From an uncultured virus (IMG/VR IMGVR_UViG_3300046454_000431) (Duplodnaviria; Heunggongvirae; Uroviricota; Caudoviricetes), in the IMG/VR virus record IMGVR_UViG_3300046454_000431: a stretch of 64,000 nucleotides of DNA. The stretch is one strand, 5' to 3'. The position numbers and the translations under genes are program-made. Shown one piece after another: positions 1 to 64,000 of the stretch. Within the stretch, counting starts at the first letter, position 1, and each line of letters begins with the position of its first letter. The notes beneath the pieces are model-generated. The model ran no database searches, had not been told where the DNA came from, and saw nothing but the letters and a program-made list of their open reading frames with translations.

Positions 1-299
1 GTGGTCGAATTGAAGGTGTTGGTGTTGGCCGCGCCAGACTGGTTGGCGTTGACGGAGCGGACGCCGACGTTCTGGCTGCTGTTGATGCGGCTGTTGACGT
101 TGGAGTTGGAGCGCGAGGCCGAATTGGACTGGCTGGCCGACAGCGCGGTGTTGCGGTTGTTCTGGACGGGATCGGCAACAGCGGCGGAATTGGAGCGCGA
201 GTTGGAGATGCCCGTGCCGACGCCGATGGCGTTCTGCGCGAAGGCGCTGGTCGAAAGGACGCTCGCCACGACGGCGAGACTGATAACAAGCTTATTCAT
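1..299 (-). CDS. Exported Asn/Ser-rich protein (partial, runs off the left end)
   Basis: Not in the ORF track. The minus strand reads MNKLVISLAVVASVLSTSAFA-QNAIGVGTGISNSRSNS..., a signal peptide with an AFA cleavage site, with an AGGAG RBS upstream. Confidence 0.7.
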   Translation of the reverse strand, partial: MNKLVISLAVVASVLSTSAFAQNAIGVGTGISNSRSNSAAVADPVQNNRNTALSASQSNSASRSNSNVNSRINSSQNVGVRSVNANQSGAANTNTFNST

Positions 300-377
300 G
301 CTGCGTGTTCTCCTGTGGGCGTTTCTGGCATGTGCGACCAGATCACGATTTTGGTGGGTTGTAAAGTAGACTTCAGC

Positions 378-566
378 TTATTTTTGGTCCGACTTGCTTT
401 TTCCAGTAAAATCGGGCCATTTCCGCAGATCGCGGCGCATGTAGCACCGCAAGAAGGCCATGCCTTCGTAGTCATCCCCAGTTTCCATTACAGCATACTG
501 AATCGCTGCCAACGGATCTGAAAACCTGTCGTCCTGTTCTATTACGGTGCTTTCCTTATCGCACAA
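378..566 (-). CDS. Hypothetical phage protein
   Basis: Overlaps the end of 542..793 in a leftward operon. Confidence 0.5.
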   Translation of the reverse strand: MCDKESTVIEQDDRFSDPLAAIQYAVMETGDDYEGMAFLRCYMRRDLRKWPDFTGKSKSDQK

Positions 567-793
567 TTTGCTTCATCCCTTCTCTTTTTATACGCATCGC
601 GCTTGTCACGCTGACGCTTCCACGCCGCTTCGTCATGGTTGCTGATGTTCGCTCGACCGATCACGCCTTTCGGAATTTTGGAGTAGGCGAGCATGCGGCA
701 AAAGCGGCTGCTCAATTGGAGGGAGGTGAGATCGCCCAGGACGCCGTTCATGGCGTCGAGCAGGGCTTCATTCTTATTGGAGCGGGCCTTCAC
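542..793 (-). CDS. Hypothetical phage protein
   Basis: Start overlaps the stop of 790..1104. Confidence 0.5.
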   Translation of the reverse strand: MKARSNKNEALLDAMNGVLGDLTSLQLSSRFCRMLAYSKIPKGVIGRANISNHDEAAWKRQRDKRDAYKKRRDEANCAIRKAP

Positions 794-1104
794 GCAGTCT
801 TTCCCATAACTTGAGCCACAGCTTCAACCAAGGCGTCAGTCATGGCTTTTTCGTGTGCGGTCACGGCTTCGTTAAAGAAAGTGACGTTGGCCTCGATGGC
901 GTCCGAAATGAGCTTGATCATTGTGGAGCGGGAGGCTTCAGGCTGGCGCGCGATGAACTCGGACTGGATGAAGACCAGGGCGTTCAACACCGTTTGCGTG
1001 TCTTGTCCAGAAAGGACTTCCGCTATTTTTGCGGCAAGGCCGGCGGCATTAGAGGCGTCTTCACTGGCGACGCATGATTCGAGCTTAAATCTTTCGTTCT
1101 GCAT
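790..1104 (-). CDS. Hypothetical helical protein
   Basis: AAGGTG RBS and a TTGACA promoter upstream. Confidence 0.6.
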   Translation of the reverse strand: MQNERFKLESCVASEDASNAAGLAAKIAEVLSGQDTQTVLNALVFIQSEFIARQPEASRSTMIKLISDAIEANVTFFNEAVTAHEKAMTDALVEAVAQVMGKTA

Positions 1105-1137
1105 TAATCACCTTGTGCGGTTCGTTTCGACCTTCAA

Positions 1138-1167
1138 AAGCTACGACAAGCGAATACGACCTGTCAA
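1138..1167 (-). promoter_or_regulatory. Leftward sigma70-type promoter with CGAATACG box
   Basis: TTGACA on the minus strand at 1162-1167; 8-bp box at 1151-1158; weak -10. Confidence 0.5.
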
Positions 1168-1170
1168 CCA

Positions 1171-1518
1171 TCAATCGAGCTTAAATTCCGAAATAAACGC
1201 TTTCACCTCGTCGGGAGTGCGGGCGATCCGATAAATGCCGCCGTTTTCCTCCCAAAAGGTCTGGAAGCCTTTTTGATTGTCGGACTGGCGCCCGGTTTTG
1301 GGGATTTTCAATTCGAGGGCGAGCGGCCTGCATCGTGAGAGCACGATGATGTCGGCCACGCCAGACCGCACACCCATCTGTTTAAGACGGGCGGCGGTCA
1401 CTTTGTCGCGCTTTCCCCCATTTGGCACATGAAACCACACCGTTTTGCGGCAGGCTTCGCTGAACAGCAGGGCGGCATGCATCTGGAAGGAGTCTTCGTC
1501 GTAGCCTCTCAACGTCAA
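1171..1518 (-). CDS. VRR-NUC domain PD-(D/E)xK nuclease (resolvase-like)
   Basis: Motifs FHVPNGG, LKQMGVRSGVADI, LELK and QSDNQ. Confidence 0.85.
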   Translation of the reverse strand: MTLRGYDEDSFQMHAALLFSEACRKTVWFHVPNGGKRDKVTAARLKQMGVRSGVADIIVLSRCRPLALELKIPKTGRQSDNQKGFQTFWEENGGIYRIARTPDEVKAFISEFKLD

Positions 1519-1766
1519 CCTCGTTTCGAAAGAAACTCATCGACCGCCGTCTGGATGACGTGCGACACGCTCTCGAAACCAGGTTCGTTGCGCCAGATTA
1601 AGTGTAGCTTGTCTCGCGCTCGCGGGTCAAGGCGGACCGTGACTACGACTTTCGCCGGCGACTGCGGCGTGAAGACGGGAACAGGCTTTTCCTTCTTTAC
1701 CTTTTTCGTCGGCACAAAGCGTGGCATTTTCATGGTTTTCATTTTTGGCTGATCCTTGGCTTGCAT
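1515..1766 (-). CDS. Ribbon-helix-helix (Arc/CopG-like) DNA-binding protein
   Basis: VVVTVRLD strand followed by two helices (SVSHVIQTAVDEFL). Confidence 0.6.
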   Translation of the reverse strand: MQAKDQPKMKTMKMPRFVPTKKVKKEKPVPVFTPQSPAKVVVTVRLDPRARDKLHLIWRNEPGFESVSHVIQTAVDEFLSKRG

Positions 1767-1773
1767 TTCGCGG

Positions 1774-1803
1774 AGTATGGGGGCAACGTATACGTCCCGT
1801 CAA
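1774..1803 (-). promoter_or_regulatory. Promoter of the RHH gene containing the perfect palindrome CGTATACG
   Basis: TTGACG-N18-CATACT on the minus strand; palindrome at 1787-1794. Confidence 0.55.
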
Positions 1804-1821
1804 GACATCACGAGGATCTCT

Positions 1822-3255
1822 GTGACCGAAACGCTCTCCGAACAAATTTTAACTCCCACCCTTCGTCCCCATCAGCTAGAAGCCGTTGATACTCTCGCCA
1901 ACTCCCAGGAAATAACAGCATACGCCGAAATGTCGGTCGCCTCCGGAAAATCGCTCGTCATGGCGAAATTGGGCGAGCGGGCGCTTGCCAACACCCGCGT
2001 CGTAATTATCGCGCACACGGAAGAACTGGTGAAGCAGGACGCCGCCGCCTGCCGGTGGATCGGCCAGGATCCGGCCATCTGTAGCGCCGGCCTTAACGAA
2101 ATGAGGACTGATGGCCGGCTTACCGTCGGCACTATCGGCACTATTGCGAATCGGCTCGATCATTTCAGGGATGTCGGCCTGGTCATCATCGACGAGATCC
2201 ACCGCGCCCGTATGACGCCATATAAAGATGGCACGGTATCAGAATATCTGAAGGTGCAGCAGGCGCTGCCGCAAGCCTGGTTTCGCGGCGTCACCGCCAC
2301 CGGCTGGCGCGAGGATGGCACCGGATCGCTCAAAAATACGTTCGGCCCCTGCCTCTACGAATACGGTTTCCTGAAAGCCCTTGAGGATGGTTTCGTCAAG
2401 ATGCTGCGCGCGGTCGCCGCCGACGCCCCCGACATCGACACCAAAGGCTTGAAGGTCAACTCCCTGGGCGAATGGGGCGGGCAGGAACTGACCCATCGCG
2501 GCGTAGCGTTGGCGCCGCTCCATGTCGCGAGCCTGGTCAAGGTCATGCGCGAGGAAGAGCGGACCAGGTGCCTGATCTTTGCGTGTGACATCGAGCATGC
2601 GAATGTGCTGGAGCGCGAATACAGAAAGCTGGGCATCGACGCACGGGCCGTCCACACCGGCGTCGGCGGTCGCGTCGAAAATGTCGAGGCTTTTCGCAGG
2701 GGCGAATTTCCCGTCATGATCTCGGTCGCCATGTTTAATACGGGGTTCGATGTCCCCGATATTGACATGATGGGCTTCTGCCGCCCGATGAAATCCAGTT
2801 TGCTTTATGCACAATCCCTGGGGCGCGGCGCTCGCCTGTCCGAATACGCCGATGATTGCGCCGTGGTTGATTTTGGCGGCAACATCATTCGGCACGGCGC
2901 CCTTGATATGATCGAGCCGCCGAAACAGCGGGCGCCGAGCGGCGGGAAGCCTGAAGAGGAAAGAGAAAAACTGCCGGCGATGAAGCGGGCCGTCGGCGGC
3001 GATCTGCGCAATGCCGCAAAGGAGGGCGTATTACTATCAAATCAGGGCAAACCGCAGTGGACGAAGCCAAACGGCGTCCCGATCTTTCTGCCGCAGCGCG
3101 GTTTTTGGATCGTCCCGACAAAGCTCGGCAAGGCGCGCTGGTTCTCGCGCGCTTATCCAAACGACGTCGAGCACCTTTATTGCGAGTATAGGGGAAAATA
3201 CGGCTGGACGGCGCGCGGCGCTGTCGATAATGTGGGCATCCTTCACAAAGCGTGA
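1822..3255 (+). CDS. Superfamily 2 DExH helicase
   Basis: Walker A variant SVASGKS, DEIH, TAT, TGFDVP and QSLGRGAR. GTG start chosen from the GAGGA RBS (track start 1756). Confidence 0.9.
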   Translation: MTETLSEQILTPTLRPHQLEAVDTLANSQEITAYAEMSVASGKSLVMAKLGERALANTRVVIIAHTEELVKQDAAACRWIGQDPAICSAGLNEMRTDGRLTVGTIGTIANRLDHFRDVGLVIIDEIHRARMTPYKDGTVSEYLKVQQALPQAWFRGVTATGWREDGTGSLKNTFGPCLYEYGFLKALEDGFVKMLRAVAADAPDIDTKGLKVNSLGEWGGQELTHRGVALAPLHVASLVKVMREEERTRCLIFACDIEHANVLEREYRKLGIDARAVHTGVGGRVENVEAFRRGEFPVMISVAMFNTGFDVPDIDMMGFCRPMKSSLLYAQSLGRGARLSEYADDCAVVDFGGNIIRHGALDMIEPPKQRAPSGGKPEEEREKLPAMKRAVGGDLRNAAKEGVLLSNQGKPQWTKPNGVPIFLPQRGFWIVPTKLGKARWFSRAYPNDVEHLYCEYRGKYGWTARGAVDNVGILHKA

Positions 3256-3284
3256 AACAACCGAATACAGAAAAGGGCTATAAA

Positions 3285-3875
3285 ATGGGTAAATTTACAA
3301 TTTCTGGCATCACGAAGCCGGGTGACAGCTTTCTTTTCGAGAGCGACAATCTCAATGAAGTTCTCGACGCCATCGACATCATGCGCGGTTCTGTGACTGC
3401 CAGTGAGCGTGAACAGCTTGCTGCGGCTGGCGCCTTCGAACCGCCTGCGCAACAGGCCCAGCAGACCTACCAGGCTTCGACCCAGCAGGCTCAGGCTGCT
3501 CCTACCGCTCCTGCCGAACCGCCGAAGCGCACCCGCACCCGCAAGGCCGCCGAGGCCCCGGCGCCCGTGCAGCCGCAGGATGCTCCCCAGACCCAGCAGC
3601 CGGCCAGCCCGTTCGCGAACGCCAATGCGCCCTTTGCGCCGGCGCCCGATCACACTTCGAACGGCGCCACCGAGCGGCCTGCGGTCGTCAAGTTGAAGAC
3701 GCATCTGGCTGCTCTCGCCGCCGCGCATGGCGAGGGCCAGGTCTATTCCTGGGCCATCCAGAACGCTTTCAACCTGCCGGTCGAGACGACCAAGGATGTC
3801 TTTCTCAACGAGAAGATCTACGGTTTCACCGACGACCGGCTTGAGGCGGCGTATCGCATGAGCGGCGGTCAGTAA
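3285..3875 (+). CDS. Ala/Pro/Gln-rich replication-module protein
   Basis: Lies between the helicase and the exonuclease; has a low-complexity central linker. Confidence 0.7.
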   Translation: MGKFTISGITKPGDSFLFESDNLNEVLDAIDIMRGSVTASEREQLAAAGAFEPPAQQAQQTYQASTQQAQAAPTAPAEPPKRTRTRKAAEAPAPVQPQDAPQTQQPASPFANANAPFAPAPDHTSNGATERPAVVKLKTHLAALAAAHGEGQVYSWAIQNAFNLPVETTKDVFLNEKIYGFTDDRLEAAYRMSGGQ

Positions 3876-3894
3876 TCACTGATCGCACGAATAG

Positions 3895-3924
3895 AGGGGG
3901 TCCATTCGTGCGGCCCCCTTTTTT
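3895..3924 (+). terminator. Intrinsic terminator with a competing upstream hairpin
   Basis: AGGGGGTC/GGCCCCCT stem followed by a T6 run. Confidence 0.7.
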
Positions 3925-3947
3925 AACATCCAAAAACAGGAAACCCC

Positions 3948-4949
3948 ATGTCAGCCCACGCCAATTTTGCGCCCTCGTCCGCCGCCAGGTGGCTCGAATG
4001 TCCCTTCAGCGCCATGATCAGCGCCACCCTCCCAAATCACGATAGCGACGCCTCCCGCGAGGGCACCCGCGTCCACACCCTGATCGAGAAGGCCATCGCC
4101 GGCGAACCGATCCCCGAAAGTGAAGACGAGGACGTTGCTTACGGCATCGAAATGGTGCTCGATTTTGTCAATCAACTCGGCGGTCTGAAGACCGTTTTGG
4201 CCGAGCAGAAAGTACACCTGTCGAAAGACGTGTGGGGGACCGTCGATATCTTACAGCCCGATCCTTACGTCACGACCCTCCTGGACTATAAAAACGGCCA
4301 GATGGACGTCGCCGCCGACCGCAACATGCAGTTGATGACCTATGCGGCGGCGACGCTTGAAGAGAAGGGGCCTTCGAAGTTTTACCGCCTGGTGATCGTG
4401 CAGCCGAACAGCCGCACCGCCGGCGATCAGCGCGATGTCAAGCAGAGCCTGGTTCCGCTCGCCCTGGTCGAGGAACATCGTGAAAAGGTGCTGGCGGCGG
4501 TCGAGCGCGGCATGCACGGCGAGGGGCCGAAGCCTGGCCGGCATTGCCGCTACTGCTCGGCCTTTGGCAACTGCGAAGCCACGCAGCAGATGTTGCCTTT
4601 CATCATGACGGCGGTCCGGATGCTGCCGCACGAGATCCCCAACGCCACCGCCGTCCGCATGCTGACCGTGCTCCGGGGCCTGGAAGACATGCGCAAGGCC
4701 CTGGAGAAGGATATCGTCACCCGATTCGCTTCCGGCCAGCAGGTGCCCGGCGCCCAAATGGGCATGACCTCGACCCATCGCAAATGGGGCGACGACCGCA
4801 TGGCGGTCGAGAAGCTGATCGCAGCCTATGGCCTGAACGGCGTCGATCCGATCAGCCCGGCCCAGGCCGAGAAAATGGGTTCAGCCGGCGTGGAGTTAGC
4901 GAAGACGCTGGCCTTCAAGCCCACGGGAAGCCCCAAACTGATTTATTGA
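3948..4949 (+). CDS. Cas4-like PD-(D/E)xK exonuclease (DUF2800-like)
   Basis: HANFAPSSAARWLECP, GTRVH, GTVD, DYKNG, QLMTYA and HCRYC..C (Fe-S-type cysteines). Confidence 0.85.
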   Translation: MSAHANFAPSSAARWLECPFSAMISATLPNHDSDASREGTRVHTLIEKAIAGEPIPESEDEDVAYGIEMVLDFVNQLGGLKTVLAEQKVHLSKDVWGTVDILQPDPYVTTLLDYKNGQMDVAADRNMQLMTYAAATLEEKGPSKFYRLVIVQPNSRTAGDQRDVKQSLVPLALVEEHREKVLAAVERGMHGEGPKPGRHCRYCSAFGNCEATQQMLPFIMTAVRMLPHEIPNATAVRMLTVLRGLEDMRKALEKDIVTRFASGQQVPGAQMGMTSTHRKWGDDRMAVEKLIAAYGLNGVDPISPAQAEKMGSAGVELAKTLAFKPTGSPKLIY

Positions 4950-4956
4950 TGGAGCA

Positions 4957-4986
4957 TTGACAGCCGAACACGCTCGTGCCAATCTA
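4957..4986 (+). promoter_or_regulatory. Promoter with CGAACACG box upstream of the SSB gene
   Basis: TTGACAgcCGAACACG, the same layout as the promoters at 10626, 13012 and 13685. Confidence 0.55.
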
Positions 4987-5043
4987 CGTGAGTAAATGTA
5001 AAGCGTAACCGTGCAACCAAGCAAACTGTGAAAGGGCGCCTCT

Positions 5044-5787
5044 ATGGCCCGCGAACTGCAAAAAGTCATCCTCATGAATGCCCAGCTTGTCTACACCAAT
5101 CGCCTGTACGAGGCAGAAACGGTGGACATGGCCGGCGCTCCGCTCAAAAAGCCAACCTGGTCTGTGAGCCTCCGCTATCCCAAAACCACCCAGAACTGGT
5201 TCGACGAGCCGCTGCTGTTGGCCCTCCGCAATGCCTGCGGCGTCATCAAGAGCCGCGAAATGGCTCACGTTCCTTTCGAGCGGATCGAGTTCCCCGTCAA
5301 AGACGGCTCCCTCCCCAACAAAAAGAACAAGATCCCGTCCTGGGCGAAGGATCACTGGATCATCCGCGCCAATACGACGATCAAGCGGCCTCTGGTCGAG
5401 CAGCGCGTCGATGGCGTCGTCACCCCGCTGGAGGCGATCCAGCTTGGCGGAACGCGCCTCTGGGGCGACGGCGACTACGCCGGCGTCGTCATGTCCGTCG
5501 CCAAGCGCATGACCGATGATATCGGCATCAAGTGCTATCTCCAGAGCGTCTGTTTCATGGCGCACGGCGAGCCTCTCAACACGGCGGGCGAACCCACTGA
5601 CTGGGATGTCGCGATCAGCCAGGCTGCGGAGCACGGCATCAACATCAAGGCCGACGCCCCCGGCTTCAATGCCGGTGGATTTCCGCCGGCCAGCAACGGC
5701 GCGGCGCCGCCCTTCGCTCCGTTCAATCCGACCGGTGGCCCGTCGCCGTTCAGCGGCGCCGGTCCCAAGGCCGCCGATCCCTTCTAA
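5044..5787 (+). CDS. Phage ssDNA-binding protein (DUF2815 / T7 gp2.5-like)
   Basis: FPVKDG and GIKCYLQSVCF...GEPL motifs; flexible tail ending in DPF; position between exonuclease and PolA. Confidence 0.75.
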   Translation: MARELQKVILMNAQLVYTNRLYEAETVDMAGAPLKKPTWSVSLRYPKTTQNWFDEPLLLALRNACGVIKSREMAHVPFERIEFPVKDGSLPNKKNKIPSWAKDHWIIRANTTIKRPLVEQRVDGVVTPLEAIQLGGTRLWGDGDYAGVVMSVAKRMTDDIGIKCYLQSVCFMAHGEPLNTAGEPTDWDVAISQAAEHGINIKADAPGFNAGGFPPASNGAAPPFAPFNPTGGPSPFSGAGPKAADPF

Positions 5788-5810
5788 AATCAAAACCCAA
5801 TCAAAAAGAT

Positions 5811-5836
5811 GCCCCAGCGTTCGCGCTGGGGTTTCT
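5811..5836. terminator. Hairpin with UUCG loop, probable terminator
   Basis: GCCCCAGCG-TTCG-CGCTGGGGT. Confidence 0.6.
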
Positions 5837-5859
5837 AACTGCGCCCGGAGCTACCCAAA

Positions 5860-6651
5860 ATGCGCCTGCATCAACTCCTAGACTTCAAGAACCAACTGCC
5901 TGCTGTTGTTAGCAATTGGTTCTTGAAGTTCGGACCTGACGTGAAGCAATTCTACTTTGGGGATATCATGTCGATCTCTGGAGACGAGTGGGTCGATCTA
6001 CAGAATTACGCCGTTGATCTAGTTGCGTTAGGAAAATTTCAGCTTCCCTTTGAGCATGTGTCATACGCTTATGAGTGTGGCGCCATGCAGATTTTGGGCT
6101 GCTTGGAGTTTAAGAACAATGCGTTTCGTATTGCATTGGCTCGAATGTGGAAAGATGAAATAGGCCGAGCCGCCGTATTTAGTCATTATGCAATAGAAGA
6201 TCTGGAATGCTCTAAGGAAATTAAGGGTGTTGGTTGCAAATTACGCGACATAGCTTGTTACCCACCGGTTGAAACAAAAGATCAAGCGACGGAAGCGATT
6301 GAAGACGCGCGCGATCACATGCTCGCGTTCATGGCCCTGACCGTCATGCTGTCGGCCAAAGGCGTCGGGGTTGAAGTCATCCCTGCGCCAGAGAAATTGA
6401 ACAAGTGCCGAGCCAAAAAAGGGCGCCCGCCGATCAGTGAAATCCGCACTGTCCACATCCGCATTGGCGGCGAAAAATACACTTTCGCCGGCGAGCGACA
6501 CGGGCACCACGCCTCTCCCAGGCTGCACTGGCGTCGCGGCCACATTCGCCGCCTGCCTTCCGGTGGCATCACTAATGTTGTGCCGTGCCTCGTCGGAAAT
6601 GCGGAGCGCGGCGTCGTCAAGCACGACTACGACGTGAGGGTCAAGCACTAA
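5860..6651 (+). CDS. Phage protein with C-terminal SPRLHWRRGHIR motif
   Basis: HxRRGHxR basic motif seen in uncharacterised phage proteins; the 5' half is visibly AT-richer than its flanks. Confidence 0.7.
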   Translation: MRLHQLLDFKNQLPAVVSNWFLKFGPDVKQFYFGDIMSISGDEWVDLQNYAVDLVALGKFQLPFEHVSYAYECGAMQILGCLEFKNNAFRIALARMWKDEIGRAAVFSHYAIEDLECSKEIKGVGCKLRDIACYPPVETKDQATEAIEDARDHMLAFMALTVMLSAKGVGVEVIPAPEKLNKCRAKKGRPPISEIRTVHIRIGGEKYTFAGERHGHHASPRLHWRRGHIRRLPSGGITNVVPCLVGNAERGVVKHDYDVRVKH

Positions 6652-7070
6652 TGGGCGGCAGACGCAGAACAGACGGCGATACGTGCGCCCCTTTGGAAGC
6701 ATCGACCATTCGTCTTTTACACCGCAAGATTTTCTTTGCGCTTTACCACTATGGCCCCATGACCGCGCTGCCTGCTTCTCTGGCGGTTGGGAAAACTGAA
6801 CAGACCGTCACTACTCGTTTTGAAGAAATGCTTAAACGTGGCCTCGCTACTAATGCTGGAAAGGCAAAAAATTTGTTTACGAACAGATCTGCCATCGTGC
6901 GAAAACTTGTCATGGGTCACCCCACCATCCCAACCAGCTTTGCTGAATTTATGACCATGTCAAAGGAATATCGCGCGATCAATCGCGAAGACCGGGAAGC
7001 CTTCCGCGCCGTGTTACGCGGCATGCTTGATGAACTCGATAAATTTGATCAACTGGACGAGGGAAAATGA
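6651..7070 (+). CDS. Possible winged-HTH protein
   Basis: TAATG coupling; GPMT...TVTTRFEEMLKRGL pattern. Confidence 0.55.
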   Translation: MGGRRRTDGDTCAPLEASTIRLLHRKIFFALYHYGPMTALPASLAVGKTEQTVTTRFEEMLKRGLATNAGKAKNLFTNRSAIVRKLVMGHPTIPTSFAEFMTMSKEYRAINREDREAFRAVLRGMLDELDKFDQLDEGK

Positions 7071-7351
7071 CAGACAATCGCGGAGGAACCAGCGGACCAG
7101 GAAAATGGGGTCCGGAAGAGAAAGAATCGGCGGCGAAACAGCGCCGGCGGGTCTGGATGATCATGATCGATTGGGAGTGGCACACCCTCTCCGAATTGCA
7201 CATCCTGACCGGCGATCCGGAGGCGTCCGTTTCTGCGCGCCTTCGCGATCTGCGCAAGAAGAAATTCGGCGGATATGACGTGCTGCGCAGGCGTGTTTTG
7301 GGCTTGAAGATTTACGAATATCGTGTGGTCGAGCCAGCAGGTGGCGCGTGA
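7067..7351 (+). CDS. Winged-HTH DNA-binding protein
   Basis: WHTLSEL...EASVSARLRDLRK...YEYR. Confidence 0.7.
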   Translation: MTDNRGGTSGPGKWGPEEKESAAKQRRRVWMIMIDWEWHTLSELHILTGDPEASVSARLRDLRKKKFGGYDVLRRRVLGLKIYEYRVVEPAGGA

Positions 7352-9303
7352 AAAAGCTCTACGTCGATGTCGAAACCCGCTCTAGGGTTGAACTGGGCGA
7401 CGCCGGCTCCCGCCGGTATGCCGCCGATCCTTCGACCATGGTCACCACGGCGGCGTGGAAATGGGCGGCGCCGAAGGGCGCCTTTTCGCCGGCGATGACC
7501 GCCTGTAACGTCCCCAGCCTTGCCGGCATGGGGCGGGCCTCGATGGCCGAATTTACCAAGGCCCTGGGCGAGGCCGACACCATCGTCGCCCATCACATCA
7601 ATTTCGACGTCAATGTGATTGCGAAGACGCTCGGCCCCTGCGGCATGCGGCTGGAGCAATTCGACTGCACGATGGCGCGCGCCCAGCGCATGAGCCTCCC
7701 TGGCGGGCTGGACGAGCTATGCCGCGCGCTCGGCGTCCAGGGCAAGACCGTCGGCGGGCGCAAGTTCGTCATGGCGACCTGCAAGCCTAAGCGCGACGGC
7801 TCGTGGAACGAGGATCCGGAAGTCTTTCGACACCTGATCGATTACAACGCCCAGGATATCCACTGCCTTGAGAGCGTCGATGAAATCCTGCCGCCGCTGC
7901 CGCCAGAGGAAATGGCGATCTGGCGGCGAACCTGGTGGAAAAACGCTCGCGGGTTGCCGCTCGATCTGGAGCTATGTCACCGAATCGCGGCCAAGAAGGC
8001 CGAGATCGAGCGCGAGATCGCCGGCGAGCTATTTGAGATCACCGGCGGCGCCGTCACCGCCCTGACCCAGCGCGCGCGGATCCTGACCTGGCTCAAGACG
8101 CAGGGCGTCGATATCGGCAACACCCAGCGCGCGACGCTCGAAACCTGGCTCGATCTGGAAACGCTGCCATTTTCCGCCTGGCGGATCCTGACGTATCTTT
8201 TCGACAGCGGAGGCTCGGCGCCGACCAAGGCCCAGGCTTTGCTCGACCGGCAGGTCAACGGCCTGTTTCAGGACGCCACCCGCTATTTCGGCGCTCGATC
8301 CGGACGAGGGACGTCCGAGGGCGTCAATATGTTCAACATCGCCCGGCCATCAGGCAAATACGACACCGAGACGGTGATCGCGCGGCTGAAAGCGGAGCCA
8401 AACGGCGTCTTCACCAACACCGAGCTATCGGACGTCCTGCGCGGCGCCATTGTTGCTCCACAGGGCGACGTGGTGATCGACGCCGATCTGTCCAACATCG
8501 AGCTACGCCTGTCGCTGTGGTTCGCCGGCGATCAGGCCAAGCTGGACCTGCTCGCCAAGGGAGACGACCTTTACGCCAAAACCGCCGGCAATTCGATGGG
8601 GGTTCCGGGATTGACTAAAAACAGCCATCCCAAAGAGCGCCAGGCCTACAAAAAAGTGGTGCTGTCGGGCGGCTACGGGATCGGCATCGACAAGCTTTTC
8701 CGCACCTTCAAGGTCGATAAAGACCTGCCCTACGAGTACAGGCGCGACATCACCTATGATCAGGTCGCCGCGATCCACCGAGGCTATCGGGCCGATAATG
8801 TCCCTCTGCAAAAATCCTGGTACGCCCTGGGCGACGCCATGAAGCTGGCCCTGCGCGAGCGCGGGCGGGTGATCGAGGTCTGCGACGGCAAGATCGCCTT
8901 TCTCTATCGCGGCGCCGAGGATGTCATGGCCCTGCGCCTGCCGTCGGGCCGGGTGATCCCACACTATAAGCCTCACCTCGACGAAGAGGGCCAGCTATGC
9001 TTCTGGAGGGCGAAATACGGGCGCATGATGAAATGCCGCACCTGGGGTGGCGCGCTGATGGAGATTGCCTGCCAGAGCGCGGCGCGCGACGTCCTGGTGG
9101 CTGTCGAAGCTGGCATCGAGCAGGAGCTTCCCGACGTGCGCCTGATCCTCGACATCTACGACAGCGTGGTCGCCCTGGCGCCCAAGGCGGTCGCCCAGCA
9201 GCGATTGGATCACATCTTAACCATCATGCGGCGGACGCCGGCTTGGGCTGTCGGCCTGCCCCTGAACGCTGAGGGCATGATCGCGGCGAGGATGCAAAAA
9301 TGA
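7348..9303 (+). CDS. polA: Family A DNA polymerase with 3'-5' exonuclease domain (atypical motifs)
   Basis: ExoI DVETRS, ExoIII YNAQD, motif A DLSNIELR, motif B RQAYKKVVLSGGYG, motif C variant IYDS. Confidence 0.9.
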   Translation: MKKLYVDVETRSRVELGDAGSRRYAADPSTMVTTAAWKWAAPKGAFSPAMTACNVPSLAGMGRASMAEFTKALGEADTIVAHHINFDVNVIAKTLGPCGMRLEQFDCTMARAQRMSLPGGLDELCRALGVQGKTVGGRKFVMATCKPKRDGSWNEDPEVFRHLIDYNAQDIHCLESVDEILPPLPPEEMAIWRRTWWKNARGLPLDLELCHRIAAKKAEIEREIAGELFEITGGAVTALTQRARILTWLKTQGVDIGNTQRATLETWLDLETLPFSAWRILTYLFDSGGSAPTKAQALLDRQVNGLFQDATRYFGARSGRGTSEGVNMFNIARPSGKYDTETVIARLKAEPNGVFTNTELSDVLRGAIVAPQGDVVIDADLSNIELRLSLWFAGDQAKLDLLAKGDDLYAKTAGNSMGVPGLTKNSHPKERQAYKKVVLSGGYGIGIDKLFRTFKVDKDLPYEYRRDITYDQVAAIHRGYRADNVPLQKSWYALGDAMKLALRERGRVIEVCDGKIAFLYRGAEDVMALRLPSGRVIPHYKPHLDEEGQLCFWRAKYGRMMKCRTWGGALMEIACQSAARDVLVAVEAGIEQELPDVRLILDIYDSVVALAPKAVAQQRLDHILTIMRRTPAWAVGLPLNAEGMIAARMQK

Positions 9304-9311
9304 GGATTAAT

Positions 9312-9467
9312 ATGGATGGAGCGCGACAGGACAGGCTCACCATCGAATCAGGAGAATTTGCTGATCGGGAGGCGTTCGAAAAATGGATTAAACAGCTAAA
9401 CACCGCTGCCGCCATCCTGTGGGGGCCGGCGCCCAAGAAAACGAAAAAATCCGTGGAGCCGAAATGA
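9312..9467 (+). CDS. Small hypothetical protein (51 aa)
   Basis: GAGGA RBS; MDGARQDRLTIESGEF...VEPK; below the track length cutoff. Confidence 0.55.
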   Translation: MDGARQDRLTIESGEFADREAFEKWIKQLNTAAAILWGPAPKKTKKSVEPK

Positions 9468-9628
9468 ACGACGGCGACATGCACTGGTATCGGTATGTCC
9501 CCTGGGCGCTGGTGGAGGCCTATCAGGCGCTCGGCTGGGTGCTGGAAGGCGACATGGGGCCGGTCATGCGCGTCTACCGCGCCATCATGCGCTGGGCGGG
9601 CCAGGGCGAACCCGTGGAGCCGAAATGA
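9451..9628 (+). repeat. 17-bp direct repeat CCGTGGAGCCGAAATGA (9451-9467 and 9612-9628)
   Basis: Exact copies flanking ORF 9464..9628. Confidence 0.9.
9464..9628 (+). CDS. Small hypothetical protein
   Basis: ATGA-coupled on both sides; WYRYVPW...YQALGW. Confidence 0.6.
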   Translation: MNDGDMHWYRYVPWALVEAYQALGWVLEGDMGPVMRVYRAIMRWAGQGEPVEPK

Positions 9629-10629
9629 GATATTTGAGCGTCGCGAGCGGGATCGAGGGCGCCACGGTCGCCTGGGGGCCGCTCGGCTGGGAGCCGGTGG
9701 CCTTTGCCGAGATCAATCCGGCGGCGACCGCGATCCTGACGCGCCACTATCCAAAAGTGCCGAACTTTGGCGACATGACCCGGCTGTTCACGCCGGCGCT
9801 GGGGCCGGTCGATCTGCTTGTCGGCGGGACACCATGCCAGGCCTTTTCCGTTGCCGGCGTCCGCCGGGGCCTCGATGACGCGCGCGGCAACCTGGCCCTC
9901 GCATTTGTGGAGTTAGCGCATGAACTCGCCCGAAAAAACGGCCTCCGGAATTGCCTGTGGGAAAACGTCCCCGGCGTCCTCTCAATGCGAGACAACGCCT
10001 TTGGCTGTTTCCTGGGAGGCCTTGTCGGCGGCGACGCCATCGTTCTGCCAGGAGGCGGAAGGTGGCCCGATCAAGGTATGGCTTCCGGTCCCAGGGGACG
10101 CCTTTGCTGGCGTGTGCTCGACGCTCAACATTTCGGCCTCGCCCAACGACGCCGTCGCCTGTTCGTTGTCGTCGATTTTGGAGGTGGGGCCGATCCCGCT
10201 GCAGTTTTATTTGAGCGCGCAGGTCTGCATAAACATCCTGCGCAAGCGCAAGATGCTCCCTTTCCTGCTGTACCGGGCGCTAATACACCAGGCGCTCAGG
10301 ATGGGGAGCAACCCTTCACTCTCGCCATCAGGGGGCGCAAGGACGGCGCGCAGATAGAATGGCGGCAGGATGGCCTGGCCAATGTGCTGCTGACGCCCAG
10401 CGGGGGCCGGGCCGGCATAGGCGTCGGCGCTATTTGTGTTGACGATACATTGCGGCGGTTCACGCCGACCGAGGCCGAGCGGCTGATGGGCTTTCCTGAC
10501 GGTTATACCGGCGGCCAGGCCGATTCGGATCGATACCGGCAGCTTGGCAACTCATTTCCGATCCCCGTATTACGCTGGATCGGACGGCGCTTTGAAAATA
10601 ATTTTGAAAAAATGCAAAAAGGTGTTTGA
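9625..10629 (+). CDS. C5-cytosine DNA methyltransferase
   Basis: SGIEG, GGTPCQAFS, WENVPG, AQRRRR, ERLMGFP and LGNS motifs. Confidence 0.92.
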   Translation: MRYLSVASGIEGATVAWGPLGWEPVAFAEINPAATAILTRHYPKVPNFGDMTRLFTPALGPVDLLVGGTPCQAFSVAGVRRGLDDARGNLALAFVELAHELARKNGLRNCLWENVPGVLSMRDNAFGCFLGGLVGGDAIVLPGGGRWPDQGMASGPRGRLCWRVLDAQHFGLAQRRRRLFVVVDFGGGADPAAVLFERAGLHKHPAQAQDAPFPAVPGANTPGAQDGEQPFTLAIRGRKDGAQIEWRQDGLANVLLTPSGGRAGIGVGAICVDDTLRRFTPTEAERLMGFPDGYTGGQADSDRYRQLGNSFPIPVLRWIGRRFENNFEKMQKGV

Positions 10630-10665
10630 CAACCGAACACGCCATGTCCTATAAGGGGTCATCAG
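10626..10665 (+). promoter_or_regulatory. Early promoter, copy 1
   Basis: A/T-rich UP region then TTGACA-N18-TATAAG-GGGTCATCA. Confidence 0.8.
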
Positions 10666-10707
10666 CGGACGGGAATTGACCCGCCGCTCTCTCCAGGGGC
10701 CAAGACC

Positions 10708-11013
10708 ATGAACCACACTCTCGCTGATCGTTACCAGGCCGCCAAGGCCGTCGCCGCCAAGGCCGATGCCGAGGTCAAGGCGCTCCACGCCGAACTGCTC
10801 GCTCTGGGCCAGCCGGTGGTCGAGGGCCAGCGTTGCACGATCAAGATCGCGGACGCTCCCAAGGACAGCCTGACCAAGGAAATGCTCGTCGGTGAGTTCG
10901 GCCTCGACTGGTACAAGGCTCGCGCCAAGACCATCGAAGGCAAGCGCGTCACCATCATCGCCAAGGCCATGCAGACCTTGGTCGTCAAGGCGCTGGAGGA
11001 AATCAGCGCCTGA
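10708..11013 (+). CDS. Early hypothetical protein
   Basis: First gene after the promoter; AGGGG RBS. Confidence 0.7.
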   Translation: MNHTLADRYQAAKAVAAKADAEVKALHAELLALGQPVVEGQRCTIKIADAPKDSLTKEMLVGEFGLDWYKARAKTIEGKRVTIIAKAMQTLVVKALEEISA

Positions 11014-11087
11014 TTGAAGTCTCAGTGCGGTGGGGGTTTAGGCGCCCCCATTTCGCGGACACTTTCGTCCGACCAAGAGGAACACGC

Positions 11088-11228
11088 ATGAAAAAGTTCT
11101 ACATTCCCGGCCTTCTGCTCGCCATCATCATCGTCGGCGGCATCGTCGCCAAGGCCCACGCTGGAACCTGCACCACGACCTGCAACACCTACGGCAACCA
11201 GCGGTACTGCAACACCACCTGTTACTAA
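11088..11228 (+). CDS. Secreted four-Cys peptide (46-aa precursor)
   Basis: GAGG RBS; signal peptide ending AHA; mature GTCTTTCNTYGNQRYCNTTCY. Confidence 0.7.
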   Translation: MKKFYIPGLLLAIIIVGGIVAKAHAGTCTTTCNTYGNQRYCNTTCY

Positions 11229-11362
11229 ACACAGCTTCGGTTCAATAGCCCTGGGGTCGCCCCCGGAGATGCGTCCTGCGCGTCGGCTGTGTTTTCTGTC
11301 CCTCTGGACCTGCCCCCTTGAGAAAGGGGCAGACCCGGAAGATCCGAAAAAGGAAAAAATCA

Positions 11363-11692
11363 ATGTCCGTCTTTGAAGTCGCCCTTTACGAAATCACTCA
11401 GAGCGTTCGCCACCTGAAGCGCAGCGCCAAGGAAAAGAACCAGGTCAAGTTTGACAGCAACGCCGCCTACCTGCGCGGTTTGGTTGAGGCGCTGATCAGC
11501 CAGCAGGCCAAAGCTTTCGAGGCCCCCGTCCTGCCGCTCTACGCGGTGCGGCTCTACAGCAAGATCACCAAGACCGAGGCGTCGTTCGACGTGCGGGCCA
11601 GCAGCGAACTGGCGGCGGTTCGCGCCCTCGTCAACCGTGGTTTCCACAACAAGGACCACATCGTGCGCGGCGTCGATCTGGTGCGGGCATGA
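11363..11692 (+). CDS. Early hypothetical protein
   Basis: AAGGA RBS; coupled to the next gene. Confidence 0.65.
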   Translation: MSVFEVALYEITQSVRHLKRSAKEKNQVKFDSNAAYLRGLVEALISQQAKAFEAPVLPLYAVRLYSKITKTEASFDVRASSELAAVRALVNRGFHNKDHIVRGVDLVRA

Positions 11693-11892
11693 AAGCGAAG
11701 CTTGACGTCTCCGTCGAAGACCACGGCTCGCTGTGGCTCTTTCGACCCATCACCGAGGACGCCAAGACCTGGATCGACGACAACGTCGAGGACGCGGCGC
11801 TATGGTTCGGCGGCGCCCTCGCCGTCGAGGCCCGGTTCGTCCAGGCCCTGATCGAGGGCATGCTGGCCGACGGCCTGGAGGTGGGCAGATGA
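11689..11892 (+). CDS. Small conserved-type phage protein (DHGSLWLFRP...AKTWIDDNV)
   Basis: ATGA coupling. Confidence 0.65.
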   Translation: MKAKLDVSVEDHGSLWLFRPITEDAKTWIDDNVEDAALWFGGALAVEARFVQALIEGMLADGLEVGR

Positions 11893-12074
11893 AGCGCGCC
11901 ACATGGGTGAACGGCAAGCGCCGCGTCACCGGCGAGTGGCGATACCACTGGAGCAGCGACACGTTCGTGATTGTGCTCGACGGACGCAATCGCCTGACGG
12001 GGCGTCCAAACGTGATCTACGCCAAGGGCGAAGAGCCTGAATGGGGCAACTGGAAAAGAGAGGCGGAACGATGA
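11889..12074 (+). CDS. Small hypothetical protein
   Basis: GGAGG RBS; ATGA coupling. Confidence 0.6.
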   Translation: MKRATWVNGKRRVTGEWRYHWSSDTFVIVLDGRNRLTGRPNVIYAKGEEPEWGNWKREAER

Positions 12075-12268
12075 ACATTGAGCAGCGCCGAATCCTGGCC
12101 CACCTGCCCAACAATGTCACGGTCGAAGAGTGGCCGGAACAGACCTATTGGCGCTGGATCGTGGCCCGCGCCTATACCAAAGGCGCCCGCGAGGTGAAGG
12201 CATACACCACCAAGGCCAGCGCAATGCGCGGCGGCCAGCGTTTGAGCAAACACCGGAAGGGGATCTAA
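12071..12268 (+). CDS. Small hypothetical protein
   Basis: GAGG RBS; ATGA coupling. Confidence 0.6.
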   Translation: MNIEQRRILAHLPNNVTVEEWPEQTYWRWIVARAYTKGAREVKAYTTKASAMRGGQRLSKHRKGI

Positions 12269-12271
12269 AGC

Positions 12272-12499
12272 ATGACGACGAAGGAAATGAGCGAAATGGG
12301 CTTGACCGATATCCCGCTCACTGCGGACGAGGTTCGCACCGCCATCCTGGCGCTGCACGAAGCGGAGGAAATTTACCTCCGTCGCGCCGCGCGCTACAGG
12401 GAGGCCGGATTCTCGGCCAACCATGCCGACTGCCTCAAGCGGGCCGGCAAGGCCCAGGCGCTGGCCAACTGGGTCGCCCACCACGCCGACGCGGAGTGA
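12272..12499 (+). CDS. Small hypothetical protein
   Basis: Operon position and RBS. Confidence 0.6.
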   Translation: MTTKEMSEMGLTDIPLTADEVRTAILALHEAEEIYLRRAARYREAGFSANHADCLKRAGKAQALANWVAHHADAE

Positions 12500-12687
12500 T
12501 GGCCATGCGCAAGTTTGAAGTTACGGTCCTGGTGACCAGGGAAGGGGCGCTGCGCCCTTTCCGCGTCCATTATCTCACGATGGCCCACACTTTCGAGCAG
12601 GCGCGCCAGAAGGTCGCTGCCCAGGCTCTGAAGCATAAAACCCACCAGTTCATCCGCGTCGTCGATGCAAGGAAACCCGAAGCATGA
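12499..12687 (+). CDS. Small hypothetical protein
   Basis: TGATG coupling and GGAG RBS (3' part of track ORF 12130). Confidence 0.55.
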   Translation: MAMRKFEVTVLVTREGALRPFRVHYLTMAHTFEQARQKVAAQALKHKTHQFIRVVDARKPEA

Positions 12688-12992
12688 AGCGTCGCTATCT
12701 GACGAAGACCCAAAAGGCCGTGCTCAAGAGCATGGCCGACAACGGCGGGCGCGCGGTGATCGCCACTGGCACCCGGTGGAGCACCTTCAGCCCCGGCAGG
12801 TGCTGCATCTTCGGGCAAGGAATGCACTGCCTGCTTCACAATCGCTGGATCACCAGCCGTGGCGAAAACCAAATCGGATTTTACGCCTGGACGACCGAAG
12901 GCCGGCTGGCGCACGAGCGCGGCTGGTTCATCCCGCAACTCTATTCCTCGCCCCACTGGGCTGATGAAAAACCCTTGCCCGACGAATCTTGA
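12684..12992 (+). CDS. Hypothetical protein, possible winged helix
   Basis: LTKTQKAVLKSM...WTTEGR. Confidence 0.55.
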   Translation: MKRRYLTKTQKAVLKSMADNGGRAVIATGTRWSTFSPGRCCIFGQGMHCLLHNRWITSRGENQIGFYAWTTEGRLAHERGWFIPQLYSSPHWADEKPLPDES

Positions 12993-13011
12993 ACTTTTTT
13001 CGAAAAGGCTG

Positions 13012-13050
13012 TTGACACCCGATCACGTTGTGTCCTATAAAGGGTCATCA
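13012..13050 (+). promoter_or_regulatory. Early promoter, copy 2
   Basis: TTGACA-N18-TATAAA-GGGTCATCA. Confidence 0.8.
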
Positions 13051-13070
13051 ACAACGACGAGGCGCACAAA

Positions 13071-13223
13071 ATGTTCGGTTACTTCTACGGAAACGTCCTC
13101 ATCATCGCGAAGACCCCTTACGGAGGTAAGGATTTTCGGGACGGCGAGCAGATCATCTGCTGGAGCAAGCGCGAAGCCCGCAAGATCTGCAAGGCTCGCG
13201 GCATCAAGCCCTGGAATTTCTAA
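13071..13223 (+). CDS. 50-aa early protein (MFGYFYGN...GIKPWNF)
   Basis: Directly after the promoter, GAGG RBS, followed by a GGGGGC-GAAA-GCCCCC hairpin; not in the ORF track. Confidence 0.7.
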   Translation: MFGYFYGNVLIIAKTPYGGKDFRDGEQIICWSKREARKICKARGIKPWNF

Positions 13224-13273
13224 CCGGGGGCGAAAGCCCCCGCCTGCCCCCCACCCAAACGGGATTTCCTGCT

Positions 13274-13588
13274 ATGTCCAAGATCTACCTCCCCATTTCC
13301 AAAGGCCCCTACCTCAAGAAAGAGGGCAACTGGGTTCGCGAGAACCCGCTCTGCGACCTGACCTTCGACGCCCTGCTCAAGGATCTGGTCGATGGTCAGT
13401 ATGACGACGAGATCGTCTCGATCATCGAGATCGACCTGGTCGCCGGCACCTCGAAAGAGGTGATCGACGAGTTCGCGGACGCGGTCTACGCCAAGGTCGA
13501 GGCCGACTGGCGCCCGATTGGCGCGGACCTGGCCGAATGGCTGGCTGATCGCGGGTTCCAGGTGTCTCAGAGCGGGGGAGAACGCTGA
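13274..13588 (+). CDS. Acidic hypothetical protein
   Basis: Operon position; D/E-rich. Confidence 0.65.
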   Translation: MSKIYLPISKGPYLKKEGNWVRENPLCDLTFDALLKDLVDGQYDDEIVSIIEIDLVAGTSKEVIDEFADAVYAKVEADWRPIGADLAEWLADRGFQVSQSGGER

Positions 13589-13684
13589 TGAGCGCCTTCT
13601 GGAAAGACGCCATCCTGGTCGCCCTCGCGACCCTCGCCATCCTGGGCTATGTGAACCTGGTTGAAAATTTTTTCTGAAATCAGG

Positions 13685-13724
13685 TTGACAGGCGAACACG
13701 GTGTGTCCTATAAGGGGACATCAG
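13685..13724 (+). promoter_or_regulatory. Early promoter, copy 3
   Basis: TTGACA-N18-TATAAG-GGGACATCA. Confidence 0.8.
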
Positions 13725-13740
13725 CAACGAGGACACACCG

Positions 13741-14175
13741 ATGAAACTCTCCACCGCCCGCCTCACAGACATCGCCGCGATCAACAAGTTCCTGTTCGCC
13801 GGCAACGCCACTTTCACCCTGGTGTCGGCCAAGACCGGCGCTCGCTACACCTTCAAGGCGCGTCACTGCGGCGACGAAGGCAAGGATCTGTTTTTCGTGT
13901 CGGTCCTGACCGGCGCCGACAACGAGGCCTCCTACACCTACCTGGGCCAGTTCGTCGGCATGCGCGGGTTCCAGCATGGCCGCAAATCGACGATCAGCGC
14001 CGAGGCGCCGTCGGCCAAGGCCCTGGCCTGGTTCTCCAAGTTCCTGAACACCGCGAGCCTGCCCGATGTGGTCGAGTTCTGGCACGAGGGCAAGTGCTGC
14101 CGCTGCGGTCGCAAATTGACCGTCCCCGCTTCCATCGCTTCCGGCATTGGTCCGGAATGCGCCACCAAGATCTGA
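13741..14175 (+). CDS. DUF6011-like Zn-ribbon protein
   Basis: C-terminal CCRCGRKLTVPASIASGIGPEC. Confidence 0.75.
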   Translation: MKLSTARLTDIAAINKFLFAGNATFTLVSAKTGARYTFKARHCGDEGKDLFFVSVLTGADNEASYTYLGQFVGMRGFQHGRKSTISAEAPSAKALAWFSKFLNTASLPDVVEFWHEGKCCRCGRKLTVPASIASGIGPECATKI

Positions 14176-14186
14176 GGATTTCTCTG

Positions 14187-15119
14187 ATGAAAAAGCTTGC
14201 TCTCCTGGCTTCCCTGCTGTGCTCCGTCTCGGCCCAGGCCGCCGAATACAAGATCGTCAACATGCCGAGCGGCGACATCCTCGCCGTCGAGGGCGACATC
14301 AATTATGGCGAAGAAACGGTTTTCGAGGCCCGCCTGGCCGATATCGCCAAGGCCGGCCACACCGTCACCGGGATCGGCCTCAACTCGCCTGGCGGCAACG
14401 TCTACACCGCCGAGGCCATGGCGATCATTGTCGCCAAGCAGGGCTACACCGTCATGGTCGCCAATGGCGATATGTGCGCCTCGTCCTGCTTTCTGATCCT
14501 GGCCGCCGGCAAGGAAAAGCTGGTCATGGCCGACGCTAAGATCGGCGTCCATGGGGCCAGCATGAACGGCAAAGAGGACACCAGCGCCGCCAAGGTCACG
14601 CTCTTGATGATCGCGGATCTGAAAGAGTACGGCGTCCCGCCGGCGATCCTGGGCAAGCTGGCGATGACCGGCAACAGCGAGGTGTCCTGGCTCGATAGCG
14701 CGGACCTGCGCAGCATGGGCGTCGATATCGTGCCGGTCAAACCCAAGGCGGCTGCGGCGCCCGCGTCCATGCCCAGGCCTTCTGCTGCGCCGCCGGCGCC
14801 GGCCAGCAATACGATCAACTGGTCTGGCTCCTGGGGCGACTACGTCGATCAGGCCGCTCGCTGGTCGAAAGAGAGCTACGGCAAGCTGAACCTGTCGCGG
14901 GTCATGCATAACGACGGCTCTTACCTGTTGAGCATCAGCTATGTGTCGAACACCAAGAAGCGGGTCGAGCTTGTGGAGAACCACACCACCGGCGCTGAGA
15001 AGGAATTTGACGCCTGGACCTGCGTCCACTACTCGGACGCACTCAAGAAGTGCCGTGGCTGGGGCATTCAGCAATGGGACACCTACAACAAGATCAACGC
15101 AAGATGGGTGAAGCAATGA
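14187..15119 (+). CDS. Exported ClpP/crotonase-fold protein
   Basis: Signal peptide (AQA); LNSPGG, CASSC and IGVH motifs; Pro/Ala linker and a second domain. Confidence 0.75.
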   Translation: MKKLALLASLLCSVSAQAAEYKIVNMPSGDILAVEGDINYGEETVFEARLADIAKAGHTVTGIGLNSPGGNVYTAEAMAIIVAKQGYTVMVANGDMCASSCFLILAAGKEKLVMADAKIGVHGASMNGKEDTSAAKVTLLMIADLKEYGVPPAILGKLAMTGNSEVSWLDSADLRSMGVDIVPVKPKAAAAPASMPRPSAAPPAPASNTINWSGSWGDYVDQAARWSKESYGKLNLSRVMHNDGSYLLSISYVSNTKKRVELVENHTTGAEKEFDAWTCVHYSDALKKCRGWGIQQWDTYNKINARWVKQ

Positions 15120-15195
15120 TGCAGACTATGTGGATGCTTATCGTGGGATTCGCGATTATCTATATGGTGATCGCGGCGGTATTTAGGAGGTAAAA

Positions 15196-15399
15196 ATGAA
15201 AACACACCCGTCAATTACTATTGACCGCCTCTTGGATGCGGTCGAGCGCCGCGATCATTGCCTGGACAATCCGGGCTTCTGCATCGCATGCGGCGGCGAG
15301 CAGGATGGCTGCGAACCGGACGCCAGGAAATACGTCTGCGAGGCCTGCGGCAAGCGGGCGGTGTACGGCGCCGAGGAGATCCTGCAATGCATTTCATGA
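15196..15399 (+). CDS. Zn-ribbon phage protein
   Basis: GFCIACG...CEPDA...CEACG; AGGAGG RBS. Confidence 0.75.
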   Translation: MKTHPSITIDRLLDAVERRDHCLDNPGFCIACGGEQDGCEPDARKYVCEACGKRAVYGAEEILQCIS

Positions 15400-15508
15400 T
15401 CGGATTCGGGATTTTCGTGCTGTGCTGGGGCCTGTTCCCGCGCGTCATGGGCTGGATCACCCTGCTGGCTGTCGTCGCTCTCGTCTTGACCATTGGAGGG
15501 TCGCACCA

Positions 15509-15715
15509 ATGAACTGGAAACCGGAGGTTAAAATCAGCGGAAACTGGGAGCACAATCGCCTGGTGTTCGCGACCAAGGAAGAGGCCGAAATCAGCGCGCA
15601 TAGCCTGTTCATGCGCTGGACCCTGGCCGAGGATCACCGGGCCGTCGAGAGCAGCGACCCGGTCAACTACGTCATCATCGACGGCGAAATGTCGCCGGTC
15701 AGGGAGGGGGCTTGA
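15509..15715 (+). CDS. Small hypothetical protein
   Basis: GGAGG RBS; MNWKPEV. Confidence 0.6.
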   Translation: MNWKPEVKISGNWEHNRLVFATKEEAEISAHSLFMRWTLAEDHRAVESSDPVNYVIIDGEMSPVREGA

Positions 15716-15815
15716 CCCTCGCCTTTATCATCATTCTCCTGGCGGCCAGCGCGCCCAAAACCATGCTGGCCGGCTTAATTGCAACCCTCATCACCCTGAA
15801 CTGGACGAGAACCCA

Positions 15816-16091
15816 ATGAACAACAGACCCGAATTTCCCTTTCCGCCCATGCTCTACGGCAATGTCGAAGGGATGGAAGAGCCAATCATTACCGCCGCAG
15901 TCGATGTGGGCGAGGATCTGAGCTTTCTGCCGCCCGACGCCATAATCAACGTCGGCATGCTGCTGATCGTCATGGGCGTCAATGGCATGGACGCCTGCCC
16001 CGACCCGATTGCGACGCTCAACAAGGTGCGGGATTGCGCCTTTGCTTCGCTGGAAAACCTGCGCAAATACACCCAAGAGAGGACAAACTGA
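15816..16091 (+). CDS. Hypothetical protein, paralog A
   Basis: Shares YGN, PP, GMLLIV and DCA..SL.N motifs with the next gene. Confidence 0.7.
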   Translation: MNNRPEFPFPPMLYGNVEGMEEPIITAAVDVGEDLSFLPPDAIINVGMLLIVMGVNGMDACPDPIATLNKVRDCAFASLENLRKYTQERTN

Positions 16092-16372
16092 TGAGCACGG
16101 AAATGAACTTCGACAGGCATGCGCCGACTTTTTACGGCAATATCAGCATGCTCGAGAAACTCACGCTCGGCATGATGCTGACGCGGCTGCTGAAGGGCGA
16201 CCTGGCGCTGGCGCCGCCAAAGTTCCTGCTGAACCTTGGCATGCTGCTGATCGTCTCGGCCATGCAGCGCATGAAGACCGACAAGCCCGACGCCATCATG
16301 GCCGACATTTCCGACTGCGCCGTGCGCTCCCTGTCCAACATGCGAGCCTGGATGCATGACAATGAAATGTAA
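16091..16372 (+). CDS. Hypothetical protein, paralog B
   Basis: TGATG coupling and GAGG RBS. Confidence 0.7.
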   Translation: MSTEMNFDRHAPTFYGNISMLEKLTLGMMLTRLLKGDLALAPPKFLLNLGMLLIVSAMQRMKTDKPDAIMADISDCAVRSLSNMRAWMHDNEM

Positions 16373-16562
16373 TCAGTGCCGGTTCTACGATCCGCTCTCC
16401 AAGCCGTGGGAGTGGCGCGGCTCCTGCAACATCAAGCTGCCGCCTGGCGCTATTATGGACGCCAACGGGGGCTATATTCCCGACAGGTTCACGCGCGGCG
16501 ATTCGGGCTGCGATCTGGGCCAGCCGATTGAAGAAAAGGAGGAAACAGCCGATGACGCCTGA
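16356..16562 (+). CDS. Cys-rich small protein
   Basis: CNQCRFY...GSC...GCD. Confidence 0.6.
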   Translation: MTMKCNQCRFYDPLSKPWEWRGSCNIKLPPGAIMDANGGYIPDRFTRGDSGCDLGQPIEEKEETADDA

Positions 16563-16779
16563 AATGTTGGAAACCGTGGGCCAGAACCTGTTCGGCGCTC
16601 ATTGGATCGGGGAACTGGCCGCGCGCTTGAACGTGGCGCCGCGTACGGTTCGGCGCTGGGCCAGGGGTGAGTTCGCCATGCCAAAGGACGCCCAGGAGGC
16701 TCTGGGGGTGATCGCGCAGGAGCGGGTCCGGGAGGCGGCGCGCGCTTTGGAGGGGTTGCTTGGCGCTGGACAGAATTGA
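16552..16779 (+). CDS. Cro/XRE-like HTH protein
   Basis: LAARLNVAPRTVRRWARG; AGGAGG RBS. Confidence 0.8.
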   Translation: MTPEMLETVGQNLFGAHWIGELAARLNVAPRTVRRWARGEFAMPKDAQEALGVIAQERVREAARALEGLLGAGQN

Positions 16780-16983
16780 AATCCGGGCCTAAGTTGGACG
16801 CCCCAAATAAACAAGACCCCGGCCTTGCGGCTGGGGCCTTGGTCTGCACTACCACCGGGAGAACGGACGACGGGACGACAGGAGAATAGTCAGTGGACGC
16901 TGACTTGACAGCAATTTAGGCTCCCCCGTCATCATTGTCAACGAACAGCCTTGCATTTTGCAGGGGCGGGAGAGCTTTGCGCG

Positions 16984-17637
16984 ATGGCTGACTATGATGT
17001 TGAAAAGATCAAGAAAATTATCGCCATGCTGTCGAGCGAACACGATGGCGAGGCTGCTGCGGCTGCAAGAATGCTTTGCATTCACGCAAAAAAGCAGGGC
17101 CACAACGTCACAGAAATGATGGCGGCGGTTTTTGGCGGGGGCGGCGGCGGCATGCTGCAGTATAGGCTCGACGCCGCCTTGCACATGGTCGAGGTCGCCA
17201 AAGAGGCGGTCGCGGTGGCGCTGGCTAAGGCCGAAGAAGAGAAGGCCAAGCGCATCGCGCTGGAGCGCCATCGAGACGCAGGCTTTACGGCAACGTCGGC
17301 GCCGCGCCCGCAGCAAGAGGATCGATCCGCCTTCTGGAACGCAGCAGCCAACGCACGGGCGTCGAGCAATCCCGATCCCTGGGCTTGGGGAGCGCCGCCG
17401 TGGGGGGCCAAGCCCTCGCCCCCACCGCCGCCCTGGATGGACATCCTGCGCGATATGTTCGACCGGCACGGCGTGTCCATGCTGACGCAATGGGAGCAAA
17501 ATTTTGTCGTTGACCTGATCGACCGAGGCATCCGCCATCCGAGCGAAAAGCAAGAGGCGGTGATTGTCAGGATCGTGGCGAAATACCGCACATGGGAAGA
17601 CACTGGAAATTGTGGTTTTCACAGCGTCGGGCGATAG
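16984..17637 (+). CDS. Hypothetical protein upstream of the primase gene
   Basis: KIIAMLSSEHDGEAAAA N-terminus and LTQWEQNFV...SEKQ C-terminus, both common in alphaproteobacterial phage replication regions. Confidence 0.7.
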   Translation: MADYDVEKIKKIIAMLSSEHDGEAAAAARMLCIHAKKQGHNVTEMMAAVFGGGGGGMLQYRLDAALHMVEVAKEAVAVALAKAEEEKAKRIALERHRDAGFTATSAPRPQQEDRSAFWNAAANARASSNPDPWAWGAPPWGAKPSPPPPPWMDILRDMFDRHGVSMLTQWEQNFVVDLIDRGIRHPSEKQEAVIVRIVAKYRTWEDTGNCGFHSVGR

Positions 17638-17643
17638 ACAAAG

Positions 17644-17676
17644 AAACGGGGGCTTGCGCCCCCGTTTGCAGTTTTT
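17644..17676 (+). terminator. Hairpin terminator
   Basis: AAACGGGGGC-TTGC-GCCCCCGTTT followed by a T-rich run. Confidence 0.6.
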
Positions 17677-17732
17677 GCCCAAACAACACACCCAAAAGGC
17701 AGACCCGAACGATGGAAAAGGGACCGACTTAG

Positions 17733-20609
17733 ATGTCGAATATAGATCACGGTTCAGGCGGAAGCAAGGGCGGCGGCGGGGGCGGCTCGCAATATCGGTT
17801 TTTTCAGATGATGGCTAATTATGCCGATTTGCTGATCGACGCCGGCTATCCCATCATCCCGGTCAAGGGCAAGATCCCGACAGACGAAGGTTGGCTGGAT
17901 CGAAAATACAGCAAGAGCGACATGCGCGAGCGCATGCTGGCCGGCGGCAATATCGGCCTGCCCCTGGGCCGTGAAGTGGGCGACGACATGGCGCTGGTGT
18001 CCATCGACGTCGATATCCCATTTCTGGCCCCTGCCGAGGCGGTGCGCGGCGTCATGCCAGACGGGCCGACCTGCTATGGAAATCAGCCAAAATTTAAGAT
18101 GATCGCGCGTGTGCCCCTGGCCGAAGCTTATTCGCGGGATTATCCCTTTGTGCGCTACAACGGCGCCGGCGAGGAAAAAATCCAGGTCCAGGTGCTGGGC
18201 AAGGGCAAACAAGCGGTGATTTTCGGCATCCATCCCGAAACCGGCAAAATGTATTTTTGGGACGCCGATTCGCAGCAACGGCGCATTTTCGAAATGGCGC
18301 CGGATGATTGGCCGGCAATTAACAACATCGAGACGCTGATAGGATCGATAGCGCGGGCGCTGGAGCCGTTCGGCTGGTCCCGGCGGGCGTCAGGCGTCGG
18401 CGGGGCGTCGCCGCGCGCCCAGGCCTATCCGGAGGGCGTCGAGATCCCGGAGCATATCCTGGACGCGGTCGAAGCTTACCTGAACCGCGAGATCGCCGTC
18501 CTGGCCGGCATGGCGCCTGGCACGGGGCGCGGGACCAAAGCTTTCGAAATCGGCTGCTGGGCCGGGTTCGCGCTGCGCGATGGCGGCATTGATTTTGACG
18601 CGGTGCGGGCCGAGGTGTCGGACGCCCTGGGCGAAAATCAAAAAGACCTGCGACAATTCGACAATGGCGTGGCTAAGTCGGACGGGCAGCAATTCGCAGA
18701 GCCAAAAATCGACTGGAACGCCGAGGCGGCAAAGATGGGCGGGCCTGGGCCAGCGCCAAACGTCACCTCAATCGGCCATGACGGCTACAGGATCGCCCTC
18801 GCCACGCTGCACCGGACCCTTGAGCGCCGGCATGTGCTGCGCCATGGCACAGACACGTCATATGCGGCGCTGATCGCGGAGGCGGCGACCCTGTCCTGGC
18901 GTGGTTCGCTTTACCGCAACATGGCCGGCGATGTGGTGCGGGTGATGCCGTCCGCCGGCGCGCATGGCACGGCGGCGCCAAAGGGCACGTTGAAGGATCC
19001 GACGCCGCCGCAAGTGCGGGTATCGGTTCCGGATGATTGCGAGGTGCGGCTGATGATCGGGGACGCGGTCACAACCTGGGAGCGGGTCAGGATCCCGGAC
19101 GAGGGCGGGCCGTCGCATATCGTGATCAATCGCGACCCCAACGGCGAGGACATATCGTGGAGGGGCGCCGGCGGGCTGAAGGTCGAGGGCGCCAAAACCT
19201 CGATCTGGGCCAGGCGCGCGGCGCACAATCACGGGCGCGAGGCCTGGATTGACGACCGCGACGCCTGGGTGAAATGCGCCTTGCCCAAGGGCGAAGGGAT
19301 TAAGGCGGTGGTGAAGGCCTTCCGGACCAATGCCGGCACAGTGGGGACGCCGTGGCTGCGCTCGGTATCGACGGCGCCGTCTTTCGGCAGGGACGGGCGG
19401 CTGCTGATGGATGACGGGCCGCTGGAGACGGCGGCGGGTGAAATCGTGTTTACGGTCCAGGGGGCGATGCGCGGCCACGTCAAGCTGATGCATATTGACG
19501 ACGCCAAGAAGGTGCTGATGGACTTCCTGGCCCTGTTTCCGTTCGCTGACGACGTGAGCGAATCGGTGGGCCTGGCGCTGTTCCTGTCGCTGATCGCGCG
19601 CGGGGCCTTTGGCGTGGGGCCGGCTTACGTGATCGACGCGCCGGATTATGGCGCCGGCAAAACTTTTCTGGCCGGCAAGCTGGGGCTGTTTTCGGGGCAA
19701 CCCATGAACCTTATCCCGTGCGGCGTGGACAAGGGCGAAGAGGAATTAAGCAAGCGTTTCGAGACGGCGCTGATGACGGAGGCGAGCGGGATGCTTTTGC
19801 TCGATGATGTGCCGCATGGAAAGATGCCGAACTTTCCGACGATGCGAACCTACCTAAGCGCGACCACGCCAGAGCTAAAAATCCGGCGGTTCGGCAAAAA
19901 CGACGATCACAAGACAGTCAGGACGGACGCGACCACGCTTGCGGTCACCGGCTGCGCGGTCGAAGTGAGCAAGGACATGGTGCGGCGGGTGCTGCGCACG
20001 AACCTGGATCCGCGCAAGGCGGCGGACAGGGTGGAGTGGGAGGCCGAGGCCTGCCGGCTGGACCTGGACGCCATGTATGCAGACCCGGCAGCGCACGGGC
20101 GCGTCCTGGGGGCCGCGCTGACGGTCCTAGACCATAACTGGCGCACCAGGCCGGCCAGGCTCGATCCGTCGCAGAATTACGAAGCTTGGTCGCGGGTGGT
20201 CAGGGAAGCTTGCAAGGCGGTCACTAATTTTGATCCGGACGATTCCAGGGCGGTGCTTGAGGCGATGGACGCCGATCATGAGCAATGGAGCGACACGCTG
20301 CTGGCGGTCAAGGCGGTGATGGACGGCAAGCCGTTCACGGTCGCGGAACTTGTGGAGAAAGCGCAGGCGTCGGGGAGCACGTTCGGGAGCGTGGGCGCGC
20401 CTAGCCCGGCTCAGGCGGCGCTCGATCACCTCATAGATGAATTTGAACTGCACCGCATCAAAGCAAGCCGGTTTGCGAAACGGCTGGGCCGGTTCCTGCT
20501 CAAGCATCGCGATAGGCCATTGTGGGAAAAGGGTAAGGAAATTTTCTTGCGCCAGGCCGCCAAGCGAACACAGTTTAAGGGCGAAAAGACGGTCTGGCGG
20601 TTCGAATAG
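17733..20609 (+). CDS. Bifunctional primase-polymerase fused to a P-loop helicase-like domain
   Basis: N-terminal IIPVKGKIP, NIGL, SIDVD and GIHPETGK.Y.W; C-terminal Walker A DYGAGKT and Walker B LLLDD. Confidence 0.8.
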   Translation: MSNIDHGSGGSKGGGGGGSQYRFFQMMANYADLLIDAGYPIIPVKGKIPTDEGWLDRKYSKSDMRERMLAGGNIGLPLGREVGDDMALVSIDVDIPFLAPAEAVRGVMPDGPTCYGNQPKFKMIARVPLAEAYSRDYPFVRYNGAGEEKIQVQVLGKGKQAVIFGIHPETGKMYFWDADSQQRRIFEMAPDDWPAINNIETLIGSIARALEPFGWSRRASGVGGASPRAQAYPEGVEIPEHILDAVEAYLNREIAVLAGMAPGTGRGTKAFEIGCWAGFALRDGGIDFDAVRAEVSDALGENQKDLRQFDNGVAKSDGQQFAEPKIDWNAEAAKMGGPGPAPNVTSIGHDGYRIALATLHRTLERRHVLRHGTDTSYAALIAEAATLSWRGSLYRNMAGDVVRVMPSAGAHGTAAPKGTLKDPTPPQVRVSVPDDCEVRLMIGDAVTTWERVRIPDEGGPSHIVINRDPNGEDISWRGAGGLKVEGAKTSIWARRAAHNHGREAWIDDRDAWVKCALPKGEGIKAVVKAFRTNAGTVGTPWLRSVSTAPSFGRDGRLLMDDGPLETAAGEIVFTVQGAMRGHVKLMHIDDAKKVLMDFLALFPFADDVSESVGLALFLSLIARGAFGVGPAYVIDAPDYGAGKTFLAGKLGLFSGQPMNLIPCGVDKGEEELSKRFETALMTEASGMLLLDDVPHGKMPNFPTMRTYLSATTPELKIRRFGKNDDHKTVRTDATTLAVTGCAVEVSKDMVRRVLRTNLDPRKAADRVEWEAEACRLDLDAMYADPAAHGRVLGAALTVLDHNWRTRPARLDPSQNYEAWSRVVREACKAVTNFDPDDSRAVLEAMDADHEQWSDTLLAVKAVMDGKPFTVAELVEKAQASGSTFGSVGAPSPAQAALDHLIDEFELHRIKASRFAKRLGRFLLKHRDRPLWEKGKEIFLRQAAKRTQFKGEKTVWRFE

Positions 20610-20610
20610 T

Positions 20611-20925
20611 GTTAGGGGTTTGGGGAAAATTTTGGGGGTTTTATGGGGGTTTGCGTTTGAGCAAACCCCTAACCATTTTTCCTGTTAAATCAATGGTTTA
20701 GGACGTAATACAGGGGTTTTAGGGGTTTTATTTTATATTTAAGGAATATTTTTTATATCTTATGTCTTAATATGAGACACATATGAATGATTTTTCTATA
20801 TAAAGGTAGCTCGTAAAACCCCTAAAACCCCTAAAATCGAGAAAGGCCTTTAGAATCATGGTTTTAAGGCTAGGGGTTTGTTTGCCAGGGGTTTTATTTC
20901 AAACACCTAAGCAAACCCCTAAACG
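20611..20925. repeat. Putative replication origin: about ten AGGGGTTT/AAACCCCT iterons around an AT-rich core
   Basis: Iterons in both orientations, very AT-rich 20730-20805, non-coding, directly after the primase-helicase gene. Confidence 0.75.
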
Positions 20926-20948
20926 AAAGAAAGACGCCCGGAGGCGTC
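20926..20948 (-). terminator. Terminator of the leftward early block
   Basis: GACGCC-CGGA-GGCGTC with an A-rich run on its left. Confidence 0.5.
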
Positions 20949-20972
20949 AATCTAGTTGACTTTCGTTAAAGG

Positions 20973-21179
20973 TCACGATTTCGTATACGTCATGACTTGT
21001 TTTTGTGACATGCCGGTGCGGATCATGAGGCGCAGGAACATTGCGACAGGCAATGGCGGCCCGATATGCTGCCAGTGCTGATAGTGGGTCTGCCGAGAGT
21101 AGCCGAACAGGGCGGCGCATTGCGGCCCTGTTAGTTTGAGGTGGCGCAAGGCCATGCAATATTCGGTGGCGTCCATCAT
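20973..21179 (-). CDS. HTH transcription regulator
   Basis: LKLTGPQCAALFGYSRQT...GPPLPVAMFLRLM. Confidence 0.7.
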   Translation of the reverse strand: MMDATEYCMALRHLKLTGPQCAALFGYSRQTHYQHWQHIGPPLPVAMFLRLMIRTGMSQKQVMTYTKS

Positions 21180-21391
21180 TTGACCCTCGTCTTTTCAATG
21201 CGCCAGGTATATGCGGCGTTTTGGGTGATCGCCAAGCCTTCGTCGCGCCTGTCATGGTTGAAGCGCACGATGCGGAAGGCGTAGCGAAAGGCGGCGTCGC
21301 CGCGCTTGAAAGCGTCGTCGGCGCATCCCTGGCGATGGGCCGCCTGATCGGCGGCGCCACGGGCGGTTTTGAAGGTTTGGGCGAGAATCAT
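21176..21391 (-). CDS. Small early protein
   Basis: AAAGGA RBS before MILAQTF. Confidence 0.6.
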   Translation of the reverse strand: MILAQTFKTARGAADQAAHRQGCADDAFKRGDAAFRYAFRIVRFNHDRRDEGLAITQNAAYTWRIEKTRVK

Positions 21392-21407
21392 GGCGGTTTT
21401 CCTTTGG

Positions 21408-21974
21408 TTAGCGCGCCAGGGAGGCGGCGTTGCGGGCCTTGATGGCGGCAATTTTGGCGTCGGTGTGGACCGAACGACGCTTGCCATAAGCGGCGCGAAC
21501 CTGGCGGAAGCCGGCTTGCGTCAGGGCGCTTTCAGCGGCCAGGAGCACGGCGTCAACGACGTCGAAAGCGGCCTTTTGGGTGTCGTAGCTGCCGCCGTCC
21601 TGGCTCTCAGCGACCAAGTCGGCGGCATCGACGGCGGCCTGGATGTGCTGATCGATCACCAGGCGTTCGGCCTGATAGGCCTTCCACGAGGCGCGCTCGA
21701 AATCGCGCAGCGCCTTCATGTCATGCTTGGACATGCAGCCGTCCAGGTTTTCCAGGATGAAATCGGCGCCTTCTGCGGTCAAATGCATGGCGTCATGTTC
21801 GACGCGGATGAGGATCGGGCTGTTCAGGCGCAGCGACAGGTCTTTTTCTTCGCGGTTGCCGCAATGGATGATGTGGCCGCCGGCGGTGAAATCAAGGTCG
21901 CTGCGAGCGCCTGTGATGATGGCGAGGACGGCGCGGTCGTTAACGGTGCGGGCGAGTGTCGGGGAAGTGGTCAT
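21408..21974 (-). CDS. Early hypothetical protein
   Basis: AGGAG RBS and its own promoter (TTGACA-N17-TACATA, 22001-22029, minus strand). Confidence 0.75.
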   Translation of the reverse strand: MTTSPTLARTVNDRAVLAIITGARSDLDFTAGGHIIHCGNREEKDLSLRLNSPILIRVEHDAMHLTAEGADFILENLDGCMSKHDMKALRDFERASWKAYQAERLVIDQHIQAAVDAADLVAESQDGGSYDTQKAAFDVVDAVLLAAESALTQAGFRQVRAAYGKRRSVHTDAKIAAIKARNAASLAR

Positions 21975-22046
21975 AACGTGTGCTCCTGTTCGGTGTCTCT
22001 TATGTAAACTGGGTTGACAGGCTTGTCAACCCAGTTGTCGAATTAT

Positions 22047-22832
22047 TTACGCCTGGGCGCCAACAAAACGCTTGGCGGTGGCGCCGTGGGCGATGATCAC
22101 CATGGACGCTTTCGCCTTTGCGCTGGTGCCGCCGCAGGCCTGGCAAGCGTCGCAGGAGGTCTTCACGCCGGCTTCTTTCGACGCCGGGCAGATCACTTCA
22201 CCCTTGGCCTTAGCCTCCGACGGGGTGCGGACGCGGAACGAGCGCCAGCCGGCGGCGGTCGCGTCCGCCAGGTCGGCCAGGCTGTCGCATGACGCCATGC
22301 AGATGGTCTTGAGCGCCTGGAAACGAGCGTCGCGCCATTGGTGCGAATAGCCGTTAGTGAAGGCGGCGCGAAGCGTGGCGGCGCGCCAGACCTGGAAAGG
22401 CACAGCAGCTGGATCGCCATATGTGCCGAGGCGGAAGCCCAGGCCGGCGAACAATTCCGGAAGGATGGCAACGTCATAATCGACGCCCGGCTCGGCGTAG
22501 CGGTCGCCACGGATTAGCGTCTCGTATACGCTGCGAACGCTGCGCCCGACGTTGACGTAGCAGGCGCCACCCAAATACGGGCGCATGAGGCAGTCACCGC
22601 ACACGCTGCTGTCAAGGCCGCTCTTGAGCGCGACGACCGGCGACACATCCGAGCGGATGATAAAGGTCTGCACCATCGCGCCCGTCTTGACGTTGGTGCT
22701 GGCCGAGGTGATTTTGTTGGCGATGGCGACAATCGGGGCGCCGTCGATCATCGACGGGCCACGATAAAGGACGACGCCGCAAAAGCGATTGGACTTGAGA
22801 GCGGCGAGCATGTCGGAGGCGGTGCGGATCAT
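22047..22832 (-). CDS. Cys-rich Gp88-like / radical-SAM-like phage protein
   Basis: NVKTGAMVQT, CGDC-x9-CYV, RLGTYGDP, GYSHQW and CP...CxxCxxC motifs. Confidence 0.7.
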   Translation of the reverse strand: MIRTASDMLAALKSNRFCGVVLYRGPSMIDGAPIVAIANKITSASTNVKTGAMVQTFIIRSDVSPVVALKSGLDSSVCGDCLMRPYLGGACYVNVGRSVRSVYETLIRGDRYAEPGVDYDVAILPELFAGLGFRLGTYGDPAAVPFQVWRAATLRAAFTNGYSHQWRDARFQALKTICMASCDSLADLADATAAGWRSFRVRTPSEAKAKGEVICPASKEAGVKTSCDACQACGGTSAKAKASMVIIAHGATAKRFVGAQA

Positions 22833-22871
22833 GTGGAGAGGCCTTTTTGTCTGCGGCGTTGAACTGTCCCG

Positions 22872-22966
22872 AATATAGCCACAGCGTATGCGCCTGTCAA
22901 CTAGGTTTACAAATTAAAATAAATTATTTTTGCGCTTGACAACTAGATTGACGCCAGGCATATAAA
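22872..22966. promoter_or_regulatory. Back-to-back divergent sigma70-type promoters
   Basis: Minus strand: TTGACA(22895-22900)-N17-TATATT. Plus strand: TTGACA(22936-22941)-N17-CATATA. Shared AT-rich UP segment. Confidence 0.8.
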
Positions 22967-23000
22967 GGGCAGTTAACAACCGCACACGAAAGGCGCTCAC

Positions 23001-23306
23001 ATGCTGCAAGTTCAAGGCCTTCCCTTCCACAAAGGATCCGACGCCTGGCGCGTCATACACGAGGGGCGCATCCTGCCCAAGTATGTGCGCGACGAGATCG
23101 CCCGCCTGCGCCGCGAGCGGAACGAATACAGCGAGATCCGGGTGCTGATGACGGGCGAGCCTGGCTGGATCAGCCGGGCAGAGCAGGCGGCGCGCAGCGC
23201 CCGCACCTACGCCGAGCACGAGGCGCGCGCCCTGGGCTGGACCGAGCCAAGCGTCGCCGCCGAGGGCGCCGCCGCCTACGCCGAGGCGCTGGCGCGCCAG
23301 GCCTAG
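23001..23306 (+). CDS. Early hypothetical protein
   Basis: AAAGG RBS after the rightward promoter. Confidence 0.65.
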   Translation: MLQVQGLPFHKGSDAWRVIHEGRILPKYVRDEIARLRRERNEYSEIRVLMTGEPGWISRAEQAARSARTYAEHEARALGWTEPSVAAEGAAAYAEALARQA

Positions 23307-23314
23307 CCAGGCCC

Positions 23315-23490
23315 AGGCCTGTCAGAGGGCTGACAGCCCTCTGACACGCCTGTTCCCGGTCTGTTCTGGCAGGGTGCTGACAGGGCAGCGACAGGCCTCG
23401 AAGTAAAAAACGACCGGGGGTACCCCCGCTAATAGGCGGCCTAGAGTATACTATAAGCCCCAAAAATTTTTCTCAAATTTTTCACCCAAT
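23315..23490. other. Palindrome-rich non-coding region, candidate packaging/terminus site
   Basis: 13-bp inverted repeat at 23320-23346, CGGGGGTACCCCCG at 23415-23428, and A/T tracts, upstream of terS. Confidence 0.45.
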
Positions 23491-23572
23491 AAATAATCGT
23501 ATTCGGTTGTTGACCAATAAACGGACACTCTCATGGATTTTGGGAAATGAATGAGAGTGTTCATTTCCCGGT

Positions 23573-23956
23573 TCAAATAGCCCCAGACAGTTTTGAACTT
23601 TTCTCCCTAACTTTGACCATGAGGTCATTCAGCCCAGTGACGAGCTTCTCCAAGGCTTCCAACGTATCGTTCATTTCCCCCGCCGAGTCCCCCTCCCAGG
23701 TGTCGATATGCGACCGTATCGCCTCCAGCAGGTCGATCTTGCTCTCCTGGACGCCCTCGGCGTAGGTCATATAGATCTCGAATTGTTTATCCGCGACCCA
23801 CACGCACAGGTTCACCCTTGGCAGGATGCGGGTTTCCCACTTCGATAGTTTGAAGCCGTGGCGGCTGTAGTCGTATGGCTTGGTGATCTGGGTGAAGGGG
23901 TCGTACCCCCCGCAGTCGTCCCCTTGCATTTCCGGCGCTCTGTGTCTACCCATCAT
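23573..23956 (-). CDS. Hypothetical protein with a coiled-coil C-terminus
   Basis: GGAGGAGG RBS. Confidence 0.65.
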   Translation of the reverse strand: MMGRHRAPEMQGDDCGGYDPFTQITKPYDYSRHGFKLSKWETRILPRVNLCVWVADKQFEIYMTYAEGVQESKIDLLEAIRSHIDTWEGDSAGEMNDTLEALEKLVTGLNDLMVKVREKSSKLSGAI

Positions 23957-24058
23957 ATGCTCCTCCTCCGTATTCTACTGTCTAACCTGTTTTCGCTCTT
24001 GCCGGCAAGCCCATTTCCCTCATATACTCCAGCACCCCCGACCGACGAGGCCCACGCC

Positions 24059-24625
24059 ATGCCCACCAAAAAGCAAAACCGGCGCATAGCTCGCTTCGAA
24101 CTAGCGCAATCCACCAGGGCGGCGCCGACGCCCCCGGAGGTCAAGCCGCCGTGGGCCAGTATCTACACCCCCGCTATCGGGGAGCGGATTTGCGATCTGG
24201 TCACCAATGGCAAGACCTTGCGGCAGATTGCGCTGGAGGAGGTCTGGGCGCCCAACGCCCGGATCATGTATTATTGGCTGGAGGAGCATCCGGAATTTGC
24301 GCGGGCCTTCGCGGCGGCGCGAGAGCTATACGCGGATGACATCGCCCGCGAGATCGTGACCATTGCCGACGAGGCGGCGACCGATCTCGACATCGCCAAG
24401 CTGCCGCATCGCATCCATGCCAGGGAGTGGCTGGCGGTGAAGCGGTCCCCCCGCTTCTATGGCGACCGCCGCATGATCGACACCACCTCGCAGGTCAATA
24501 TCAACAATTTGACCAAGATTGATGTCTCCCATCTGTCCTCGGACGAGATCCTCATTGCCGAGAAGGCCCTGATGAAGGCGATAGGACATTCCAGCTGCAA
24601 TCCGGAGGACGACGACGATGCCTAA
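24059..24625 (+). CDS. terS: Terminase small subunit (Sf6 gp1-like)
   Basis: YTPAIGERIC...GKTLRQI...WLEEHPEF...IAD...REW...PRFYGD. Confidence 0.85.
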   Translation: MPTKKQNRRIARFELAQSTRAAPTPPEVKPPWASIYTPAIGERICDLVTNGKTLRQIALEEVWAPNARIMYYWLEEHPEFARAFAAARELYADDIAREIVTIADEAATDLDIAKLPHRIHAREWLAVKRSPRFYGDRRMIDTTSQVNINNLTKIDVSHLSSDEILIAEKALMKAIGHSSCNPEDDDDA

Positions 24626-24827
24626 ACACATCCAGCCCGCCAAGACCCTGGTCGATATCACGGTCGCCGGCCCAAGCCCTTACGAAGGCCGGATATTCCC
24701 GCTCAATGTTCAATTTCTCGAGGGCGAGTGGATGATGCAGGTCATTCCCGCCGGCCCCTCCAGGGAGGCGGCGTTTTATTTCCCGATCAAGGATCTCAAG
24801 GTCTGGGCGCCGGCGGGGCATCTATGA
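24618..24827 (+). CDS. Small hypothetical protein
   Basis: GGAGG RBS; coupled to neighbours. Confidence 0.55.
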   Translation: MPKHIQPAKTLVDITVAGPSPYEGRIFPLNVQFLEGEWMMQVIPAGPSREAAFYFPIKDLKVWAPAGHL

Positions 24828-25027
24828 ATCCGATCACCCTGCTCCAGGACTGGTGGTGCGCCAGGCTCCGGAATATCGACATTCAATACCTCTGGCCGAT
24901 CTGTAAGGAACAGGCCCGCGACTTCGCTGAGGCCCGTTACGTTTTTGCTATTCACGCCATTTGCGATCCGGCCTGGCTGCGGCTTCCCGCCGAAGAGATC
25001 AAGCGCATTATCGGGGAGTTGCAATGA
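24824..25027 (+). CDS. Small hypothetical protein
   Basis: ATGA coupling. Confidence 0.55.
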   Translation: MNPITLLQDWWCARLRNIDIQYLWPICKEQARDFAEARYVFAIHAICDPAWLRLPAEEIKRIIGELQ

Positions 25028-25209
25028 AGAACACTTTTGAGATCAAGCTGGGCCTCCATGTTCACGGCTCCGACGACTGGGAGCCGATGAATTACTCCAA
25101 CTATTCCTCCTGCGTTCACGCCTGGCGCGCCGTCGATCCCGACTGGGATCCCCATTTTGCCGAGTTTTCATTCGAGATCGCGGAGTTTAACGGGGTGCTG
25201 TTCGGATGA
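25024..25209 (+). CDS. Small hypothetical protein
   Basis: GGAG RBS; ATGA coupling to terL. Confidence 0.55.
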   Translation: MKNTFEIKLGLHVHGSDDWEPMNYSNYSSCVHAWRAVDPDWDPHFAEFSFEIAEFNGVLFG

Positions 25210-26840
25210 CGTCCATCAATCTTCAAAAGGTCAATCCGCAGGATGTCCTCGACCGCATGGACAAGGAGATGTGCGAGCGGTCCCTGCACGAGTTCGTCAA
25301 GCGGGCCTGGAAAGAGGTCGAGCCGGGCCAGCCCATGCTCGACAACTGGCACCTGCCGTTCATCTGTGAACATTTGGAGGCGATCACCGACGGCGCCCAG
25401 GTCGATGGCAAGCCCTACAACCGTCTCCTGATCAACATTCCTCCCGGCGGCATGAAATCCCTGCTGCTCAATGTGTTTTGGCCGGCCTGGGAATGGGGGC
25501 CTGCCGCCATGCCCCACATGCGCTATCTCTGCGCGTCCCATAACATCGACCTGGTCGAGCGCGACAGCATTCGCATGCGCCGGCTGGTCACCACCGCCTG
25601 GTATCAGAAGCACTGGGGCGACCTGGTCGAACTGACCGGCGACCAGAACTCCAAGACGGTGTTCGAAAACACCCGCTCCGGATGGCGCAGGGCGGTCGCG
25701 GCGGGAGCGGATACCGGTCACCGGGCCGACCGCGTCCTGATCGACGACGCTCTGAGCGTCAAGAACGCCAACAGCGACAGCACCCGCGAGAGCGTCAACC
25801 TGTGGTTCAGGGAATCGGTGCCGACCCGCCTCAATTCGCCGCGCAAGAGCGCCATCGTGGTGATCATGCAGCGGCTGCACGAGGCCGATCTGTCCGGAAT
25901 GATCCTCGACAAGAAGCTCGGCTACGATCACATCATGATCCCGATGCGCTACGATCCGGACCGCGCCCACCCCACCATGCTCGGCTACAAAGACCCCCGC
26001 ACCATCCCCGGCGAGCTTTATTTCCCGACCCGTTTTCCCCTCGACGTGGTCGAACGCGAAGAGCGGATCATGGGGCCGTTCGCCACCGCCGGCCAAATGC
26101 AGCAGGCCCCAGTCCCGCGAGGAGGCGGCGTCATCAAGGACGCCGACTGGATCCTGTGGGACAGGCCGGAATTTCCGGCGCTCGACTTTATTATCGCCTC
26201 CATCGACACCGCCTACGGTCTGAAGCAGGAGAACGACCCCAGCGCCATGACGGTGTGGGGGGTGTTTTCAGGCGACACCCGCAACCAGGCCACCAGGCTG
26301 GTGGATCGCTACGGTCACCCGAAGGAAATGCCTGAAGGCGGCGCCTCCACTCACCTCGACGCCGCGCCGCGCGTCATTTTGATGTACGCCTGGACCGAGC
26401 GCCTCAGTCTTTCCGACCTGGTCGCCAAGGTGGCCCTCCATTGCAAGAAGTTGAAGGTTGACCGCCTGCTGGTCGAGGCCAAGGCGAGCGGCATATCGGT
26501 CGCGCAGGAGATGCGCCGTCTTTACGGACATGAGCCATGGGCGGTTCACCTGATCAATCCAGGCAACCAGGATAAACTTGCTCGGCTGTACAGTGTTCAG
26601 CCGCTGTTTGCGGAAGGCATGGTCTACGCTCCAGACAAGGAATGGGCGGAAATGGTGATCAGGCAAGTGGCTTCCTTCCCCAAGGCGCTGCATGACGATC
26701 TTACCGACACCACATCACAGGCGATTCGCCACCTGCGCGACTGCGGATTGCTGACCCGGTCCGACGAAAGGTTGGCGGAAATGAACGAGGAAGTCCAGTA
26801 TGGCCGCACCAGGCCGCTGGAGCCGCTCTATCCAGGCTGA
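25206..26840 (+). CDS. terL: Terminase large subunit
   Basis: LLINIPPGGMKS, LIDD, IMQRLHE, SIDTAY, VEAKASG and HDDLTD. Confidence 0.95.
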   Translation: MTSINLQKVNPQDVLDRMDKEMCERSLHEFVKRAWKEVEPGQPMLDNWHLPFICEHLEAITDGAQVDGKPYNRLLINIPPGGMKSLLLNVFWPAWEWGPAAMPHMRYLCASHNIDLVERDSIRMRRLVTTAWYQKHWGDLVELTGDQNSKTVFENTRSGWRRAVAAGADTGHRADRVLIDDALSVKNANSDSTRESVNLWFRESVPTRLNSPRKSAIVVIMQRLHEADLSGMILDKKLGYDHIMIPMRYDPDRAHPTMLGYKDPRTIPGELYFPTRFPLDVVEREERIMGPFATAGQMQQAPVPRGGGVIKDADWILWDRPEFPALDFIIASIDTAYGLKQENDPSAMTVWGVFSGDTRNQATRLVDRYGHPKEMPEGGASTHLDAAPRVILMYAWTERLSLSDLVAKVALHCKKLKVDRLLVEAKASGISVAQEMRRLYGHEPWAVHLINPGNQDKLARLYSVQPLFAEGMVYAPDKEWAEMVIRQVASFPKALHDDLTDTTSQAIRHLRDCGLLTRSDERLAEMNEEVQYGRTRPLEPLYPG

Positions 26841-26856
26841 AAAAGGGAGAAAAGTC

Positions 26857-27003
26857 ATGTTTTTTCGCAATAACCCCACGTCCGTGACGGAGAAGGCTCC
26901 GGAAAAGCCGATTCCAGCCCCAAAAACCCCTGAAAAACACGAAAAACACGATGAAAAGACCGAAAAACACCCCCACCGCGACATGCACGAGAGCAAAAAA
27001 TGA
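26857..27003 (+). CDS. Small K/E/H-rich protein
   Basis: GGGAG RBS; ATGA coupling. Confidence 0.5.
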   Translation: MFFRNNPTSVTEKAPEKPIPAPKTPEKHEKHDEKTEKHPHRDMHESKK

Positions 27004-27587
27004 CTAAAAAGACCGAACATGAGCACCAGGTCCATAAGTCGAGCCGCATCAAACCCTCGATTCAGGCTGCTTTGGACGAAACGCACCCCACCGGGGGCGC
27101 TGAAGTGCTCCACCATCACCCTTCCGTGGCCGGATCGCACCGCCGGCCCGGCGATTTCGACGTATTCGACCCCCAAGACCCCGGCATGCAGGGCATTCCG
27201 CTGGCCGGGCCTCCTTCTTACCTGTCGCCATCGACCGGCGACCTCCAAAGGAAGCTGGCGGAAGCTCCTCCTCTCTTAATGCCCGATCTTGAGCACGTCG
27301 CCGCCTTTGGCGAGGGCTTCACTCACATCGCCAGCGGCAATGAGGGCGTCACCGCGACCAATATTCATCCCAACCAGGTCCGCTTCATGGATTTCGGCGC
27401 CGCGCTTCTCCAATTGGAGCAGGGCCACCGCATTCAGCGCAAGGCGTGGAGCGGCAGATGGGTCGAGGCCCGCTTTCCCGACGGCGCGCCGGCGTGTCTT
27501 TACATGACGCTGGCCAACGGCGAAATGACCATCTGGACTATCTCCCAAGCTGACGTATTGGCCAGAGACTGGAGCATTGCGCCATGA
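27000..27587 (+). CDS. DUF2829 (Tad2-like) domain protein with an N-terminal extension
   Basis: C-terminal MDFGAAL...G.RIQR.AW...W..SQADVLA.DW. Confidence 0.75.
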   Translation: MTKKTEHEHQVHKSSRIKPSIQAALDETHPTGGAEVLHHHPSVAGSHRRPGDFDVFDPQDPGMQGIPLAGPPSYLSPSTGDLQRKLAEAPPLLMPDLEHVAAFGEGFTHIASGNEGVTATNIHPNQVRFMDFGAALLQLEQGHRIQRKAWSGRWVEARFPDGAPACLYMTLANGEMTIWTISQADVLARDWSIAP

Positions 27588-27922
27588 CCGTAGTTGAGAA
27601 CGACCGTATGACGTCCATCAATCCCTACAGCATGGATTTTGGCACGGCCATCCTGCAAATGCGGGCCGGCTGCAAAGTCCAGCGCGAGGGCTGGAACGGC
27701 AAGGATATGTGGATCGCCCTGTCGGGCGTGGAGGGACCGCGCGTAGTCTACCACGAGCAGCTTTGGTCGAAGGTCGCCCGCGATTACGCCAAAACCCAGC
27801 CCGATGGGAGAGTTACCGTCCTGCCCTGCTTCATCATGAAGACGGCGACCGGCGAAATCCTGATGGGTTGGCTGGCGAGCCAATCCGACATGCTGGCCCA
27901 GGATTGGAGAGTTGTGCCGTGA
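27584..27922 (+). CDS. DUF2829 / Tad2-like nucleotide-signal sponge
   Basis: MDFGTAI...KVQREGWNGKDMW...GWLASQSDMLAQDW, the canonical DUF2829 pattern. Confidence 0.85.
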   Translation: MTVVENDRMTSINPYSMDFGTAILQMRAGCKVQREGWNGKDMWIALSGVEGPRVVYHEQLWSKVARDYAKTQPDGRVTVLPCFIMKTATGEILMGWLASQSDMLAQDWRVVP

Positions 27923-28110
27923 CCCCGTTCAGGCCCGAACCCATCAAGACGACCAAGCTATGGACCGGCGTCTGCCGCGACGGCCCGTGGAAAGGCCTGC
28001 CATTGACGGCGGGATCGCGCTTCGTCTGCGCCCCCGACGGCAATGAATACTGCAATGACGGGACCGGACACTGGAACTGGGTCGAGCTACACCACGAGGG
28101 CAAGAAATGA
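27919..28110 (+). CDS. Small GVCxxGP-domain protein
   Basis: GGAGA RBS with GTGA coupling; similar to the N-terminus of the next ORF. Confidence 0.6.
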   Translation: MTPFRPEPIKTTKLWTGVCRDGPWKGLPLTAGSRFVCAPDGNEYCNDGTGHWNWVELHHEGKK

Positions 28111-28565
28111 GCAAAATCCTCAATGGCGTTTGCGTCGGCGGTCCCCTGAATGACCGGGGCCTGACCTGGGACAAGGACGTGAAAGTGCTGCTGGCGTCGA
28201 ACAACGACGGCCACGCCGGCGAATACCACTATGACCACGCAGCCACCAACAAGTGGATCTGGCTTGACGAAGGCAAGGAACAAACCATGAGCAGAGCAGC
28301 CGAAGAGCAGACCATACCCCGAATTACGCCCGAAATCATCGATAAGCGCATCGTGCGGGTGAAATACTATCAATTTCCCGACTCCACCGTCATGATCTGC
28401 GCCATCGAACTGACCAATGGCTACCATGTCATTGGCGAGGCCGGCTGCTCTTCTCCGCTCACTTTTGACGAAACCATCGCCAGGCGGATCTCCTTCGACG
28501 ACGCCCGCCGCAAGATCTGGCCGCTGGAGGGCTACGTCCTCCGCAACGAACTGAAGGGGCTATGA
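28107..28565 (+). CDS. GVCxxGP domain fused to an N4 Gp49/Sf6 gp66-family domain
   Basis: PRIT...ICAIELTNGY.V.G...C.SP..FD..I...IWPLEGY.L; possible internal start at 28287. Confidence 0.8.
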   Translation: MSKILNGVCVGGPLNDRGLTWDKDVKVLLASNNDGHAGEYHYDHAATNKWIWLDEGKEQTMSRAAEEQTIPRITPEIIDKRIVRVKYYQFPDSTVMICAIELTNGYHVIGEAGCSSPLTFDETIARRISFDDARRKIWPLEGYVLRNELKGL

Positions 28566-28673
28566 CGCCGCTCGATATCGCCATTTCGGTTTTCATCCTG
28601 CTGCTTGTCAGCCGCCTCTCCTACAACAAGGGGCGGCGCGACGAGCGCGCCGCTCATTTCGAGGATTACGAAA

Positions 28674-28889
28674 ATGAGTTTCATGATGAAGGCCACTGTC
28701 GATAATCACCCGCTGCCTGGCGGGCGACCCTCACACCTGTTTGACGTCCATGTCGAGGGCGGCGATCCGCCGGCCAAGGCCGAATACACCATCATCGCCA
28801 ACGATGAGGATGAAGCGGCCCGCGAGGGCATGAAACGGTTCCAAAAGGCCCATGACAAGACGCCGATGCCCGACATTGGCGATATTTGA
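28674..28889 (+). CDS. Small hypothetical protein
   Basis: GAGGA RBS. Confidence 0.55.
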   Translation: MSFMMKATVDNHPLPGGRPSHLFDVHVEGGDPPAKAEYTIIANDEDEAAREGMKRFQKAHDKTPMPDIGDI

Positions 28890-28933
28890 AATAGGCGTTA
28901 TAGTCCCTTCTGCTTTTCCAGAGAGGATGCGCC

Positions 28934-31468
28934 ATGCCATTGGTGCCGGGCTTGCCCCTGAACATCCGCCAGACCAATGGCGGCGCCCCGCCGGCCATTT
29001 CTCCGGGCGTCTCCATCCAGCATGACGTTCACGAGCCTCCCGGCGTCCCCGAAATGGACGACGCCGGCGCTGTCATCAAGATCGAGCATGCCGACGGCAG
29101 CGTCACTGTCTCGCTTGATGGCAAATCGCTGGTCGATAAGCCAGAGCAGAACACAGGCTGGTTCGCCAACCTGGCCGAAAAGCTTCCGGAAGACGATCTG
29201 AGCGGCATTGCCGACGATTTGCTGCGCGGGATCGACGAGGATCTGACCAGCCGCAACGACTGGATCGAAGAGCGCGCCCAGGGCATCAAGCTGCTCGGCC
29301 TCAAGATCGAGATCCCCAATTTGCAGTCGGCGGCGGACGGCGCCCCGGTGGACGGCATGTCAAAAGTGCGGCATCCGCTGCTGCAGGAGGCGGTGCTCCG
29401 CTTTCAAGCCAACTGCCGCTCCGAAATGCTGCCCACCGACGGGCCGATCAAGATCCGCGATGACGGCAGCAACTCCAATCTCCCTCGTGACGCACTGGCG
29501 ACCGCCCTTGAAAAAGACCTCAATCATTATCTCACTGTCACTGCGACCGAATACTATCCCGACACCGACAAGATGTTCCTTCTGCTGGGCTTTGGCGGCA
29601 CGGCATTCAAGAAAGTGTACAACTGCCCGCTGCGTAATCGGCCAGTTTCTGAATCGGTTGACGCCAACGACCTCATCGTCAACGACGCCGCCACCGACCT
29701 CGCCAACGCCAAGCGTGTTACCCATCGATCTATGATGCGGCCCTCGACGGTCAGGCGCATGCAGATAATCGGCGCCTATCGCGACATCGACCTCGATACG
29801 CCCAAGCCGCAGACGCTCGACGCTGCGCAGGAGGCGGCTAAAAACCAGCAAGGGATCCAGACCAACACCACGAGGCCCGACGACCGTGACCGCGAGATCT
29901 ACGAGTGCTATTGCGAACTCGATCTCAAAGGCTACGAGCACAAGTACAAAGGCAAGATTTCGGGCCTTGAGATCCCGTACCGGGTCACCATCGACCTCTC
30001 CAGCCGCAAAATCCTCTCGGTCGTCAGAAACTACGATGAGGACACGAAGGAGCTTCCTGAAGCTAGAGAGACATTCGTCAAATATACCTACGTACCGGGC
30101 CTCGGCTTCTACGATATCGGACTCCTTCATATATTGGGCAATACCACCAACGCTGTTACTGCTGCTTGGCGCGAGTTGCTGGACGCTGGAATGTTTAACA
30201 ACTTTCCCGGCTTTCTCATGGCTGATACGGGAGCCAGACAGAACACGAATATCTTCCGCGTACCGCCGGGCGGCGGCGTCCTCGTCAAGACGGGCGGTCT
30301 TCCCATCAATCAGGCGATTATGCCACTTCCTTACCAGCCGCCGTCTCAAGCTCTGATGGCCCTGGTCGATAACATGGTGCAGACCGGCCAGCGCAGCGGC
30401 GGCACCGCCGAACTGCCGGCCAACGAAGGCAAGGCCGAAATCCCCGTCGGCACCATCCTGGCGATGATCGAGCAGGCCCAGAAGGTGCTGAACAACGTCC
30501 ACAAGCGCATGCACTCGGCGCAATCGCAGGAATTTCGCCTGCTGATACGCTGCTTCAAGGAGAACCCCAAGGCGTTCTGGCAGCGCAACAAGAAGCCGTC
30601 CGCGCCGTGGGACGAGCAGAACTTCCGCGCCGCGCTCGATCAGGCCGACCTGACCCCGCAGGCCGATCCGAATACGTCGAGCCATGGCCAGCGCGTGATG
30701 AAGATCATGGCGCTCAAGCAGTTGCAGCAGCAAAACCCCAGTCTCTACGACCCCATCGCCATCGATACGGCGGCGCTGCAGGCGCTGGGCTGGAACAATC
30801 CGCAGCAATTCATGGCGCCGCCGAGCGCCCAGGCCGCGCCTCCCCCGCAACTCATCCAGCAGCAGGCTGAGACGGCGGCGAAGACCCTCACCTCGCAGGC
30901 GGCGATGGTCACCGCCCAGGCGCGGGCCAAGGAGGCCGGCGCCCGCGCCATGAACCTGATGGCGGAAGCCCAGACCATGGGCATGGACGAAACCGGCCAG
31001 ATCCAGCAGGACACGCCGGTCGATCAGCACCGCGCCGAATCGGAGCGCATCAAGGCCAACGCGCATGCGCAGCAGGCCGACACTCACCAATCCGTCATGC
31101 AGGCCAAGTCCCAGGCCGACCTGCTGAACGCCCAGACGCGGGCCAAGGAAATCCAATTGAAGCTGGGCGAACTGTCGATGAAGGATTCGCACCACGACGA
31201 CGAGCAGCGCCTCAAGGCGAGGCAGAGCGCCGTCGATATGGCCAAGCAGGTCATGGACACCCGTGCCGAAGACCAGCGCACCGCCGCCGAGATCCATCAC
31301 GATCACACCATACTGAGCCGCGAGCAGGAGCACGATCACGCGATCACCGAAAAGACCCACGCGCATGAGAAGGAATTGGAGGGCGTGAAGAAAGCGGCGG
31401 CTATCGCGGTCGCTAAAGCCAAACCGAAACCCAAGCCTGCAGCCGCCAAGCCAAAGGCCAAGAAATGA
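28934..31468 (+). CDS. Portal protein with a long C-terminal helical extension
   Basis: Follows terL; HPLLQEAV.RFQA, GTAFKKVY, GFYDIGLLH and AMIEQAQKV..VHKRMH; Q/A-rich coiled coil. Confidence 0.85.
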   Translation: MPLVPGLPLNIRQTNGGAPPAISPGVSIQHDVHEPPGVPEMDDAGAVIKIEHADGSVTVSLDGKSLVDKPEQNTGWFANLAEKLPEDDLSGIADDLLRGIDEDLTSRNDWIEERAQGIKLLGLKIEIPNLQSAADGAPVDGMSKVRHPLLQEAVLRFQANCRSEMLPTDGPIKIRDDGSNSNLPRDALATALEKDLNHYLTVTATEYYPDTDKMFLLLGFGGTAFKKVYNCPLRNRPVSESVDANDLIVNDAATDLANAKRVTHRSMMRPSTVRRMQIIGAYRDIDLDTPKPQTLDAAQEAAKNQQGIQTNTTRPDDRDREIYECYCELDLKGYEHKYKGKISGLEIPYRVTIDLSSRKILSVVRNYDEDTKELPEARETFVKYTYVPGLGFYDIGLLHILGNTTNAVTAAWRELLDAGMFNNFPGFLMADTGARQNTNIFRVPPGGGVLVKTGGLPINQAIMPLPYQPPSQALMALVDNMVQTGQRSGGTAELPANEGKAEIPVGTILAMIEQAQKVLNNVHKRMHSAQSQEFRLLIRCFKENPKAFWQRNKKPSAPWDEQNFRAALDQADLTPQADPNTSSHGQRVMKIMALKQLQQQNPSLYDPIAIDTAALQALGWNNPQQFMAPPSAQAAPPPQLIQQQAETAAKTLTSQAAMVTAQARAKEAGARAMNLMAEAQTMGMDETGQIQQDTPVDQHRAESERIKANAHAQQADTHQSVMQAKSQADLLNAQTRAKEIQLKLGELSMKDSHHDDEQRLKARQSAVDMAKQVMDTRAEDQRTAAEIHHDHTILSREQEHDHAITEKTHAHEKELEGVKKAAAIAVAKAKPKPKPAAAKPKAKK

Positions 31469-33681
31469 ACGAGCGCGCGAAAGCCCTTGGCTTCGATCCG
31501 TCGCAGACGTGGTTTCACGGCTCAACTAAGGATCTGCCGGCTTTCGCCGCCAAGCGCGCTCCGCGCAGCGAGCAAATGGGCCTGGAAGGCGTTCACCTTG
31601 CGCAAAATCCGGATTTTGCCTCCCATTACGCCGAAGGGCCTGGCGGCAACGTCACGCCAGTTCATGTGCGCGGCAATATTCTCGACGCCACCCAGCTTAT
31701 CCCCGAAGGCGGCGAGCATCACGCCATTCTCGATAAGCTGCTGAAGGGAACAGGCCGCAAGCCATACTGGAACTCTGATGAGCAGGGGCGTCGATTCGCC
31801 CCGCCGCTTCAGGGTCATATCGACGCCGTCAGCCCGCAAAAGGCCAAGCGCGTCATCCAGGAACACGGCTACGACGGCGTCAAATACGATGCTCGATACG
31901 GATCATTGCAGCCTGGAGGCCGCAGCGCGAGCATTTCAAACAAAAGCCCCGCAGTGGTGATGTTCGACCCATCGAATATCCGGGCCAGGACTGCACAATT
32001 CGACCCCCAGCAAGCAGGGAGCGCGGAACTAATGGCATCGAGAGGCGGTAAGGCGATCCACTCTGCGCTCCTGACGGCCAAGAGCCTTTATGACAAGCTG
32101 CCGCATGTCGTCGGCGGCGGGGCGCCGATGGCCAAGGGCGGCGCTGCGCTGGCGCCGATTCCCCAGATCATCATGCCGGGCGATCACCCGGCCCGCATCG
32201 ACACCCGGCTGGCGACCGGGGCCAAGCCGCTCGATCTGGGGCCAGGGCCGCGCACCGTCAACATGGCTGCGTTGCGGGCGACGCCGGCGCTGTTCGACAA
32301 GAACGTCGATATCCTGCGGCACTACCCGAATGTTTCGAAAAGGGCGGCGAAGCTGTCGAACCCGGATATGGCCGAGCATTTCATCAATCACGTCAAGGAC
32401 AACCTGCTGTGGCTGCACGATCAGGTGCCCAACGAAACCCGGCAGCGGTCCAAATTGTGGTACGACGGCGCCAACAAGCTGGCCAAGGAGTGGGCGCAAA
32501 AATACGGCGTCTCGGAGGCGTCCGCCGCCGGCGCGCTGGCCGCGCTGTCGCCGCAGAAGGACTGGTTTCAGAACGTGTCGCTGGCCGAGCGCGTCCTGCA
32601 TGCGATGAAGGGGCGCGGCAATAACGCATATCATGGTGAAACCTTTTCGCCTGAAATGGAGGGCACCTATCGCGGCCTGGACAAGCTGGCCACCGAGAAG
32701 AACGAGCCAATCTTCCAGGCGATCAGGGGCAAGTCGCTGGGCGACATCGACGACATGAAGCACATTCCCGGCGACGAGCGCGCGGTCATGAAGGCGCTGT
32801 GGATCCGGATGCACGATCAGACCCACGGCGATCCCGGCTACAAGATCGCCACGCCGGAAGGTCATTTTGGCGAGGTCGCCCGGAACGCCGACGGATCGCC
32901 ATCGAGGGCGGGCTGGGGTTCGCTGGGCGAAATCGGCAAGGCGGTGCAGGCCATCGAGAGCAATGGCGATCCGACCTTCATGAACCGCCTGATGGGCGAG
33001 CGCCACAAGGTTCGCAATTTCTACAATAACATCCTCGATCCCAACTCCCAGCACGGCGACGTCACCATCGACACCCATGCGGTCGCCGCCGGCCTGCTGC
33101 GCGCGCTGTCGGGCAATTCGCTTGAGGTGGCGCACAATTTCAGCAACTACGCCGGCAAGGGCGTTCCCGGCGCCGGCGGCTCCAACGCCACCGGCGTGAA
33201 CGGAACCTATCCGCTCTACGCCGACGCCTATCGCCAAGCCGCCAAAGAGCGCGGTATACTGCCGCGCGAAATGCAATCGATTACGTGGGAGGCGATCAGA
33301 GGATTGTTCCCCGACACCTTCAAAACTGATAAAAACAACGCCCATATCGACAGCATCTGGAACGACTACAAGAACGGAAAGAAGGGAATCGACGATGTCC
33401 GCAAAGAAATCCACGACTTCGCGGGGGGCATCCGGCCACCGGAGTGGCACGACACCTCTGGAACGCCTGATGCACCGGTTCGGGGTGCCAGTGGACCGGG
33501 ACTCGTACCTGGCCCTGGATCACGCGGGCCAGCCCCCCAAGGAATTATCGGCGGAACAGGAAATGGACCTCCCGGAGCACCTGCGCCGCAAGCACCCCGG
33601 CAGTCGGGGCTGATCCTGCCGCCAGGTTATGCCTGCGGCGGCATGATCGACAAAGCATTGGCCGCGACACGGCCCCGGTAA
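31465..33681 (+). CDS. ADP-ribosyltransferase-like (ART-PolyVal type) domain fused to an HhH-GPD glycosylase-like domain
   Basis: N-terminal WFHGS, ASHYA, GYDGV and FDPSNIR; C-terminal WY, ALSPQ, KVRNFYNNI, VTIDTHA and QSITW. Confidence 0.65.
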   Translation: MNERAKALGFDPSQTWFHGSTKDLPAFAAKRAPRSEQMGLEGVHLAQNPDFASHYAEGPGGNVTPVHVRGNILDATQLIPEGGEHHAILDKLLKGTGRKPYWNSDEQGRRFAPPLQGHIDAVSPQKAKRVIQEHGYDGVKYDARYGSLQPGGRSASISNKSPAVVMFDPSNIRARTAQFDPQQAGSAELMASRGGKAIHSALLTAKSLYDKLPHVVGGGAPMAKGGAALAPIPQIIMPGDHPARIDTRLATGAKPLDLGPGPRTVNMAALRATPALFDKNVDILRHYPNVSKRAAKLSNPDMAEHFINHVKDNLLWLHDQVPNETRQRSKLWYDGANKLAKEWAQKYGVSEASAAGALAALSPQKDWFQNVSLAERVLHAMKGRGNNAYHGETFSPEMEGTYRGLDKLATEKNEPIFQAIRGKSLGDIDDMKHIPGDERAVMKALWIRMHDQTHGDPGYKIATPEGHFGEVARNADGSPSRAGWGSLGEIGKAVQAIESNGDPTFMNRLMGERHKVRNFYNNILDPNSQHGDVTIDTHAVAAGLLRALSGNSLEVAHNFSNYAGKGVPGAGGSNATGVNGTYPLYADAYRQAAKERGILPREMQSITWEAIRGLFPDTFKTDKNNAHIDSIWNDYKNGKKGIDDVRKEIHDFAGGIRPPEWHDTSGTPDAPVRGASGPGLVPGPGSRGPAPQGIIGGTGNGPPGAPAPQAPRQSGLILPPGYACGGMIDKALAATRPR

Positions 33682-33716
33682 CCTGATACGGTGATTTAGC
33701 TAGAAGGATGACGCCG

Positions 33717-33971
33717 ATGTGTTTCTCGCTCGCCTGGCTTGAGAATTTGCTCATTTGGGTTGTCATCGTCGGCGCCCTGATCGCCATCCTCCAGCTTTTC
33801 GTGCCTTGGGTGCTGGCCCAAGTCGGGGATCTGGGCGGCGCCGTCGGCGTCATCCTGCAAATCGTCAAAATTATCGTCTGGGCGGTGATCGTGATCTTCG
33901 TGATCTATGTTGTGTTCGATCTGATTCAGTGCCTGATTGGCTCCGGTGGCTTGAAGCTACCCAAGTCATAA
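33717..33971 (+). CDS. Small membrane protein (two TM segments)
   Basis: Two long hydrophobic segments. Confidence 0.7.
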   Translation: MCFSLAWLENLLIWVVIVGALIAILQLFVPWVLAQVGDLGGAVGVILQIVKIIVWAVIVIFVIYVVFDLIQCLIGSGGLKLPKS

Positions 33972-34013
33972 CCCCACGGCTCCGGTAAGCCGTAAACCGA
34001 GAGGACCATATCG

Positions 34014-35294
34014 ATGTCCGAACAAGCCAAAACATACCGCGCCGCGATGCGGGCTAAGGCCGAGCGTTTGGGGACGGCCACGTCCGCAGGCAAAGTCGAT
34101 TGCAGCGATTTCGGCCCTGTCGAGCAGGATCCAATTCACGCCGATAAGCAGGAGGGCCTGCGACCCGTCTCCAGGCGAGCGTATAAGAGCGGCGGCGCCG
34201 TCATGGGCGCGGCGGCTTTCAAGCATGGCGGGCGCGTTGCGCGCAAGGGCGGGGGCGCGGCCAACGCCAGTTCCATGTTCGGCAACGCCATCTACAATAG
34301 CGACGTCAAGGAAGCCAACGAGAAGCGCGACGGCTACGTCAAGCGTGAAGGCGGCATGAAGAAAGGCGGCAGGACCGGCAGATTTGGCGGCGGCGGCAAT
34401 GGCCCGATTGGCGGCCAGACTGCTGTCAACAATCAGGCGGCTGCGAACGCCATGCAGGCCATCGACGCCAACAATAGAGTCGGCGGCAACGTGCCGACCA
34501 ACGCCTTGGGCGTTTCGGCGGGCAGTGGCAGCGGCCATATGTTCGGCATGGCGAAGGGCGGTCACCCGCACAAGGCCGAAGACGAGAAATGCGCCAAGAA
34601 GCTGGTCGCACACCACAAGGCCGACGGCGGACCGATCCCGTCGCCGGCGGACGCCGGTCCGCCTCCCGGCCCGCCCGAAGCTTCACCTTCCGGAACGGAC
34701 CAGGATTCGGGCAAGCTGGATGCGCTGATCAGCGCGCTGGAGCACCAGCATAAAAAGTCGAAGAAGCACAAGGCGCCGCCGATGCCGCCTCCGGGTGCTG
34801 ATGATGAGGCCGGCCCGCCCCCCGATGAGCAGGCCGGCCCGCCTCCAGGCCTCGGCGCCAAGCGCGGCGGCAAGGCCCGCAAGGAAGGCGGCGGCGTCTA
34901 CGCCCCCAACATCAAGCTCGGCCCGCGCGACGGTTACGCCAAGGGCGGCAAGACCAAGGGCAGGACGAACATCAATATTGTCATTGGGCAACCTGGCGGC
35001 GCCTCTCCTCCCGATGCTGGCGGACCTCCTCCCCTGGCCGGGCCGCCGCCGGGGCCGGGGGCGGTTCCTGTGCCGCCTCCCGCGCCCCCGCCCCCGCCGA
35101 TGGCTGGACCTCCAGGCATGCAGGGACCGCCGGGCGCGCCCCCGCCGATGCCGATGCCGCCTCCGGGCGGGCCGATGGGCCGCAAGCATGGCGGTCGAGC
35201 CTATCCGATTGACGATGGATCGGGCGGCGGCAAAGGCCGTCTGCAGAAGATCAGGTCTTATGGCCTGGTTCCAGCCAAAGGAGGTGGGAAGTGA
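34014..35294 (+). CDS. Gly/Lys/Pro-rich low-complexity late protein with many KxGG motifs
   Basis: GAGGA RBS; YKSGG, FKHGG, MKKGG, MAKGG, KADGG, AKRGG, YAKGG and RKHGG. Confidence 0.75.
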   Translation: MSEQAKTYRAAMRAKAERLGTATSAGKVDCSDFGPVEQDPIHADKQEGLRPVSRRAYKSGGAVMGAAAFKHGGRVARKGGGAANASSMFGNAIYNSDVKEANEKRDGYVKREGGMKKGGRTGRFGGGGNGPIGGQTAVNNQAAANAMQAIDANNRVGGNVPTNALGVSAGSGSGHMFGMAKGGHPHKAEDEKCAKKLVAHHKADGGPIPSPADAGPPPGPPEASPSGTDQDSGKLDALISALEHQHKKSKKHKAPPMPPPGADDEAGPPPDEQAGPPPGLGAKRGGKARKEGGGVYAPNIKLGPRDGYAKGGKTKGRTNINIVIGQPGGASPPDAGGPPPLAGPPPGPGAVPVPPPAPPPPPMAGPPGMQGPPGAPPPMPMPPPGGPMGRKHGGRAYPIDDGSGGGKGRLQKIRSYGLVPAKGGGK

Positions 35295-35560
35295 GCTTCG
35301 AAAAGTCTGTTGTCGATCACGCGCTTGTTGTCGCTTTGGGGATCCTCCTCCTGCTGTTCGCTTTTGCCGGCTTTGTCATTTCGGCTCGTGCTCAGTCTAT
35401 CGAGATTGGGCCAGGCGGCGTTGCGGTAAGTCCTGGCCGCGAGCGCGGCTGGGGCGGGCAGTGCGAGGAACTGCGGCGCGCTTGCGAATACAAGGAAGAG
35501 CGCGGCGAGGAAGGTTACGGCAACTGCCGTCGCTATCGCCGCTTCTGCCAAGGCAGGTAA
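35291..35560 (+). CDS. Small exported four-Cys protein
   Basis: Hydrophobic leader ending ARA; CEELRRAC...GNCRRYRRFC. Confidence 0.7.
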   Translation: MSFEKSVVDHALVVALGILLLLFAFAGFVISARAQSIEIGPGGVAVSPGRERGWGGQCEELRRACEYKEERGEEGYGNCRRYRRFCQGR

Positions 35561-35578
35561 TCAAATAGGAGAAAGTTG

Positions 35579-36268
35579 ATGGTGCTTCGTCATGTTGTAA
35601 TTCGTGGAGTGGCCGAGATCGGTGACGTGGCCGGCTCGGTCGATCCCGGCTTTGGGCGCCCTGGCTTTGGCGGTCATCCCGATCAGGGCCTTCCCGGCTA
35701 CGGCCATCCCGATCAGGATTTGCCTGGCTACGGACATCCCGATCAGGGTTTGCCTGGTCACGGTCATCCCGATCACGATCTTCCCGGCAGGCGCCCGCGT
35801 CCCGATCAGGGCCTGCCCGGCTACGGTCATCCGGATCAAGGATTGCCTGGCTACGGTCATCCCGACAACAGCCTGCCCGGCTTGCCGGTTTATCCCTCAC
35901 AGGGTCCAATTCTTCCGGCCCCTCCCGGCCATCCTATTCCCGTGCCGCGCATTCCCGTGGTGCAAGCCATCGCGCTGCCTGAAGGCGAAACGCTGCCGAC
36001 TGGCGCGCCCCATCGCCCCGGCAGGATTTGCGTGGTGGTTGACGGCGAAACCAAGGCGGTTGGCTGGCTGCAGGGTTCGGATGATCTTCCGGTCGCAGAG
36101 CCGAAAGGCGATGCGCCTGTGCCTGGCGGTCATTGGGTCGCGGTCGAAGCCTTCCCGCAGGCGCGACCGAAAAAGTGCCCCGATGGCGGCGAAGGCGTCG
36201 GCAAGACTGGTTTTGCCTGGGTGTTTGAGGTGAAGGCCGACTGGGGAACCCAGCCGACGCCGGTCTGA
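35579..36268 (+). CDS. GHPDQGLPGY-repeat protein
   Basis: AGGAG RBS; seven ~10-aa repeats. Confidence 0.75.
   Translation: MVLRHVVIRGVAEIGDVAGSVDPGFGRPGFGGHPDQGLPGYGHPDQDLPGYGHPDQGLPGHGHPDHDLPGRRPRPDQGLPGYGHPDQGLPGYGHPDNSLPGLPVYPSQGPILPAPPGHPIPVPRIPVVQAIALPEGETLPTGAPHRPGRICVVVDGETKAVGWLQGSDDLPVAEPKGDAPVPGGHWVAVEAFPQARPKKCPDGGEGVGKTGFAWVFEVKADWGTQPTPV
35672..35882 (+). repeat. Coding tandem repeat, ~30-bp unit x7
   Basis: GGTCATCCCGATCAGGGCCTGCCCGGCTAC-like units. Confidence 0.9.
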
Positions 36269-36275
36269 AAACACA

Positions 36276-36312
36276 GAGGGCCGCTTCCAGTACATCCGTG
36301 GAAGCGGCCCTC
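36276..36312. other. 14-bp perfect hairpin without a U-tail
   Basis: GAGGGCCGCTTCCA-9nt-TGGAAGCGGCCCTC. Confidence 0.7.
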
Positions 36313-36373
36313 ATACCCTCGGTCGTCACCTTGAGCTTGTCTTACATCAGGAACAAATCAGGTTCAAGCCCTA

Positions 36374-36586
36374 ATGCAGACTTTCAAAAGCGTTTTTGCC
36401 GAAGAACTGAAGAAGCTCCTGCGCGAGCAGATCGAAGCTCAAAAGAACGACCTCGCATACGGCGCCAGCATGACGACCTTCGAAGCCTATCGCGAGGCGG
36501 TTGGCGTCATACGCGGCCTCAACAACGCCATCGACACCGTCGATGAGGCCGAGCAGAAGGCCAACGACCGCGAGCGCGGCCTCTAA
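36374..36586 (+). CDS. Small conserved head-module protein
   Basis: LAYG...FEAYR..VG.IRGL; precedes the GroES-like gene. Confidence 0.7.
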   Translation: MQTFKSVFAEELKKLLREQIEAQKNDLAYGASMTTFEAYREAVGVIRGLNNAIDTVDEAEQKANDRERGL

Positions 36587-36643
36587 ATCCTATTGTCAGC
36601 GCACTGACAGTGTGCGAGTAATTGCGTGTCACAGGAGACGCGC

Positions 36644-37030
36644 ATGGCCTTTGCCGAAATGCAACATGAACTGGAACCTCGCCTGAAGCTTCTGGATGAG
36701 CTTGGTGATCTGTCAGGGGTCGAACTTTTCCACAATCAGTTGCTGGTCGCGGTCTACATCAGGCCCGAAAAGACCAAGAGCGGCCTGTTCCTGGCCCAGC
36801 AGACCCTCAACGAGGATCGTTTCCAGTCCAAACTGGGCCTCGTCGTCAAGAAAGGCCCCCAGGCTTTCATCAGCGGCGGCGAATGGCAGTTCCCTGACAT
36901 CGAACTGCATGACTGGATCCTGTTTCGCCCCTCGGATGGCTGGAACATCACCGTCAGCGGCGTTCTGTGCCGCATCCTGACCGATACGGCTGTCAAGGGG
37001 CGCATCAGCAGCCCCGATCTCATTTGGTGA
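36644..37030 (+). CDS. GroES-like co-chaperonin
   Basis: NQLLV...EKTKSGLFL (mobile loop), GLVVKKGP, DWILF and RILTD. Confidence 0.85.
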   Translation: MAFAEMQHELEPRLKLLDELGDLSGVELFHNQLLVAVYIRPEKTKSGLFLAQQTLNEDRFQSKLGLVVKKGPQAFISGGEWQFPDIELHDWILFRPSDGWNITVSGVLCRILTDTAVKGRISSPDLIW

Positions 37031-37035
37031 GCGAC

Positions 37036-37881
37036 ATGGCGAAAGATCCGAATAGCATCCCGGCCTTCGATCCGAACACCGATTGGGAGCATGGCGGCAA
37101 GGAAGAGCGCGATCCGCTGGTCGAACTGCGGGCGCAACTCGACCGCGAGCGCGCCGCGCGCATCGAGGCGGAACGCCGCGCCAACGAATACGCGACCACC
37201 GCACACGGCGCGCAGGTCGAAGTGGCCGACAACGAGCTTAAACTGGTGATCAGCGCCATCGAGCGGGTCAAGGAGCACACCAACGCCCTGAAGGCCGCTT
37301 ACGCTGAAGCGATGCGCAATGGCGATTTTGACAACGCCGCTGAATTTCAGTCGCAGCTTGGCGACAATTCGGCCCGCCTGCTGCAGCTTGAAAACGGCAA
37401 GGCGTCAATGGAGGCGCAGCCGGCGCCGGCGCCGCCGCAGCCGATCAAGACGATCATCGATCCCGTCGAGGAATTGGCGAGCCAGTTGACGGCGAAATCC
37501 GCCGCCTGGGTCCGCGCGCATCCGGAATGCGCCCGCGACAAGAAGCTTTACGCCAAGATGGTCGCCGCCCACAACATCACGGTCGCTCGCGACATCGATC
37601 CCGACACGGACGATTATTTTCGCTCGGTCGAGGCGCTCGTCTACGACAGGCCCGCAGGCCAAGATTTGGACACCGGCGCCGACGATCCGCAGGCCATGTC
37701 CGCCAAGGCGGCGCCGCAGCGTGAATCGGCCCCGCCGGCTGCGCCTGTCAGCCGTGGGTCGAGCGGCAGGAGCGCCGTGCTGACGCCGCTTGAGCGCGAA
37801 TACGCCGAGATCTCTGGCATGTCCGAGCAGGAATACGCCAAGGCCAAAGAGGAAATGCGCAAAGCTGGGCGCATGCATTGA
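37036..37881 (+). CDS. Capsid scaffolding protein (putative)
   Basis: Coiled coil; C-terminal LTPLERE.A...GMSEQEYAK; position before the capsid genes. Confidence 0.7.
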   Translation: MAKDPNSIPAFDPNTDWEHGGKEERDPLVELRAQLDRERAARIEAERRANEYATTAHGAQVEVADNELKLVISAIERVKEHTNALKAAYAEAMRNGDFDNAAEFQSQLGDNSARLLQLENGKASMEAQPAPAPPQPIKTIIDPVEELASQLTAKSAAWVRAHPECARDKKLYAKMVAAHNITVARDIDPDTDDYFRSVEALVYDRPAGQDLDTGADDPQAMSAKAAPQRESAPPAAPVSRGSSGRSAVLTPLEREYAEISGMSEQEYAKAKEEMRKAGRMH

Positions 37882-37891
37882 GGAAAAGATA

Positions 37892-38473
37892 ATGGTCAAC
37901 CGTCCGCCTCCGCAGCGTTTCACCACCCAAGAGCCGAGAGTTGAAGAGGCCATGCAGGCGCCTTCTTTCATTGAGCGCCCGCCGCTTCGCCAGCCGGTCG
38001 AAACCTCGATGGACCGCGCCGCCCGGCGCACCTTGGAATTGCGCGGCCACTTCACTAACGGCGTTCTCGACGAGGGCGCCGATGAATTTTACATCAACCC
38101 CGCGATCATTCCGGAAGGGTGGTCATACGAGTGGAAGCTGTTCTCGATCCTCAACGAAGAGCAGTCGTCCTATCAGGTCACTCTGGCCCGCACGGGCTGG
38201 GAGCCGGTGCCGTCGGATCGACATCCCGAATTGATGCCTCGCGGCACTAAGGAAAAGACTGTAATGCGGCGCGGCATGCAGCTTATGGAGCGCCCGCTCG
38301 AAATCACGCTGGAGGCCAAGCAGCTTGAGCGCGACAAGGCCCGCCGCCAGGTTCGCATCAAGGAAGAGCAGCTTACTGCGGCGCCTCCGGGCCAGTTTGG
38401 GCGCGACAACAAGGGTGAACCCTTGACCCGTCTCGGCAAGACTTACGAGGCCATGCCGGTGCCAAATAATTGA
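37892..38473 (+). CDS. Conserved head-module protein
   Basis: IPEGWSYEWK...GWEPV...GMQLMERP. Confidence 0.7.
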   Translation: MVNRPPPQRFTTQEPRVEEAMQAPSFIERPPLRQPVETSMDRAARRTLELRGHFTNGVLDEGADEFYINPAIIPEGWSYEWKLFSILNEEQSSYQVTLARTGWEPVPSDRHPELMPRGTKEKTVMRRGMQLMERPLEITLEAKQLERDKARRQVRIKEEQLTAAPPGQFGRDNKGEPLTRLGKTYEAMPVPNN

Positions 38474-38611
38474 CGGCGCTTGACGGCGCCGTATTTTTGG
38501 ATGTACAAAACGTGTACTCGCTTCTCCCCGCTGTGAGAAGCCGTATTTTTCGGACCTCCCCTAGCCCCCGGTGTGGCATAGCAGGTCTTCCTTGAAAGAG
38601 GAGGGTGAGCT

Positions 38612-39220
38612 ATGGCCAATATCAATGCGCCTTTCGGGTTCCGGCAGGTCCAGGGTCTGGGCAGCGCCCCGACTTATGAGCACGTCGAAGTCGTCGTCAA
38701 CTACAACACCGGCGCCATCTACGAAGGCGACCCCGTGGTTCCGCTTGCTGACGGCACCGTCGGCCCCGCCACGCAGACCCTGGCCGTGCTGGCTTCCGGC
38801 ATCGCCGGCATCTTCAAGGGCTGCAAATATCTTTCCGTTTCGCAGAAGCGCACCGTCTGGTCAAACTACTGGCCCGGCAGCGATGTCGCGTCTGGCAATT
38901 CGGTCACCGCTCAGATCATCAATGATCCGAACGCCCATTTCATTGCGCAGTCCGACGCCACCGGCCTCGGTCTGGCCGATGTCAATGCGCTGATCGGCAT
39001 CAACATGGGCGTCCCGAATCCGGCCAACGGCTTCTCCGGAGCCTTCCTCGACACCACGACGCTCGGCACCGCGCTCGATCCGTTTATCATTGTGAGGATC
39101 CACCAGCAGCCCGCTGGCTCCCCCGGCACCTTCGTGCCGAGCGATGCGACGACCAAGCCCTATGACTGGGCCATCGTTCGCTTCAATAACGTCGTCACCC
39201 GTGGCCTCACCGGCATCTGA
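38612..39220 (+). CDS. Capsid decoration / minor capsid protein (putative)
   Basis: MANINAPFGFR, IYEGDPV, GIFKGCKY and IINDPN; immediately upstream of the major capsid gene. Confidence 0.65.
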   Translation: MANINAPFGFRQVQGLGSAPTYEHVEVVVNYNTGAIYEGDPVVPLADGTVGPATQTLAVLASGIAGIFKGCKYLSVSQKRTVWSNYWPGSDVASGNSVTAQIINDPNAHFIAQSDATGLGLADVNALIGINMGVPNPANGFSGAFLDTTTLGTALDPFIIVRIHQQPAGSPGTFVPSDATTKPYDWAIVRFNNVVTRGLTGI

Positions 39221-39248
39221 TCCGGCCATCACAAAGGAGTAACCCGTC

Positions 39249-40163
39249 ATGGCCGTCAATCTTAGCGCCATCAAAGACCTTCTGCTCCCCGGCCTCCGTG
39301 GGATCGAGGGCAAGTACGAGATGATCCCGTCTCAGTACGACAAGATCTTTACCAAGCACAACTCAAAGATGGCGCTGGAGCGCACGGCTGAGATGCGCTA
39401 CCTGGGCCTCGCCGCCCTCAAGACTGAAGGCGGGCAGACCCAGTTCGACAACGGCGCCGGCGAGCGTTACGTCTACAACCAGGAGCACGTCGAGATTGGC
39501 CTGGGATATGCGATGACCCGCAAGGCCATCGACGACAACCTCTACAAGACCCAGTTCCATCCCTCCAACCTCGGCCTGATCGAATCCTTCCAGCAAACGA
39601 AGGAAATCTACGGCGCCAACGTCCTGAATACGGCCCAGGCCTATAATCAGACAATCGGCGGCGACGGCAAGGCGCTCTGCGCGGTCGATCATCCCATCGA
39701 CAGCGGCCTCGTCGGCAACACGCCGGCGGTGCAAGTCGATCTCGGTGAATCGACCCTGCTCAACGCCATGATCGGCGTCCGGACCAACTTCAAGGACCAG
39801 GCGGGTTTGAAAGTTTTCGCTCGCGCGCGGAAGCTTATCATCCCGCCGCAATTGGAACCGGTAGCAATTCGTCTTCTCAAGACAGAATTGCGGCCAGGCA
39901 CGGCAGACAACGACGTCAATGCCATCCTCTCGACTTCGGGTGGACTGTCTGAAAGCTTCATGGTCAATGACTTCTTGACCTCGCCCTTCGCCTGGTTCCT
40001 TCTCACAAATATCGATGGTCTTTCCTTCATGGAAAGAATAAAGTTCGAAACGGATATGCAAGTCGATTTTGTGACCGATAACCTGCTCGTGAAAGGTTAC
40101 GAGCGGTATTCGTTCGGTTACTACAACTGGCGAGCAGTCTACGGCAACTTCCCGACCTCGTAA
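39249..40163 (+). CDS. Major capsid protein
   Basis: AAGGAG RBS; LLPGL, EG, DNLY, GGDGKAL...HP, KLIIPPQL, AWFL.T and ERYSFG..WR. Confidence 0.85.
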   Translation: MAVNLSAIKDLLLPGLRGIEGKYEMIPSQYDKIFTKHNSKMALERTAEMRYLGLAALKTEGGQTQFDNGAGERYVYNQEHVEIGLGYAMTRKAIDDNLYKTQFHPSNLGLIESFQQTKEIYGANVLNTAQAYNQTIGGDGKALCAVDHPIDSGLVGNTPAVQVDLGESTLLNAMIGVRTNFKDQAGLKVFARARKLIIPPQLEPVAIRLLKTELRPGTADNDVNAILSTSGGLSESFMVNDFLTSPFAWFLLTNIDGLSFMERIKFETDMQVDFVTDNLLVKGYERYSFGYYNWRAVYGNFPTS

Positions 40164-40187
40164 TACTGGCTCAGAAGGAGAAAGCAC

Positions 40188-40652
40188 ATGGGTGCGACAC
40201 ACTTCACGGGGCCGGTTATCGTAGGCGACCCCGCTGTTTCTCAGGGTGAGCTTGAATTGTATCAAGACACCATGATTACGTTTGCGCAGACGCCTGCGTC
40301 TTCGACGCTCAACTTCCCGCTCAACATTCCGGCTGGCTCCACCATCATGGGGTTTGAAGTCGCCTTGCTGACATCGTGGGTTGGCCCCGCCACGGCGGTG
40401 CTCACTATCGGCACCGACACCACTACGAACAAGGCCTCGCTCGTCGGCGCGACCGATCTGAAGGCGGCGGCGCCGTTCCCGGCCATGACGCAGTCGGCGG
40501 CGAACATCGCCGCCCAGCGCGGATACACGCTGCTTGGCGTTCCCGCGCCAAATCCGTCGGCGCTCAACATCCAGATCGTCACGGGCGCGGGCGCTCCGAG
40601 TGCCGGCGCCGCGCTGGTGTCCGTCCACTACATCCAAAATCCGTCACCTTGA
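40188..40652 (+). CDS. Virion structural protein (beta-rich)
   Basis: MGATHFTGPV; follows the major capsid gene. Confidence 0.65.
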   Translation: MGATHFTGPVIVGDPAVSQGELELYQDTMITFAQTPASSTLNFPLNIPAGSTIMGFEVALLTSWVGPATAVLTIGTDTTTNKASLVGATDLKAAAPFPAMTQSAANIAAQRGYTLLGVPAPNPSALNIQIVTGAGAPSAGAALVSVHYIQNPSP

Positions 40653-40662
40653 GGGGGCTTCG

Positions 40663-40905
40663 ATGGGCAAGTTTGAGAAGGGCAAGAAGCCTGCTTTCGG
40701 CGGCGGCAACGAGGATGTTAAGGAAGAGGCTGAAGAGAAGGGCGGCAAGAAAAAGCGTGTAGGCGGGCCGGTTGGCGCGTCTGCTCACTCGCACGGTGGT
40801 CGAGCGGCTCGCAAGAGCGGCGGCGCCTGCGAGAGCCACCTGTTCTCGTCAGCCGCTGCGGGTACGCATGCGCCTGGGCGGAAGCTGATGTCGAAGAAGG
40901 ATTGA
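40663..40905 (+). CDS. Small Lys/Gly-rich protein with xxGG motifs
   Basis: KRVGG, HSHGG and RKSGG; local similarity to 34014..35294. Confidence 0.65.
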   Translation: MGKFEKGKKPAFGGGNEDVKEEAEEKGGKKKRVGGPVGASAHSHGGRAARKSGGACESHLFSSAAAGTHAPGRKLMSKKD

Positions 40906-40909
40906 CGCC

Positions 40910-41575
40910 ATGCGGCCAGTCACCGTCTCCGCTGCGCCTCTGGCCGCCGCCAATACGACGGCTGTTTGCGCGTCACAAGTGCCGCCGGCGGCTCCCGGCG
41001 GCGCTCTGGTCCTGACTTCATATCCGGTCGTCCTTGACCAGGCGCGCCAGCTTGCTTTCACCTCGACCGGCAGCAATGTCGCCACCACATTCACGATCAA
41101 CGGCACCGACGCCTTTGGCGCCGCCCAGAGCGAAACTCTCGTCGGCGGCAATAACAGCACGGTCGTCACCACCAAAAACTACAAGACAGTCACCTCGATC
41201 ACCAGTTCAGTGACGAGCGCGGGAAGTGTGATTGTCGGCACCAATTCCAGCCCGGCGATCACGTCCTCGGCGTGGGTGCGCTTCGACGATTCCGGCGATC
41301 CGGGGGTTGCGATCCAGATCAATTCGGCTGGGGCCACCAATATTTCGATCCAGCAGACCCTCGACGATCCCAACAGCCCGACCAATCCGGTTGCGCCCGC
41401 CAACGTGAGTTGGGCGCCGCATCCCGACGCCACTTTGGTCGCCGCCGCCATGGCCACTGGCGCGGTGTTGCAGGGCAACTACGCCTTCAAACCAGTCTTC
41501 GCGCGCCTCCTGCTCAACAGCGGCGCCGGAACGGCGACGGCAACTTTCTGTCAAGCTGGCGGGGCTGATTACTGA
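40910..41575 (+). CDS. Virion structural protein
   Basis: Thr/Ala/Ser-rich, beta-type composition. Confidence 0.65.
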   Translation: MRPVTVSAAPLAAANTTAVCASQVPPAAPGGALVLTSYPVVLDQARQLAFTSTGSNVATTFTINGTDAFGAAQSETLVGGNNSTVVTTKNYKTVTSITSSVTSAGSVIVGTNSSPAITSSAWVRFDDSGDPGVAIQINSAGATNISIQQTLDDPNSPTNPVAPANVSWAPHPDATLVAAAMATGAVLQGNYAFKPVFARLLLNSGAGTATATFCQAGGADY

Positions 41576-41961
41576 TGCCTCCCCCCGGCCTATCAAACGG
41601 CCACAACAAGCTGGCCTCCCATCCTGGACTAGCCAAGCCTGGAGGCCTCGGCGGCAGTATCGGTTTGGGGCCGCTCGACGCACCGCTGCTCCGCGATCAA
41701 ACCCTGACCGTCAACCTTCCTGTTTCCATAGACGAGAAGATCGGCCAGGCGCGGAACTGGGGTGATATTGCCGACAAGTTCACCATCGTCTCGATTGAGC
41801 CGCCCGTCGCCGGCGGCTATTTCAGCATCAATAAAGCAGGCGAGCTTCACGTCACGCGCCTCGGCGTTTTGCACCTCCGCAGGCGCGAGTATCGCTTGAC
41901 GGTCGAAGCTGATAATGTCGTCGGGTCAGGGCGCGCGGTCATCACGATCAAGGTGGTGTAG
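41575..41961 (+). CDS. Cadherin/Ig-like domain protein (putative)
   Basis: YFSINKAGEL...EYRLTVEADN..G...ITIKV. Confidence 0.55.
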   Translation: MPPPGLSNGHNKLASHPGLAKPGGLGGSIGLGPLDAPLLRDQTLTVNLPVSIDEKIGQARNWGDIADKFTIVSIEPPVAGGYFSINKAGELHVTRLGVLHLRRREYRLTVEADNVVGSGRAVITIKVV

Positions 41962-41984
41962 CTGCCCCATCGTAGGGGGTTCGC

Positions 41985-42668
41985 ATGACTTACAGCGACA
42001 AGTTCAACTTCGCCCTGGGACTTAGCGACGTCACCCTCTATGCGTTCGGTCTGTGCGGCATCAGGCGCACCGCGATTCTCCAGGAGCATATGGCCGACGC
42101 CTATATCGCGGCCAATCTCCTCCTGGCCGACTGGTCAACCAAGGGCGTTAATCTCTGGCAGGTTTCCCAGATCTCGATCATCCTGGGCCAGGATGTCGGG
42201 ATCTACGATGTGCCGAACGAGGCCATCGTCATGCTCGACACCTTCGTGACGGTCGATGGCAGGGATCGCATCATGATGCCGGTCAGCCGCACCGAATATG
42301 CGAGCTACCCCAACAAGAACCAGCAGGGCGTCCCAAGCGTGTTCTGGATGGACCGCCAGCTTCCAGGGCGCGGCGGCATTCACATCTGGCCGGTGCCGGA
42401 TCGCGACGGTTACGTCCTGACCTACCACTATCTGACGCAGTCGATGTCCTCGAATTTCACCAACGATCAGCAGCCTCCCGTCCCGCCAGAGTGGCTTTAC
42501 GCCTTCGCTACCGGCCTGGCCGAGAAGCTGGCGATGTCCTGGGCGCCAGAGCGCCTGGCCTTTCTTTCGCCCATTGCCGAAAAGGCCTATGATACCGCCT
42601 CGCGCAGCGGCGTCGAAACCGCCCAGCAATACATCAGCCCGCAGATCGGCGGCTACTTCAGGAATTGA
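41985..42668 (+). CDS. Head-tail adaptor / tail tubular protein A-like
   Basis: NLLLADWSTKGVNLW, SRTEY...PNK..G.P, WPVPD and GLA..LA. Confidence 0.65.
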   Translation: MTYSDKFNFALGLSDVTLYAFGLCGIRRTAILQEHMADAYIAANLLLADWSTKGVNLWQVSQISIILGQDVGIYDVPNEAIVMLDTFVTVDGRDRIMMPVSRTEYASYPNKNQQGVPSVFWMDRQLPGRGGIHIWPVPDRDGYVLTYHYLTQSMSSNFTNDQQPPVPPEWLYAFATGLAEKLAMSWAPERLAFLSPIAEKAYDTASRSGVETAQQYISPQIGGYFRN

Positions 42669-42678
42669 GGAGTGAGCC

Positions 42679-43227
42679 GTGGGCTACGCATCGAAGCTCG
42701 GTCGAGCCAGGATCAATTCCCGCAATCCGCAGGCGGCGGCGATCTGCGACCGATGCGGCTTCGTCTATAATCACGTCGATCTTCAATTCCAGTTCGACTG
42801 GGCCGGCGCGACGACAGTCAACAAGCAGATCTTGGTCTGCAACAATTGCCTCGATACGCCACAGCAGCAGCTTCGCGCCATCGTCATTCCCGCCGATCCG
42901 ATGCCGATCAGCAACCCGCGCCCGCAGGAATATCGCGTAGCGGAGGCGAACGTGCGCGTGACGACCAATCGCTACGTGCCAGACGGCAAGACCGGCATTC
43001 CGGTTCCGGATCTCAATCCGCCGCCCACGGCGAGCGGTCAGCCTACCCAGCCCGCAGGGACGACGCGCACCACGCAAGTTAACGACACCCGCGTCACCCA
43101 GCAAACCGGCGCACCCAACGGCACTCTGAACCAGCAGCCCGGCACCGATCCGAATGCGCCTGGCAACGATGATCCGGGTCTGCCTTACCGCAACGTGGAT
43201 GTTCCAAACACGGGGCCGCTCAAATAA
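42679..43227 (+). CDS. CxxC...CxxC late protein
   Basis: AICDRCGF...VCNNCLD.PQ.Q...DP....NPRP. Confidence 0.7.
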   Translation: MGYASKLGRARINSRNPQAAAICDRCGFVYNHVDLQFQFDWAGATTVNKQILVCNNCLDTPQQQLRAIVIPADPMPISNPRPQEYRVAEANVRVTTNRYVPDGKTGIPVPDLNPPPTASGQPTQPAGTTRTTQVNDTRVTQQTGAPNGTLNQQPGTDPNAPGNDDPGLPYRNVDVPNTGPLK

Positions 43228-45524
43228 TGGCAAACATCCAGATCCCCAATCTCCCCGTCGCCGTTGCGCTGTCAGGCGACGAATCGCTCGAAATCGTGCA
43301 GGCCGGCGTTTCGGTGCGCGCCACCACCAAGCAGATGGCGCAACTGGCTGCGGTGGGAGAAGAAGGCCCGCCTGGGCCTCCTGGGCCTGTCGGCCCTCCT
43401 GGGCCAGCCAGCACGGTTCCAGGTCCGCAAGGCCCGCCAGGCACTGCCGGCAATCCTGGCGGCGCCGCCAATCAGATCCAGTACAACAACGGCGCGGGCG
43501 GCTTCGCCGGCTTCACGATGAGCGGCGATGGCACTCTGGTCGCCTCGACCGGCGCCATCACGATCACCAAGACCAATGGCGTGAATTTCGGCCCCTACGC
43601 CACGGCGACGACGCTCCCCCAGTTCAGCAGCACTGTCGCGGGCATTGTTCCGGCGTCAGGCGGCGGATCGACCAAATTCTTGTGCGCGGATCAGACTTGG
43701 GCGATTCCTCCAGGCACTGGCGGCGGGGGAACAGTCACGACCCCCGGCGGCCTCAACGGCCAGCTTCAGTATAACAATGCAGGCGCTTTCGGCGGCATAT
43801 CCACGAACGGCACGGGCGTTCCGCTCGGCACGACTGGTTCAACCGGCGTCAGCCACATCACCGATGTCACCGTGACTGGAGTTGGATCTGGCACGGGAGC
43901 GAGCGTAACCCTCAATAAAACAGTGGGAAACACCAGCGCCATCTATGCCGAGACTGGCGGCGCCCTGCGCTGGCAATTGAGCCTTGGCGACAATGTGGCG
44001 GAAAGCGGCAGCAACGCAGGATCTAATTTTTCTCTTGCTCGCTTCACCGATGCGGGCGCGTGGGTGGACAACCCGATCAGCATCACTCGCTCCAATGGCG
44101 ACACGACGCTGGTTCACAATCTTACGCTAGGTGGGAATGTCTACAGCAACGGCGGGCAACTCTCGGCAAGCGGCGCGAACGCCAATGTGTGGTTGAATAA
44201 GCCAGCTAGTGGAAGCGTGTGCGCGTTATACGGGGCTATGAACGGCAAGGCGCGCTGGCAAGTGACGGTTGGCGACAGCGCCGCCGAAAGCGGCAGCAAC
44301 GTCGGATCTGATTTTGGCCTATACCGTTTCAACGATGCCGGGGCATACCTCGACACCTCACTCGCCATCAGTCGTTCCAGCGGCGTCGCTACATTCTCAC
44401 AGCAAGTTTACGCTACTGGATTTAGGGTTGGCACAGGTACGGCTATCGCCGGCGATTCCATAGAACTCGGCAGGCCGGGGCAGAATGCGGCGGCTTTCAT
44501 CGACTTTCACTCCGGTGCGAGCAGCACTGATTATGATTGCCGCATCATATCCGCTGGAGGCACGGCGTCGGCGGGTGCTGGCGCTCTTAGTCTGATTGGC
44601 GCCACTACGGGCGTAAGTGGAAATTTTAGCGTAAATGGGGCGTCAAATATTAACGCTCTGAATTGCGGTACGATTAATTCTAACAGCAGCGATTACAGGT
44701 GGGTCACTGGTGTTCAACCAAATACGCTTACGCTGTCTGATGCGTCATTCAATGGCGGTCAGTACCGTGATTTTCACATTCGTGGCGTTGATTCTGGCTA
44801 CACGGTGGAAGTTCCGCTAAACGCCATATACCTCACTGCTCAAACTGTTCAGTGTGCTAATAACGTAAATGCCGCTGGCACCATCACTGGCGGAAATGTT
44901 ACGGCAACCAGCACAGTTTCGGGAGCTTACGTAACTTCATCTGGAACTGTGAACGGGCAGACTGTTCAGGGAACTTATCTGTATTCGGCTGGAAATGTTA
45001 ATTGCGCTGGAAACATGGGGGCCTCTGGCTCGGTTGATGGCGCTCAAGGCATCGTCGGTCGTCAAGGATCAGGCGGCGCGGCTGGACAGAATGTGTGCCA
45101 GTTCTGGGATGGCGCCCACATGAACCAGTATGTCGGCGGCACCTTCGTCGGCTACGTCCAATATATTTCCGACTACCGCGTCAAGGAGAACGTCGCGCCG
45201 CTGATGTCGGTGTGGGACCGCGTCAAGAACCTGAACCCGATCAAATACAGCCTCAAGGATTTCTCGCCAGAAGGTTTCAGGAACACGGTGGACGAGGCCG
45301 TGCCGCTGGTCATAGGCGATGAAAAGGAACGCTGGGGCTTTCTTGCGCACGAGCTTCAGGCGGTGCTGATCGAAGATGCAGCGAGCGGCGTCAAGGACAT
45401 CCCTAATCACATTCAGACGCCCAACCCGTGGACAGTGATCGCGGCGTTGACCAAGACGCTGCAAGAGGCAATGGCGCGCATCGAAGACCAGGACGCCCGC
45501 ATCAAAATCCTGGAGGGGGCATGA
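43227..45524 (+). CDS. Tail fibre 1 with a collagen-like segment and a C-terminal S74 chaperone domain
   Basis: GPP triplets; two AESGSN modules; SDYRVKEN...GFLAHELQ...coiled coil. Confidence 0.85.
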   Translation: MANIQIPNLPVAVALSGDESLEIVQAGVSVRATTKQMAQLAAVGEEGPPGPPGPVGPPGPASTVPGPQGPPGTAGNPGGAANQIQYNNGAGGFAGFTMSGDGTLVASTGAITITKTNGVNFGPYATATTLPQFSSTVAGIVPASGGGSTKFLCADQTWAIPPGTGGGGTVTTPGGLNGQLQYNNAGAFGGISTNGTGVPLGTTGSTGVSHITDVTVTGVGSGTGASVTLNKTVGNTSAIYAETGGALRWQLSLGDNVAESGSNAGSNFSLARFTDAGAWVDNPISITRSNGDTTLVHNLTLGGNVYSNGGQLSASGANANVWLNKPASGSVCALYGAMNGKARWQVTVGDSAAESGSNVGSDFGLYRFNDAGAYLDTSLAISRSSGVATFSQQVYATGFRVGTGTAIAGDSIELGRPGQNAAAFIDFHSGASSTDYDCRIISAGGTASAGAGALSLIGATTGVSGNFSVNGASNINALNCGTINSNSSDYRWVTGVQPNTLTLSDASFNGGQYRDFHIRGVDSGYTVEVPLNAIYLTAQTVQCANNVNAAGTITGGNVTATSTVSGAYVTSSGTVNGQTVQGTYLYSAGNVNCAGNMGASGSVDGAQGIVGRQGSGGAAGQNVCQFWDGAHMNQYVGGTFVGYVQYISDYRVKENVAPLMSVWDRVKNLNPIKYSLKDFSPEGFRNTVDEAVPLVIGDEKERWGFLAHELQAVLIEDAASGVKDIPNHIQTPNPWTVIAALTKTLQEAMARIEDQDARIKILEGA

Positions 45525-46228
45525 GCGCCGCAGACATCCTCAACCTTCCTGTCGCCATTGGCCTTTCAGGCGAGGAGTATATCGAGGTCGTCCAGGGCGG
45601 CACTCTCCATCGCGCCACGGTGAAGCACTTCAGCAAGCGGCTGCTGGAGGGCGAGATCCCCAATGGCGTCCTCGTGCTGGATGGCAAGGAGGGGCCGCCG
45701 GGAGGCGCGGGTCCGCCTGGTCCGCCGGGGCCTGATGGTCCGCCTGGCCCGCCGGGGCCACGGGGAGGGCAGGGTGAGCCTGGCCCGTTCGGGCCGACCT
45801 TCACGCCGATGTCTGGCGCTGTCATCCGCTCGTGGTCCGTCTACGACAACAATACGCACTTGTTCAAGGAACGCTACATTCTGGGGGCCGACTTCCAGAA
45901 GAAGAACTTCTACCCGCAACTGATGCTCGCGCCCGCCGTGTCGGCGCTCGGCAACCGGCTGCGGCTGCGGGCCAAGGTCTGGTGTGTGGGCGCCGCCCAC
46001 GATTGCGCGATCAACGGCGGCATGTTCGTGAACGGCGAGAAGGCGGTGAGCGTCGCGCGCGCCTTTGCCGATTCGCCGCTGCTGTTCGACTATGAGTGCA
46101 TCCCGACTGTTCTGACGCCGCAGATGTTCTCCTTCTGTATCGGCCCGTCAGACGTCGGCGTCGATTGCATTGTCAACGTGGGCCGACTGGTTCAGAGTTG
46201 CCTCGTCATCGAGGAGATCCAGGCGTGA
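45521..46228 (+). CDS. Short collagen-like fibre protein
   Basis: NLPVA..LSG.E..E.VQ anchor; about 13 Gly-X-Y triplets. Confidence 0.75.
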   Translation: MSAADILNLPVAIGLSGEEYIEVVQGGTLHRATVKHFSKRLLEGEIPNGVLVLDGKEGPPGGAGPPGPPGPDGPPGPPGPRGGQGEPGPFGPTFTPMSGAVIRSWSVYDNNTHLFKERYILGADFQKKNFYPQLMLAPAVSALGNRLRLRAKVWCVGAAHDCAINGGMFVNGEKAVSVARAFADSPLLFDYECIPTVLTPQMFSFCIGPSDVGVDCIVNVGRLVQSCLVIEEIQA

Positions 46229-49200
46229 GCAATGTCCAGATCCCGAACCTGCCCGCCGCCGGCGCCCTGACTGGCACAGAGCAATTGGAGCTTGTGCAGG
46301 CTGGCGTCTCGGTGCGCGCTACGATTGCGCAAATTGTCACTGACGCGCAAGTTCCGACAGCATCTGACACCCTGCCAGGGATGGACGGCGGGGCCTCGGC
46401 GGGCGTCGAGGTGACCTATTCGCGCGGCGATCACATCCACCCGACCGACACCTCGCGCTATGCGGCGTCGAATCCGGCGAATTATGTGACGGCGGCTGCG
46501 CTGGGGCCTTATGCCCTGATCGACAGCCAGGCGTTCACGGGGACGCCCTCGATGCCGACAGGCGCCACGGGCGTCACGCAGGCGGCGGCGGATAGTTCGA
46601 CTAAGCTGGCGACCACCGCCTTCGTTAAGGCCCAGGGTTACCAGGTGGCGTCCGCGCTCGGCACGATGTCCACCCAGAACGCCAATAGTGTGGCGATCAC
46701 CGGCGGCGCCATCAACGGGACGACCGTCGGGGCCACCACGCCTAGCACCGGCGCCTTCACTAATCTGTCGGCGTCGGGGACGGTGTCCGGAGCGGGGTTC
46801 ACCGCGCTGCTCGCGCCCTATGCGCTGACGGCGAATGTTCCTGTTGCTTCCTCGACCAATCCCTCGATGGACGGGACGGTGGCGATTGGCGTAGGGACGA
46901 CGTGGGCGCGCGCCGATCACGTCCACCCTTCCGATACTTCGCGCTATGCGGCGTCGAACCCAGCCGGCTATCAGACGGCGGCGCAAGTCACAGCTTCCCT
47001 GGGGCCTTACGCCCTGATCAATTCTCAGGTGTTCACGGGGACGCCCTCGCTGCCGACCGGCACGATTGGCGTGACGCAGGCGCCTGGCGATAGCTCGACC
47101 AAATTGGCGACCACGGCTTTCGTCGGGGCGGCGACCACCGCCTTGGGCCTCGGCACGATGGCGGCGCAGAACGCCAACAGTGTCGCGATCACGGGCGGCG
47201 CCATCAACAACACGGCGATTGGCGCGACGACGCGCAGCAGCGGCGCTTTCACCACGCTGGCGGCCAACGGCGCGGCGACCTTCACATCCTCGCTGACGGC
47301 CTCGCCAGCCAGCGCCAATGTCACTCTGTCGCCCACCGGCACCGGCACGGTCATCATCAACCCGGCGACGGCTGGCTCCATCGACAATACGGCGGTGGGC
47401 GCGACGACGCCCAGCACCGGCAAGTTTACCACGCTGTCCGCGACGTCGATCAACAGCACCCCGATTGGCCCCACGACGCCCAGCACGGGCGCCTTCACCA
47501 CTTTGAGCGCCAATGGCGCGGCGACGTTTACAGGCTCGCTGACGGCCTCGCCAGCCAGCGCCAACGTCACGTTTTCACCGACCGGCACCGGCACGGTCAC
47601 CATCAACCCGGCGACGCTCGGCCATGTCGATAACACGGCAGTGGGCGCGACCACGCCCAGCACGGGCGCCTTTACCAATTTGTCCGCGACCGGCACGGTG
47701 TCGGGCGCCGGCTTCACCACGCTGCTGAACCCCTATGCGCTGGTCAATTCTCAGGTGTTCACCGGGACGCCATCGTTGCCGACTGGCACCATTGGCGTGA
47801 CGCAGGCGACGGCCACCAACAACACGACGTTGGCGACTACCGCCTTTGTCAAGGCGCAGGCTTATCTGACCGGCAATCAGACCATCACCCATACGGGCGA
47901 CGCCACCGGATCTGGCACCACCAGCATCCCGATGACGGTCGTCCAGCTTCAGGGCAGGCCGCTCGCCGCCACCGCGCCTGCCACCGGCAACCTGATGGGC
48001 TGGAACGGCTCGACGTGGGGGCCGGTTGCGGCTGGCGCGGCGGCGGCTGGCGGCACCAACGGCCAGATCCAGTACAACAATGGCGGCGTCCTCGGCGGCT
48101 TGACGCTCAACGGCACCGGCAATCCAGTCGGCACGACCAGCCCCACCTTGGCAGGCTCGGTGGTCATCAACGGCACGGCGCTCGGCAGTGTCGCGGGCAA
48201 CTCGCAGATCGTCTTCTCGCCGGGTTCAACCGACACCAATGGCGAGTCGCTGCGCACTGAAATCCAGCGCAAGTCGGCGGGATCGGATTGGAGCACCGCC
48301 GCTTGGCAGATCTACCGTCAGGTAGACAGCACCAAGATGGGCTATATCGAATTTAACAGCGGAAGCTCCAAGCCAATAGCTTTCGGTAATGGCGTCACTG
48401 AACATGCCTATTTCGACAGCGGTAAAAACCTGACCATTTTCGGCAATGTGGCGGCGACTGAAGTTTCTTACACCAATGGTGTAAACCCAGCGGTTGTTCT
48501 GAGTAAAAGCGCGTCAGGTGGCACGTCTCGCATCGTCGGCTCGATGGCGGGTAGCCCCAGATGGCAGGAAATGCTTGGAGATGCATCAGCCGAAAGTGGC
48601 AGCAATGCTGGATCAAATTATGGTCTGCAAAGATACACTGATGCTGGGGTTCTTATCGACGCGCCGTTTGCTATCAATCGCGCTTCTGGCATCGCCACGT
48701 TTTCGCAGGGGGTTGCTGCTGCGAGTTACACGGTAAATGCCTTAGCCGCTACCGATGCCGCTTTATACCTCAACAAGCCCGCATCTGGTCGAGCTTCAAC
48801 TGTGTACGGCCAGATGGCTGGCTCGACTCGTTGGGGCATGAATTTTGGCGATTCTGGGGCTGAAGCCACAGGCAACGTCGGTTCTGATTTTGGCCTCGCC
48901 AGATTTGACAACACGGGCGCGTTTATCGACAACCCGCTAACTATTAACCGTGCAACTGGCGCGGTGACGCTGAACCAGACCAACTCTAGCGGTGTGCTAA
49001 ACCTCACTGCAACAGCGGGCGTGTGGCCGCAGATTTCGCTCAATAAAGCGGCCAGCGGCGTGGGCGCTGTTGTAACTGGCACTAAGGCTGGCGTCGCTCG
49101 CTGGCAGGTGTCGCTGGGCGATCAGACCGCTGAAGGCACTGCCAATGCCGGGTCAAATTTCACAATATCCACTTTTTCCGATGCAGGCGCGTACGTAGGC

Positions 49201-50469
49201 AGTCCGTTTCTTATTGAGCGCGCCTCTGGTTACCTCCGGTTGAACGGCAACGGAGCCACTCCTACCACAGCATCCCCTGCGCCTTTTGGTCACAGTCAGG
49301 TTGTGCTCAACAAGGCTGGATCGACAAAAGCATGCAATATTGTTGGTCAAAACAATGCTTTGCCTAGATGGGAAATTGATATTGGAGACACCACCGCAGA
49401 GAGTGGCAGCAATGCCGGATCTAATTTTGGCATAGCAAGGTTCAATGATGCTGGTGCAGGCATAGACTATCCGTTCTCCATACTTCGTTCATCTGGGATT
49501 GCCACTTTTTCTAAAGCCGTAGTCGTACAAAGCTTCGACAATCTAGGTCAGCTTCGCCTTGTTGGCGGCAACTATGGCGCTGGCATACGCAATGATGGCG
49601 CAAGCTGCTACCTCTTGCAGACTGCGGTGAGCGACCAGTATGGGGCGTTCAGCACTGCCCGTCCGTTCTCGTGGAACCTGTCCAACGGCGCTGTTAATAT
49701 CGATGGCGGCGCTGCTGGAACTACATTTGGCGGCGCAATATCTACATCAGGTCAAATATACACTAGCGGAAGCATAATAGGCAGCGGTATTTATGCTTCT
49801 GGCGGTCAGATGACCGTACAAACTAGCGGCGCTAACGGGTACATCAATCAATGCGACGCTTCTGGCAATGGCGGGCAGTTCAGAAACCTTACCATACGCG
49901 GGTTGGACGCTGGCTATTCTGGGCAAGTCAACTTGAGCGCGATAACCCTCGCTACGGCTCTTGTTACGTCCAACGGGATTATTGACGCTACGAATGGTTT
50001 TCGGTGCCGCCTTGGCGCTCCCGGCGGCGCGCTGGGCGCAAACGTGTTCAGCTACTTCTGGAACACCGACAACCATCTCTACGGCTCTGTGGACGCCACC
50101 AATCTGGGCTGGATCGCGTGGTCTTCCGACTACCGCATCAAGCGGGACATTGCGCCGCTGCCGTCGATGTGGGACCGCGTCAAGGCGCTGAAGCCGATCA
50201 GCTATTTCCATAAGGATTGGACGCCAGAATGGGAGGCGCCGAAAGAAAATGGCGATGCGCCCGATCCACTGTTCAGGGACGATGGCGTAGAGAACTGGGG
50301 CTTCGTCGCGCACGAGCTTCAAGAGACGCTGATCCAGAGCGCGGCGACCGGCGTCAAAGATGAAGCCGGTCTGGTGCAGGCGCCCAACCCGTGGACGGTG
50401 ATCGCGACGCTGACCAAGGCGCTGCAAGAGGCAATGGCGCGCATCGAGGCGCTGGAGGCAAGGCCATGA
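46225..50469 (+). CDS. Long tail fibre 2 with a C-terminal S74 chaperone domain
   Basis: GAGGAG RBS with GTGA coupling; LATTAFV and GATTPSTGAFT repeats; four AESGSN-type modules; SDYRIKRD. Confidence 0.85.
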   Translation: MSNVQIPNLPAAGALTGTEQLELVQAGVSVRATIAQIVTDAQVPTASDTLPGMDGGASAGVEVTYSRGDHIHPTDTSRYAASNPANYVTAAALGPYALIDSQAFTGTPSMPTGATGVTQAAADSSTKLATTAFVKAQGYQVASALGTMSTQNANSVAITGGAINGTTVGATTPSTGAFTNLSASGTVSGAGFTALLAPYALTANVPVASSTNPSMDGTVAIGVGTTWARADHVHPSDTSRYAASNPAGYQTAAQVTASLGPYALINSQVFTGTPSLPTGTIGVTQAPGDSSTKLATTAFVGAATTALGLGTMAAQNANSVAITGGAINNTAIGATTRSSGAFTTLAANGAATFTSSLTASPASANVTLSPTGTGTVIINPATAGSIDNTAVGATTPSTGKFTTLSATSINSTPIGPTTPSTGAFTTLSANGAATFTGSLTASPASANVTFSPTGTGTVTINPATLGHVDNTAVGATTPSTGAFTNLSATGTVSGAGFTTLLNPYALVNSQVFTGTPSLPTGTIGVTQATATNNTTLATTAFVKAQAYLTGNQTITHTGDATGSGTTSIPMTVVQLQGRPLAATAPATGNLMGWNGSTWGPVAAGAAAAGGTNGQIQYNNGGVLGGLTLNGTGNPVGTTSPTLAGSVVINGTALGSVAGNSQIVFSPGSTDTNGESLRTEIQRKSAGSDWSTAAWQIYRQVDSTKMGYIEFNSGSSKPIAFGNGVTEHAYFDSGKNLTIFGNVAATEVSYTNGVNPAVVLSKSASGGTSRIVGSMAGSPRWQEMLGDASAESGSNAGSNYGLQRYTDAGVLIDAPFAINRASGIATFSQGVAAASYTVNALAATDAALYLNKPASGRASTVYGQMAGSTRWGMNFGDSGAEATGNVGSDFGLARFDNTGAFIDNPLTINRATGAVTLNQTNSSGVLNLTATAGVWPQISLNKAASGVGAVVTGTKAGVARWQVSLGDQTAEGTANAGSNFTISTFSDAGAYVGSPFLIERASGYLRLNGNGATPTTASPAPFGHSQVVLNKAGSTKACNIVGQNNALPRWEIDIGDTTAESGSNAGSNFGIARFNDAGAGIDYPFSILRSSGIATFSKAVVVQSFDNLGQLRLVGGNYGAGIRNDGASCYLLQTAVSDQYGAFSTARPFSWNLSNGAVNIDGGAAGTTFGGAISTSGQIYTSGSIIGSGIYASGGQMTVQTSGANGYINQCDASGNGGQFRNLTIRGLDAGYSGQVNLSAITLATALVTSNGIIDATNGFRCRLGAPGGALGANVFSYFWNTDNHLYGSVDATNLGWIAWSSDYRIKRDIAPLPSMWDRVKALKPISYFHKDWTPEWEAPKENGDAPDPLFRDDGVENWGFVAHELQETLIQSAATGVKDEAGLVQAPNPWTVIATLTKALQEAMARIEALEARP

Positions 50470-51071
50470 CAATCGACAGAGAGTTTTTCTTCGACGCCGT
50501 CCGCGACGAACTGTTCAGCGGCGGGATGGCGCAGTCTCAGGTGGACGGCATGAACAATCTGCTCAACATCTGGGAAGCCGACTATGCCGCCGCCAACCCG
50601 CGCGACGGCAAGATGTGGCTGTCCTACGGGCTGGCGACCGTGTACCACGAGAGCGCGCAGACCATGCAGCCCATCGAGGAGTATGGCAAGGGCGAGGGCC
50701 ACAGCTACGCCGACCCGGACGGCCCCTACGGCCAGTCCTATTACGGGCGCGGCCACGTCCAGTTGACGTGGTTCGAAAACTACGAAAAGGGCGAGGCTGT
50801 CTTCAAGGAAAAATTCGACCGCAATGTGCCGATGGTCAAATACCCGCACCGCATGCTCGAGGAAGAGACGTCGGCGGTGATCCTGTTCGAAGGCATGATC
50901 GACGGCTGGTTTACCGGCGTCGGCCTGCCCGACTTCTTCAGCGCCGAAGAGGGCGAGGAAGATCCCTACAACGCCCGCAAGATCATCAACGGCCTCGACA
51001 AGGCCTCGACCATCGAGGGCTATTATTGGGTGTTCAAAGAGGCGATTCGAGATGCGGAAAGCAGTGTTTAA
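50466..51071 (+). CDS. GH19-like endolysin
   Basis: LATVYHES..TMQPIEE, YYGRGHVQLTW..NY and ARKIING.D. Confidence 0.85.
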   Translation: MTIDREFFFDAVRDELFSGGMAQSQVDGMNNLLNIWEADYAAANPRDGKMWLSYGLATVYHESAQTMQPIEEYGKGEGHSYADPDGPYGQSYYGRGHVQLTWFENYEKGEAVFKEKFDRNVPMVKYPHRMLEEETSAVILFEGMIDGWFTGVGLPDFFSAEEGEEDPYNARKIINGLDKASTIEGYYWVFKEAIRDAESSV

Positions 51072-51276
51072 TGGATCGGTCATCGTCGCCGTCCTGACTG
51101 CCGCAGCCAACGGCTCCATCGAGTGGCCGGGGGTTCTCGTCACGCCTGAACATATCGTGCAGATCCAGAAGGTGCTGTTCGCCGCGCTCAGTATTTGGGC
51201 GGTCGCATTGCCATTCATCTTGAAGGCGAGCAATGCTATTGATGATGCTGCCGTTAAAAAGGGACCGCCGTCATGA
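51052..51276 (+). CDS. Holin (putative)
   Basis: Two hydrophobic segments; overlaps the end of the lysin gene. Confidence 0.5.
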   Translation: MRKAVFNGSVIVAVLTAAANGSIEWPGVLVTPEHIVQIQKVLFAALSIWAVALPFILKASNAIDDAAVKKGPPS

Positions 51277-52049
51277 CGGGGATCAGCGAACCGCTCACCT
51301 ATAACAGCTACGTCTCTGCCATCGCGACCCTTGCTGTCGTCCCGACGCAGGGAGACAGCGGTGGCGTGATGCATTTCACCGAGCCGAATCTCGATGGCGT
51401 CGTCCCACAGATGCTGAATTACGCGGAGCTTCGCATCCAGCGCGACCTTAATCACCTGGCGTCGCAGAAAATGCGCTCCTACGCGCTGGCGGATGGCTCC
51501 TGGGAATTGGACATCCCCTTCGATGATCTCGTCACCGTCCAAAACATCACTCTCGCGGGGGTGACCGACACCACTGTTTTCTCCGCATTGACGCCGGTGT
51601 CGAAAGAGTTTTGGCAAACCGTTTACATTGATCCCGACTATACCGCCGTCCCGAAATATTTCACGCCTGTCGGCGGCGAGTTAAATCCGGCGGGCGCCAC
51701 ATATCACATTTACTCCATTATGCCGAAGCCAGATCAGCCGTATAAGGCTTATGTCACAGGCACCGCGCGCATGCCCTCGCTGTACATGAAAAAGAACTCT
51801 GAGCCTAACAGCGGAACAACCTTCATTTCGAGCCAGATGCCTGATCTTTTGCTGATGGCGAGCATGGTGTTTTTGAGCGCGTACCAGCGCAACTTTAGCT
51901 CGGCAGGCTCCGATCCGCAGATGCCGATCAATTACGAGACGCAATACCAGACCCTGCTGAAGGGCGCGATGGTGGAGGAAATGCGGCGCCGCTTCTTGAT
52001 GGTGCCAGGGTCGAGCGATGCGCCGTCGCCGGCGAATATGAAGGGCTGA
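51273..52049 (+). CDS. Tail adaptor / tubular protein (putative)
   Basis: AELRIQRDL, PKYF, P.PD..Y, TFIS...PDLLL.ASM and YE.QY. Confidence 0.6.
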   Translation: MTGISEPLTYNSYVSAIATLAVVPTQGDSGGVMHFTEPNLDGVVPQMLNYAELRIQRDLNHLASQKMRSYALADGSWELDIPFDDLVTVQNITLAGVTDTTVFSALTPVSKEFWQTVYIDPDYTAVPKYFTPVGGELNPAGATYHIYSIMPKPDQPYKAYVTGTARMPSLYMKKNSEPNSGTTFISSQMPDLLLMASMVFLSAYQRNFSSAGSDPQMPINYETQYQTLLKGAMVEEMRRRFLMVPGSSDAPSPANMKG

Positions 52050-52052
52050 CCC

Positions 52053-54239
52053 ATGCCGCACCAGGTTCTCAAAGTCCAGCCCGGCGTCAACACCAACGAG
52101 ACGCCTGTCCTGAACATGGCCGGCATTTCGGAATGCGACAAAATCCGCTTCAGGCAAGATCCAGCCGGCTTGGGCCTGGTCGAGAAGCTGGGCGGCTGGA
52201 CGCGCTTCTACACCGGCGTTTTCGATTACGCCGTGCGCCATCTCTTCGTGTGGCAGGAAATCGACATCGACAAGTTCGTGGCTGTCGGGATGGCTGGCCT
52301 GGGCGGCGTCGAGCTTTTGCGGGCGCAGGATGAGCTTAATCCGATCACCGGTCTGCCCACGGGTTTCTCGACAGCGACGCCCAGCGGCGCCCTGCCTCTC
52401 ACGCCGCTGTTCAGGAATACGGACGCTCCGAACACTACGATCCTGGTTTCGACCGTGGCCGGCAGTCCGTTCGTCTCCATAACCGATCCATCGCTCGACC
52501 AGATCCACACCACGGATTCGGTCTATTTCGCCACCCATGTCGCCGTCGGCGGCCTTGTCCTGTTCGGGCAATATGCGGTCTACGCGACGACGTCTTTCAC
52601 CAGCTATCAGATCGTCGCGCGCACGGTGCTCGGCGCGCCGCAGGCGGCATCTACGACTGCGGGTTCGACAACCGCTGTTCCGCCGCTCTTCACCACGGCG
52701 ACCAACAGTTATGAAATTACTGTCACGCTGCCGAAACACGGCTACGTGGTTGGTGATGTCTTCCCGCTGCTGATCGCCACCGCCGTCGCCAACATCACGC
52801 TCGCGCCGCGCGAGTACGAGATCCAGCGGATCACCGACGTGGATCACTTCGTCATCCTGGCGAACGAGATCGCGACGTCAGGCGCGTCGGCCTATCCGAA
52901 CGGCGGCAACTTCCGCCTGATTTATAATATCGGCGGCGCCCCCAGCAACATCATCAGCGGCTACGGCGCCGGCATTTACGGCGGCACGGCTGGAGACGGC
53001 GGCTATGGCCGAAACAGTGGCGGCGCGCCGACAGCGCCAGGAACGCCGGCCTCGGCCACGGATTGGAACTTCGACAACTGGGGCAGCATCCTGCTCGCCA
53101 GCCCCAGGAACGCCGTCGTCGATGGCATTCCGGTGTCTGGCATCTACCAGTGGGAGGATGAGACAGGCGCCAAGGTGCTCGCGGTGATCGCGGAGGCGCC
53201 GCCTTGCAATGATGGCTTTTTCGTCGGCATGCCGCAGCGCCAGATTATCACTTGGGGTTCCAGCTTCACCGGCATCCCAGACCCGCTGCTCGTCCGCTGG
53301 TGCGACGTCAACGATTACACCGTTTGGGCGGCGACGATCACCAACCAGGCCGGATCTTACCGCATCCCGAAAGGCTCCAAGATCGTCGGCGCCCTCCAGG
53401 CCGCGCAGCAAGGCATCCTCTGGACCGATATCGGCGTCTGGTCGATGCAGTATATCGGCCAGCCCTACATCTACAGCTTCAATGAACTCGGCACTGGCTG
53501 CGGCATGCTTGCGCAGAAGGGGGCGGGGGCGGTCAATGGCGTGGTCTACTGGATCAGCCACCGCCAGTTCTTCATGCTGTCGGGGGCCGGCGTTCAACCA
53601 GTCCCGTGCCCCGTCTGGGACATCGTCTTTCAGAGCATCGACCGCCGTTATTATGACAACGTCCGGGTCGCGCCCAATTCGATGTTCAATGAGATCTCCT
53701 GGTTCTTCACCTCGGTCAATTCCCCAAATCACGAGAACGATTCCTACGTCAAGTTCAACTACGTGCTGAACGCCTGGGACTACGGCACGATTGCCCGCTC
53801 GGCATGGGTCAACCAAAGCGTCCTCGGCTCTCCGATGGGCGCGGGCGTCAGCCCGGAGGATGGTCAGATCCGCCTGTTCCAGCATGAGCGGACGCCCGAC
53901 GCCGACGGTCAGCCAATGCACTCGTGGTTTGCGACCGGCTATTTTGCGATGGCGGAAGGCGACAGCAAGATTTTCGTCGATGAGATCTGGCCCGACATGA
54001 AGTGGGGCGCCTATGGCGTCACCAAGAATGCGACGGTCGATCTGACGTTCACGGCCAAGGATTTTCCCGCTCAAGACCCGCTGATGACGAACAGTTTTTC
54101 CTTCACGGTGGGATCGACTTACGTCACGCCGCGCCTTCGCGGGCGCTTGATGCAGGTGACCCTTGGGAGCAATGATCGCGGATCGTTCTGGCGCCTCGGC
54201 GGCATGCGGTATCGCGCAGCGCCAGACGGGAAATACTGA
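52053..54239 (+). CDS. Tail nozzle / P22 gp10-like stabilisation protein (putative)
   Basis: RFR...EKLGGW, W.FDNWG, DPLLVRWCD, NQAGS, FNEISWF and WRLG..R....DG. Confidence 0.7.
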   Translation: MPHQVLKVQPGVNTNETPVLNMAGISECDKIRFRQDPAGLGLVEKLGGWTRFYTGVFDYAVRHLFVWQEIDIDKFVAVGMAGLGGVELLRAQDELNPITGLPTGFSTATPSGALPLTPLFRNTDAPNTTILVSTVAGSPFVSITDPSLDQIHTTDSVYFATHVAVGGLVLFGQYAVYATTSFTSYQIVARTVLGAPQAASTTAGSTTAVPPLFTTATNSYEITVTLPKHGYVVGDVFPLLIATAVANITLAPREYEIQRITDVDHFVILANEIATSGASAYPNGGNFRLIYNIGGAPSNIISGYGAGIYGGTAGDGGYGRNSGGAPTAPGTPASATDWNFDNWGSILLASPRNAVVDGIPVSGIYQWEDETGAKVLAVIAEAPPCNDGFFVGMPQRQIITWGSSFTGIPDPLLVRWCDVNDYTVWAATITNQAGSYRIPKGSKIVGALQAAQQGILWTDIGVWSMQYIGQPYIYSFNELGTGCGMLAQKGAGAVNGVVYWISHRQFFMLSGAGVQPVPCPVWDIVFQSIDRRYYDNVRVAPNSMFNEISWFFTSVNSPNHENDSYVKFNYVLNAWDYGTIARSAWVNQSVLGSPMGAGVSPEDGQIRLFQHERTPDADGQPMHSWFATGYFAMAEGDSKIFVDEIWPDMKWGAYGVTKNATVDLTFTAKDFPAQDPLMTNSFSFTVGSTYVTPRLRGRLMQVTLGSNDRGSFWRLGGMRYRAAPDGKY

Positions 54240-54649
54240 TGACAGCTTCTCTTGGCGACCTCCTCTCCGCAGCCAAAAACATCGCGCAGGCGATCAATGA
54301 CGCGGCGCGGGCCTATGTCGGCGTCCAGGGTTCCCAGGTGTCGCTCACGCTAACGGCTCCTACGCAGGTCGTTCATGGCGCGGGACGGGTCGCCATGCTC
54401 AATGTGCATGCGGCGGGATCGACTTCAGGCAACCTTTGCGACACTACCGATGTCGGCAACAGCAACAACCCCAAGCACATCATCGCCACGATTCCGATGA
54501 GCGTCGGCTTTTATTTTGTCAACACCACCTTCAACGATGGACTGCTCGTTTTGCCTGGGACGGGCCAGTCGGTCACCGTGACCTATTCGACCGGATCGGC
54601 GGCGGGCAACCAGTCGTCCTCCGCTGCCAACCAGGCGAGAGGACGCTGA
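54239..54649 (+). CDS. Small tail-associated protein
   Basis: TGATG coupling; beta-rich. Confidence 0.6.
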   Translation: MTASLGDLLSAAKNIAQAINDAARAYVGVQGSQVSLTLTAPTQVVHGAGRVAMLNVHAAGSTSGNLCDTTDVGNSNNPKHIIATIPMSVGFYFVNTTFNDGLLVLPGTGQSVTVTYSTGSAAGNQSSSAANQARGR

Positions 54650-54650
54650 C

Positions 54651-55340
54651 ATGCCACTGATCAAATCCGGATCCAAGGAGGCCGTCAGCCAGAATATCAG
54701 GACGGAGATCGGCGCCGGCAAGCCGCAGAAACAGGCGGTCGCCATCGCCCTCGATGTCGCGAGGCGCGCACGGGACGCCGGCGGCGGCATGCCGACGCTC
54801 TCAAAACTGGACACGCCGCCTGATGTTCCGAGCACGGTTCACGCGCACCTGTCGGCCAAGGTCCACACCGGCCCGATCCACAGCGCGGTCGCGGGCCGCA
54901 CCGATCACCTGCCCGTCCATGTTCCGAGCGGCAGCTATGTCATTCCCGCCGACGTCGTCAGCGGCATGGGCGAAGGAAACACTAATGCCGGATTCAAGAA
55001 CATCAAGCGGATGTTTGGTGGCCTGCCTCGTGGGGCCGGCGAGCAACCCTATGATCATAAAGGCGGACCTTATGGCGCTGGGTCTGCTCCCTATAACATC
55101 GATCCCAGCAAGCCCTATGGCGAACCGCTACCTAGTGGGCATGCTGCTGGCGGGAAAACCGGTAAGGATGTCAAGGTCGTTGTGGCAGGCGGCGAATACA
55201 CGCTGACGCCTGAAGAGGTGATGGCGGCGGGCGACGGCGACCTGGATCGCGGCCACCGCGTTCTCGATGATTTTGTCAAACAAATGCGCGGCCACATCGT
55301 CAAGACGATGTCAAAGCTGCCTGGACCGAAGCGAGACTAG
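54651..55340 (+). CDS. Stand-alone protein with two copies of the tape-measure-type G(S/E)Y(V/T) domain
   Basis: GRTDHLP...GSYVIPADVVS.MGEG and GGEYTLTPEEV...GDGD..GH..LD; N-terminal MPL..G...NI..E...GKP.KQAVAIAL. Confidence 0.7.
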   Translation: MPLIKSGSKEAVSQNIRTEIGAGKPQKQAVAIALDVARRARDAGGGMPTLSKLDTPPDVPSTVHAHLSAKVHTGPIHSAVAGRTDHLPVHVPSGSYVIPADVVSGMGEGNTNAGFKNIKRMFGGLPRGAGEQPYDHKGGPYGAGSAPYNIDPSKPYGEPLPSGHAAGGKTGKDVKVVVAGGEYTLTPEEVMAAGDGDLDRGHRVLDDFVKQMRGHIVKTMSKLPGPKRD

Positions 55341-55344
55341 AGCA

Positions 55345-55848
55345 ATGAGCGACATACGAGTGAGATACGGCGTTCCAGCCGACGTGCATAATTTCATGGA
55401 CCTGACATCCATGTGCGCGGAAGAGAACGGGCTGCTCGCGGTGAACACCAGGAAAGTGCTGGAAGAGGTGTGGGCCAGCCTGAACTGGGACCACGGCGTG
55501 ATCGGCGTGATCGAGGGTGACGAAGGCATGCTGGAGGCCGGCATCCTGCTCCGCGTGGACACCACGCCTTATAGCGTCGAGGAAGTCCTGTGCGAACGCG
55601 CGATCTACGTGCGGCCAGAATTTCGCAAAGTGCAGCGCAGCCTTTATCAGGGCGGGCGCGCCAGCTATCTGTGCGAGTTCGCCAAGAACGCCGCCATGCG
55701 CCTCGAATTACCCCTCCTAATCAGTATTTTGTCAACGCACCGCGCTGCTGGTAAGGTGAGACTTTACGAGCGGCATTTCGGGACGCCGGCGGGCGCCTAT
55801 TGGCTTTGGAACGCGAAGACGGGCCATAAGCAAGAAGCTGCGGAGTAG
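55345..55848 (+). CDS. GNAT-fold acetyltransferase-like protein
   Basis: VRY...D, IYVRPEFRK and RLYER; typical position before podovirus ejection genes. Confidence 0.6.
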   Translation: MSDIRVRYGVPADVHNFMDLTSMCAEENGLLAVNTRKVLEEVWASLNWDHGVIGVIEGDEGMLEAGILLRVDTTPYSVEEVLCERAIYVRPEFRKVQRSLYQGGRASYLCEFAKNAAMRLELPLLISILSTHRAAGKVRLYERHFGTPAGAYWLWNAKTGHKQEAAE

Positions 55849-55853
55849 GCGTC

Positions 55854-58800
55854 ATGGGCGGCAAGACACAGCAGGCTTCGTCTCAGGTCACGATACCGCC
55901 GGAAGTCCTGGCGCGCTATAACGCGGTCAACGCCAATGCGCAGCAAGTGGCGCAAACGCCCTTCCAGCAGTATTCGAGCGATCCGAACGCCTTCGTCGCG
56001 CCGATGACCACGGCCCAGAACATGGGCCTCCAACAGACCGCGAACTATGCCAACGCCGCGCAGCCCGGCTTGCAGACGGCGATGGGCATGACGCAAGGCG
56101 CGATGGGGTCAGCGAATCCGTGGGATCTGAACTCCGATCAGATCAACAAATACATGAACCCGTACACTCAGAACGTCACCAATCAAATGGGCGCTCTGAT
56201 GAACCAGCAGGCCCAGACGGCGCAGTCGGGCCAACTGGGCAACGCCATCAAGACCGGCGCCTTTGGCGGCGACCGCAGCGGCATTGTGGCGGCGAACCTT
56301 CAGCAGCAGAATGCGCTGGCCTATGGCAACGCCATGGCGCCGGTGCTCCAGCAGGGCTACAACACGGCGCTCCAGACCGCCACGGGGCAGCAGGCGCTCG
56401 ATCTGCAAGCGCAGCAGGCCAACCTGGCGCGGCAGATGCAGGGTGCGGGCCAGTACGGCCAATTGGCCGGCGCGCAGCAGCAGGCGGGCCTCGCCGGCGC
56501 GCAGGCGATGATGGGCGCGGGCCAGGTGCAGCAGCAGACCCAGCAAGCGGGCCTCACTTCGCTCTACAATCAATTCCAGCAGCAGCAGTCTTATCCGTTC
56601 CAGACGGCGCAATTCATGGCGAATATTGCGGAGGGCACCGGTTCGCTGTCGGGCCAGACGACGAACTCCACCCAGCAGGCGCCGTTCTTCTCCGACCGCA
56701 AGTTGAAGGAAAACATCAAGCGAATCGGCACCGCCAAGAACGGTCTGCCGATCCACAGCTTCAACTACAAGGATGATCCGGAAAAGCTCACCCGCCTCGG
56801 CTTCATGGCCGACGAGGTCGAGAAGAAACATCCGGAGGCGGTGGGCCTGGCCGGCGGCTATAAGACCGTCGATCACGAGAAGGCGATGAAGAGCGCCGGC
56901 GGCAGCGTCACTGACTTCGACCAGGGTCGAGCCTATGATCGCGGCGGCTTCGACCTCGGCGGCGCTGCCAGCACCTATGACCCGTCCTGGCAGTCTGTCG
57001 CCCAGCGGCACATGGCGGGGTTGCAGGGTCAGCAGCAGGGCAGCGGCAGCACTTTGTACGGCGGCAAGAGCCGTCACGTTCCAACGACGTCTGGCGCTCG
57101 CTACAGCCTGCCGAATGCGCCTGGCATGCCGGCGGCAAAGCCGTCAGGTCTGAACCAGGCTGTCGGAACGGCGCAGGCGACCGTGGGCCTCGGCCAATCG
57201 CTTGGCGACGCCTATAATAAGTACACCGGCAAGGATCAGCCTGCCGCCACGACCACCGCGCCTGCTGCTGGCGGTGCGCCTGCCACGCCTGCCGCGCCTG
57301 TGGTGGCGAACAAAGCGCCTGGCACACCCGATCAACCCGACGTCACATATTTGCGCCGTGGCGGGTTGGCCACCGGCGGCAGCGAGCCTGTCGTCATCGC
57401 TGCGGCGCCGCCTGCCGCCGTCGCTTCATCTCAGGGCCTCGCGGCGCCTGGCGTTGCCGATGTCGTTACGCCGACGGCTCAGTACCAAGAAGGATTGGGC
57501 AAGGCCCAAGATGCGCAAGTGCGCGCGAACGACATTCAGCAGGCTGACCGCGACGCAGCAGCGAAGGCTGGCATGTCGTTCAAGCCCGACTGGGACAATG
57601 GTTTCCTGGCGCAAGCCGATCTGGCCCGTTCGATGGGCGTCTATGGATCGCTGAACGGCTATCACGACCCAACCCATGGCGGGTCGTATCTCGGTTTCGC
57701 GGATGGCGGCGCGGCCAGCACGGATGAATACAAAGCCCCCGATCCGAACGCCACTCAGGACACGACGAAGCAAAACATTCCGGACGTGCATTCAACCTAC
57801 AAGTTGCCCGATCCGCCCAAGCCGCCAGGCGGCAGTGGAAAGAGCGGAGCCGGCCAGGCGCTGGGCGCCGCCAAATCGCTTATGGGCCTCGCTTCCCTCA
57901 TTCCCGGCGTCGGCGCCGTCACTGCTCCCCTTGGCGCCGTAATGGGCGCGGGCGAGGCGTTGGCCGGCGCCAGCGGCGGTCTGATGGTCGCTGGCCGGCG
58001 CCGCAAGCGCAAGGGCCTGGCCGCTGGCGGTCAGGGCGAGGGCGTCGATTACATGAGCGAAGGTGCGCAGGGGCGTACATACGATGACCCAGAGCAGCAA
58101 ACTGCCCTTAATCTGGATCGCATTAAGGATCTTGAGGGCGAGAACAGTCAAACCGGTCTGGGCGGTAAGGGCAATAGCGTAGACAACATGAGCGAGGCCA
58201 ATCAAGGTCGCATGGCCCCGAATGATACAGAAGCGCAAGACGCATGGCGATTGGAGCATATTCCGCGCGAAGATTTGCACAAGGAAGTACCGCCGGAAAG
58301 GTTGGCAAAACTATTCCCGCCGACGCAGGAAACGCCGCCTCCAGGTGTGCTTGGCCCGTGGTCGAGCCAATCCGCGTCTGCTTCTGTTCCTAATTCGGGC
58401 GAGCGGCTGCTCAACACGCAGCCAACTACGCGCGATGCCCAGACTGGCGCGGCGCCGGTCGAAGGGTCTGGTTTCGACAAGCCGCTCAATCTCGGAAGCG
58501 GGCAGCTATATCAAAGGCCACCGGATGTTCCGGCCACGCCTGAACAGGCTGCGGCGGCGAATGCGTTGCGCAGATCTCCTGAAGCTGCCGCGCTTGCAGG
58601 CGCGGAGGAAGCGCGTCAAGGCAAGGCGGCGGATGCTGTAGCACGGGAGAAGGATTATCAGGCGCGTCATGCGCAATCGTGGACGGATTCGCTGACGGGC
58701 GTGAAGCCTGATCTGGCGCCTGAAACACCTGAAGAAGAGAAGGCCCGCTTCGCCCGCTACGATTCGACCACGCCGACGACACGCGAGGAAGCTACTGCTG

Positions 58801-60461
58801 GTCCGATCACGCAGCCTGGTCTTAGGCCGTCAGACGTCGCCGCGCTCGCTGACAAGCCGGCAAATCTCGCGACCGCCACGGCTCCTGCTGCGGTTCAGGC
58901 TGAAGTCCCCGCAACTCACGAAGCGGGCCTGGTGCTTCCGCCCGAAGCCAGAGGCGCGCCGCCTCCAGGGGTGACCGACGCCCGCACGTTCCCGCTGTCG
59001 CCGGCGCCGCTTGGCGGCGATGTCGCGCAGCCTGCGGCTCCTGCCCCCGTTGTGAAGCCTGCGGCCCCTGCGGCTCCCGCAAGGGTGGCGCCGACGCCTG
59101 TGGCGCATCCCGCCGCCGGCGCTGGCGTTGCGCCTGCCGGCGCAGCGGCCAGGGCGCCGACCGACGCCAACGGCAATCCCATCGAGCAGTTCTTTGGGGG
59201 CCTCGGTCGCGGTGTGGGCGATTTCTTCCACGGCGTCGGCAACATCTTCACCGGCGGCGCCCAGCAAGTCGGCAACGTCGTCAACAGCGCGGGCCAGACG
59301 GTCAACAGGGCCGGCCAGGCTGTCGGTAGCGCGGTCAGCAATACAGCCCAGGCTTTCGGCAATGAGATTGGCGGGCGCTACAACGAACTGATGAACGGTT
59401 CGCCAAAGATGATGTCGCCTGGTGGAAGATTTAACGCCCAAGGCGTCGATCCGCGCCTGCTCAATAACATCACGGAAGCTACGAGAGGTCTGCCACAAGG
59501 TTGGCATGCGCAACTCGAATCCGGCTTCCGCAATAACGATCCGCGCCAGCACGGCAAGGGCGCGGCGGTCGATGTCGCGCTCTACAACGAGAAGGGCGAG
59601 AGGCTTGCTAATTACCAAGACCCGACCACCTTCCGCGCCTACGAGAAATTTGCACAGGATTTCAGGGCGGCGCAGCAGCACAACAATCCCGAACTGGACA
59701 AGGCTACGCGCTGGGGCGGCTACTTCAGCGGCAAGGCGGTCCAGCCTGGTCAAAAATACGATGCCGAGCATCCCTACGGCGCCGTCGATCTGATGCACTT
59801 CGACCTCGGCGGGCGGGAAGGCCTCGGCATGCTTGGCGGCTCGTGGGAAGGCGGCATGACAGCGAAGCAGCATGCGCTGTTTCCCGGCGCCACGTCTGTC
59901 GGCATGGGTCAGCGCCCGTCTGGCGGATATCCGACGGCAGTCGCTACCGGCGCCGATGGCTCCAGGACCAGCGCGACGGGGCAGATCCAGCCGGGCTATC
60001 ACAATGGCGTTCAGGGCATCCTCTCGCAGGAGGAATCCTTCCGCGACAAGCCGTACTGGGACAAATCTGCCGGCGGTGGGGGCGCGTGGGCTATTGGCTA
60101 CGGCACTCACCAGATCGCGGGCGCCGACGGCAAGATGCGCCCCGTGCAGCAGGGCGATACCATCACGCCACAAGGCGCCGCGCAGAATATGGTGCAGCGT
60201 CTGCAAACGGAGTTTCTGCCGAGAGCGGTGCAGAAAGTCGGGGGCCTCGATACCTGGCGCGCTCTGCCGCGCAATGTCCGCGACGGCCTCGGCTCGACCA
60301 TTTGGAACTACGGCAACCTGCCTGATCGGGTCGCTTTCGTGATCCGGAATGGCGGCGGTCCCAACGAGATTGCGAACGCGGTGTTGCAACTCGGCGGCAG
60401 GACGGAGGCGGCCCGCGAGCGCCGCGCGCGTGAAGCGGCGCACATTCGTGGTGGAGGTTGA
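55854..60461 (+). CDS. Multidomain ejection/pilot protein: Gln-rich N-terminus, internal S74 domain, M15-like peptidase and lysozyme-like C-terminus
   Basis: SDRKLKENI...GFMADEV (~56690); SGFR...HGKGAAVD...WGG...HFD (~59500-59810); EESFRDKPYWD...WAIGYG (~60030). Confidence 0.75.
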   Translation: MGGKTQQASSQVTIPPEVLARYNAVNANAQQVAQTPFQQYSSDPNAFVAPMTTAQNMGLQQTANYANAAQPGLQTAMGMTQGAMGSANPWDLNSDQINKYMNPYTQNVTNQMGALMNQQAQTAQSGQLGNAIKTGAFGGDRSGIVAANLQQQNALAYGNAMAPVLQQGYNTALQTATGQQALDLQAQQANLARQMQGAGQYGQLAGAQQQAGLAGAQAMMGAGQVQQQTQQAGLTSLYNQFQQQQSYPFQTAQFMANIAEGTGSLSGQTTNSTQQAPFFSDRKLKENIKRIGTAKNGLPIHSFNYKDDPEKLTRLGFMADEVEKKHPEAVGLAGGYKTVDHEKAMKSAGGSVTDFDQGRAYDRGGFDLGGAASTYDPSWQSVAQRHMAGLQGQQQGSGSTLYGGKSRHVPTTSGARYSLPNAPGMPAAKPSGLNQAVGTAQATVGLGQSLGDAYNKYTGKDQPAATTTAPAAGGAPATPAAPVVANKAPGTPDQPDVTYLRRGGLATGGSEPVVIAAAPPAAVASSQGLAAPGVADVVTPTAQYQEGLGKAQDAQVRANDIQQADRDAAAKAGMSFKPDWDNGFLAQADLARSMGVYGSLNGYHDPTHGGSYLGFADGGAASTDEYKAPDPNATQDTTKQNIPDVHSTYKLPDPPKPPGGSGKSGAGQALGAAKSLMGLASLIPGVGAVTAPLGAVMGAGEALAGASGGLMVAGRRRKRKGLAAGGQGEGVDYMSEGAQGRTYDDPEQQTALNLDRIKDLEGENSQTGLGGKGNSVDNMSEANQGRMAPNDTEAQDAWRLEHIPREDLHKEVPPERLAKLFPPTQETPPPGVLGPWSSQSASASVPNSGERLLNTQPTTRDAQTGAAPVEGSGFDKPLNLGSGQLYQRPPDVPATPEQAAAANALRRSPEAAALAGAEEARQGKAADAVAREKDYQARHAQSWTDSLTGVKPDLAPETPEEEKARFARYDSTTPTTREEATAGPITQPGLRPSDVAALADKPANLATATAPAAVQAEVPATHEAGLVLPPEARGAPPPGVTDARTFPLSPAPLGGDVAQPAAPAPVVKPAAPAAPARVAPTPVAHPAAGAGVAPAGAAARAPTDANGNPIEQFFGGLGRGVGDFFHGVGNIFTGGAQQVGNVVNSAGQTVNRAGQAVGSAVSNTAQAFGNEIGGRYNELMNGSPKMMSPGGRFNAQGVDPRLLNNITEATRGLPQGWHAQLESGFRNNDPRQHGKGAAVDVALYNEKGERLANYQDPTTFRAYEKFAQDFRAAQQHNNPELDKATRWGGYFSGKAVQPGQKYDAEHPYGAVDLMHFDLGGREGLGMLGGSWEGGMTAKQHALFPGATSVGMGQRPSGGYPTAVATGADGSRTSATGQIQPGYHNGVQGILSQEESFRDKPYWDKSAGGGGAWAIGYGTHQIAGADGKMRPVQQGDTITPQGAAQNMVQRLQTEFLPRAVQKVGGLDTWRALPRNVRDGLGSTIWNYGNLPDRVAFVIRNGGGPNEIANAVLQLGGRTEAARERRAREAAHIRGGG

Positions 60462-60463
60462 CA

Positions 60464-62068
60464 ATGGCTGACCCAACGACTGACGACGTCATGCTGGGCA
60501 CTAATGCCGGCGCTCCTGCACCCGTGGCGCCGGCTAAGATCGATTCAGATCCTGTCGTCGCCAAGGCCTTGCCCGTGGCCAGGGACGCAGTGTCGCCGCC
60601 CTTGCTCGCGCGCAAGCCTGCTGATGCGGCGCCTGCGGACGATAAGGGCGGTGGCCAGAAGGGCGGCGATTGGTTCGGGCAGAACCGAAGCTGGCTGATC
60701 CCGCTGTTGAGCGGCGTTGGCGGCATGGCCTCTTCGAACAGTCCCTACCTCGGCACCGCCCTTCTGCAAGGACTGGGCAAGGGCGCGGAGGCTTATGCCG
60801 GCGAACAGCAGGCGGAAGGCAACCTGGAGCACACCCAGGCCGGCAATCGCGGCATGAACATCGAAAACCAGCAGCGGGCTGTGGATCTCGGAAAGAGCGG
60901 CATTTGGACAGACAATGCCGGCTTTGATCGGGTCACCACGGCAGATGGCCGTTCCATGCTTTTTGCTACGTGGCTTCAGAAGGACAAAGCAGGAGAACAT
61001 ATCCCGCTTGTTGGCGAAGACGCGGTGCGCAGTTCACGGAAATACCTGGGCGAAACCAAGACGCCTGACGTATATGGCGGCGGCGCGAAAATCGCTGGCG
61101 CTCCTGATGCGCCGGTCGCCCCCAGCGCGCCGGTCGCCCCCAACGCGCCTGGCCCAGCAGGCGGCGCTGATAACGCCGGCGCTCCTGGCCCAGCAGGCGG
61201 CACTGACGGTGGCGGCGGCAGTTTTCTTCCCACAGCCAAGCCCCTTCCGCCGAAGACGGAAGAGGAAGCCGCGACAGCCGTTGGCGACAAGGGCCGCGCG
61301 ATCATGGCCGATGCGCAAGATCGCTACATGAGCAACACCAAGGACTACAATACTGCAAAAGCAGGGTCGCAAAAACTTGCCGATCAGGTGTCCGCAGAAG
61401 CGGATTTCGCCAAGGGCCAGCGCAGCAATGTGTACGCCCTGGGCGATAAGCTTCTTTCGCTGCCCGAAGAAGGCTTTTTGAAGCCTGACATTGCGGGCGA
61501 TGTGACCAACAGGGTTGGAAATTACTGGAACGCGGCGATGGACCGTTTCAGCAAATTGTATCCTGATTTGGCGCAATACAAATTTGATGAGCATGACTTG
61601 GGGACTAAAATAGCGGCTGATAAATACTCGAAAGGGCTGGCGTTTCTCCAGGCCCATGGCATGGGTCAGCAGTCTCTCGGCGGTCTTCAGGAGGCTATCG
61701 GCATTGTCCCCAGCGGCGGCATGACCAGAGACGCTGCAATTCAAGTGCTCTCAGGAATGGCCAAGGGCCAGCAGCGAGCCATCGACCGCGATGCCTACCT
61801 CAATGATTGGGAGAAGACGTCGCAGCATGATAATGCGGGGATGCCACGTTGGACCGCTAAAGACGCCATGCGCGCTTTCGAGGCCGAGCACGGAGATCGC
61901 TACGGCAAAGAGGGTGCGGCGTTTGAAAAAGTGCTCCGCATAAAGCACAACACCACGAAGAAGAGCATGTTCTCCGACATTTACAGTGGCGCGACGCCTG
62001 CGTCGGAAGCGGACAAGGCGACAGGCATCAAGGCCATGTCTCGTTGGTTCAAAAACTATTCGGGGTAA
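60464..62068 (+). CDS. Internal virion / ejection protein (putative)
   Basis: GGAGG RBS; hydrophobic Gly-rich N-terminal segment; helical C-terminus. Confidence 0.6.
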   Translation: MADPTTDDVMLGTNAGAPAPVAPAKIDSDPVVAKALPVARDAVSPPLLARKPADAAPADDKGGGQKGGDWFGQNRSWLIPLLSGVGGMASSNSPYLGTALLQGLGKGAEAYAGEQQAEGNLEHTQAGNRGMNIENQQRAVDLGKSGIWTDNAGFDRVTTADGRSMLFATWLQKDKAGEHIPLVGEDAVRSSRKYLGETKTPDVYGGGAKIAGAPDAPVAPSAPVAPNAPGPAGGADNAGAPGPAGGTDGGGGSFLPTAKPLPPKTEEEAATAVGDKGRAIMADAQDRYMSNTKDYNTAKAGSQKLADQVSAEADFAKGQRSNVYALGDKLLSLPEEGFLKPDIAGDVTNRVGNYWNAAMDRFSKLYPDLAQYKFDEHDLGTKIAADKYSKGLAFLQAHGMGQQSLGGLQEAIGIVPSGGMTRDAAIQVLSGMAKGQQRAIDRDAYLNDWEKTSQHDNAGMPRWTAKDAMRAFEAEHGDRYGKEGAAFEKVLRIKHNTTKKSMFSDIYSGATPASEADKATGIKAMSRWFKNYSG

Positions 62069-62074
62069 AACACC

Positions 62075-64000
62075 ATGGCGCAGGCGTCAGAATACAGCAT
62101 CGATCCTGTGGCGCCGGCTCCCGTTGACGCTCCTGCGAATGTGACTGCGACTGCTCCGAAACCTGGCGGCAACACTGCCGCTGACTACGGCGACGATCCT
62201 GTCGATTCCTCGAAATCGGGCGCGAATGCAAAGGTTGCGACGCCCCAGCCGCCGCCCGATTACGCCAATATGTCTGGTTGGGATGTCGCCAAAGGCACCG
62301 CCAAAGCTCTTATTCCGTCAGCAGCCGCGAAAGTGGGCGACGTAGTTTCAGGCTTGGGCAGCGCGGCCAAGCATGTCTATGACACGCATGAGCTTCCCGG
62401 CAAAGATCTGGTTCAAGGCGCCGATGCATGGGTTAACAGGAAGCTTTCGGACTATGCTCCCGAAACCATGAAGATGGTCAATAAGGCGATAGGCTACACG
62501 CCGCCTTCAGACGCGGAGTACGAGGCGAAGGTGAAGCCGGCGACCGAAGCCGCTTCTGCTGCTTACCACAGCACCGTGGACCCCTTCACATCGTGGCCTA
62601 AGTTTGCTGAAAAGATGACCACAGATCCTATAGATCCGCTGCTCAACGCCGCCAGCGTGGCGATGCCGGTTCTGCGCGTGGCCAGAACTGGAGCCGAAAT
62701 GGCTGGCCTAGCCAAGGGCGCTGGAGCCGCCGCCGATCTCACCAAGGTGACGACCCCCGGCGAGCTAGGCCAGGCTGTCCACGGCGCCGCGTCTGAGGCG
62801 CTCGCCGCGAAAGATCTCGCTTATAAGAAAGCTTTCAGCCACACCGCTACGTTTGATCCTGCTGCGGCTCAACCCATCATGAGCGAAGTGCAGGCCAACC
62901 TTGCGAAGACGCCGAACTTCCCAGGCTTGAACCGTTTCGACAAGAACCCGCACCTCGCGGACGCCAAGGCGGCGTATGACCACCTGGACAACAGTCTCAA
63001 GACCATAGATCCGAATGACTTCACCATGCCGAATATGGAGAACATCCGGCGTGACCTCCAGCAGAAGGCGATGGAGACAGAGAGCGGCCCCGCTCGATAC
63101 ATGATCGGCCAGATGATCGACGGGATCGACAGCGGCATCAGCAAGGTGGCGACGAAGCCGGGAATGTACGCGGGCGACGGCGCTGCGGTGGCGAGCGATA
63201 TGGCCAACGCCCGTAAGCTGAACGTCGATTGGATCAAGCAATTCGGCAATGAAGCGCCATCGAGCTTCAAGCCCACGATGAACACGCTCCCGAAAGACTT
63301 GGCGACGGCTGATGACAGCCATTTCCACGCCGCCGGCACGGGCCTCGGCAATGCGCTGATGAACGAGGGCAAGGGCGGCGTTCTCTACAATCACCTCAAG
63401 CAATTTGTGCCGAAGGAAACGCTCGACAATTACCTGCGTCAGCCGATGCTGGCGGGCGATTCGGCAACCGTGATGAAGCGGCTGAACACGCCCATCGCGC
63501 AAAACGTCTTTGGCTCCGATCTCGACAGGGCCAAGCGGCTGGCCGCTTCGCAGGACACCAAGACGCTCATGGGCAAGGTGGCCCCGGTCGCTAAGTGGGG
63601 ATTGGAGGCAGCGGCGCCTTTCGTTGGCCACGCGCTGCTTCCGGGTGGCGGCGGCGCCTTGGCTGGAGCAGCAGTGAGTGCTGCCGGGGAGCTTGCGAGC
63701 AGGAAGTTTTTCCCGCACGGCGTCGGCAACAGAGCGCCGCTCTTTGAGCGTTACGCGGGCAAGCCGGCGCCTGCGGTGGCCCTGCCAGATAAAGGGTTGC
63801 GCGCTGCGCTCCCGCTGGTGAGGCCAAGCAGTTACACGCAATTCCTCAAGCCTTCGACCTACAAGGGCGGGAGGCTTCCCGTTGCAGCCATCGCCGGCCA
63901 TCGCCCGCCTGTCGGCGCCACCGCCACGGCGCCAGGAGAACCGACCGCAGACACGGCGCCGAGCGTCAATCCGCTGGCGGGGATGTCCTATGGCTACGAC
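62075..64000 (+). CDS. Large internal virion / ejection protein (partial, runs off the right end)
   Basis: ATG at 62075 (MAQASEYSIDPV...). The frame appears open to the window end and is absent from the track, which lists only ORFs with a stop. Confidence 0.65.
   Translation, partial: MAQASEYSIDPVAPAPVDAPANVTATAPKPGGNTAADYGDDPVDSSKSGANAKVATPQPPPDYANMSGWDVAKGTAKALIPSAAAKVGDVVSGLGSAAKHVYDTHELPGKDLVQGADAWVNRKLSDYAPETMKMVNKAIGYTPPSDAEYEAKVKPATEAASAAYHSTVDPFTSWPKFAEKMTTDPIDPLLNAASVAMPVLRVARTGAEMAGLAKGAGAAADLTKVTTPGELGQAVHGAASEALAAKDLAYKKAFSHTATFDPAAAQPIMSEVQANLAKTPNFPGLNRFDKNPHLADAKAAYDHLDNSLKTIDPNDFTMPNMENIRRDLQQKAMETESGPARYMIGQMIDGIDSGISKVATKPGMYAGDGAAVASDMANARKLNVDWIKQFGNEAPSSFKPTMNTLPKDLATADDSHFHAAGTGLGNALMNEGKGGVLYNHLKQFVPKETLDNYLRQPMLAGDSATVMKRLNTPIAQNVFGSDLDRAKRLAASQDTKTLMGKVAPVAKWGLEAAAPFVGHALLPGGGGALAGAAVSAAGELASRKFFPHGVGNRAPLFERYAGKPAPAVALPDKGLRAALPLVRPSSYTQFLKPSTYKGGRLPVAAIAGHRPPVGATATAPGEPTADTAPSVNPLAGMSYGYD

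What the first reader, a model, noticed from the sequence alone, without database searches (positions are those of the whole stretch)
31465..60461. Recurrent xxxGG motif at domain boundaries of late proteins plus a stand-alone partner domain: candidate virion polyprotein processing/targeting system
Seen: a 5-aa motif, roughly [YFMLR]-[AKR]-x-G-G, recurs in at least five otherwise unrelated late proteins. These are 31465 (ASRGG, MAKGG, YACGG), 34014 (YKSGG, FKHGG, RKGGG, MKKGG, MAKGG, KADGG, AKRGG, RKEGG, YAKGG, RKHGG), 40663 (KRVGG, HSHGG, RKSGG), 54651 (RDAGG, HAAGG) and 55854 (KSAGG, YDRGG, FDLGG, LRRGG, LATGG, FADGG, GASGG, LAAGG). In 31465 the sites bracket the two enzyme domains. In 54651 each site precedes one copy of a G(S/E)Y(V/T)-type domain. 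A short ALxxA(R/K)-like helix neighbours several sites (IHSALLTAK, IDKALAATR, VAIALDVARR). Known: siphophage tape-measure proteins carry FAxGG followed by a GE(F/Y)V domain near the C-terminus, and lambda gpH is C-terminally processed. I recognise no conventional prohead protease in this window. Inference: xxxGG is a cleavage or packaging tag, reminiscent of ubiquitin-like GG processing, and 54651 is the protease or recognition factor that matures cargo for loading or ejection.
Basis: partly seen in the sequence, partly recalled or inferred. Interest (0 to 1): 0.85.

Follow-up and report, generated by a model that had tools for sequence, protein, structure and literature searches.

The report
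Glycine-glycine connectors in phage-injected modular proteins
A short, directional "basic/aromatic-Ala/Lys-x-Gly-Gly" connector really does mark the joints between modules of this phage's capsid-internal (injected) proteins, but gene 54651 is the empty carrier of that system and shows no sign of being its protease.

Summary
In the window the enrichment is specific to seven predicted internal proteins (15 seen, 3.1 expected) and half of it comes from 34014. Comparative data make the motif real:
- In 120 long relatives of 54651 the motif occurs 489 times against 63.7 expected, and 48 times when read in reverse.
- It sits in disordered linkers and flanks Pfam domains (ART, NUDIX, InPase, GNAT, methyltransferase).
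- It appears only where another module follows.

54651 belongs to a large family with no Pfam model (3108 near-length hits plus 331 longer forms). It has an N-terminal helical hairpin and two repeats that resemble tape-measure C-termini. It acts as a chassis into which cargo cassettes are inserted between connectors. No protease fold, family or catalytic signature was found for it, and no protease gene was recognised in the window.

Cleavage at the connectors is untested but open. Lambda gpH is cut, at an unmapped site by an unknown enzyme, in the Gly-rich stretch that holds FATGG. A second element, a terminal helix tag ([IV]x[KR]ALx..), sits at the ends of three internal proteins.

The parts
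31465..33681 (+). Polyvalent-type internal protein directly after the portal gene. Layout: ART-PolyVal-like module (aa 17-173), connector ASRGG (nt 32035-32049), helix KAIHSALLTAK (32050-32082), connector MAKGG (32128-32142), DUF7178 core (aa ~260-665), connector YACGG (33628-33642), C-terminal helix tag (33643-33678).
   Evidence: Pfam, (DUF7178 100.6 bits; ART 27.7 bits, below the cut-off). Coordinates. AF2 model: core pLDDT above 83, all connectors in segments below 50, helices predicted at 194-211 and 726-733. The sibling genome and L090/L094/L096 lack the ART module and start at the helix.
34014..35294 (+). Gly/Pro/Lys-rich internal protein with 10 connector-type pentamers: aa 57, 69, 77, 110, 115, 179, 202, 289, 308, 390. 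It has a conserved 'connector + KTxxxTNINIVI' strand, a Pro-rich tract and a GGGKGRLQK C-terminal motif.
   Evidence: 10 observed against 1.03 expected, 0 of 1000 shuffles. Eight syntenic homologs carry 3-13 each; 7 of those 8 also have 0 of 1000 shuffles reaching the count. No Pfam, PHROG or NCBIfam hit.
40663..40905 (+). Small (80 aa) basic Gly-rich protein downstream of the capsid gene, with KRVGG, HSHGG and RKSGG.
   Evidence: Coordinates. Syntenic small ORFs in L122 (4 motifs) and L118 (3 motifs). In the window it is not significant on its own (p 0.16).
54651..55340 (+). Cargo-less chassis protein. Layout: helical hairpin (aa 9-42, nt 54675-54776), connector RDAGG (54771-54785), repeat 1 (aa ~68-122, with GSYVIPADVV at 54930-54959), Pro/Tyr/Gly-rich linker, connector HAAGG (55140-55154), repeat 2 (aa ~170-221, with GGEYTLTPEEV at 55188-55220).
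   Evidence: Family size. Invariant columns. AF2 model. Cargo-bearing relatives. N-terminal 1-42 matches phrog_2423 (E 1.1e-19).
55854..60461 (+). Large internal virion/ejection protein. Layout: N-terminal domain, internal Peptidase_S74 chaperone domain (aa 280-330, with FFSDRKLK at nt 56685-56708), conserved connectors KSAGG (56889-56903), YDRGG/FDLGG (56934-56963) and FADGG (57696-57710), long low-complexity region, and a phage lysozyme domain (aa ~1392-1488). The protein ends in ...IRGGG.
   Evidence: Pfam. PHROG 6121/4287. Conservation of GG sites in 14 homologs. Coordinates.
60464..62068 (+). Internal protein with an N-terminal helix tag VVAKALPVAR (aa 31-40, nt 60554-60583).
   Evidence: The tag is kept only in 3 close relatives of the 11 examined.
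62075..64000 (+). Internal protein that runs off the window. Its C-terminus (record position 133369, 180 nt beyond the window end) carries the helix tag ..AVAKALHVA.. at aa 691 of 702.

Best explanation
The window is the late region of an SU10-like podophage. A set of its capsid-internal, presumably ejected, proteins are built as beads on a string. Independently folding modules are joined by disordered linkers that carry a short directional connector.

The connector reads [F/Y/M/R/K]-[A/K/R]-x-G-G. It is most often [R/K]-A-x-G-G in the 54651 family and [F/Y]-[A/K]-x-G-G-x-[V/I] in the DUF7178 and 34014 families.

54651 is the minimal, cargo-less member of a very large uncharacterised family. 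It has an N-terminal helical hairpin and two strand-turn-strand-helix repeats of the kind found at tape-measure-protein C-termini. The family serves as a delivery chassis. Effector cassettes (ADP-ribosyltransferase, NUDIX, pyrophosphatase, GNAT, methyltransferase, a ~45-aa mini-domain) sit between the hairpin and the core, or between the two repeats. Each cassette is bounded by a connector.

Most likely mechanism (inferred): the connector is a helix-capping, flexible joint that keeps modules structurally independent. That would let them be packed, threaded unfolded through the portal/tail channel and refolded, and it delimits exchangeable cassettes. I treat cutting at the joint as a separate, open question with odds of about 0.3.

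A second element is a terminal amphipathic helix tag ([I/V]-x-[K/R]-A-L-x-h-[T/A/V]) at the extreme ends of 31465, 60464 and 62075. It is the better candidate for a docking or packaging signal.

Shown: the position, directionality, conservation and cassette context of the connector, and the lack of any protease signature in 54651.
Inferred: virion location, ejection, and the roles in threading and docking.
For: 1. Directional excess.
- 120 long 54651 homologs: 489 hits against 63.7 by shuffling. The reversed motif gives 48. [RK]AxGG gives 311 forward against 10 reversed.
- 120 near-length homologs: 213 forward against 20 reversed.
- 36 DUF7178 ORFs: 59 against 11.
- Logo: Arg 3.7x at -3, Ala 3.4x (37%) at -2, Arg 3.5x at -6.

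2. Junction position.
- In L099 the order is ART(50-195) | 3 motifs | unknown | motif | unknown | motif | DUF7178 | KARGG(1239-1243) | InPase(1251-1385) | terminal helix.
- Of 12 Pfam envelopes in 10 cargo-bearing homologs, 1 contains an [AKR]xGG. The nearest flanking motifs lie 2-34 aa upstream in 9 of 10 cases that have one, and 5-25 aa downstream in 7 of 12.
- 80 of 100 long homologs have [AKR]xGG within 40 aa upstream of the core, most commonly 6 aa before it.

3. The motif appears only where another module follows.
- Of 37 distinct hairpin ORFs, the 32 of 45-60 aa have none, and the 5 longest (67-302 aa) all have it.
- Single-module DUF7178 homologs start with the helix tag and no GG. The 6 multi-module ones have a motif 5-40 aa before the core.

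4. Cassette exchange.
- The same mini-cassette (GLYANI...TA) lies between connectors in 54651 homologs (P0095, P0127, P0134), in 34014 homologs (L102, L108) and in a hairpin protein (L029).
- The ART module of 31465 is absent from the ~85% identical sibling genome, with the breakpoint at the connector.

5. Disorder. The connectors lie in segments with pLDDT below 50 in both AF2 models, yet G44, G167 and G168 are invariant in 64 sequences.

6. Co-occurrence. The family is present in 3 of 3 near-complete records that have motif-rich proteins. It is absent from 5 of 5 near-complete ~33 kb records of the other DUF7178 clade.

7. Tape-measure link. The Caulobacter phage GB2A tape-measure C-terminus and the F116 gp58 N-terminus carry the same module after MARGG or before FADGG.

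8. Helix tag. 3 observed against 0.13 expected, 0 of 2000 shuffles, all within 40 aa of a terminus of an internal protein.
Against: - Inside the window alone the signal is thin outside 34014.
- The motif definitions and the helix regex were refined after seeing the data.
- The homologs are related, so the counts are not independent events. Only 63 of 120 long homologs individually exceed all 200 shuffles.
- 20 of 100 long homologs lack [AKR]xGG just before the core.
- A compact 168-aa family member has no second connector, so that connector is not obligatory.
- A plain flexible joint would not be expected to need such a specific sequence, which favours recognition by a partner or a protease.
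- The co-occurrence result is confounded with phylogeny, because it compares two clades.
- Virion location and ejection rest on synteny and family names (SU10 portal/adaptor, 'internal virion protein', lysozyme domain), not on data for this phage.
- The tape-measure homology is weak statistically: hhalign E 0.044 with probability 1.2%, and tblastn E 0.6.
Confidence: 0.5

Rival explanations
1. The connectors are proteolytic release sites (cut after Gly-Gly). Cuts would free cargo enzymes and chop 34014 into small basic peptides, either during maturation or after ejection. The enzyme would be an unrecognised phage protease or a host protease. This would be the same processing that turns lambda gpH into gpH* plus gpHC.
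For: - The motif is sequence-specific and directional and lies in disordered linkers.
- Both ends of each cargo cassette carry it.
- Lambda gpH is cut in the Gly-rich region that holds SAIGG, GAVGG, SASGG and FATGG. C-terminal fragments from those positions would be 12.2-14.6 kDa, against the reported ~14 kDa. The site and the enzyme are unknown (passages of PMC12617516).
- The literature on polymorphic toxins and polyvalent proteins expects pre-toxin processing sites or releasing peptidases (passages of PMC3482391; PMC5512222).
- From recall, not tested here: adenovirus, ASFV and ubiquitin-like proteases cut after GG.
Against: - No protease family was found in the 64 window ORFs.
- None appears in the precomputed Pfam lists of the 120 long homologs.
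- The motif also ends proteins, where nothing is left to remove: 55854 ends ...IRGGG, 34014 ends ...AKGGGK, and gpH ends ...SGGGR.
- The helix-cap reading explains the R/K-A preference without an enzyme.
- There are no proteomic data.
Confidence: 0.3
2. The connector, alone or with the adjacent helix, is a docking or packaging tag. It would be bound by the portal, scaffold or capsid interior, or by the tail channel, to load cargo into the procapsid or to order its ejection.
For: - Helix tags sit at the extreme termini of three internal proteins and at both ends of single-module DUF7178 homologs.
- The lambda gpH C-terminal helix (residues 818-842) docks on the gpI trimer in the tail tip (passages of PMC10721106).
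- The hairpin's second helix resembles the tag.
Against: - No partner was identified.
- The 60464 tag is kept in only 3 of 11 relatives.
- There are up to 13 connectors per protein, and connectors internal to long proteins are more than a tag needs.
- The ~50-aa hairpin proteins also occur outside virion gene modules, for example in T7-like Klebsiella phages in the early/middle region.
Confidence: 0.12
3. 54651 is the protease or recognition factor that acts on GG-tagged proteins. It might use its invariant His, Ser and Asp residues, in cis or in trans.
For: - The core is very strongly conserved, with invariant S78, D85, H86, D101, S104, H202 and D206.
- A cargo-less copy is retained in most genomes, 3108 near-length against 331 long forms, so the core has a function of its own.
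- It always accompanies motif-rich proteins in the complete records checked.
Against: - No protease family, fold or solved relative was found.
- The His and Ser positions are not conserved in the tape-measure and F116 versions of the module.
- In the AF2 model the protein's own connector is not packed against the domain (pLDDT below 50 at 166-169).
- Its genome position and its cargo fusions fit a structural or ejection chassis.
Confidence: 0.06
4. There is no functional motif. The pentamers would be a by-product of Gly/Ala/Lys/Arg-rich low-complexity linkers in a 61% GC genome.
For: Plain GG counts are near the composition expectation (170 against 147.5).
Against: The forward-to-reverse asymmetry is 10- to 30-fold within the same local composition. 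The glycines are invariant inside otherwise variable disordered segments. The motif is tied to the presence of a following module.
Confidence: 0.03

Closest known systems
Polyvalent proteins of phages and conjugative elements (Iyer, Burroughs, Anand, de Souza, Aravind 2017; PMC5512222, passages read)
   Same: Multi-domain effector proteins encoded beside the portal/terminase genes and predicted to be packaged and injected. The same Pfam cargo families occur here and in the relatives: ART-PolyVal, InPase and LPD23.
   Different: The chassis found here (hairpin plus tape-measure-like repeats) has no Pfam model. The words 'linker' and 'glycine' do not occur in that paper's main text, so the connector motif does not appear to be described there. 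The window's own ART hit is below Pfam's cut-off.
MuF/SPP1 gp7-type head proteins fused to polymorphic toxins, and pre-toxin boundary motifs of polymorphic toxins (Zhang et al. 2012; PMC3482391, passages read)
   Same: A conserved virion-associated carrier with variable C-terminal or inserted effector cassettes. There is a conserved element at the carrier/cassette boundary, and cassettes are exchanged by recombination.
   Different: No MuF domain is present here. The boundary element is a 5-6 residue GG motif repeated at every joint, not a pre-toxin domain. No releasing peptidase was found.
Tape-measure protein C-terminal region, e.g. lambda gpH to gpH* + gpHC
   Same: h-A-x-G-G is followed within ~6-15 aa by a strand-turn(G-E/S-F/Y-V)-strand-helix unit, then another AxGG and a terminal helix. 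The protein leaves the virion ahead of the DNA. It is cut in the Gly-rich region (PMC12617516, passages).
   Different: This is a podophage with no tail tube to measure. The statistical support for homology is weak. The lambda cleavage site is unmapped, so the equivalence of site and motif is conjecture.
Podophage ejection / internal core proteins (T7 gp14-16, P22 gp7/16/20, cyanophage A4 gp26-29; PMC12002296, passages read)
   Same: Gene position after the nozzle/tail genes, a large protein with a lysozyme domain (55854), and predicted storage inside the capsid followed by ejection.
   Different: No sequence relationship was shown. The modular cargo-insertion architecture and the connector motif are not features reported in the passages read.
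GG-X virion polyprotein processing by adenain / ASFV pS273R / ubiquitin-like proteases (recalled, no call)
   Same: A small residue followed by Gly-Gly at module boundaries of virion core proteins. Processing would yield small basic peptides.
   Different: No clan-CE-like or other protease was recognised here. Cleavage has not been shown. The resemblance comes from memory and is a lead only.

Membership tests
Polyvalent proteins (Iyer et al. 2017) | Two or more effector-type domains in one polypeptide | tested here: met
   31465 has DUF7178 at 100.6 bits plus ART-PolyVal at E 5.3e-6, though at 27.7 bits that is below the 31.2 cut-off. Homologs L099 and L119 carry ART at 60 and 44 bits, and L099 carries InPase at 154 bits.
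Polyvalent proteins (Iyer et al. 2017) | Encoded in a phage packaging/late context | tested here: met
   The gene starts at the stop codon of the SU10-type portal gene. The same order holds in the relatives.
Polyvalent proteins (Iyer et al. 2017) | Physically packaged and injected | not testable with these tools
   No proteomic or injection data exist for this metagenomic phage.
Tape-measure C-terminal module (lambda gpH type) | Significant sequence or profile similarity to a tape-measure C-terminus | tested here: inconclusive
   hhalign of A1 against gpH gives one hit, at the GEFV unit, with E 0.044 and probability 1.2%. tblastn to the Caulobacter GB2A tape measure gives E 0.6. The motif order matches by eye.
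Tape-measure C-terminal module (lambda gpH type) | Part of a long tail-length ruler protein | tested here: not met
   54651 is 229 aa in a podophage with an SU10-type adaptor/nozzle gene set.
Prohead / virion maturation protease (claim made for 54651) | Match to a known protease family or fold | tested here: inconclusive
   No Pfam or NCBIfam hit, and the only PHROG hits are families of unknown function. No PDB sequence hit. Best Foldseek E = 3. Best VIA Z 4.5, over the hairpin only. An absent match does not exclude a new protease.
Prohead / virion maturation protease (claim made for 54651) | Catalytic residues conserved across the whole module superfamily | tested here: not met
   H86 and S78, invariant in the 64 family members, are replaced in the GB2A tape-measure and F116 gp58 versions.
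GG-specific polyprotein processing system | A cognate protease gene in the genome | tested here: inconclusive
   None was recognised among 64 ORFs by Pfam, nor among the late ORFs by PHROGs or NCBIfam. The weak RVP hit of 37892 (E 0.044, below cut-off) lacks D[ST]G in 6 homologs.
GG-specific polyprotein processing system | Demonstrated cleavage after GG | not testable with these tools
   This needs terminomics or intact-mass data.
Peptidase_S74 intramolecular chaperone (55854, aa 280-330) | Pfam match above the cut-off with Ser...Lys in the cleavage motif | tested here: met
   30.7-32.9 bits against a cut-off of 22. The S-x4-K pattern in FFSDRKLK matches that of the two fibre genes. The role of the dyad is recalled, not tested.
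Peptidase_S74 intramolecular chaperone (55854, aa 280-330) | Located at the C-terminal end of a fibre/spike and released after folding | tested here: not met
   About 1200 residues follow it in 55854. PHROG 6121 relatives of ~392 aa end with it.

The most novel reading that the evidence does not exclude
The [R/K/F/Y]-A/K-x-G-G connectors are true cleavage sites of a phage 'cargo polyprotein' system. Effector enzymes and small basic peptides would be released from a tape-measure-like chassis, inside the capsid or in the newly infected cell, by a GG-specific activity that is not yet recognised. That activity might reside in the conserved chassis core itself. The same chemistry would generate lambda gpH*/gpHC, whose cleavage site and enzyme have remained unknown since the 1970s.
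Probability: 0.25. Interest if true: 0.85.

Novelty: new variant of a known kind. Interest (0 to 1): 0.6.

Why it matters
If correct, this defines a very common but unannotated delivery chassis for phage-injected effectors. The family has more than 3400 clusters at 90% identity and no Pfam or NCBIfam model; only its first 42 residues match a PHROG family of unknown function. It also gives a simple sequence rule, the connector, for locating the boundaries of cargo modules in metagenomic phages. That rule helps to mine anti-defence and host-takeover enzymes. The work ties podophage internal proteins to tape-measure C-termini. It also turns an old open question, where and how lambda gpH is cut, into a directly testable prediction: a cut after one of the GG pairs between residues 706 and 737. 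The terminal helix tag is a candidate packaging or docking signal that could be used to load foreign proteins into capsids.

Tried and rejected
- Complex prediction, 54651 core (aa 68-229, alignment A1) against 34014 aa 45-125: no answer, score 0.02 against the 0.32 mark. This is not used as evidence either way.
- Fold searches of the 54651 model and of the 31465 model gave nothing significant. A PDB sequence search with the A1 profile gave only a chance ribosomal hit, E 0.079.
- ESM Atlas returned only viral hypothetical clusters. The nearest named cluster was 'crAss cargo protein 1' at 0.77, which is chance level and was not pursued.
- The weak retroviral-aspartyl-protease hit of 37892 (E 0.044) was rejected, because there is no D[ST]G in the 6-sequence alignment.
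- The search of earlier findings by words, by sequence and by genome returned nothing.
- Literature searches for a described GG connector or for GG processing in phage virion proteins found no such description. This covers only the held open-access library.
- Shuffling within whole proteins does not control for local composition, so I added the reversed-motif control.
- The idea that the connector is part of the hairpin domain was rejected, because stand-alone hairpins lack it.
- The idea that the second connector is essential to repeat 2 was rejected, because a compact homolog lacks it.
- Not used: the search of protein representatives, sequencing-run tools and RNA-model tools.


Full report
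**What the window is.** All clear genes lie on the + strand. Pfam and PHROGs identify the following late genes:
- an SU10-type portal (28934-31468)
- a major capsid protein (39249-40163)
- an SU10-type adaptor (41985-42668)
- two fibre genes with C-terminal Peptidase_S74 domains
- an endolysin
- a nozzle-like 'virion structural protein' (52053-54239)
- a 1535-aa protein (55854-60461) with 'DNA ejection / virion structural protein' PHROG hits, an internal S74 domain and a phage-lysozyme domain

Early genes include a helicase, a nuclease, DNA polymerase A, a C5 methylase, terminase and two Tad2-like ORFs. The host record is 138 kb and consists of two related ~69 kb genomes (~85% nt identity) joined head to tail. 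This gives a natural sibling for comparison.

**Check of the observation.** All 26 pentamers and the three helix examples exist where stated.

With 500 composition-preserving shuffles per protein, the strict motif is enriched over the 27 late proteins: 16 against 5.4, with 0 of 500 shuffles reaching 16. Half of the hits are in 34014. Taken singly, the other proteins are weak or null: 31465 p 0.086, 55854 p 0.022, 40663 p 0.16, and 54651 with no strict hit. GG dipeptides as such are about as frequent as Gly content predicts.

So in the window the signal exists, is confined to the internal proteins, and is modest outside 34014.

**Comparative evidence makes the motif real.** I fetched relatives of 54651 and of 31465 from viral contigs and from the protein collection.
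- *Abundance.* In 120 long relatives of 54651 the motif [FYMKRHLW][AKR]xGG occurs 489 times against 63.7 expected.
- *Directionality.* The reversed pattern occurs 48 times. For [RK]AxGG the counts are 311 forward and 10 reversed. This control keeps local composition.
- *34014 family.* Every one of 9 syntenic members has 3-13 motifs against about 1 expected, and 8 of the 9 have 0 of 1000 shuffles reaching the count.
- *Caveats.* The homologs are related, so these are not independent events. The patterns were refined after seeing data. Only 63 of the 120 long homologs individually beat all 200 shuffles.

**Position of the motif.** It sits at module joints.
- In L099 the order is ART-PolyVal, three motifs, an unknown module, a motif, another module, a motif, the DUF7178 core, KARGG, InPase, and a terminal helix.
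- Among 12 Pfam envelopes in 10 cargo-bearing 54651 relatives, one contains an [AKR]xGG. Flanking motifs usually lie within a few to ~30 residues.
- In the AF2 models the connectors of 54651 and 31465 fall in segments with pLDDT below 50 that bracket confidently folded parts. Even so, G44, G167 and G168 of 54651 are invariant and A165 is at least 90% conserved in 64 homologs.
- The motif appears only when another module follows. Of 37 distinct ORFs that begin with the hairpin, the 32 of 45-60 aa lack it and the 5 longest have it.
- Single-module DUF7178 proteins lack it, while six multi-module ones have it just before the core.

**What 54651 is.** It has 3108 near-length relatives at E <= 1e-3 and 331 longer ones at E <= 1e-10. 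None carries a Pfam annotation for the shared part. It has no NCBIfam hit, and its only clear PHROG hit covers the first 42 residues (phrog_2423, unknown function).

The model shows three parts:
- a two-helix hairpin (aa 9-42)
- a disordered stretch after the first GG
- two strand-turn-strand-helix repeats (aa 86-122 and 173-221), separated by a Pro/Tyr/Gly-rich linker that ends in HAAGG

The longer relatives keep the hairpin and the repeats. Between them they insert ART-PolyVal, InPase, NUDIX, GNAT, methyltransferase, DUF6098, GP88-like and unassigned modules, in proteins of up to 1724 aa. Each module is bounded by connectors such as ARATGG, TAKAGG, IARAGG and KRAEGG. The window's copy is therefore the empty chassis of a cargo-delivery family and does not stand alone as a partner domain for GG-tagged proteins.

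**Cassette exchange.** The same ~45-aa mini-cassette (GLYANI...) occurs between connectors in this family, in 34014 relatives and in a hairpin protein. In L102 and L108 it is flanked by a direct repeat of a GG-bounded 17-aa unit. The ART module of 31465 is missing from the sibling genome and from L090/L094/L096, with the breakpoint at the ASRGG connector.

**Is 54651 a protease?** I found nothing to say so.
- There is no family hit, no solved relative by profile and no fold match.
- The His and Ser residues invariant in the family are not kept in the tape-measure and F116 versions of the module.
- No protease family was recognised in any of the 64 ORFs scanned. A sub-threshold retroviral-protease hit of 37892 lacks the catalytic motif.
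- Absence of a match does not exclude a new enzyme, and the strong conservation of the cargo-less core shows that it has a function of its own.

**Link to tape-measure proteins.**
- Lambda gpH has FATGG at 733-737, the GEFVF unit about 15 residues later, YATGG at 778-782 and a terminal helix.
- The Caulobacter phage GB2A tape measure ends with MARGG followed by the same module. F116 gp58 starts with two such units followed by FADGG.
- Statistical support is weak: hhalign E 0.044 with probability 1.2%.
- Passages of PMC12617516 state that a ~14 kDa fragment is cut from the Gly-rich region near the gpH C-terminus, that it stays in the particle, and that neither the site nor the enzyme is known.
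- Cuts after the four GG pairs between residues 706 and 737 would give fragments of 12.2-14.6 kDa.
- Passages of PMC10721106 place gpH residues 818-842 as a helix docked on gpI in the tail tip.

**A second element.** A helix tag [IV]x[KR]ALx[LIVA][TAV] lies at aa 728 of 738 in 31465, aa 32 of 534 in 60464 and aa 691 of 702 in 62075. That is 3 observed against 0.13 expected, with 0 of 2000 shuffles reaching 3; the regex was chosen post hoc. Similar helices sit at both ends of single-module DUF7178 homologs. The 60464 tag is conserved only in 3 of 11 relatives.

**Co-occurrence.** The 54651 family is present in 3 of 3 near-complete records whose neighbours are motif-rich. It is absent from 5 of 5 near-complete ~33 kb records of a DUF7178 clade. 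Three of those five were inspected, and they lack the motif and the 34014-like gene. Two fragmentary records are uninformative. This comparison covers two clades, so it is confounded with phylogeny.

**Interpretation.** What is shown is a directional connector at module joints of predicted internal proteins, a widespread cargo chassis, and cassette exchange at the connectors. Virion location, ejection and the connector's role are inferred.
- I favour (0.5) a helix-capping flexible joint that keeps modules independent for packing and threading and that delimits cassettes.
- The cleavage-site reading (0.3) is the main rival. Its support is the motif's specificity, the cassette flanking and the lambda precedent. 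Against it are the lack of any protease and the motif's occurrence at protein ends.
- A docking role (0.12) fits the helix tags better than the GG motif.
- A pure composition artefact is disfavoured (0.03).

**Novelty.** Polyvalent injected proteins and MuF-fused toxins are known kinds (PMC5512222, PMC3482391, passages read). This chassis and its connector are not in Pfam, NCBIfam or the passages I read, and five library searches found no description. I rate it a new variant of a known kind. Supplementary files of these papers were not consulted.

Noticed in passing
window 35671-35865 (within the gap 35560-36626): A tandem DNA array of a 30-nt unit x6.4 (93-nt super-unit x2.1) lies inside a ~1 kb stretch of the head module with no convincing ORF. 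There is no Rfam family at gathering score.
   Followed up: partly
window 56685-56903 (55854 aa 278-350): A Peptidase_S74 intramolecular-chaperone domain with the S-x4-K motif sits inside the large internal virion protein, not at a fibre C-terminus, and is immediately followed by a conserved connector (KSAGG). If it self-cleaves as in fibres, it would split the protein into a ~280-aa piece and a ~1250-aa piece.
   Followed up: partly
window 27000-27587 and 27584-27922: Two adjacent ORFs with Tad2-like (Thoeris anti-defence 2) domains lie just upstream of the portal region (E 3.4e-13 and 1.5e-22).
   Followed up: no
window 36626-37030: A GroES/Cpn10-like ORF (Pfam E 8.5e-5; phrog_3188) lies in the head-assembly module, upstream of the putative scaffold (37036-37881).
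   Followed up: no
whole record G000 (window = 69190-133189): The 138 kb record is two related ~69 kb phage genomes (77-94% nt identity in aligned blocks) joined head to tail. It is probably an assembly of two co-occurring strains. The window differs from the laid file at 16 positions.
   Followed up: partly
L102 9434-11080 and L108 9434-11347 (34014 homologs): The mini-cassette GLYANI...TA is flanked by a direct repeat of a GG-bounded Cys/His-rich 17-aa unit (56-57 of 72 nt identical between copies). This looks like a footprint of cassette insertion by duplication at connectors.
   Followed up: partly
window 37892-38473: A conserved 193-aa head-module protein between the scaffold and capsid genes has invariant W-x-Y-E-W-K and G-W-E..R-H-P motifs in 6 homologs and no family assignment.
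   Followed up: partly
window 32182-33460 (31465 aa ~260-665): The DUF7178 core is an all-helical, confidently modelled domain (pLDDT above 83) with many invariant polar residues (H514, K515, R517, N518, D536, H538, H557) and no fold match in the PDB. It is probably an enzyme of unknown activity.
   Followed up: partly
L028-L081 (viral contigs); Klebsiella, Ralstonia and Enterobacter T7-like phages: The N-terminal hairpin of 54651 is very common as a stand-alone ~50-aa basic protein, also outside virion gene modules. Its own function is unknown.
   Followed up: no

Follow-up and report, generated by a model that had tools for sequence, protein, structure and literature searches.

The closest described systems are tape measure proteins (TMPs) of long-tailed phages and proteins held inside, or predicted to be injected from, phage particles. 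In the TMP of phage JBD30, a hook predicted to consist of a beta-hairpin plus two helices has led its authors to speculate, from that prediction, that it anchors the protein at the baseplate; they also propose a cut at the hook end, and no peptidase motif was found in that part of the TMP (PMC11445458). In T5 the TMP, pb2, is processed after R1127 to give pb2* and pb2C, and the hub, once opened, has a crevice that accommodates the last 43 residues of pb2* (PMC10038345). In short-tailed phages, internal virion protein (IVP) A of T7, gp13, and its syntenic counterparts match acetyltransferases (Hardies 2016). A further group, the polyvalent proteins, are predicted to be packaged and injected, and are the setting in which the ART-PolyVal and InPase domains were defined and NUDIX and GNAT domains described as linked to InPase (PMC5512222).

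We analysed a gene for a 229-aa protein in a 64,000-nucleotide stretch (the window) of an uncultured caudovirus, IMG/VR record IMGVR_UViG_3300046454_000431. The gene belongs to a podophage of ~69 kb and lies within its tail and ejection module (Table 1), where it starts 1 nt past the upstream stop codon and is followed by an ORF that starts 4 nt past its own.

Table 1. Positions of the 229-aa gene, its protein modules and its neighbours in the window
Feature	Coordinates	Strand	Evidence and remarks
Nozzle / tubular-tail-B-type protein, 728 aa	52053..54239	+	phrog_3287, E 5.6e-56; syntenic partner
136-aa protein between the nozzle gene and the 229-aa gene	54239..54649	+	no Pfam or PHROG match
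Cargo-free N-R1-R2 protein, whole gene	54651..55340	+	229 aa plus stop, ATG start
N module, residues 1-44, helical hairpin (H9-21, H26-42)	54651..54782	+	phrog_2423; pLDDT 89-98
Junction 1, residues 41-47 (R-D-A-G-G-G-M), imperfect A-x-G-G tag	54771..54791	+	G44 and G45 at least 90% conserved
Linker 1, residues 45-67, variable	54783..54851	+	pLDDT 49-61, low confidence; principal site of cargo inserts in relatives
R1, residues 68-124, TMP-type hook unit (E87-92, E96-98, H100-106, H111-123)	54852..55022	+	hhalign vs 7 TMP units
Linker 2, residues 125-163, P-Y-G-rich, disordered	55023..55139	+	pLDDT 38-53; second cargo insertion site in relatives
Junction 2, residues 164-169 (H-A-A-G-G-K), canonical A-x-G-G tag	55140..55157	+	tag in 77/94 rows of alignment A2
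R2, residues 165-229, second hook unit (E173-178, E183-185, H187-193, H198-222), C-terminal	55143..55337	+	hhalign vs TMP units
Acetyltransferase-like protein, 167 aa, IVP-A position	55345..55848	+	MW202675 counterpart 'putative acetyltransferase'
Internal virion / ejection protein, 1535 aa	55854..60461	+	phrog_6121; phrog_4287 'DNA ejection protein'; Peptidase_S74 at residues 280-330

The ORF list, PHROG matches and comparison with MW202675 bear out the placement of the gene, in the initial annotation, between a nozzle gene and genes for an acetyltransferase-like and an ejection protein. In MW202675 the counterpart of the nozzle-type protein is labelled 'phage stabilization protein' and that of the 1535-aa protein 'internal virion protein D'; the 167-aa acetyltransferase-like protein has no Pfam match. 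A nozzle gene lies upstream of the relatives of the 229-aa gene in 78/80 and 35/35 related loci, and an IVP-A-like gene lies downstream in 76/80 and 29/35, the remainder stopping at a contig edge. The gene for the 136-aa protein is found in most, not all, of these loci, and the order p258, nozzle, (136-aa gene), 229-aa gene, IVP-A-like gene, large IVP is kept wherever a locus has enough flank. The 229-aa gene is a core member of this nozzle-to-IVP block in a large lineage of uncultured podophages. A PHROGs scan of the 39 window proteins, nine of which were also compared with Pfam, returned no tape measure family, as the initial annotation had stated, and no tail tube or chaperone family. The modules described below have no further copies elsewhere in the window.

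The protein is built of an N-terminal module (N) and two repeat units (R1 and R2), separated by two linkers. The proposed N-terminal module is real: residues 1-42 align with positions 1-42 of the 52-position phrog_2423 profile (E 1.1e-19), and the module is present in 106 of 150 representative relatives, starting from residue 1 in nearly all of those. A prohead serine protease also carries it N-terminally, and it stands alone as small ORFs in Burkholderia phages and in the early regions of T7-like phages. The early T7-like occurrences are a poor fit with a purely virion-targeting role for this module.

A-G-G occurs three times in the protein, past the N module (residues 43-45), at the start of R2 (166-168) and in the R2 hairpin turn (179-181). 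At junction 1, the pattern [RKHYFLM]-A-x-G-G is found in 67/96 rows of alignment A2, and an A-x-G-G tag stands at the R2 start in 97/149 representatives. The initial annotation had an AGG motif in front of each repeat copy, which is correct for R2; the start of R1 holds only a degenerate H-T-G-P-I. The sequence shows no evident hydrophobic segment.

The internal duplication exceeds chance. The initial annotation had drawn attention to two similar segments, corresponding to residues 94-114 and 181-201, and four comparisons agree that two copies exist. The Smith-Waterman score of R1 against R2 is 46, compared with 24.4 +/- 5.0 for shuffled sequences, and is equalled in 7/2000 shuffles; hhalign of the R1 and R2 sub-alignments gives E 5e-5 across 44 columns; an R2 HMM recovers R1 (i-E 0.022) and scores in no other frame of the window; and in the AlphaFold2 model (pLDDT 78.5 over the whole model) R1 and R2 have the same predicted layout of beta-hairpin, short helix and long helix. 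G82, R83, D85, E182 and D206 are invariant across 97 sequences, and conservation is very strong over residues 72-101, of which 72-86 precede the R1 hairpin. R2 ends no more than two residues from the C-terminus in all 73 representatives longer than 300 aa that have it.

Comparison with solved structures returned little. At E<=0.001, Foldseek found no PDB match for either model. VIA-align, run against 48,161 chains, peaked at Z 4.7, a value confined to the N-terminal hairpin, and neither program turned up a solved fold for the model. An HMM of alignment A1 found only a ribosomal protein among PDB sequences (E 0.16). Matches in BFVD were confined to uncharacterised phage proteins, N-module-only proteins, the prohead serine protease with an N module, and a TMP at E 1.1 and probability 0.03.

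The initial annotation had linked the repeat segments, from recall, to tape measure C-termini, and profile comparison upholds the link. Against an alignment of units from seven bona fide TMPs, R1 gives an hhalign probability of 88.8 (P 2.5e-6, score 31.1) and R2 a P of 5e-4 (score 21.6). Column shuffling reached maximum scores of 17.9 (R1) and 15.7 (R2), so that none of 200 shuffles attained the real scores; reversed alignments gave 10.2 and 8.7, and the N module, used as a control against the same units, P 0.23. A second, transitive route runs through phrog_11341. R2 matches positions 58-87 of this profile (E 3.6e-5), and one of its members, H66_0059, matches phrog_25241, 'tail length tape measure protein', at E 2.2e-7. 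A search with residues 1-90 of H66_0059 returned 160 phage records; of the 60 matches listed, 40 are annotated TMPs (best TMP E 1e-6) and two further ones are the same gene labelled endolysin. In the reverse direction, the best position of the R2 HMM falls on the unit in 8/8 comparison TMPs and that of the R1 HMM in 7/8. On this evidence from sequence profiles, R1 and R2 are the same unit as that found in siphophage TMPs.

The relationship is visible only by profile-profile comparison or through H66_0059 as an intermediate: HMMER searches straight from the 229-aa family reached no TMP and no PDB chain, and in hmmscan at E<=10 the single units matched phrog_11341 alone among PHROGs and Pfam families. 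No Pfam model covers the hook unit, and a text search of the literature for its motif strings gave no match. The TMP of Rhodococcus phage Mbo2, a candidate from tblastn of residues 66-229 against phages (E = 1), was set aside when the HMMs gave no confirmation. Within TMPs, the unit occurs once or as two adjacent copies (GMA3, Phishy). The C-terminal position proposed for it holds for the proteobacterial phages examined, where it lies at 87-93% of the protein length, and fails for actinophage TMPs, where it lies at 57-70%.

Sharing a unit does not make the 229-aa protein a member of a TMP family. TMPs are long proteins of long-tailed phages and are encoded after tail-assembly-chaperone genes; this protein is short, and its neighbours are nozzle and ejection genes. 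The Pfam TMP domains PhageMin_Tail, TMP_2, TMP_3 and Tape_meas_lam_C are not found at E<=0.1 in the protein or at E<=10 in its parts; all eight comparison TMPs have Pfam matches, seven of them to such TMP domains and that of Braxoaddie to an SLT domain only. Since the phage is podovirus-like and has no TMP match, the hook unit is free-standing here.

One set of relatives of the protein numbers 3108 (125-401 aa), and another comprises 2827 cluster representatives at E<=1e-3. Among 150 representatives the layout is N-R1-R2 in 105 and R1-R2 in 43. In related loci the gene spans ~190 to >700 aa. The difference lies in the linkers: inserts of up to ~900 aa stand between N and R1, and others between R1 and R2, for example in relatives P0133 (NUDIX), P0193, P0148 and P0153. 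Among the 120 longer relatives listed, 27 carry Pfam domains (the ADP-ribosyltransferase ART-PolyVal in 15, the pyrophosphatase InPase in 4, GNAT in 3, GP88 in 3, NUDIX in 2 and a methyltransferase in 1), and none carries a TMP family in Pfam. Other relatives hold domains of no recognised kind in the linkers, while N stays at residue 1 and R2 at the C-terminus. At three syntenic loci (L088, L101, L104), ART-PolyVal or InPase sits in linker 1, so that the ART and InPase forms occupy the same genomic slot as the cargo-free form. One relative (P0301) combines ART and GNAT, two disparate activities, in one chain. Pfam and PHROGs find no enzymatic domain in the 229-aa protein itself. We also considered a Rosetta-stone link between the downstream acetyltransferase-like gene and the GNAT inserts of relatives, and rejected it as the two have no similarity.

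Relatives carry enzymes between the same units, which makes the 229-aa protein resemble an unloaded carrier of injected proteins. We suggest that it may be a cargo-free chassis of a virion-held, ejected protein that is anchored by TMP-type hooks, a reading for which we see the chances as evenly balanced. In the manner of TMPs and internal virion proteins, such a protein would be kept within the virion, either in the tail channel or at the portal, and would be released before the DNA. Docking to the channel wall would fall to the two hook units, as has been proposed for the JBD30 TMP hook and as the C-terminal end of T5 pb2* is observed to do. The linkers would be the places where passenger enzymes ride into the host, and the A-x-G-G tags might serve as hinges or as cutting sites that free modules. 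If the window copy is an empty chassis, its own role would therefore be structural, in loading, plugging or anchoring. Against this reading, enzymes on a chassis still hooked in the tail could reach the cytoplasm only after a cut.

We considered whether the protein might instead stay in the tail as a fixed component (plug, gatekeeper or nozzle-adaptor scaffold) and not be ejected, with the enzyme fusions of relatives acting elsewhere or decorating the tail. T7 gp7.3, a small protein that aids assembly of the nozzle onto the adaptor (PMC11784390), would be a precedent; the gene is a strict core gene adjoining the nozzle gene, and the shortest forms (~190 aa) are conserved with scarcely any linker between N and R1. 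Two points speak for ejection: the ART-PolyVal, InPase and NUDIX passengers have their substrates in the cytoplasm and come from definitions based on proteins with predicted injection (PMC5512222), and the TMPs that share the unit are expelled at infection. On balance we think a fixed tail part unlikely.

A different function was put forward in the initial annotation, which saw in the domain an autonomous activity such as auto- or trans-processing. In this case, the unit would cut itself or neighbouring A-x-G-G junctions, in cis or in trans, which would explain the maturation cuts of TMPs and leave the stand-alone protein as an enzyme or substrate in minimal form. The idea stays alive because of the junction tag. 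An [R/K/H]-A-x-G-G tag marks module junctions throughout the family, and 150 proteins contain 384 tags where shuffles contain 27.5 +/- 5.2; the TMP units examined begin with an A-x-G-G tag, and the H-A-A-G-G-K-T at the R2 start fits their pattern, A-x-G-G-x-[IV], though R1 offers only H-T-G-P-I. The cut in T5 pb2 directly precedes A-E-G-G, and the cut proposed at the JBD30 hook end has no peptidase motif to explain it. The invariant residues and the strongly conserved stretch of R1 also count in its favour.

Several points argue against processing by the unit itself. It is ~45 residues long and has no known protease fold; the T/S-D of R1 and of the TMP units is not kept in R2; and a cleavage product is known for no member. 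T5 pb2 is cut at a tag yet has no detectable unit, and the title of a 1973 paper suggests host involvement in that cut. The missing peptidase motif in the JBD30 hook region likewise counts against autonomous activity. We therefore consider the processing role proposed in the initial annotation quite improbable. A broader version would make the hook unit and the [R/K/H]-A-x-G-G tag a general system to thread, dock and cut, serving TMPs, podophage internal proteins and carriers of injected effectors alike. The tag would be the cut site, the unit would position or catalyse the cut, and one mechanism would underlie both the long-unexplained cleavage that matures TMPs such as lambda gpH and T5 pb2 and the freeing of injected enzymes, with the 229-aa protein, which has two units, two tags and no passenger, as its smallest natural substrate. 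This generalisation is a speculative one that we hold to be no better than a long shot.

Finally, the protein might stand for IVP-B, the small pore-forming ejection protein of T7 (gp14) and P22 (gp7) and part of a trans-envelope conduit, placed before IVP-A and not after it, given that T7 has the order A, B, C, D, that the F116 group is described as having no identifiable IVP-A or IVP-B (Hardies 2016) and that here no small IVP-B-like gene follows the IVP-A-like gene, the 1535-aa protein coming directly next; this is very unlikely, as the protein has no PHROG or Pfam match to IVP-B families and no evident hydrophobic segment, and its AlphaFold2 model is not of the all-helical type described for IVPs (Hardies 2016).

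The empty-chassis reading, if true, has several implications. One shared unit of expelled proteins would link long-tailed and short-tailed phages, and the natural cargo slot between constant end modules in this abundant lineage would amount to a map of tolerated insertions for proteins delivered into cells. The 229-aa protein would provide a small soluble molecule with which to ask what the TMP hook binds and whether A-x-G-G junctions are cut. Annotators should not read a TMP-like motif in a small gene of a podophage as evidence of a tape measure.

How does the protein compare with the known systems? T7 gp6.7 and gp7.3 and crAss001 gp45 (cargo protein 1), whose locations have been solved, are small or partly unfolded proteins of the core, nozzle, tail barrel or portal that are ejected early, and the genomic position of the T7 IVPs is similar to that of the 229-aa gene. 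No sequence or profile similarity of the 229-aa protein to these three proteins was found. Membership in the crAss cargo protein 1 family (PF25725), a language-model lead with a score of 0.77-0.85, under the 0.9 line, gained no support from Pfam, which gave no match, or from hhalign, with P values of 0.15-0.4 against crAss001 gp45 and a 12-sequence crassvirus domain alignment. A homologue search with gp45 yielded only copies of 98-100% identity.

The polyvalent proteins (Iyer et al. 2017, PMC5512222) resemble the family in their virion-gene setting, which the 229-aa protein shares, and in their ART-PolyVal, InPase, NUDIX and GNAT domains, which its relatives share. The 229-aa protein itself differs in having no enzymatic domain and hence fewer than two disparate activities, and the carriers described there include MuF and portal fusions, with the N-R1-R2 frame not known to be among them.

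In T5 pb2 the order of anchor, tag and enzyme domain resembles the layout of the 229-aa family, and the pb2 cut falls directly before an A-x-G-G tag. The protein differs in being a true TMP and in having no detectable sequence similarity to the unit; its anchor may therefore be unrelated.

The closest sequence link is to F116p58 and H66_0059 (phrog_11341) of F116-like Pseudomonas podophages (R1 HMM 22.6 bits), which have two adjacent tagged units and lie in an ejection-protein block with a giant virion protein adjoining. In these proteins, however, the units are N-terminal in chains of 675-695 aa, phrog_2423 is missing and the remainder is unrelated. The 229-aa family shares only positions 16-88, the two units, of the 678-position phrog_11341 profile, to which F116p58 and H66_0059 are full-length matches. 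H66_0059 is absent from the H66 proteins marked 'verified by mass spectrometry'.

The same sequence unit is present in the hook of JBD30 gp46 (residues 1022-1066; sequence of PDB 8rk3) and in the TMPs of TM4, Douge, GMA3, R5C and others. The hook unit is not resolved in 8rk3 or 8zdo, where JBD30 shows only its last 33 residues and Douge only 1658-1699. TMP hooks and the units of the 229-aa protein follow one sequence pattern, a tag (canonical at R2, degenerate at R1), G-x-G-T-S/T-D (its T/S-D kept in R1, not in R2), a G-E/S-Y/F-V strand and the helices, and the JBD30 hook and R1/R2 show the same beta-hairpin plus two helices, both as predictions. TMPs travel through the tail, as the 229-aa protein would on the chassis reading. 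The two differ in their setting. TMP hooks lie inside proteins of 900-3200 aa that have TMP Pfam domains and belong to long-tailed phages, whereas in the 229-aa protein two such units make up most of a podophage protein, in a phage without a TMP.

The product of the gene under study carries two copies, R1 and R2, of a unit of about 45 residues behind an N-terminal helical module, N; the gene begins 1 nt after the upstream stop and its own stop lies 4 nt before the next gene. The segments quoted as internal copies in the initial annotation are residues 94-114 and 181-201, and their duplication is beyond chance: aligned locally, the two halves score 46, compared with 24.4 ± 5.0 for 2000 shuffles (7 equal or better), the family sub-alignments of R1 and R2 match each other over 44 columns (E 5e-5), and an R2 HMM run over the six frames of the window picks up R1 (i-E 0.022) and no further copy of the unit. 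The N-terminal 42 residues match phrog_2423 (E 1e-19), a PHROG family without assigned function, and residues 170-199 match positions 58-87 of phrog_11341 (E 3.6e-5), while no Pfam family was matched. In an AlphaFold2 model built on a 97-sequence alignment (pLDDT 78.5, pTM 0.55), N is predicted as a helical hairpin, each repeat as a beta-hairpin plus two helices, and both linkers as disordered; no solved fold resembling the model was matched. With A-G-G sites at residues 43-45, 166-168 and 179-181, the motif comes after N and begins R2; the earlier claim that it precedes each copy stands for R2, with R1 having a degenerate form only.

Coordinates of the target, its gene block and related features (blank where no value applies)
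Feature	Position	Strand	Description
738-aa gene	31465-33681	+	directly after the portal gene
Tail fibre	46096-50469	+	1457 aa
Block, first gene			258-aa structural protein
Block, second gene			728-aa nozzle-type protein (phrog_3287)
Block, third gene			136-aa protein without family
Block, target	54651-55340	+	229 codons, open frame
Block, fifth gene			167-aa protein
Block, ejection protein	55854-60461	+	1535 aa (phrog_4287/6121, Peptidase_S74 segment)
Block, end			two further large proteins
Second target copy, in source record	C1:54518-55207		230 aa, beyond the window
Unit in Douge gp16 (8zdo)	964-1013, 1409-1483		residues
Unit in JBD30 gp46 (8rk3)	1018-1072		residues

All genes in the window lie on the + strand. 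PHROG matches comprise helicase, exonuclease, DNA polymerase, methyltransferase, both terminase subunits (small and large) and portal, with a weak major-head match, tail spike, tail fibre and endolysin, and then the block of the target. Scans of 39 window proteins matched no family of tape measure, tail tube or chaperone proteins, in agreement with the initial description of a phage lacking a tape measure gene. One related GenBank record, MW202675.1 (46% identity), has the gene order of this block, labeled in turn 'phage stabilization protein', hypothetical, hypothetical, 'putative acetyltransferase' and 'internal virion protein D'. [quoted passage not shown] Block order, these labels and the T7 layout thus place the target at the head of an IVP block.

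Several other features of these genomes deserve mention. MW202675.1 is described as 'Myoviridae sp.' and MW202545.1 as 'Siphoviridae sp.'; their structural blocks are podovirus-like (stabilization/nozzle protein, internal virion protein D, SLT protein), and in the corresponding block of MW202545 a 639-aa protein bears a pair of adjacent units C-terminally. Peptidase_S74 (intramolecular chaperone) segments lie at residues 280-330 of the ejection protein, an unusual location inside an internal virion protein, and at residues 1344-1412 of the tail fibre. The 738-aa gene matches phrog_3842/phrog_2878, as does P0209, a relative of the target that also matches Pfam DUF7178 and has that domain fused ahead of R1-R2; the gene may therefore encode, at the MuF position, another protein of the cargo type. 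The source record (138,254 bases; window at C1:69190-133189) consists of two collinear ~69-kb genomes, head to tail, with blocks 71-94% identical at an offset of ~69.3 kb. The record is probably a chimera assembled from two strains, not a phage of 138 kb, and the true genome size is ~69 kb.

Relatives of the target are numerous (at E<=1e-3, 3108 in the 125-401 aa range and 338 in the 402-2000 aa range) and come nearly all from metagenomes, on contigs up to ~69 kb; a larger library yields 2827 cluster representatives, 1579 of them at E<=1e-10. The setting is conserved. Of 80 related viral loci with identities as low as 43%, 78 have a nozzle gene upstream (2 start too near the gene) and 76 an acetyltransferase-like gene downstream (4 end there); in 35 further loci the counts are 35/35 and 29/35, with the misses at contig ends. 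Among the best 150 of the 2827 representatives the module order is N-R1-R2 in 105, R1-R2 in 43, R2 only in 1 and N-R1 in 1. In those above 300 aa, N mostly begins at residue 1; R2, where present, ends no more than 2 residues from the C-terminus (73/73). Length variation reflects inserts at two sites, the N/R1 gap (the majority, up to ~900 aa) and the R1/R2 gap, both of them stretches disordered in the model of the target.

The inserts include ART-PolyVal, InPase, NUDIX, GNAT, methyltransferase, GP88, DUF7178, DUF6098 and unknown domains. Among the matches listed for the 338 longer relatives, 27 of 120 carry a Pfam family (ART-PolyVal 15, InPase 4, GNAT 3, GP88 3, NUDIX 2, methyltransferase 1) and none of the 120 a TMP (tape measure protein) family. 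The ART form (locus L088) and InPase forms (L101, L104) occupy the identical slot, with the nozzle gene on one side and an IVP-A-like gene on the other. Since relatives in the target's slot have inserted domains and the target has none, the target corresponds to a variable carrier gene in its passenger-free state. The 'polyvalent proteins' in which ART-PolyVal and InPase were defined are predicted to be packaged and injected (Iyer et al., 2017, PMC5512222); the N-R1-R2 frame was not found in the passages compared, and that paper may carry it under a different name. Pfam has no model for the unit, and sequence strings of its motif were not found in the literature searched.

The N module of ~40 residues (phrog_2423) also stands alone: tiny ORFs, some of them unannotated, encode it in many phages, T7-like and otherwise (Klebsiella, Enterobacter phiEap-2, Ralstonia RSB1, Burkholderia BcepNY3/BcepF1). 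A prohead serine protease of 554 aa (BFVD A0A8S5NQY6) has it at the N-terminus, and the module gives a weak match to phrog_3778, 'head maturation protease'.

A junction tag, [RKHYFLM]-A-x-G-G, is found 384 times in the best 150 representatives versus 27.5 ± 5.2 (maximum 43) in shuffled sequences. It follows N in 69/106 representatives, lies within 40 residues ahead of R1 in 120/149 and at the start of R2 in 97/149; in the 97-sequence alignment it occupies junction 1 in 67/96 rows and junction 2 in 77/94, and in multi-domain relatives such as P0122 and P0134 it also falls between passengers. This excess and the placement at module joints indicate that the tags are real junction marks. In several crassvirus gp45 homologues (among loci L125, L129, L132 and L134) the cargo-protein-1 domain has upstream of it a shared segment, G-G-[GS]-I-[HK]-I ... 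R-G-[KT]-F; the G-G turn that opens this segment is much like the tags. Separately, crAss001 cargo protein 1 was considered as a relative on a sub-threshold language-model lead and was set aside, the lead having found no confirmation.

The first searches yielded no TMPs among relatives of the target, tblastn gave one at E = 1 without HMM confirmation, and single units searched against PHROGs and Pfam matched phrog_11341 only. That family provides the route to TMPs: its members F116p58 and H66_0059 have two N-terminal units, and H66_0059 residues 11-50 match positions 674-713 of 810 in phrog_25241, 'tail length tape measure protein' (E 2.2e-7). With H66_0059 residues 1-90 as query we obtained 160 phage records; among the 60 matches listed, 40 are annotated TMPs (best E 1e-6), from phages of Gordonia, Mycobacterium (including TM4), Arthrobacter, Rhodococcus, Dinoroseobacter, Rhizobium, Proteus and Enterobacter, and in 2 more the corresponding gene bears the label endolysin. 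Compared by hhalign with seven TMP units, the family R1 alignment gives prob 88.8, P 2.5e-6 and score 31.1, and that of R2 P 5e-4 and score 21.6, against P 0.23 for the N module as control; when the columns of the TMP alignment are shuffled 200 times, the top scores are 17.9 (R1) and 15.7 (R2), and reversed alignments score 10.2 and 8.7. In a comparison set of eight TMPs from the H66_0059 matches, all with Pfam matches (TMP domains in 7, an SLT domain only in Braxoaddie), the top HMM position falls on the unit in 8/8 for R2 and 7/8 for R1. The direct test is thus positive and, at the level of sequence profiles, shows the homology to a TMP domain initially proposed.

The TMP unit reads as a tag, F/Y/L-A-x-G-G-x-I/V, then G-P-G-T-G-T-S-D-S-I, S-N-G-E-Y/F-V and a helical part, which is the motif given in the initial annotation. 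Its supposed place at TMP C-termini fits three proteobacterial phages (87-93% of TMP length) but not five actinophages (57-70%). Wherever an embedded lysin domain was detected, in the GMA3, Braxoaddie, Phishy and TM4 TMPs, the unit lies upstream of it; the TM4 copy covers residues 699-736, before the peptidoglycan-hydrolase motif centred on W853. The unit-bearing gene 17 of Mycobacterium phages Findley and ZoeJ is annotated 'endolysin', a label probably taken from the embedded lysin motif; gene 17 of TM4, BoostSeason and DismalStressor, at nearly equal coordinates, is annotated tape measure protein.

The architecture, unit homology, synteny, insertion sites and tags established for the target family are best accounted for by a protein of the tail-channel and ejection set, built from TMP-type 'hook' units (a name from JBD30 gp46) and used by relatives as a chassis that carries injected enzymes. 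The target would be held in the virion, docked by its hook units, and ejected from the particle, and the tags may serve for cutting or hinging. The processing activity first proposed, in which the unit itself is enzymatic, lacks support and is the less likely reading: the T/S-D motif of R1 is not retained in R2, the unit has no known protease fold, and T5 pb2 is cut although it has no detectable unit.

Known TMPs suggest how hook units of such an ejection-set protein might act. T5 pb2 is cleaved after R1127, and after triggering the 43 C-terminal residues of pb2* are lodged in the opened hub, in a crevice (PMC10038345). The residues right after the mapped cut are A-E-G-G, so that one mapped TMP cut coincides with a tag-type mark; cleavage in the target's family is putative. 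The unit is present in the sequences of two solved entries, Douge gp16 and JBD30 gp46, and absent from the parts built in their structures (Douge residues 1658-1699; the last 33 residues of JBD30). For JBD30, the authors predict the unit, their 'hook', to fold as a beta-hairpin with two helices, the shape modelled here for each repeat, and speculate that a cut at 1066 is followed by anchoring of the TMP within the baseplate by the hook, comparable to the T5 pb2* end (PMC11445458). The GMA3 and Phishy TMPs have two adjacent copies of the unit, as does the target.
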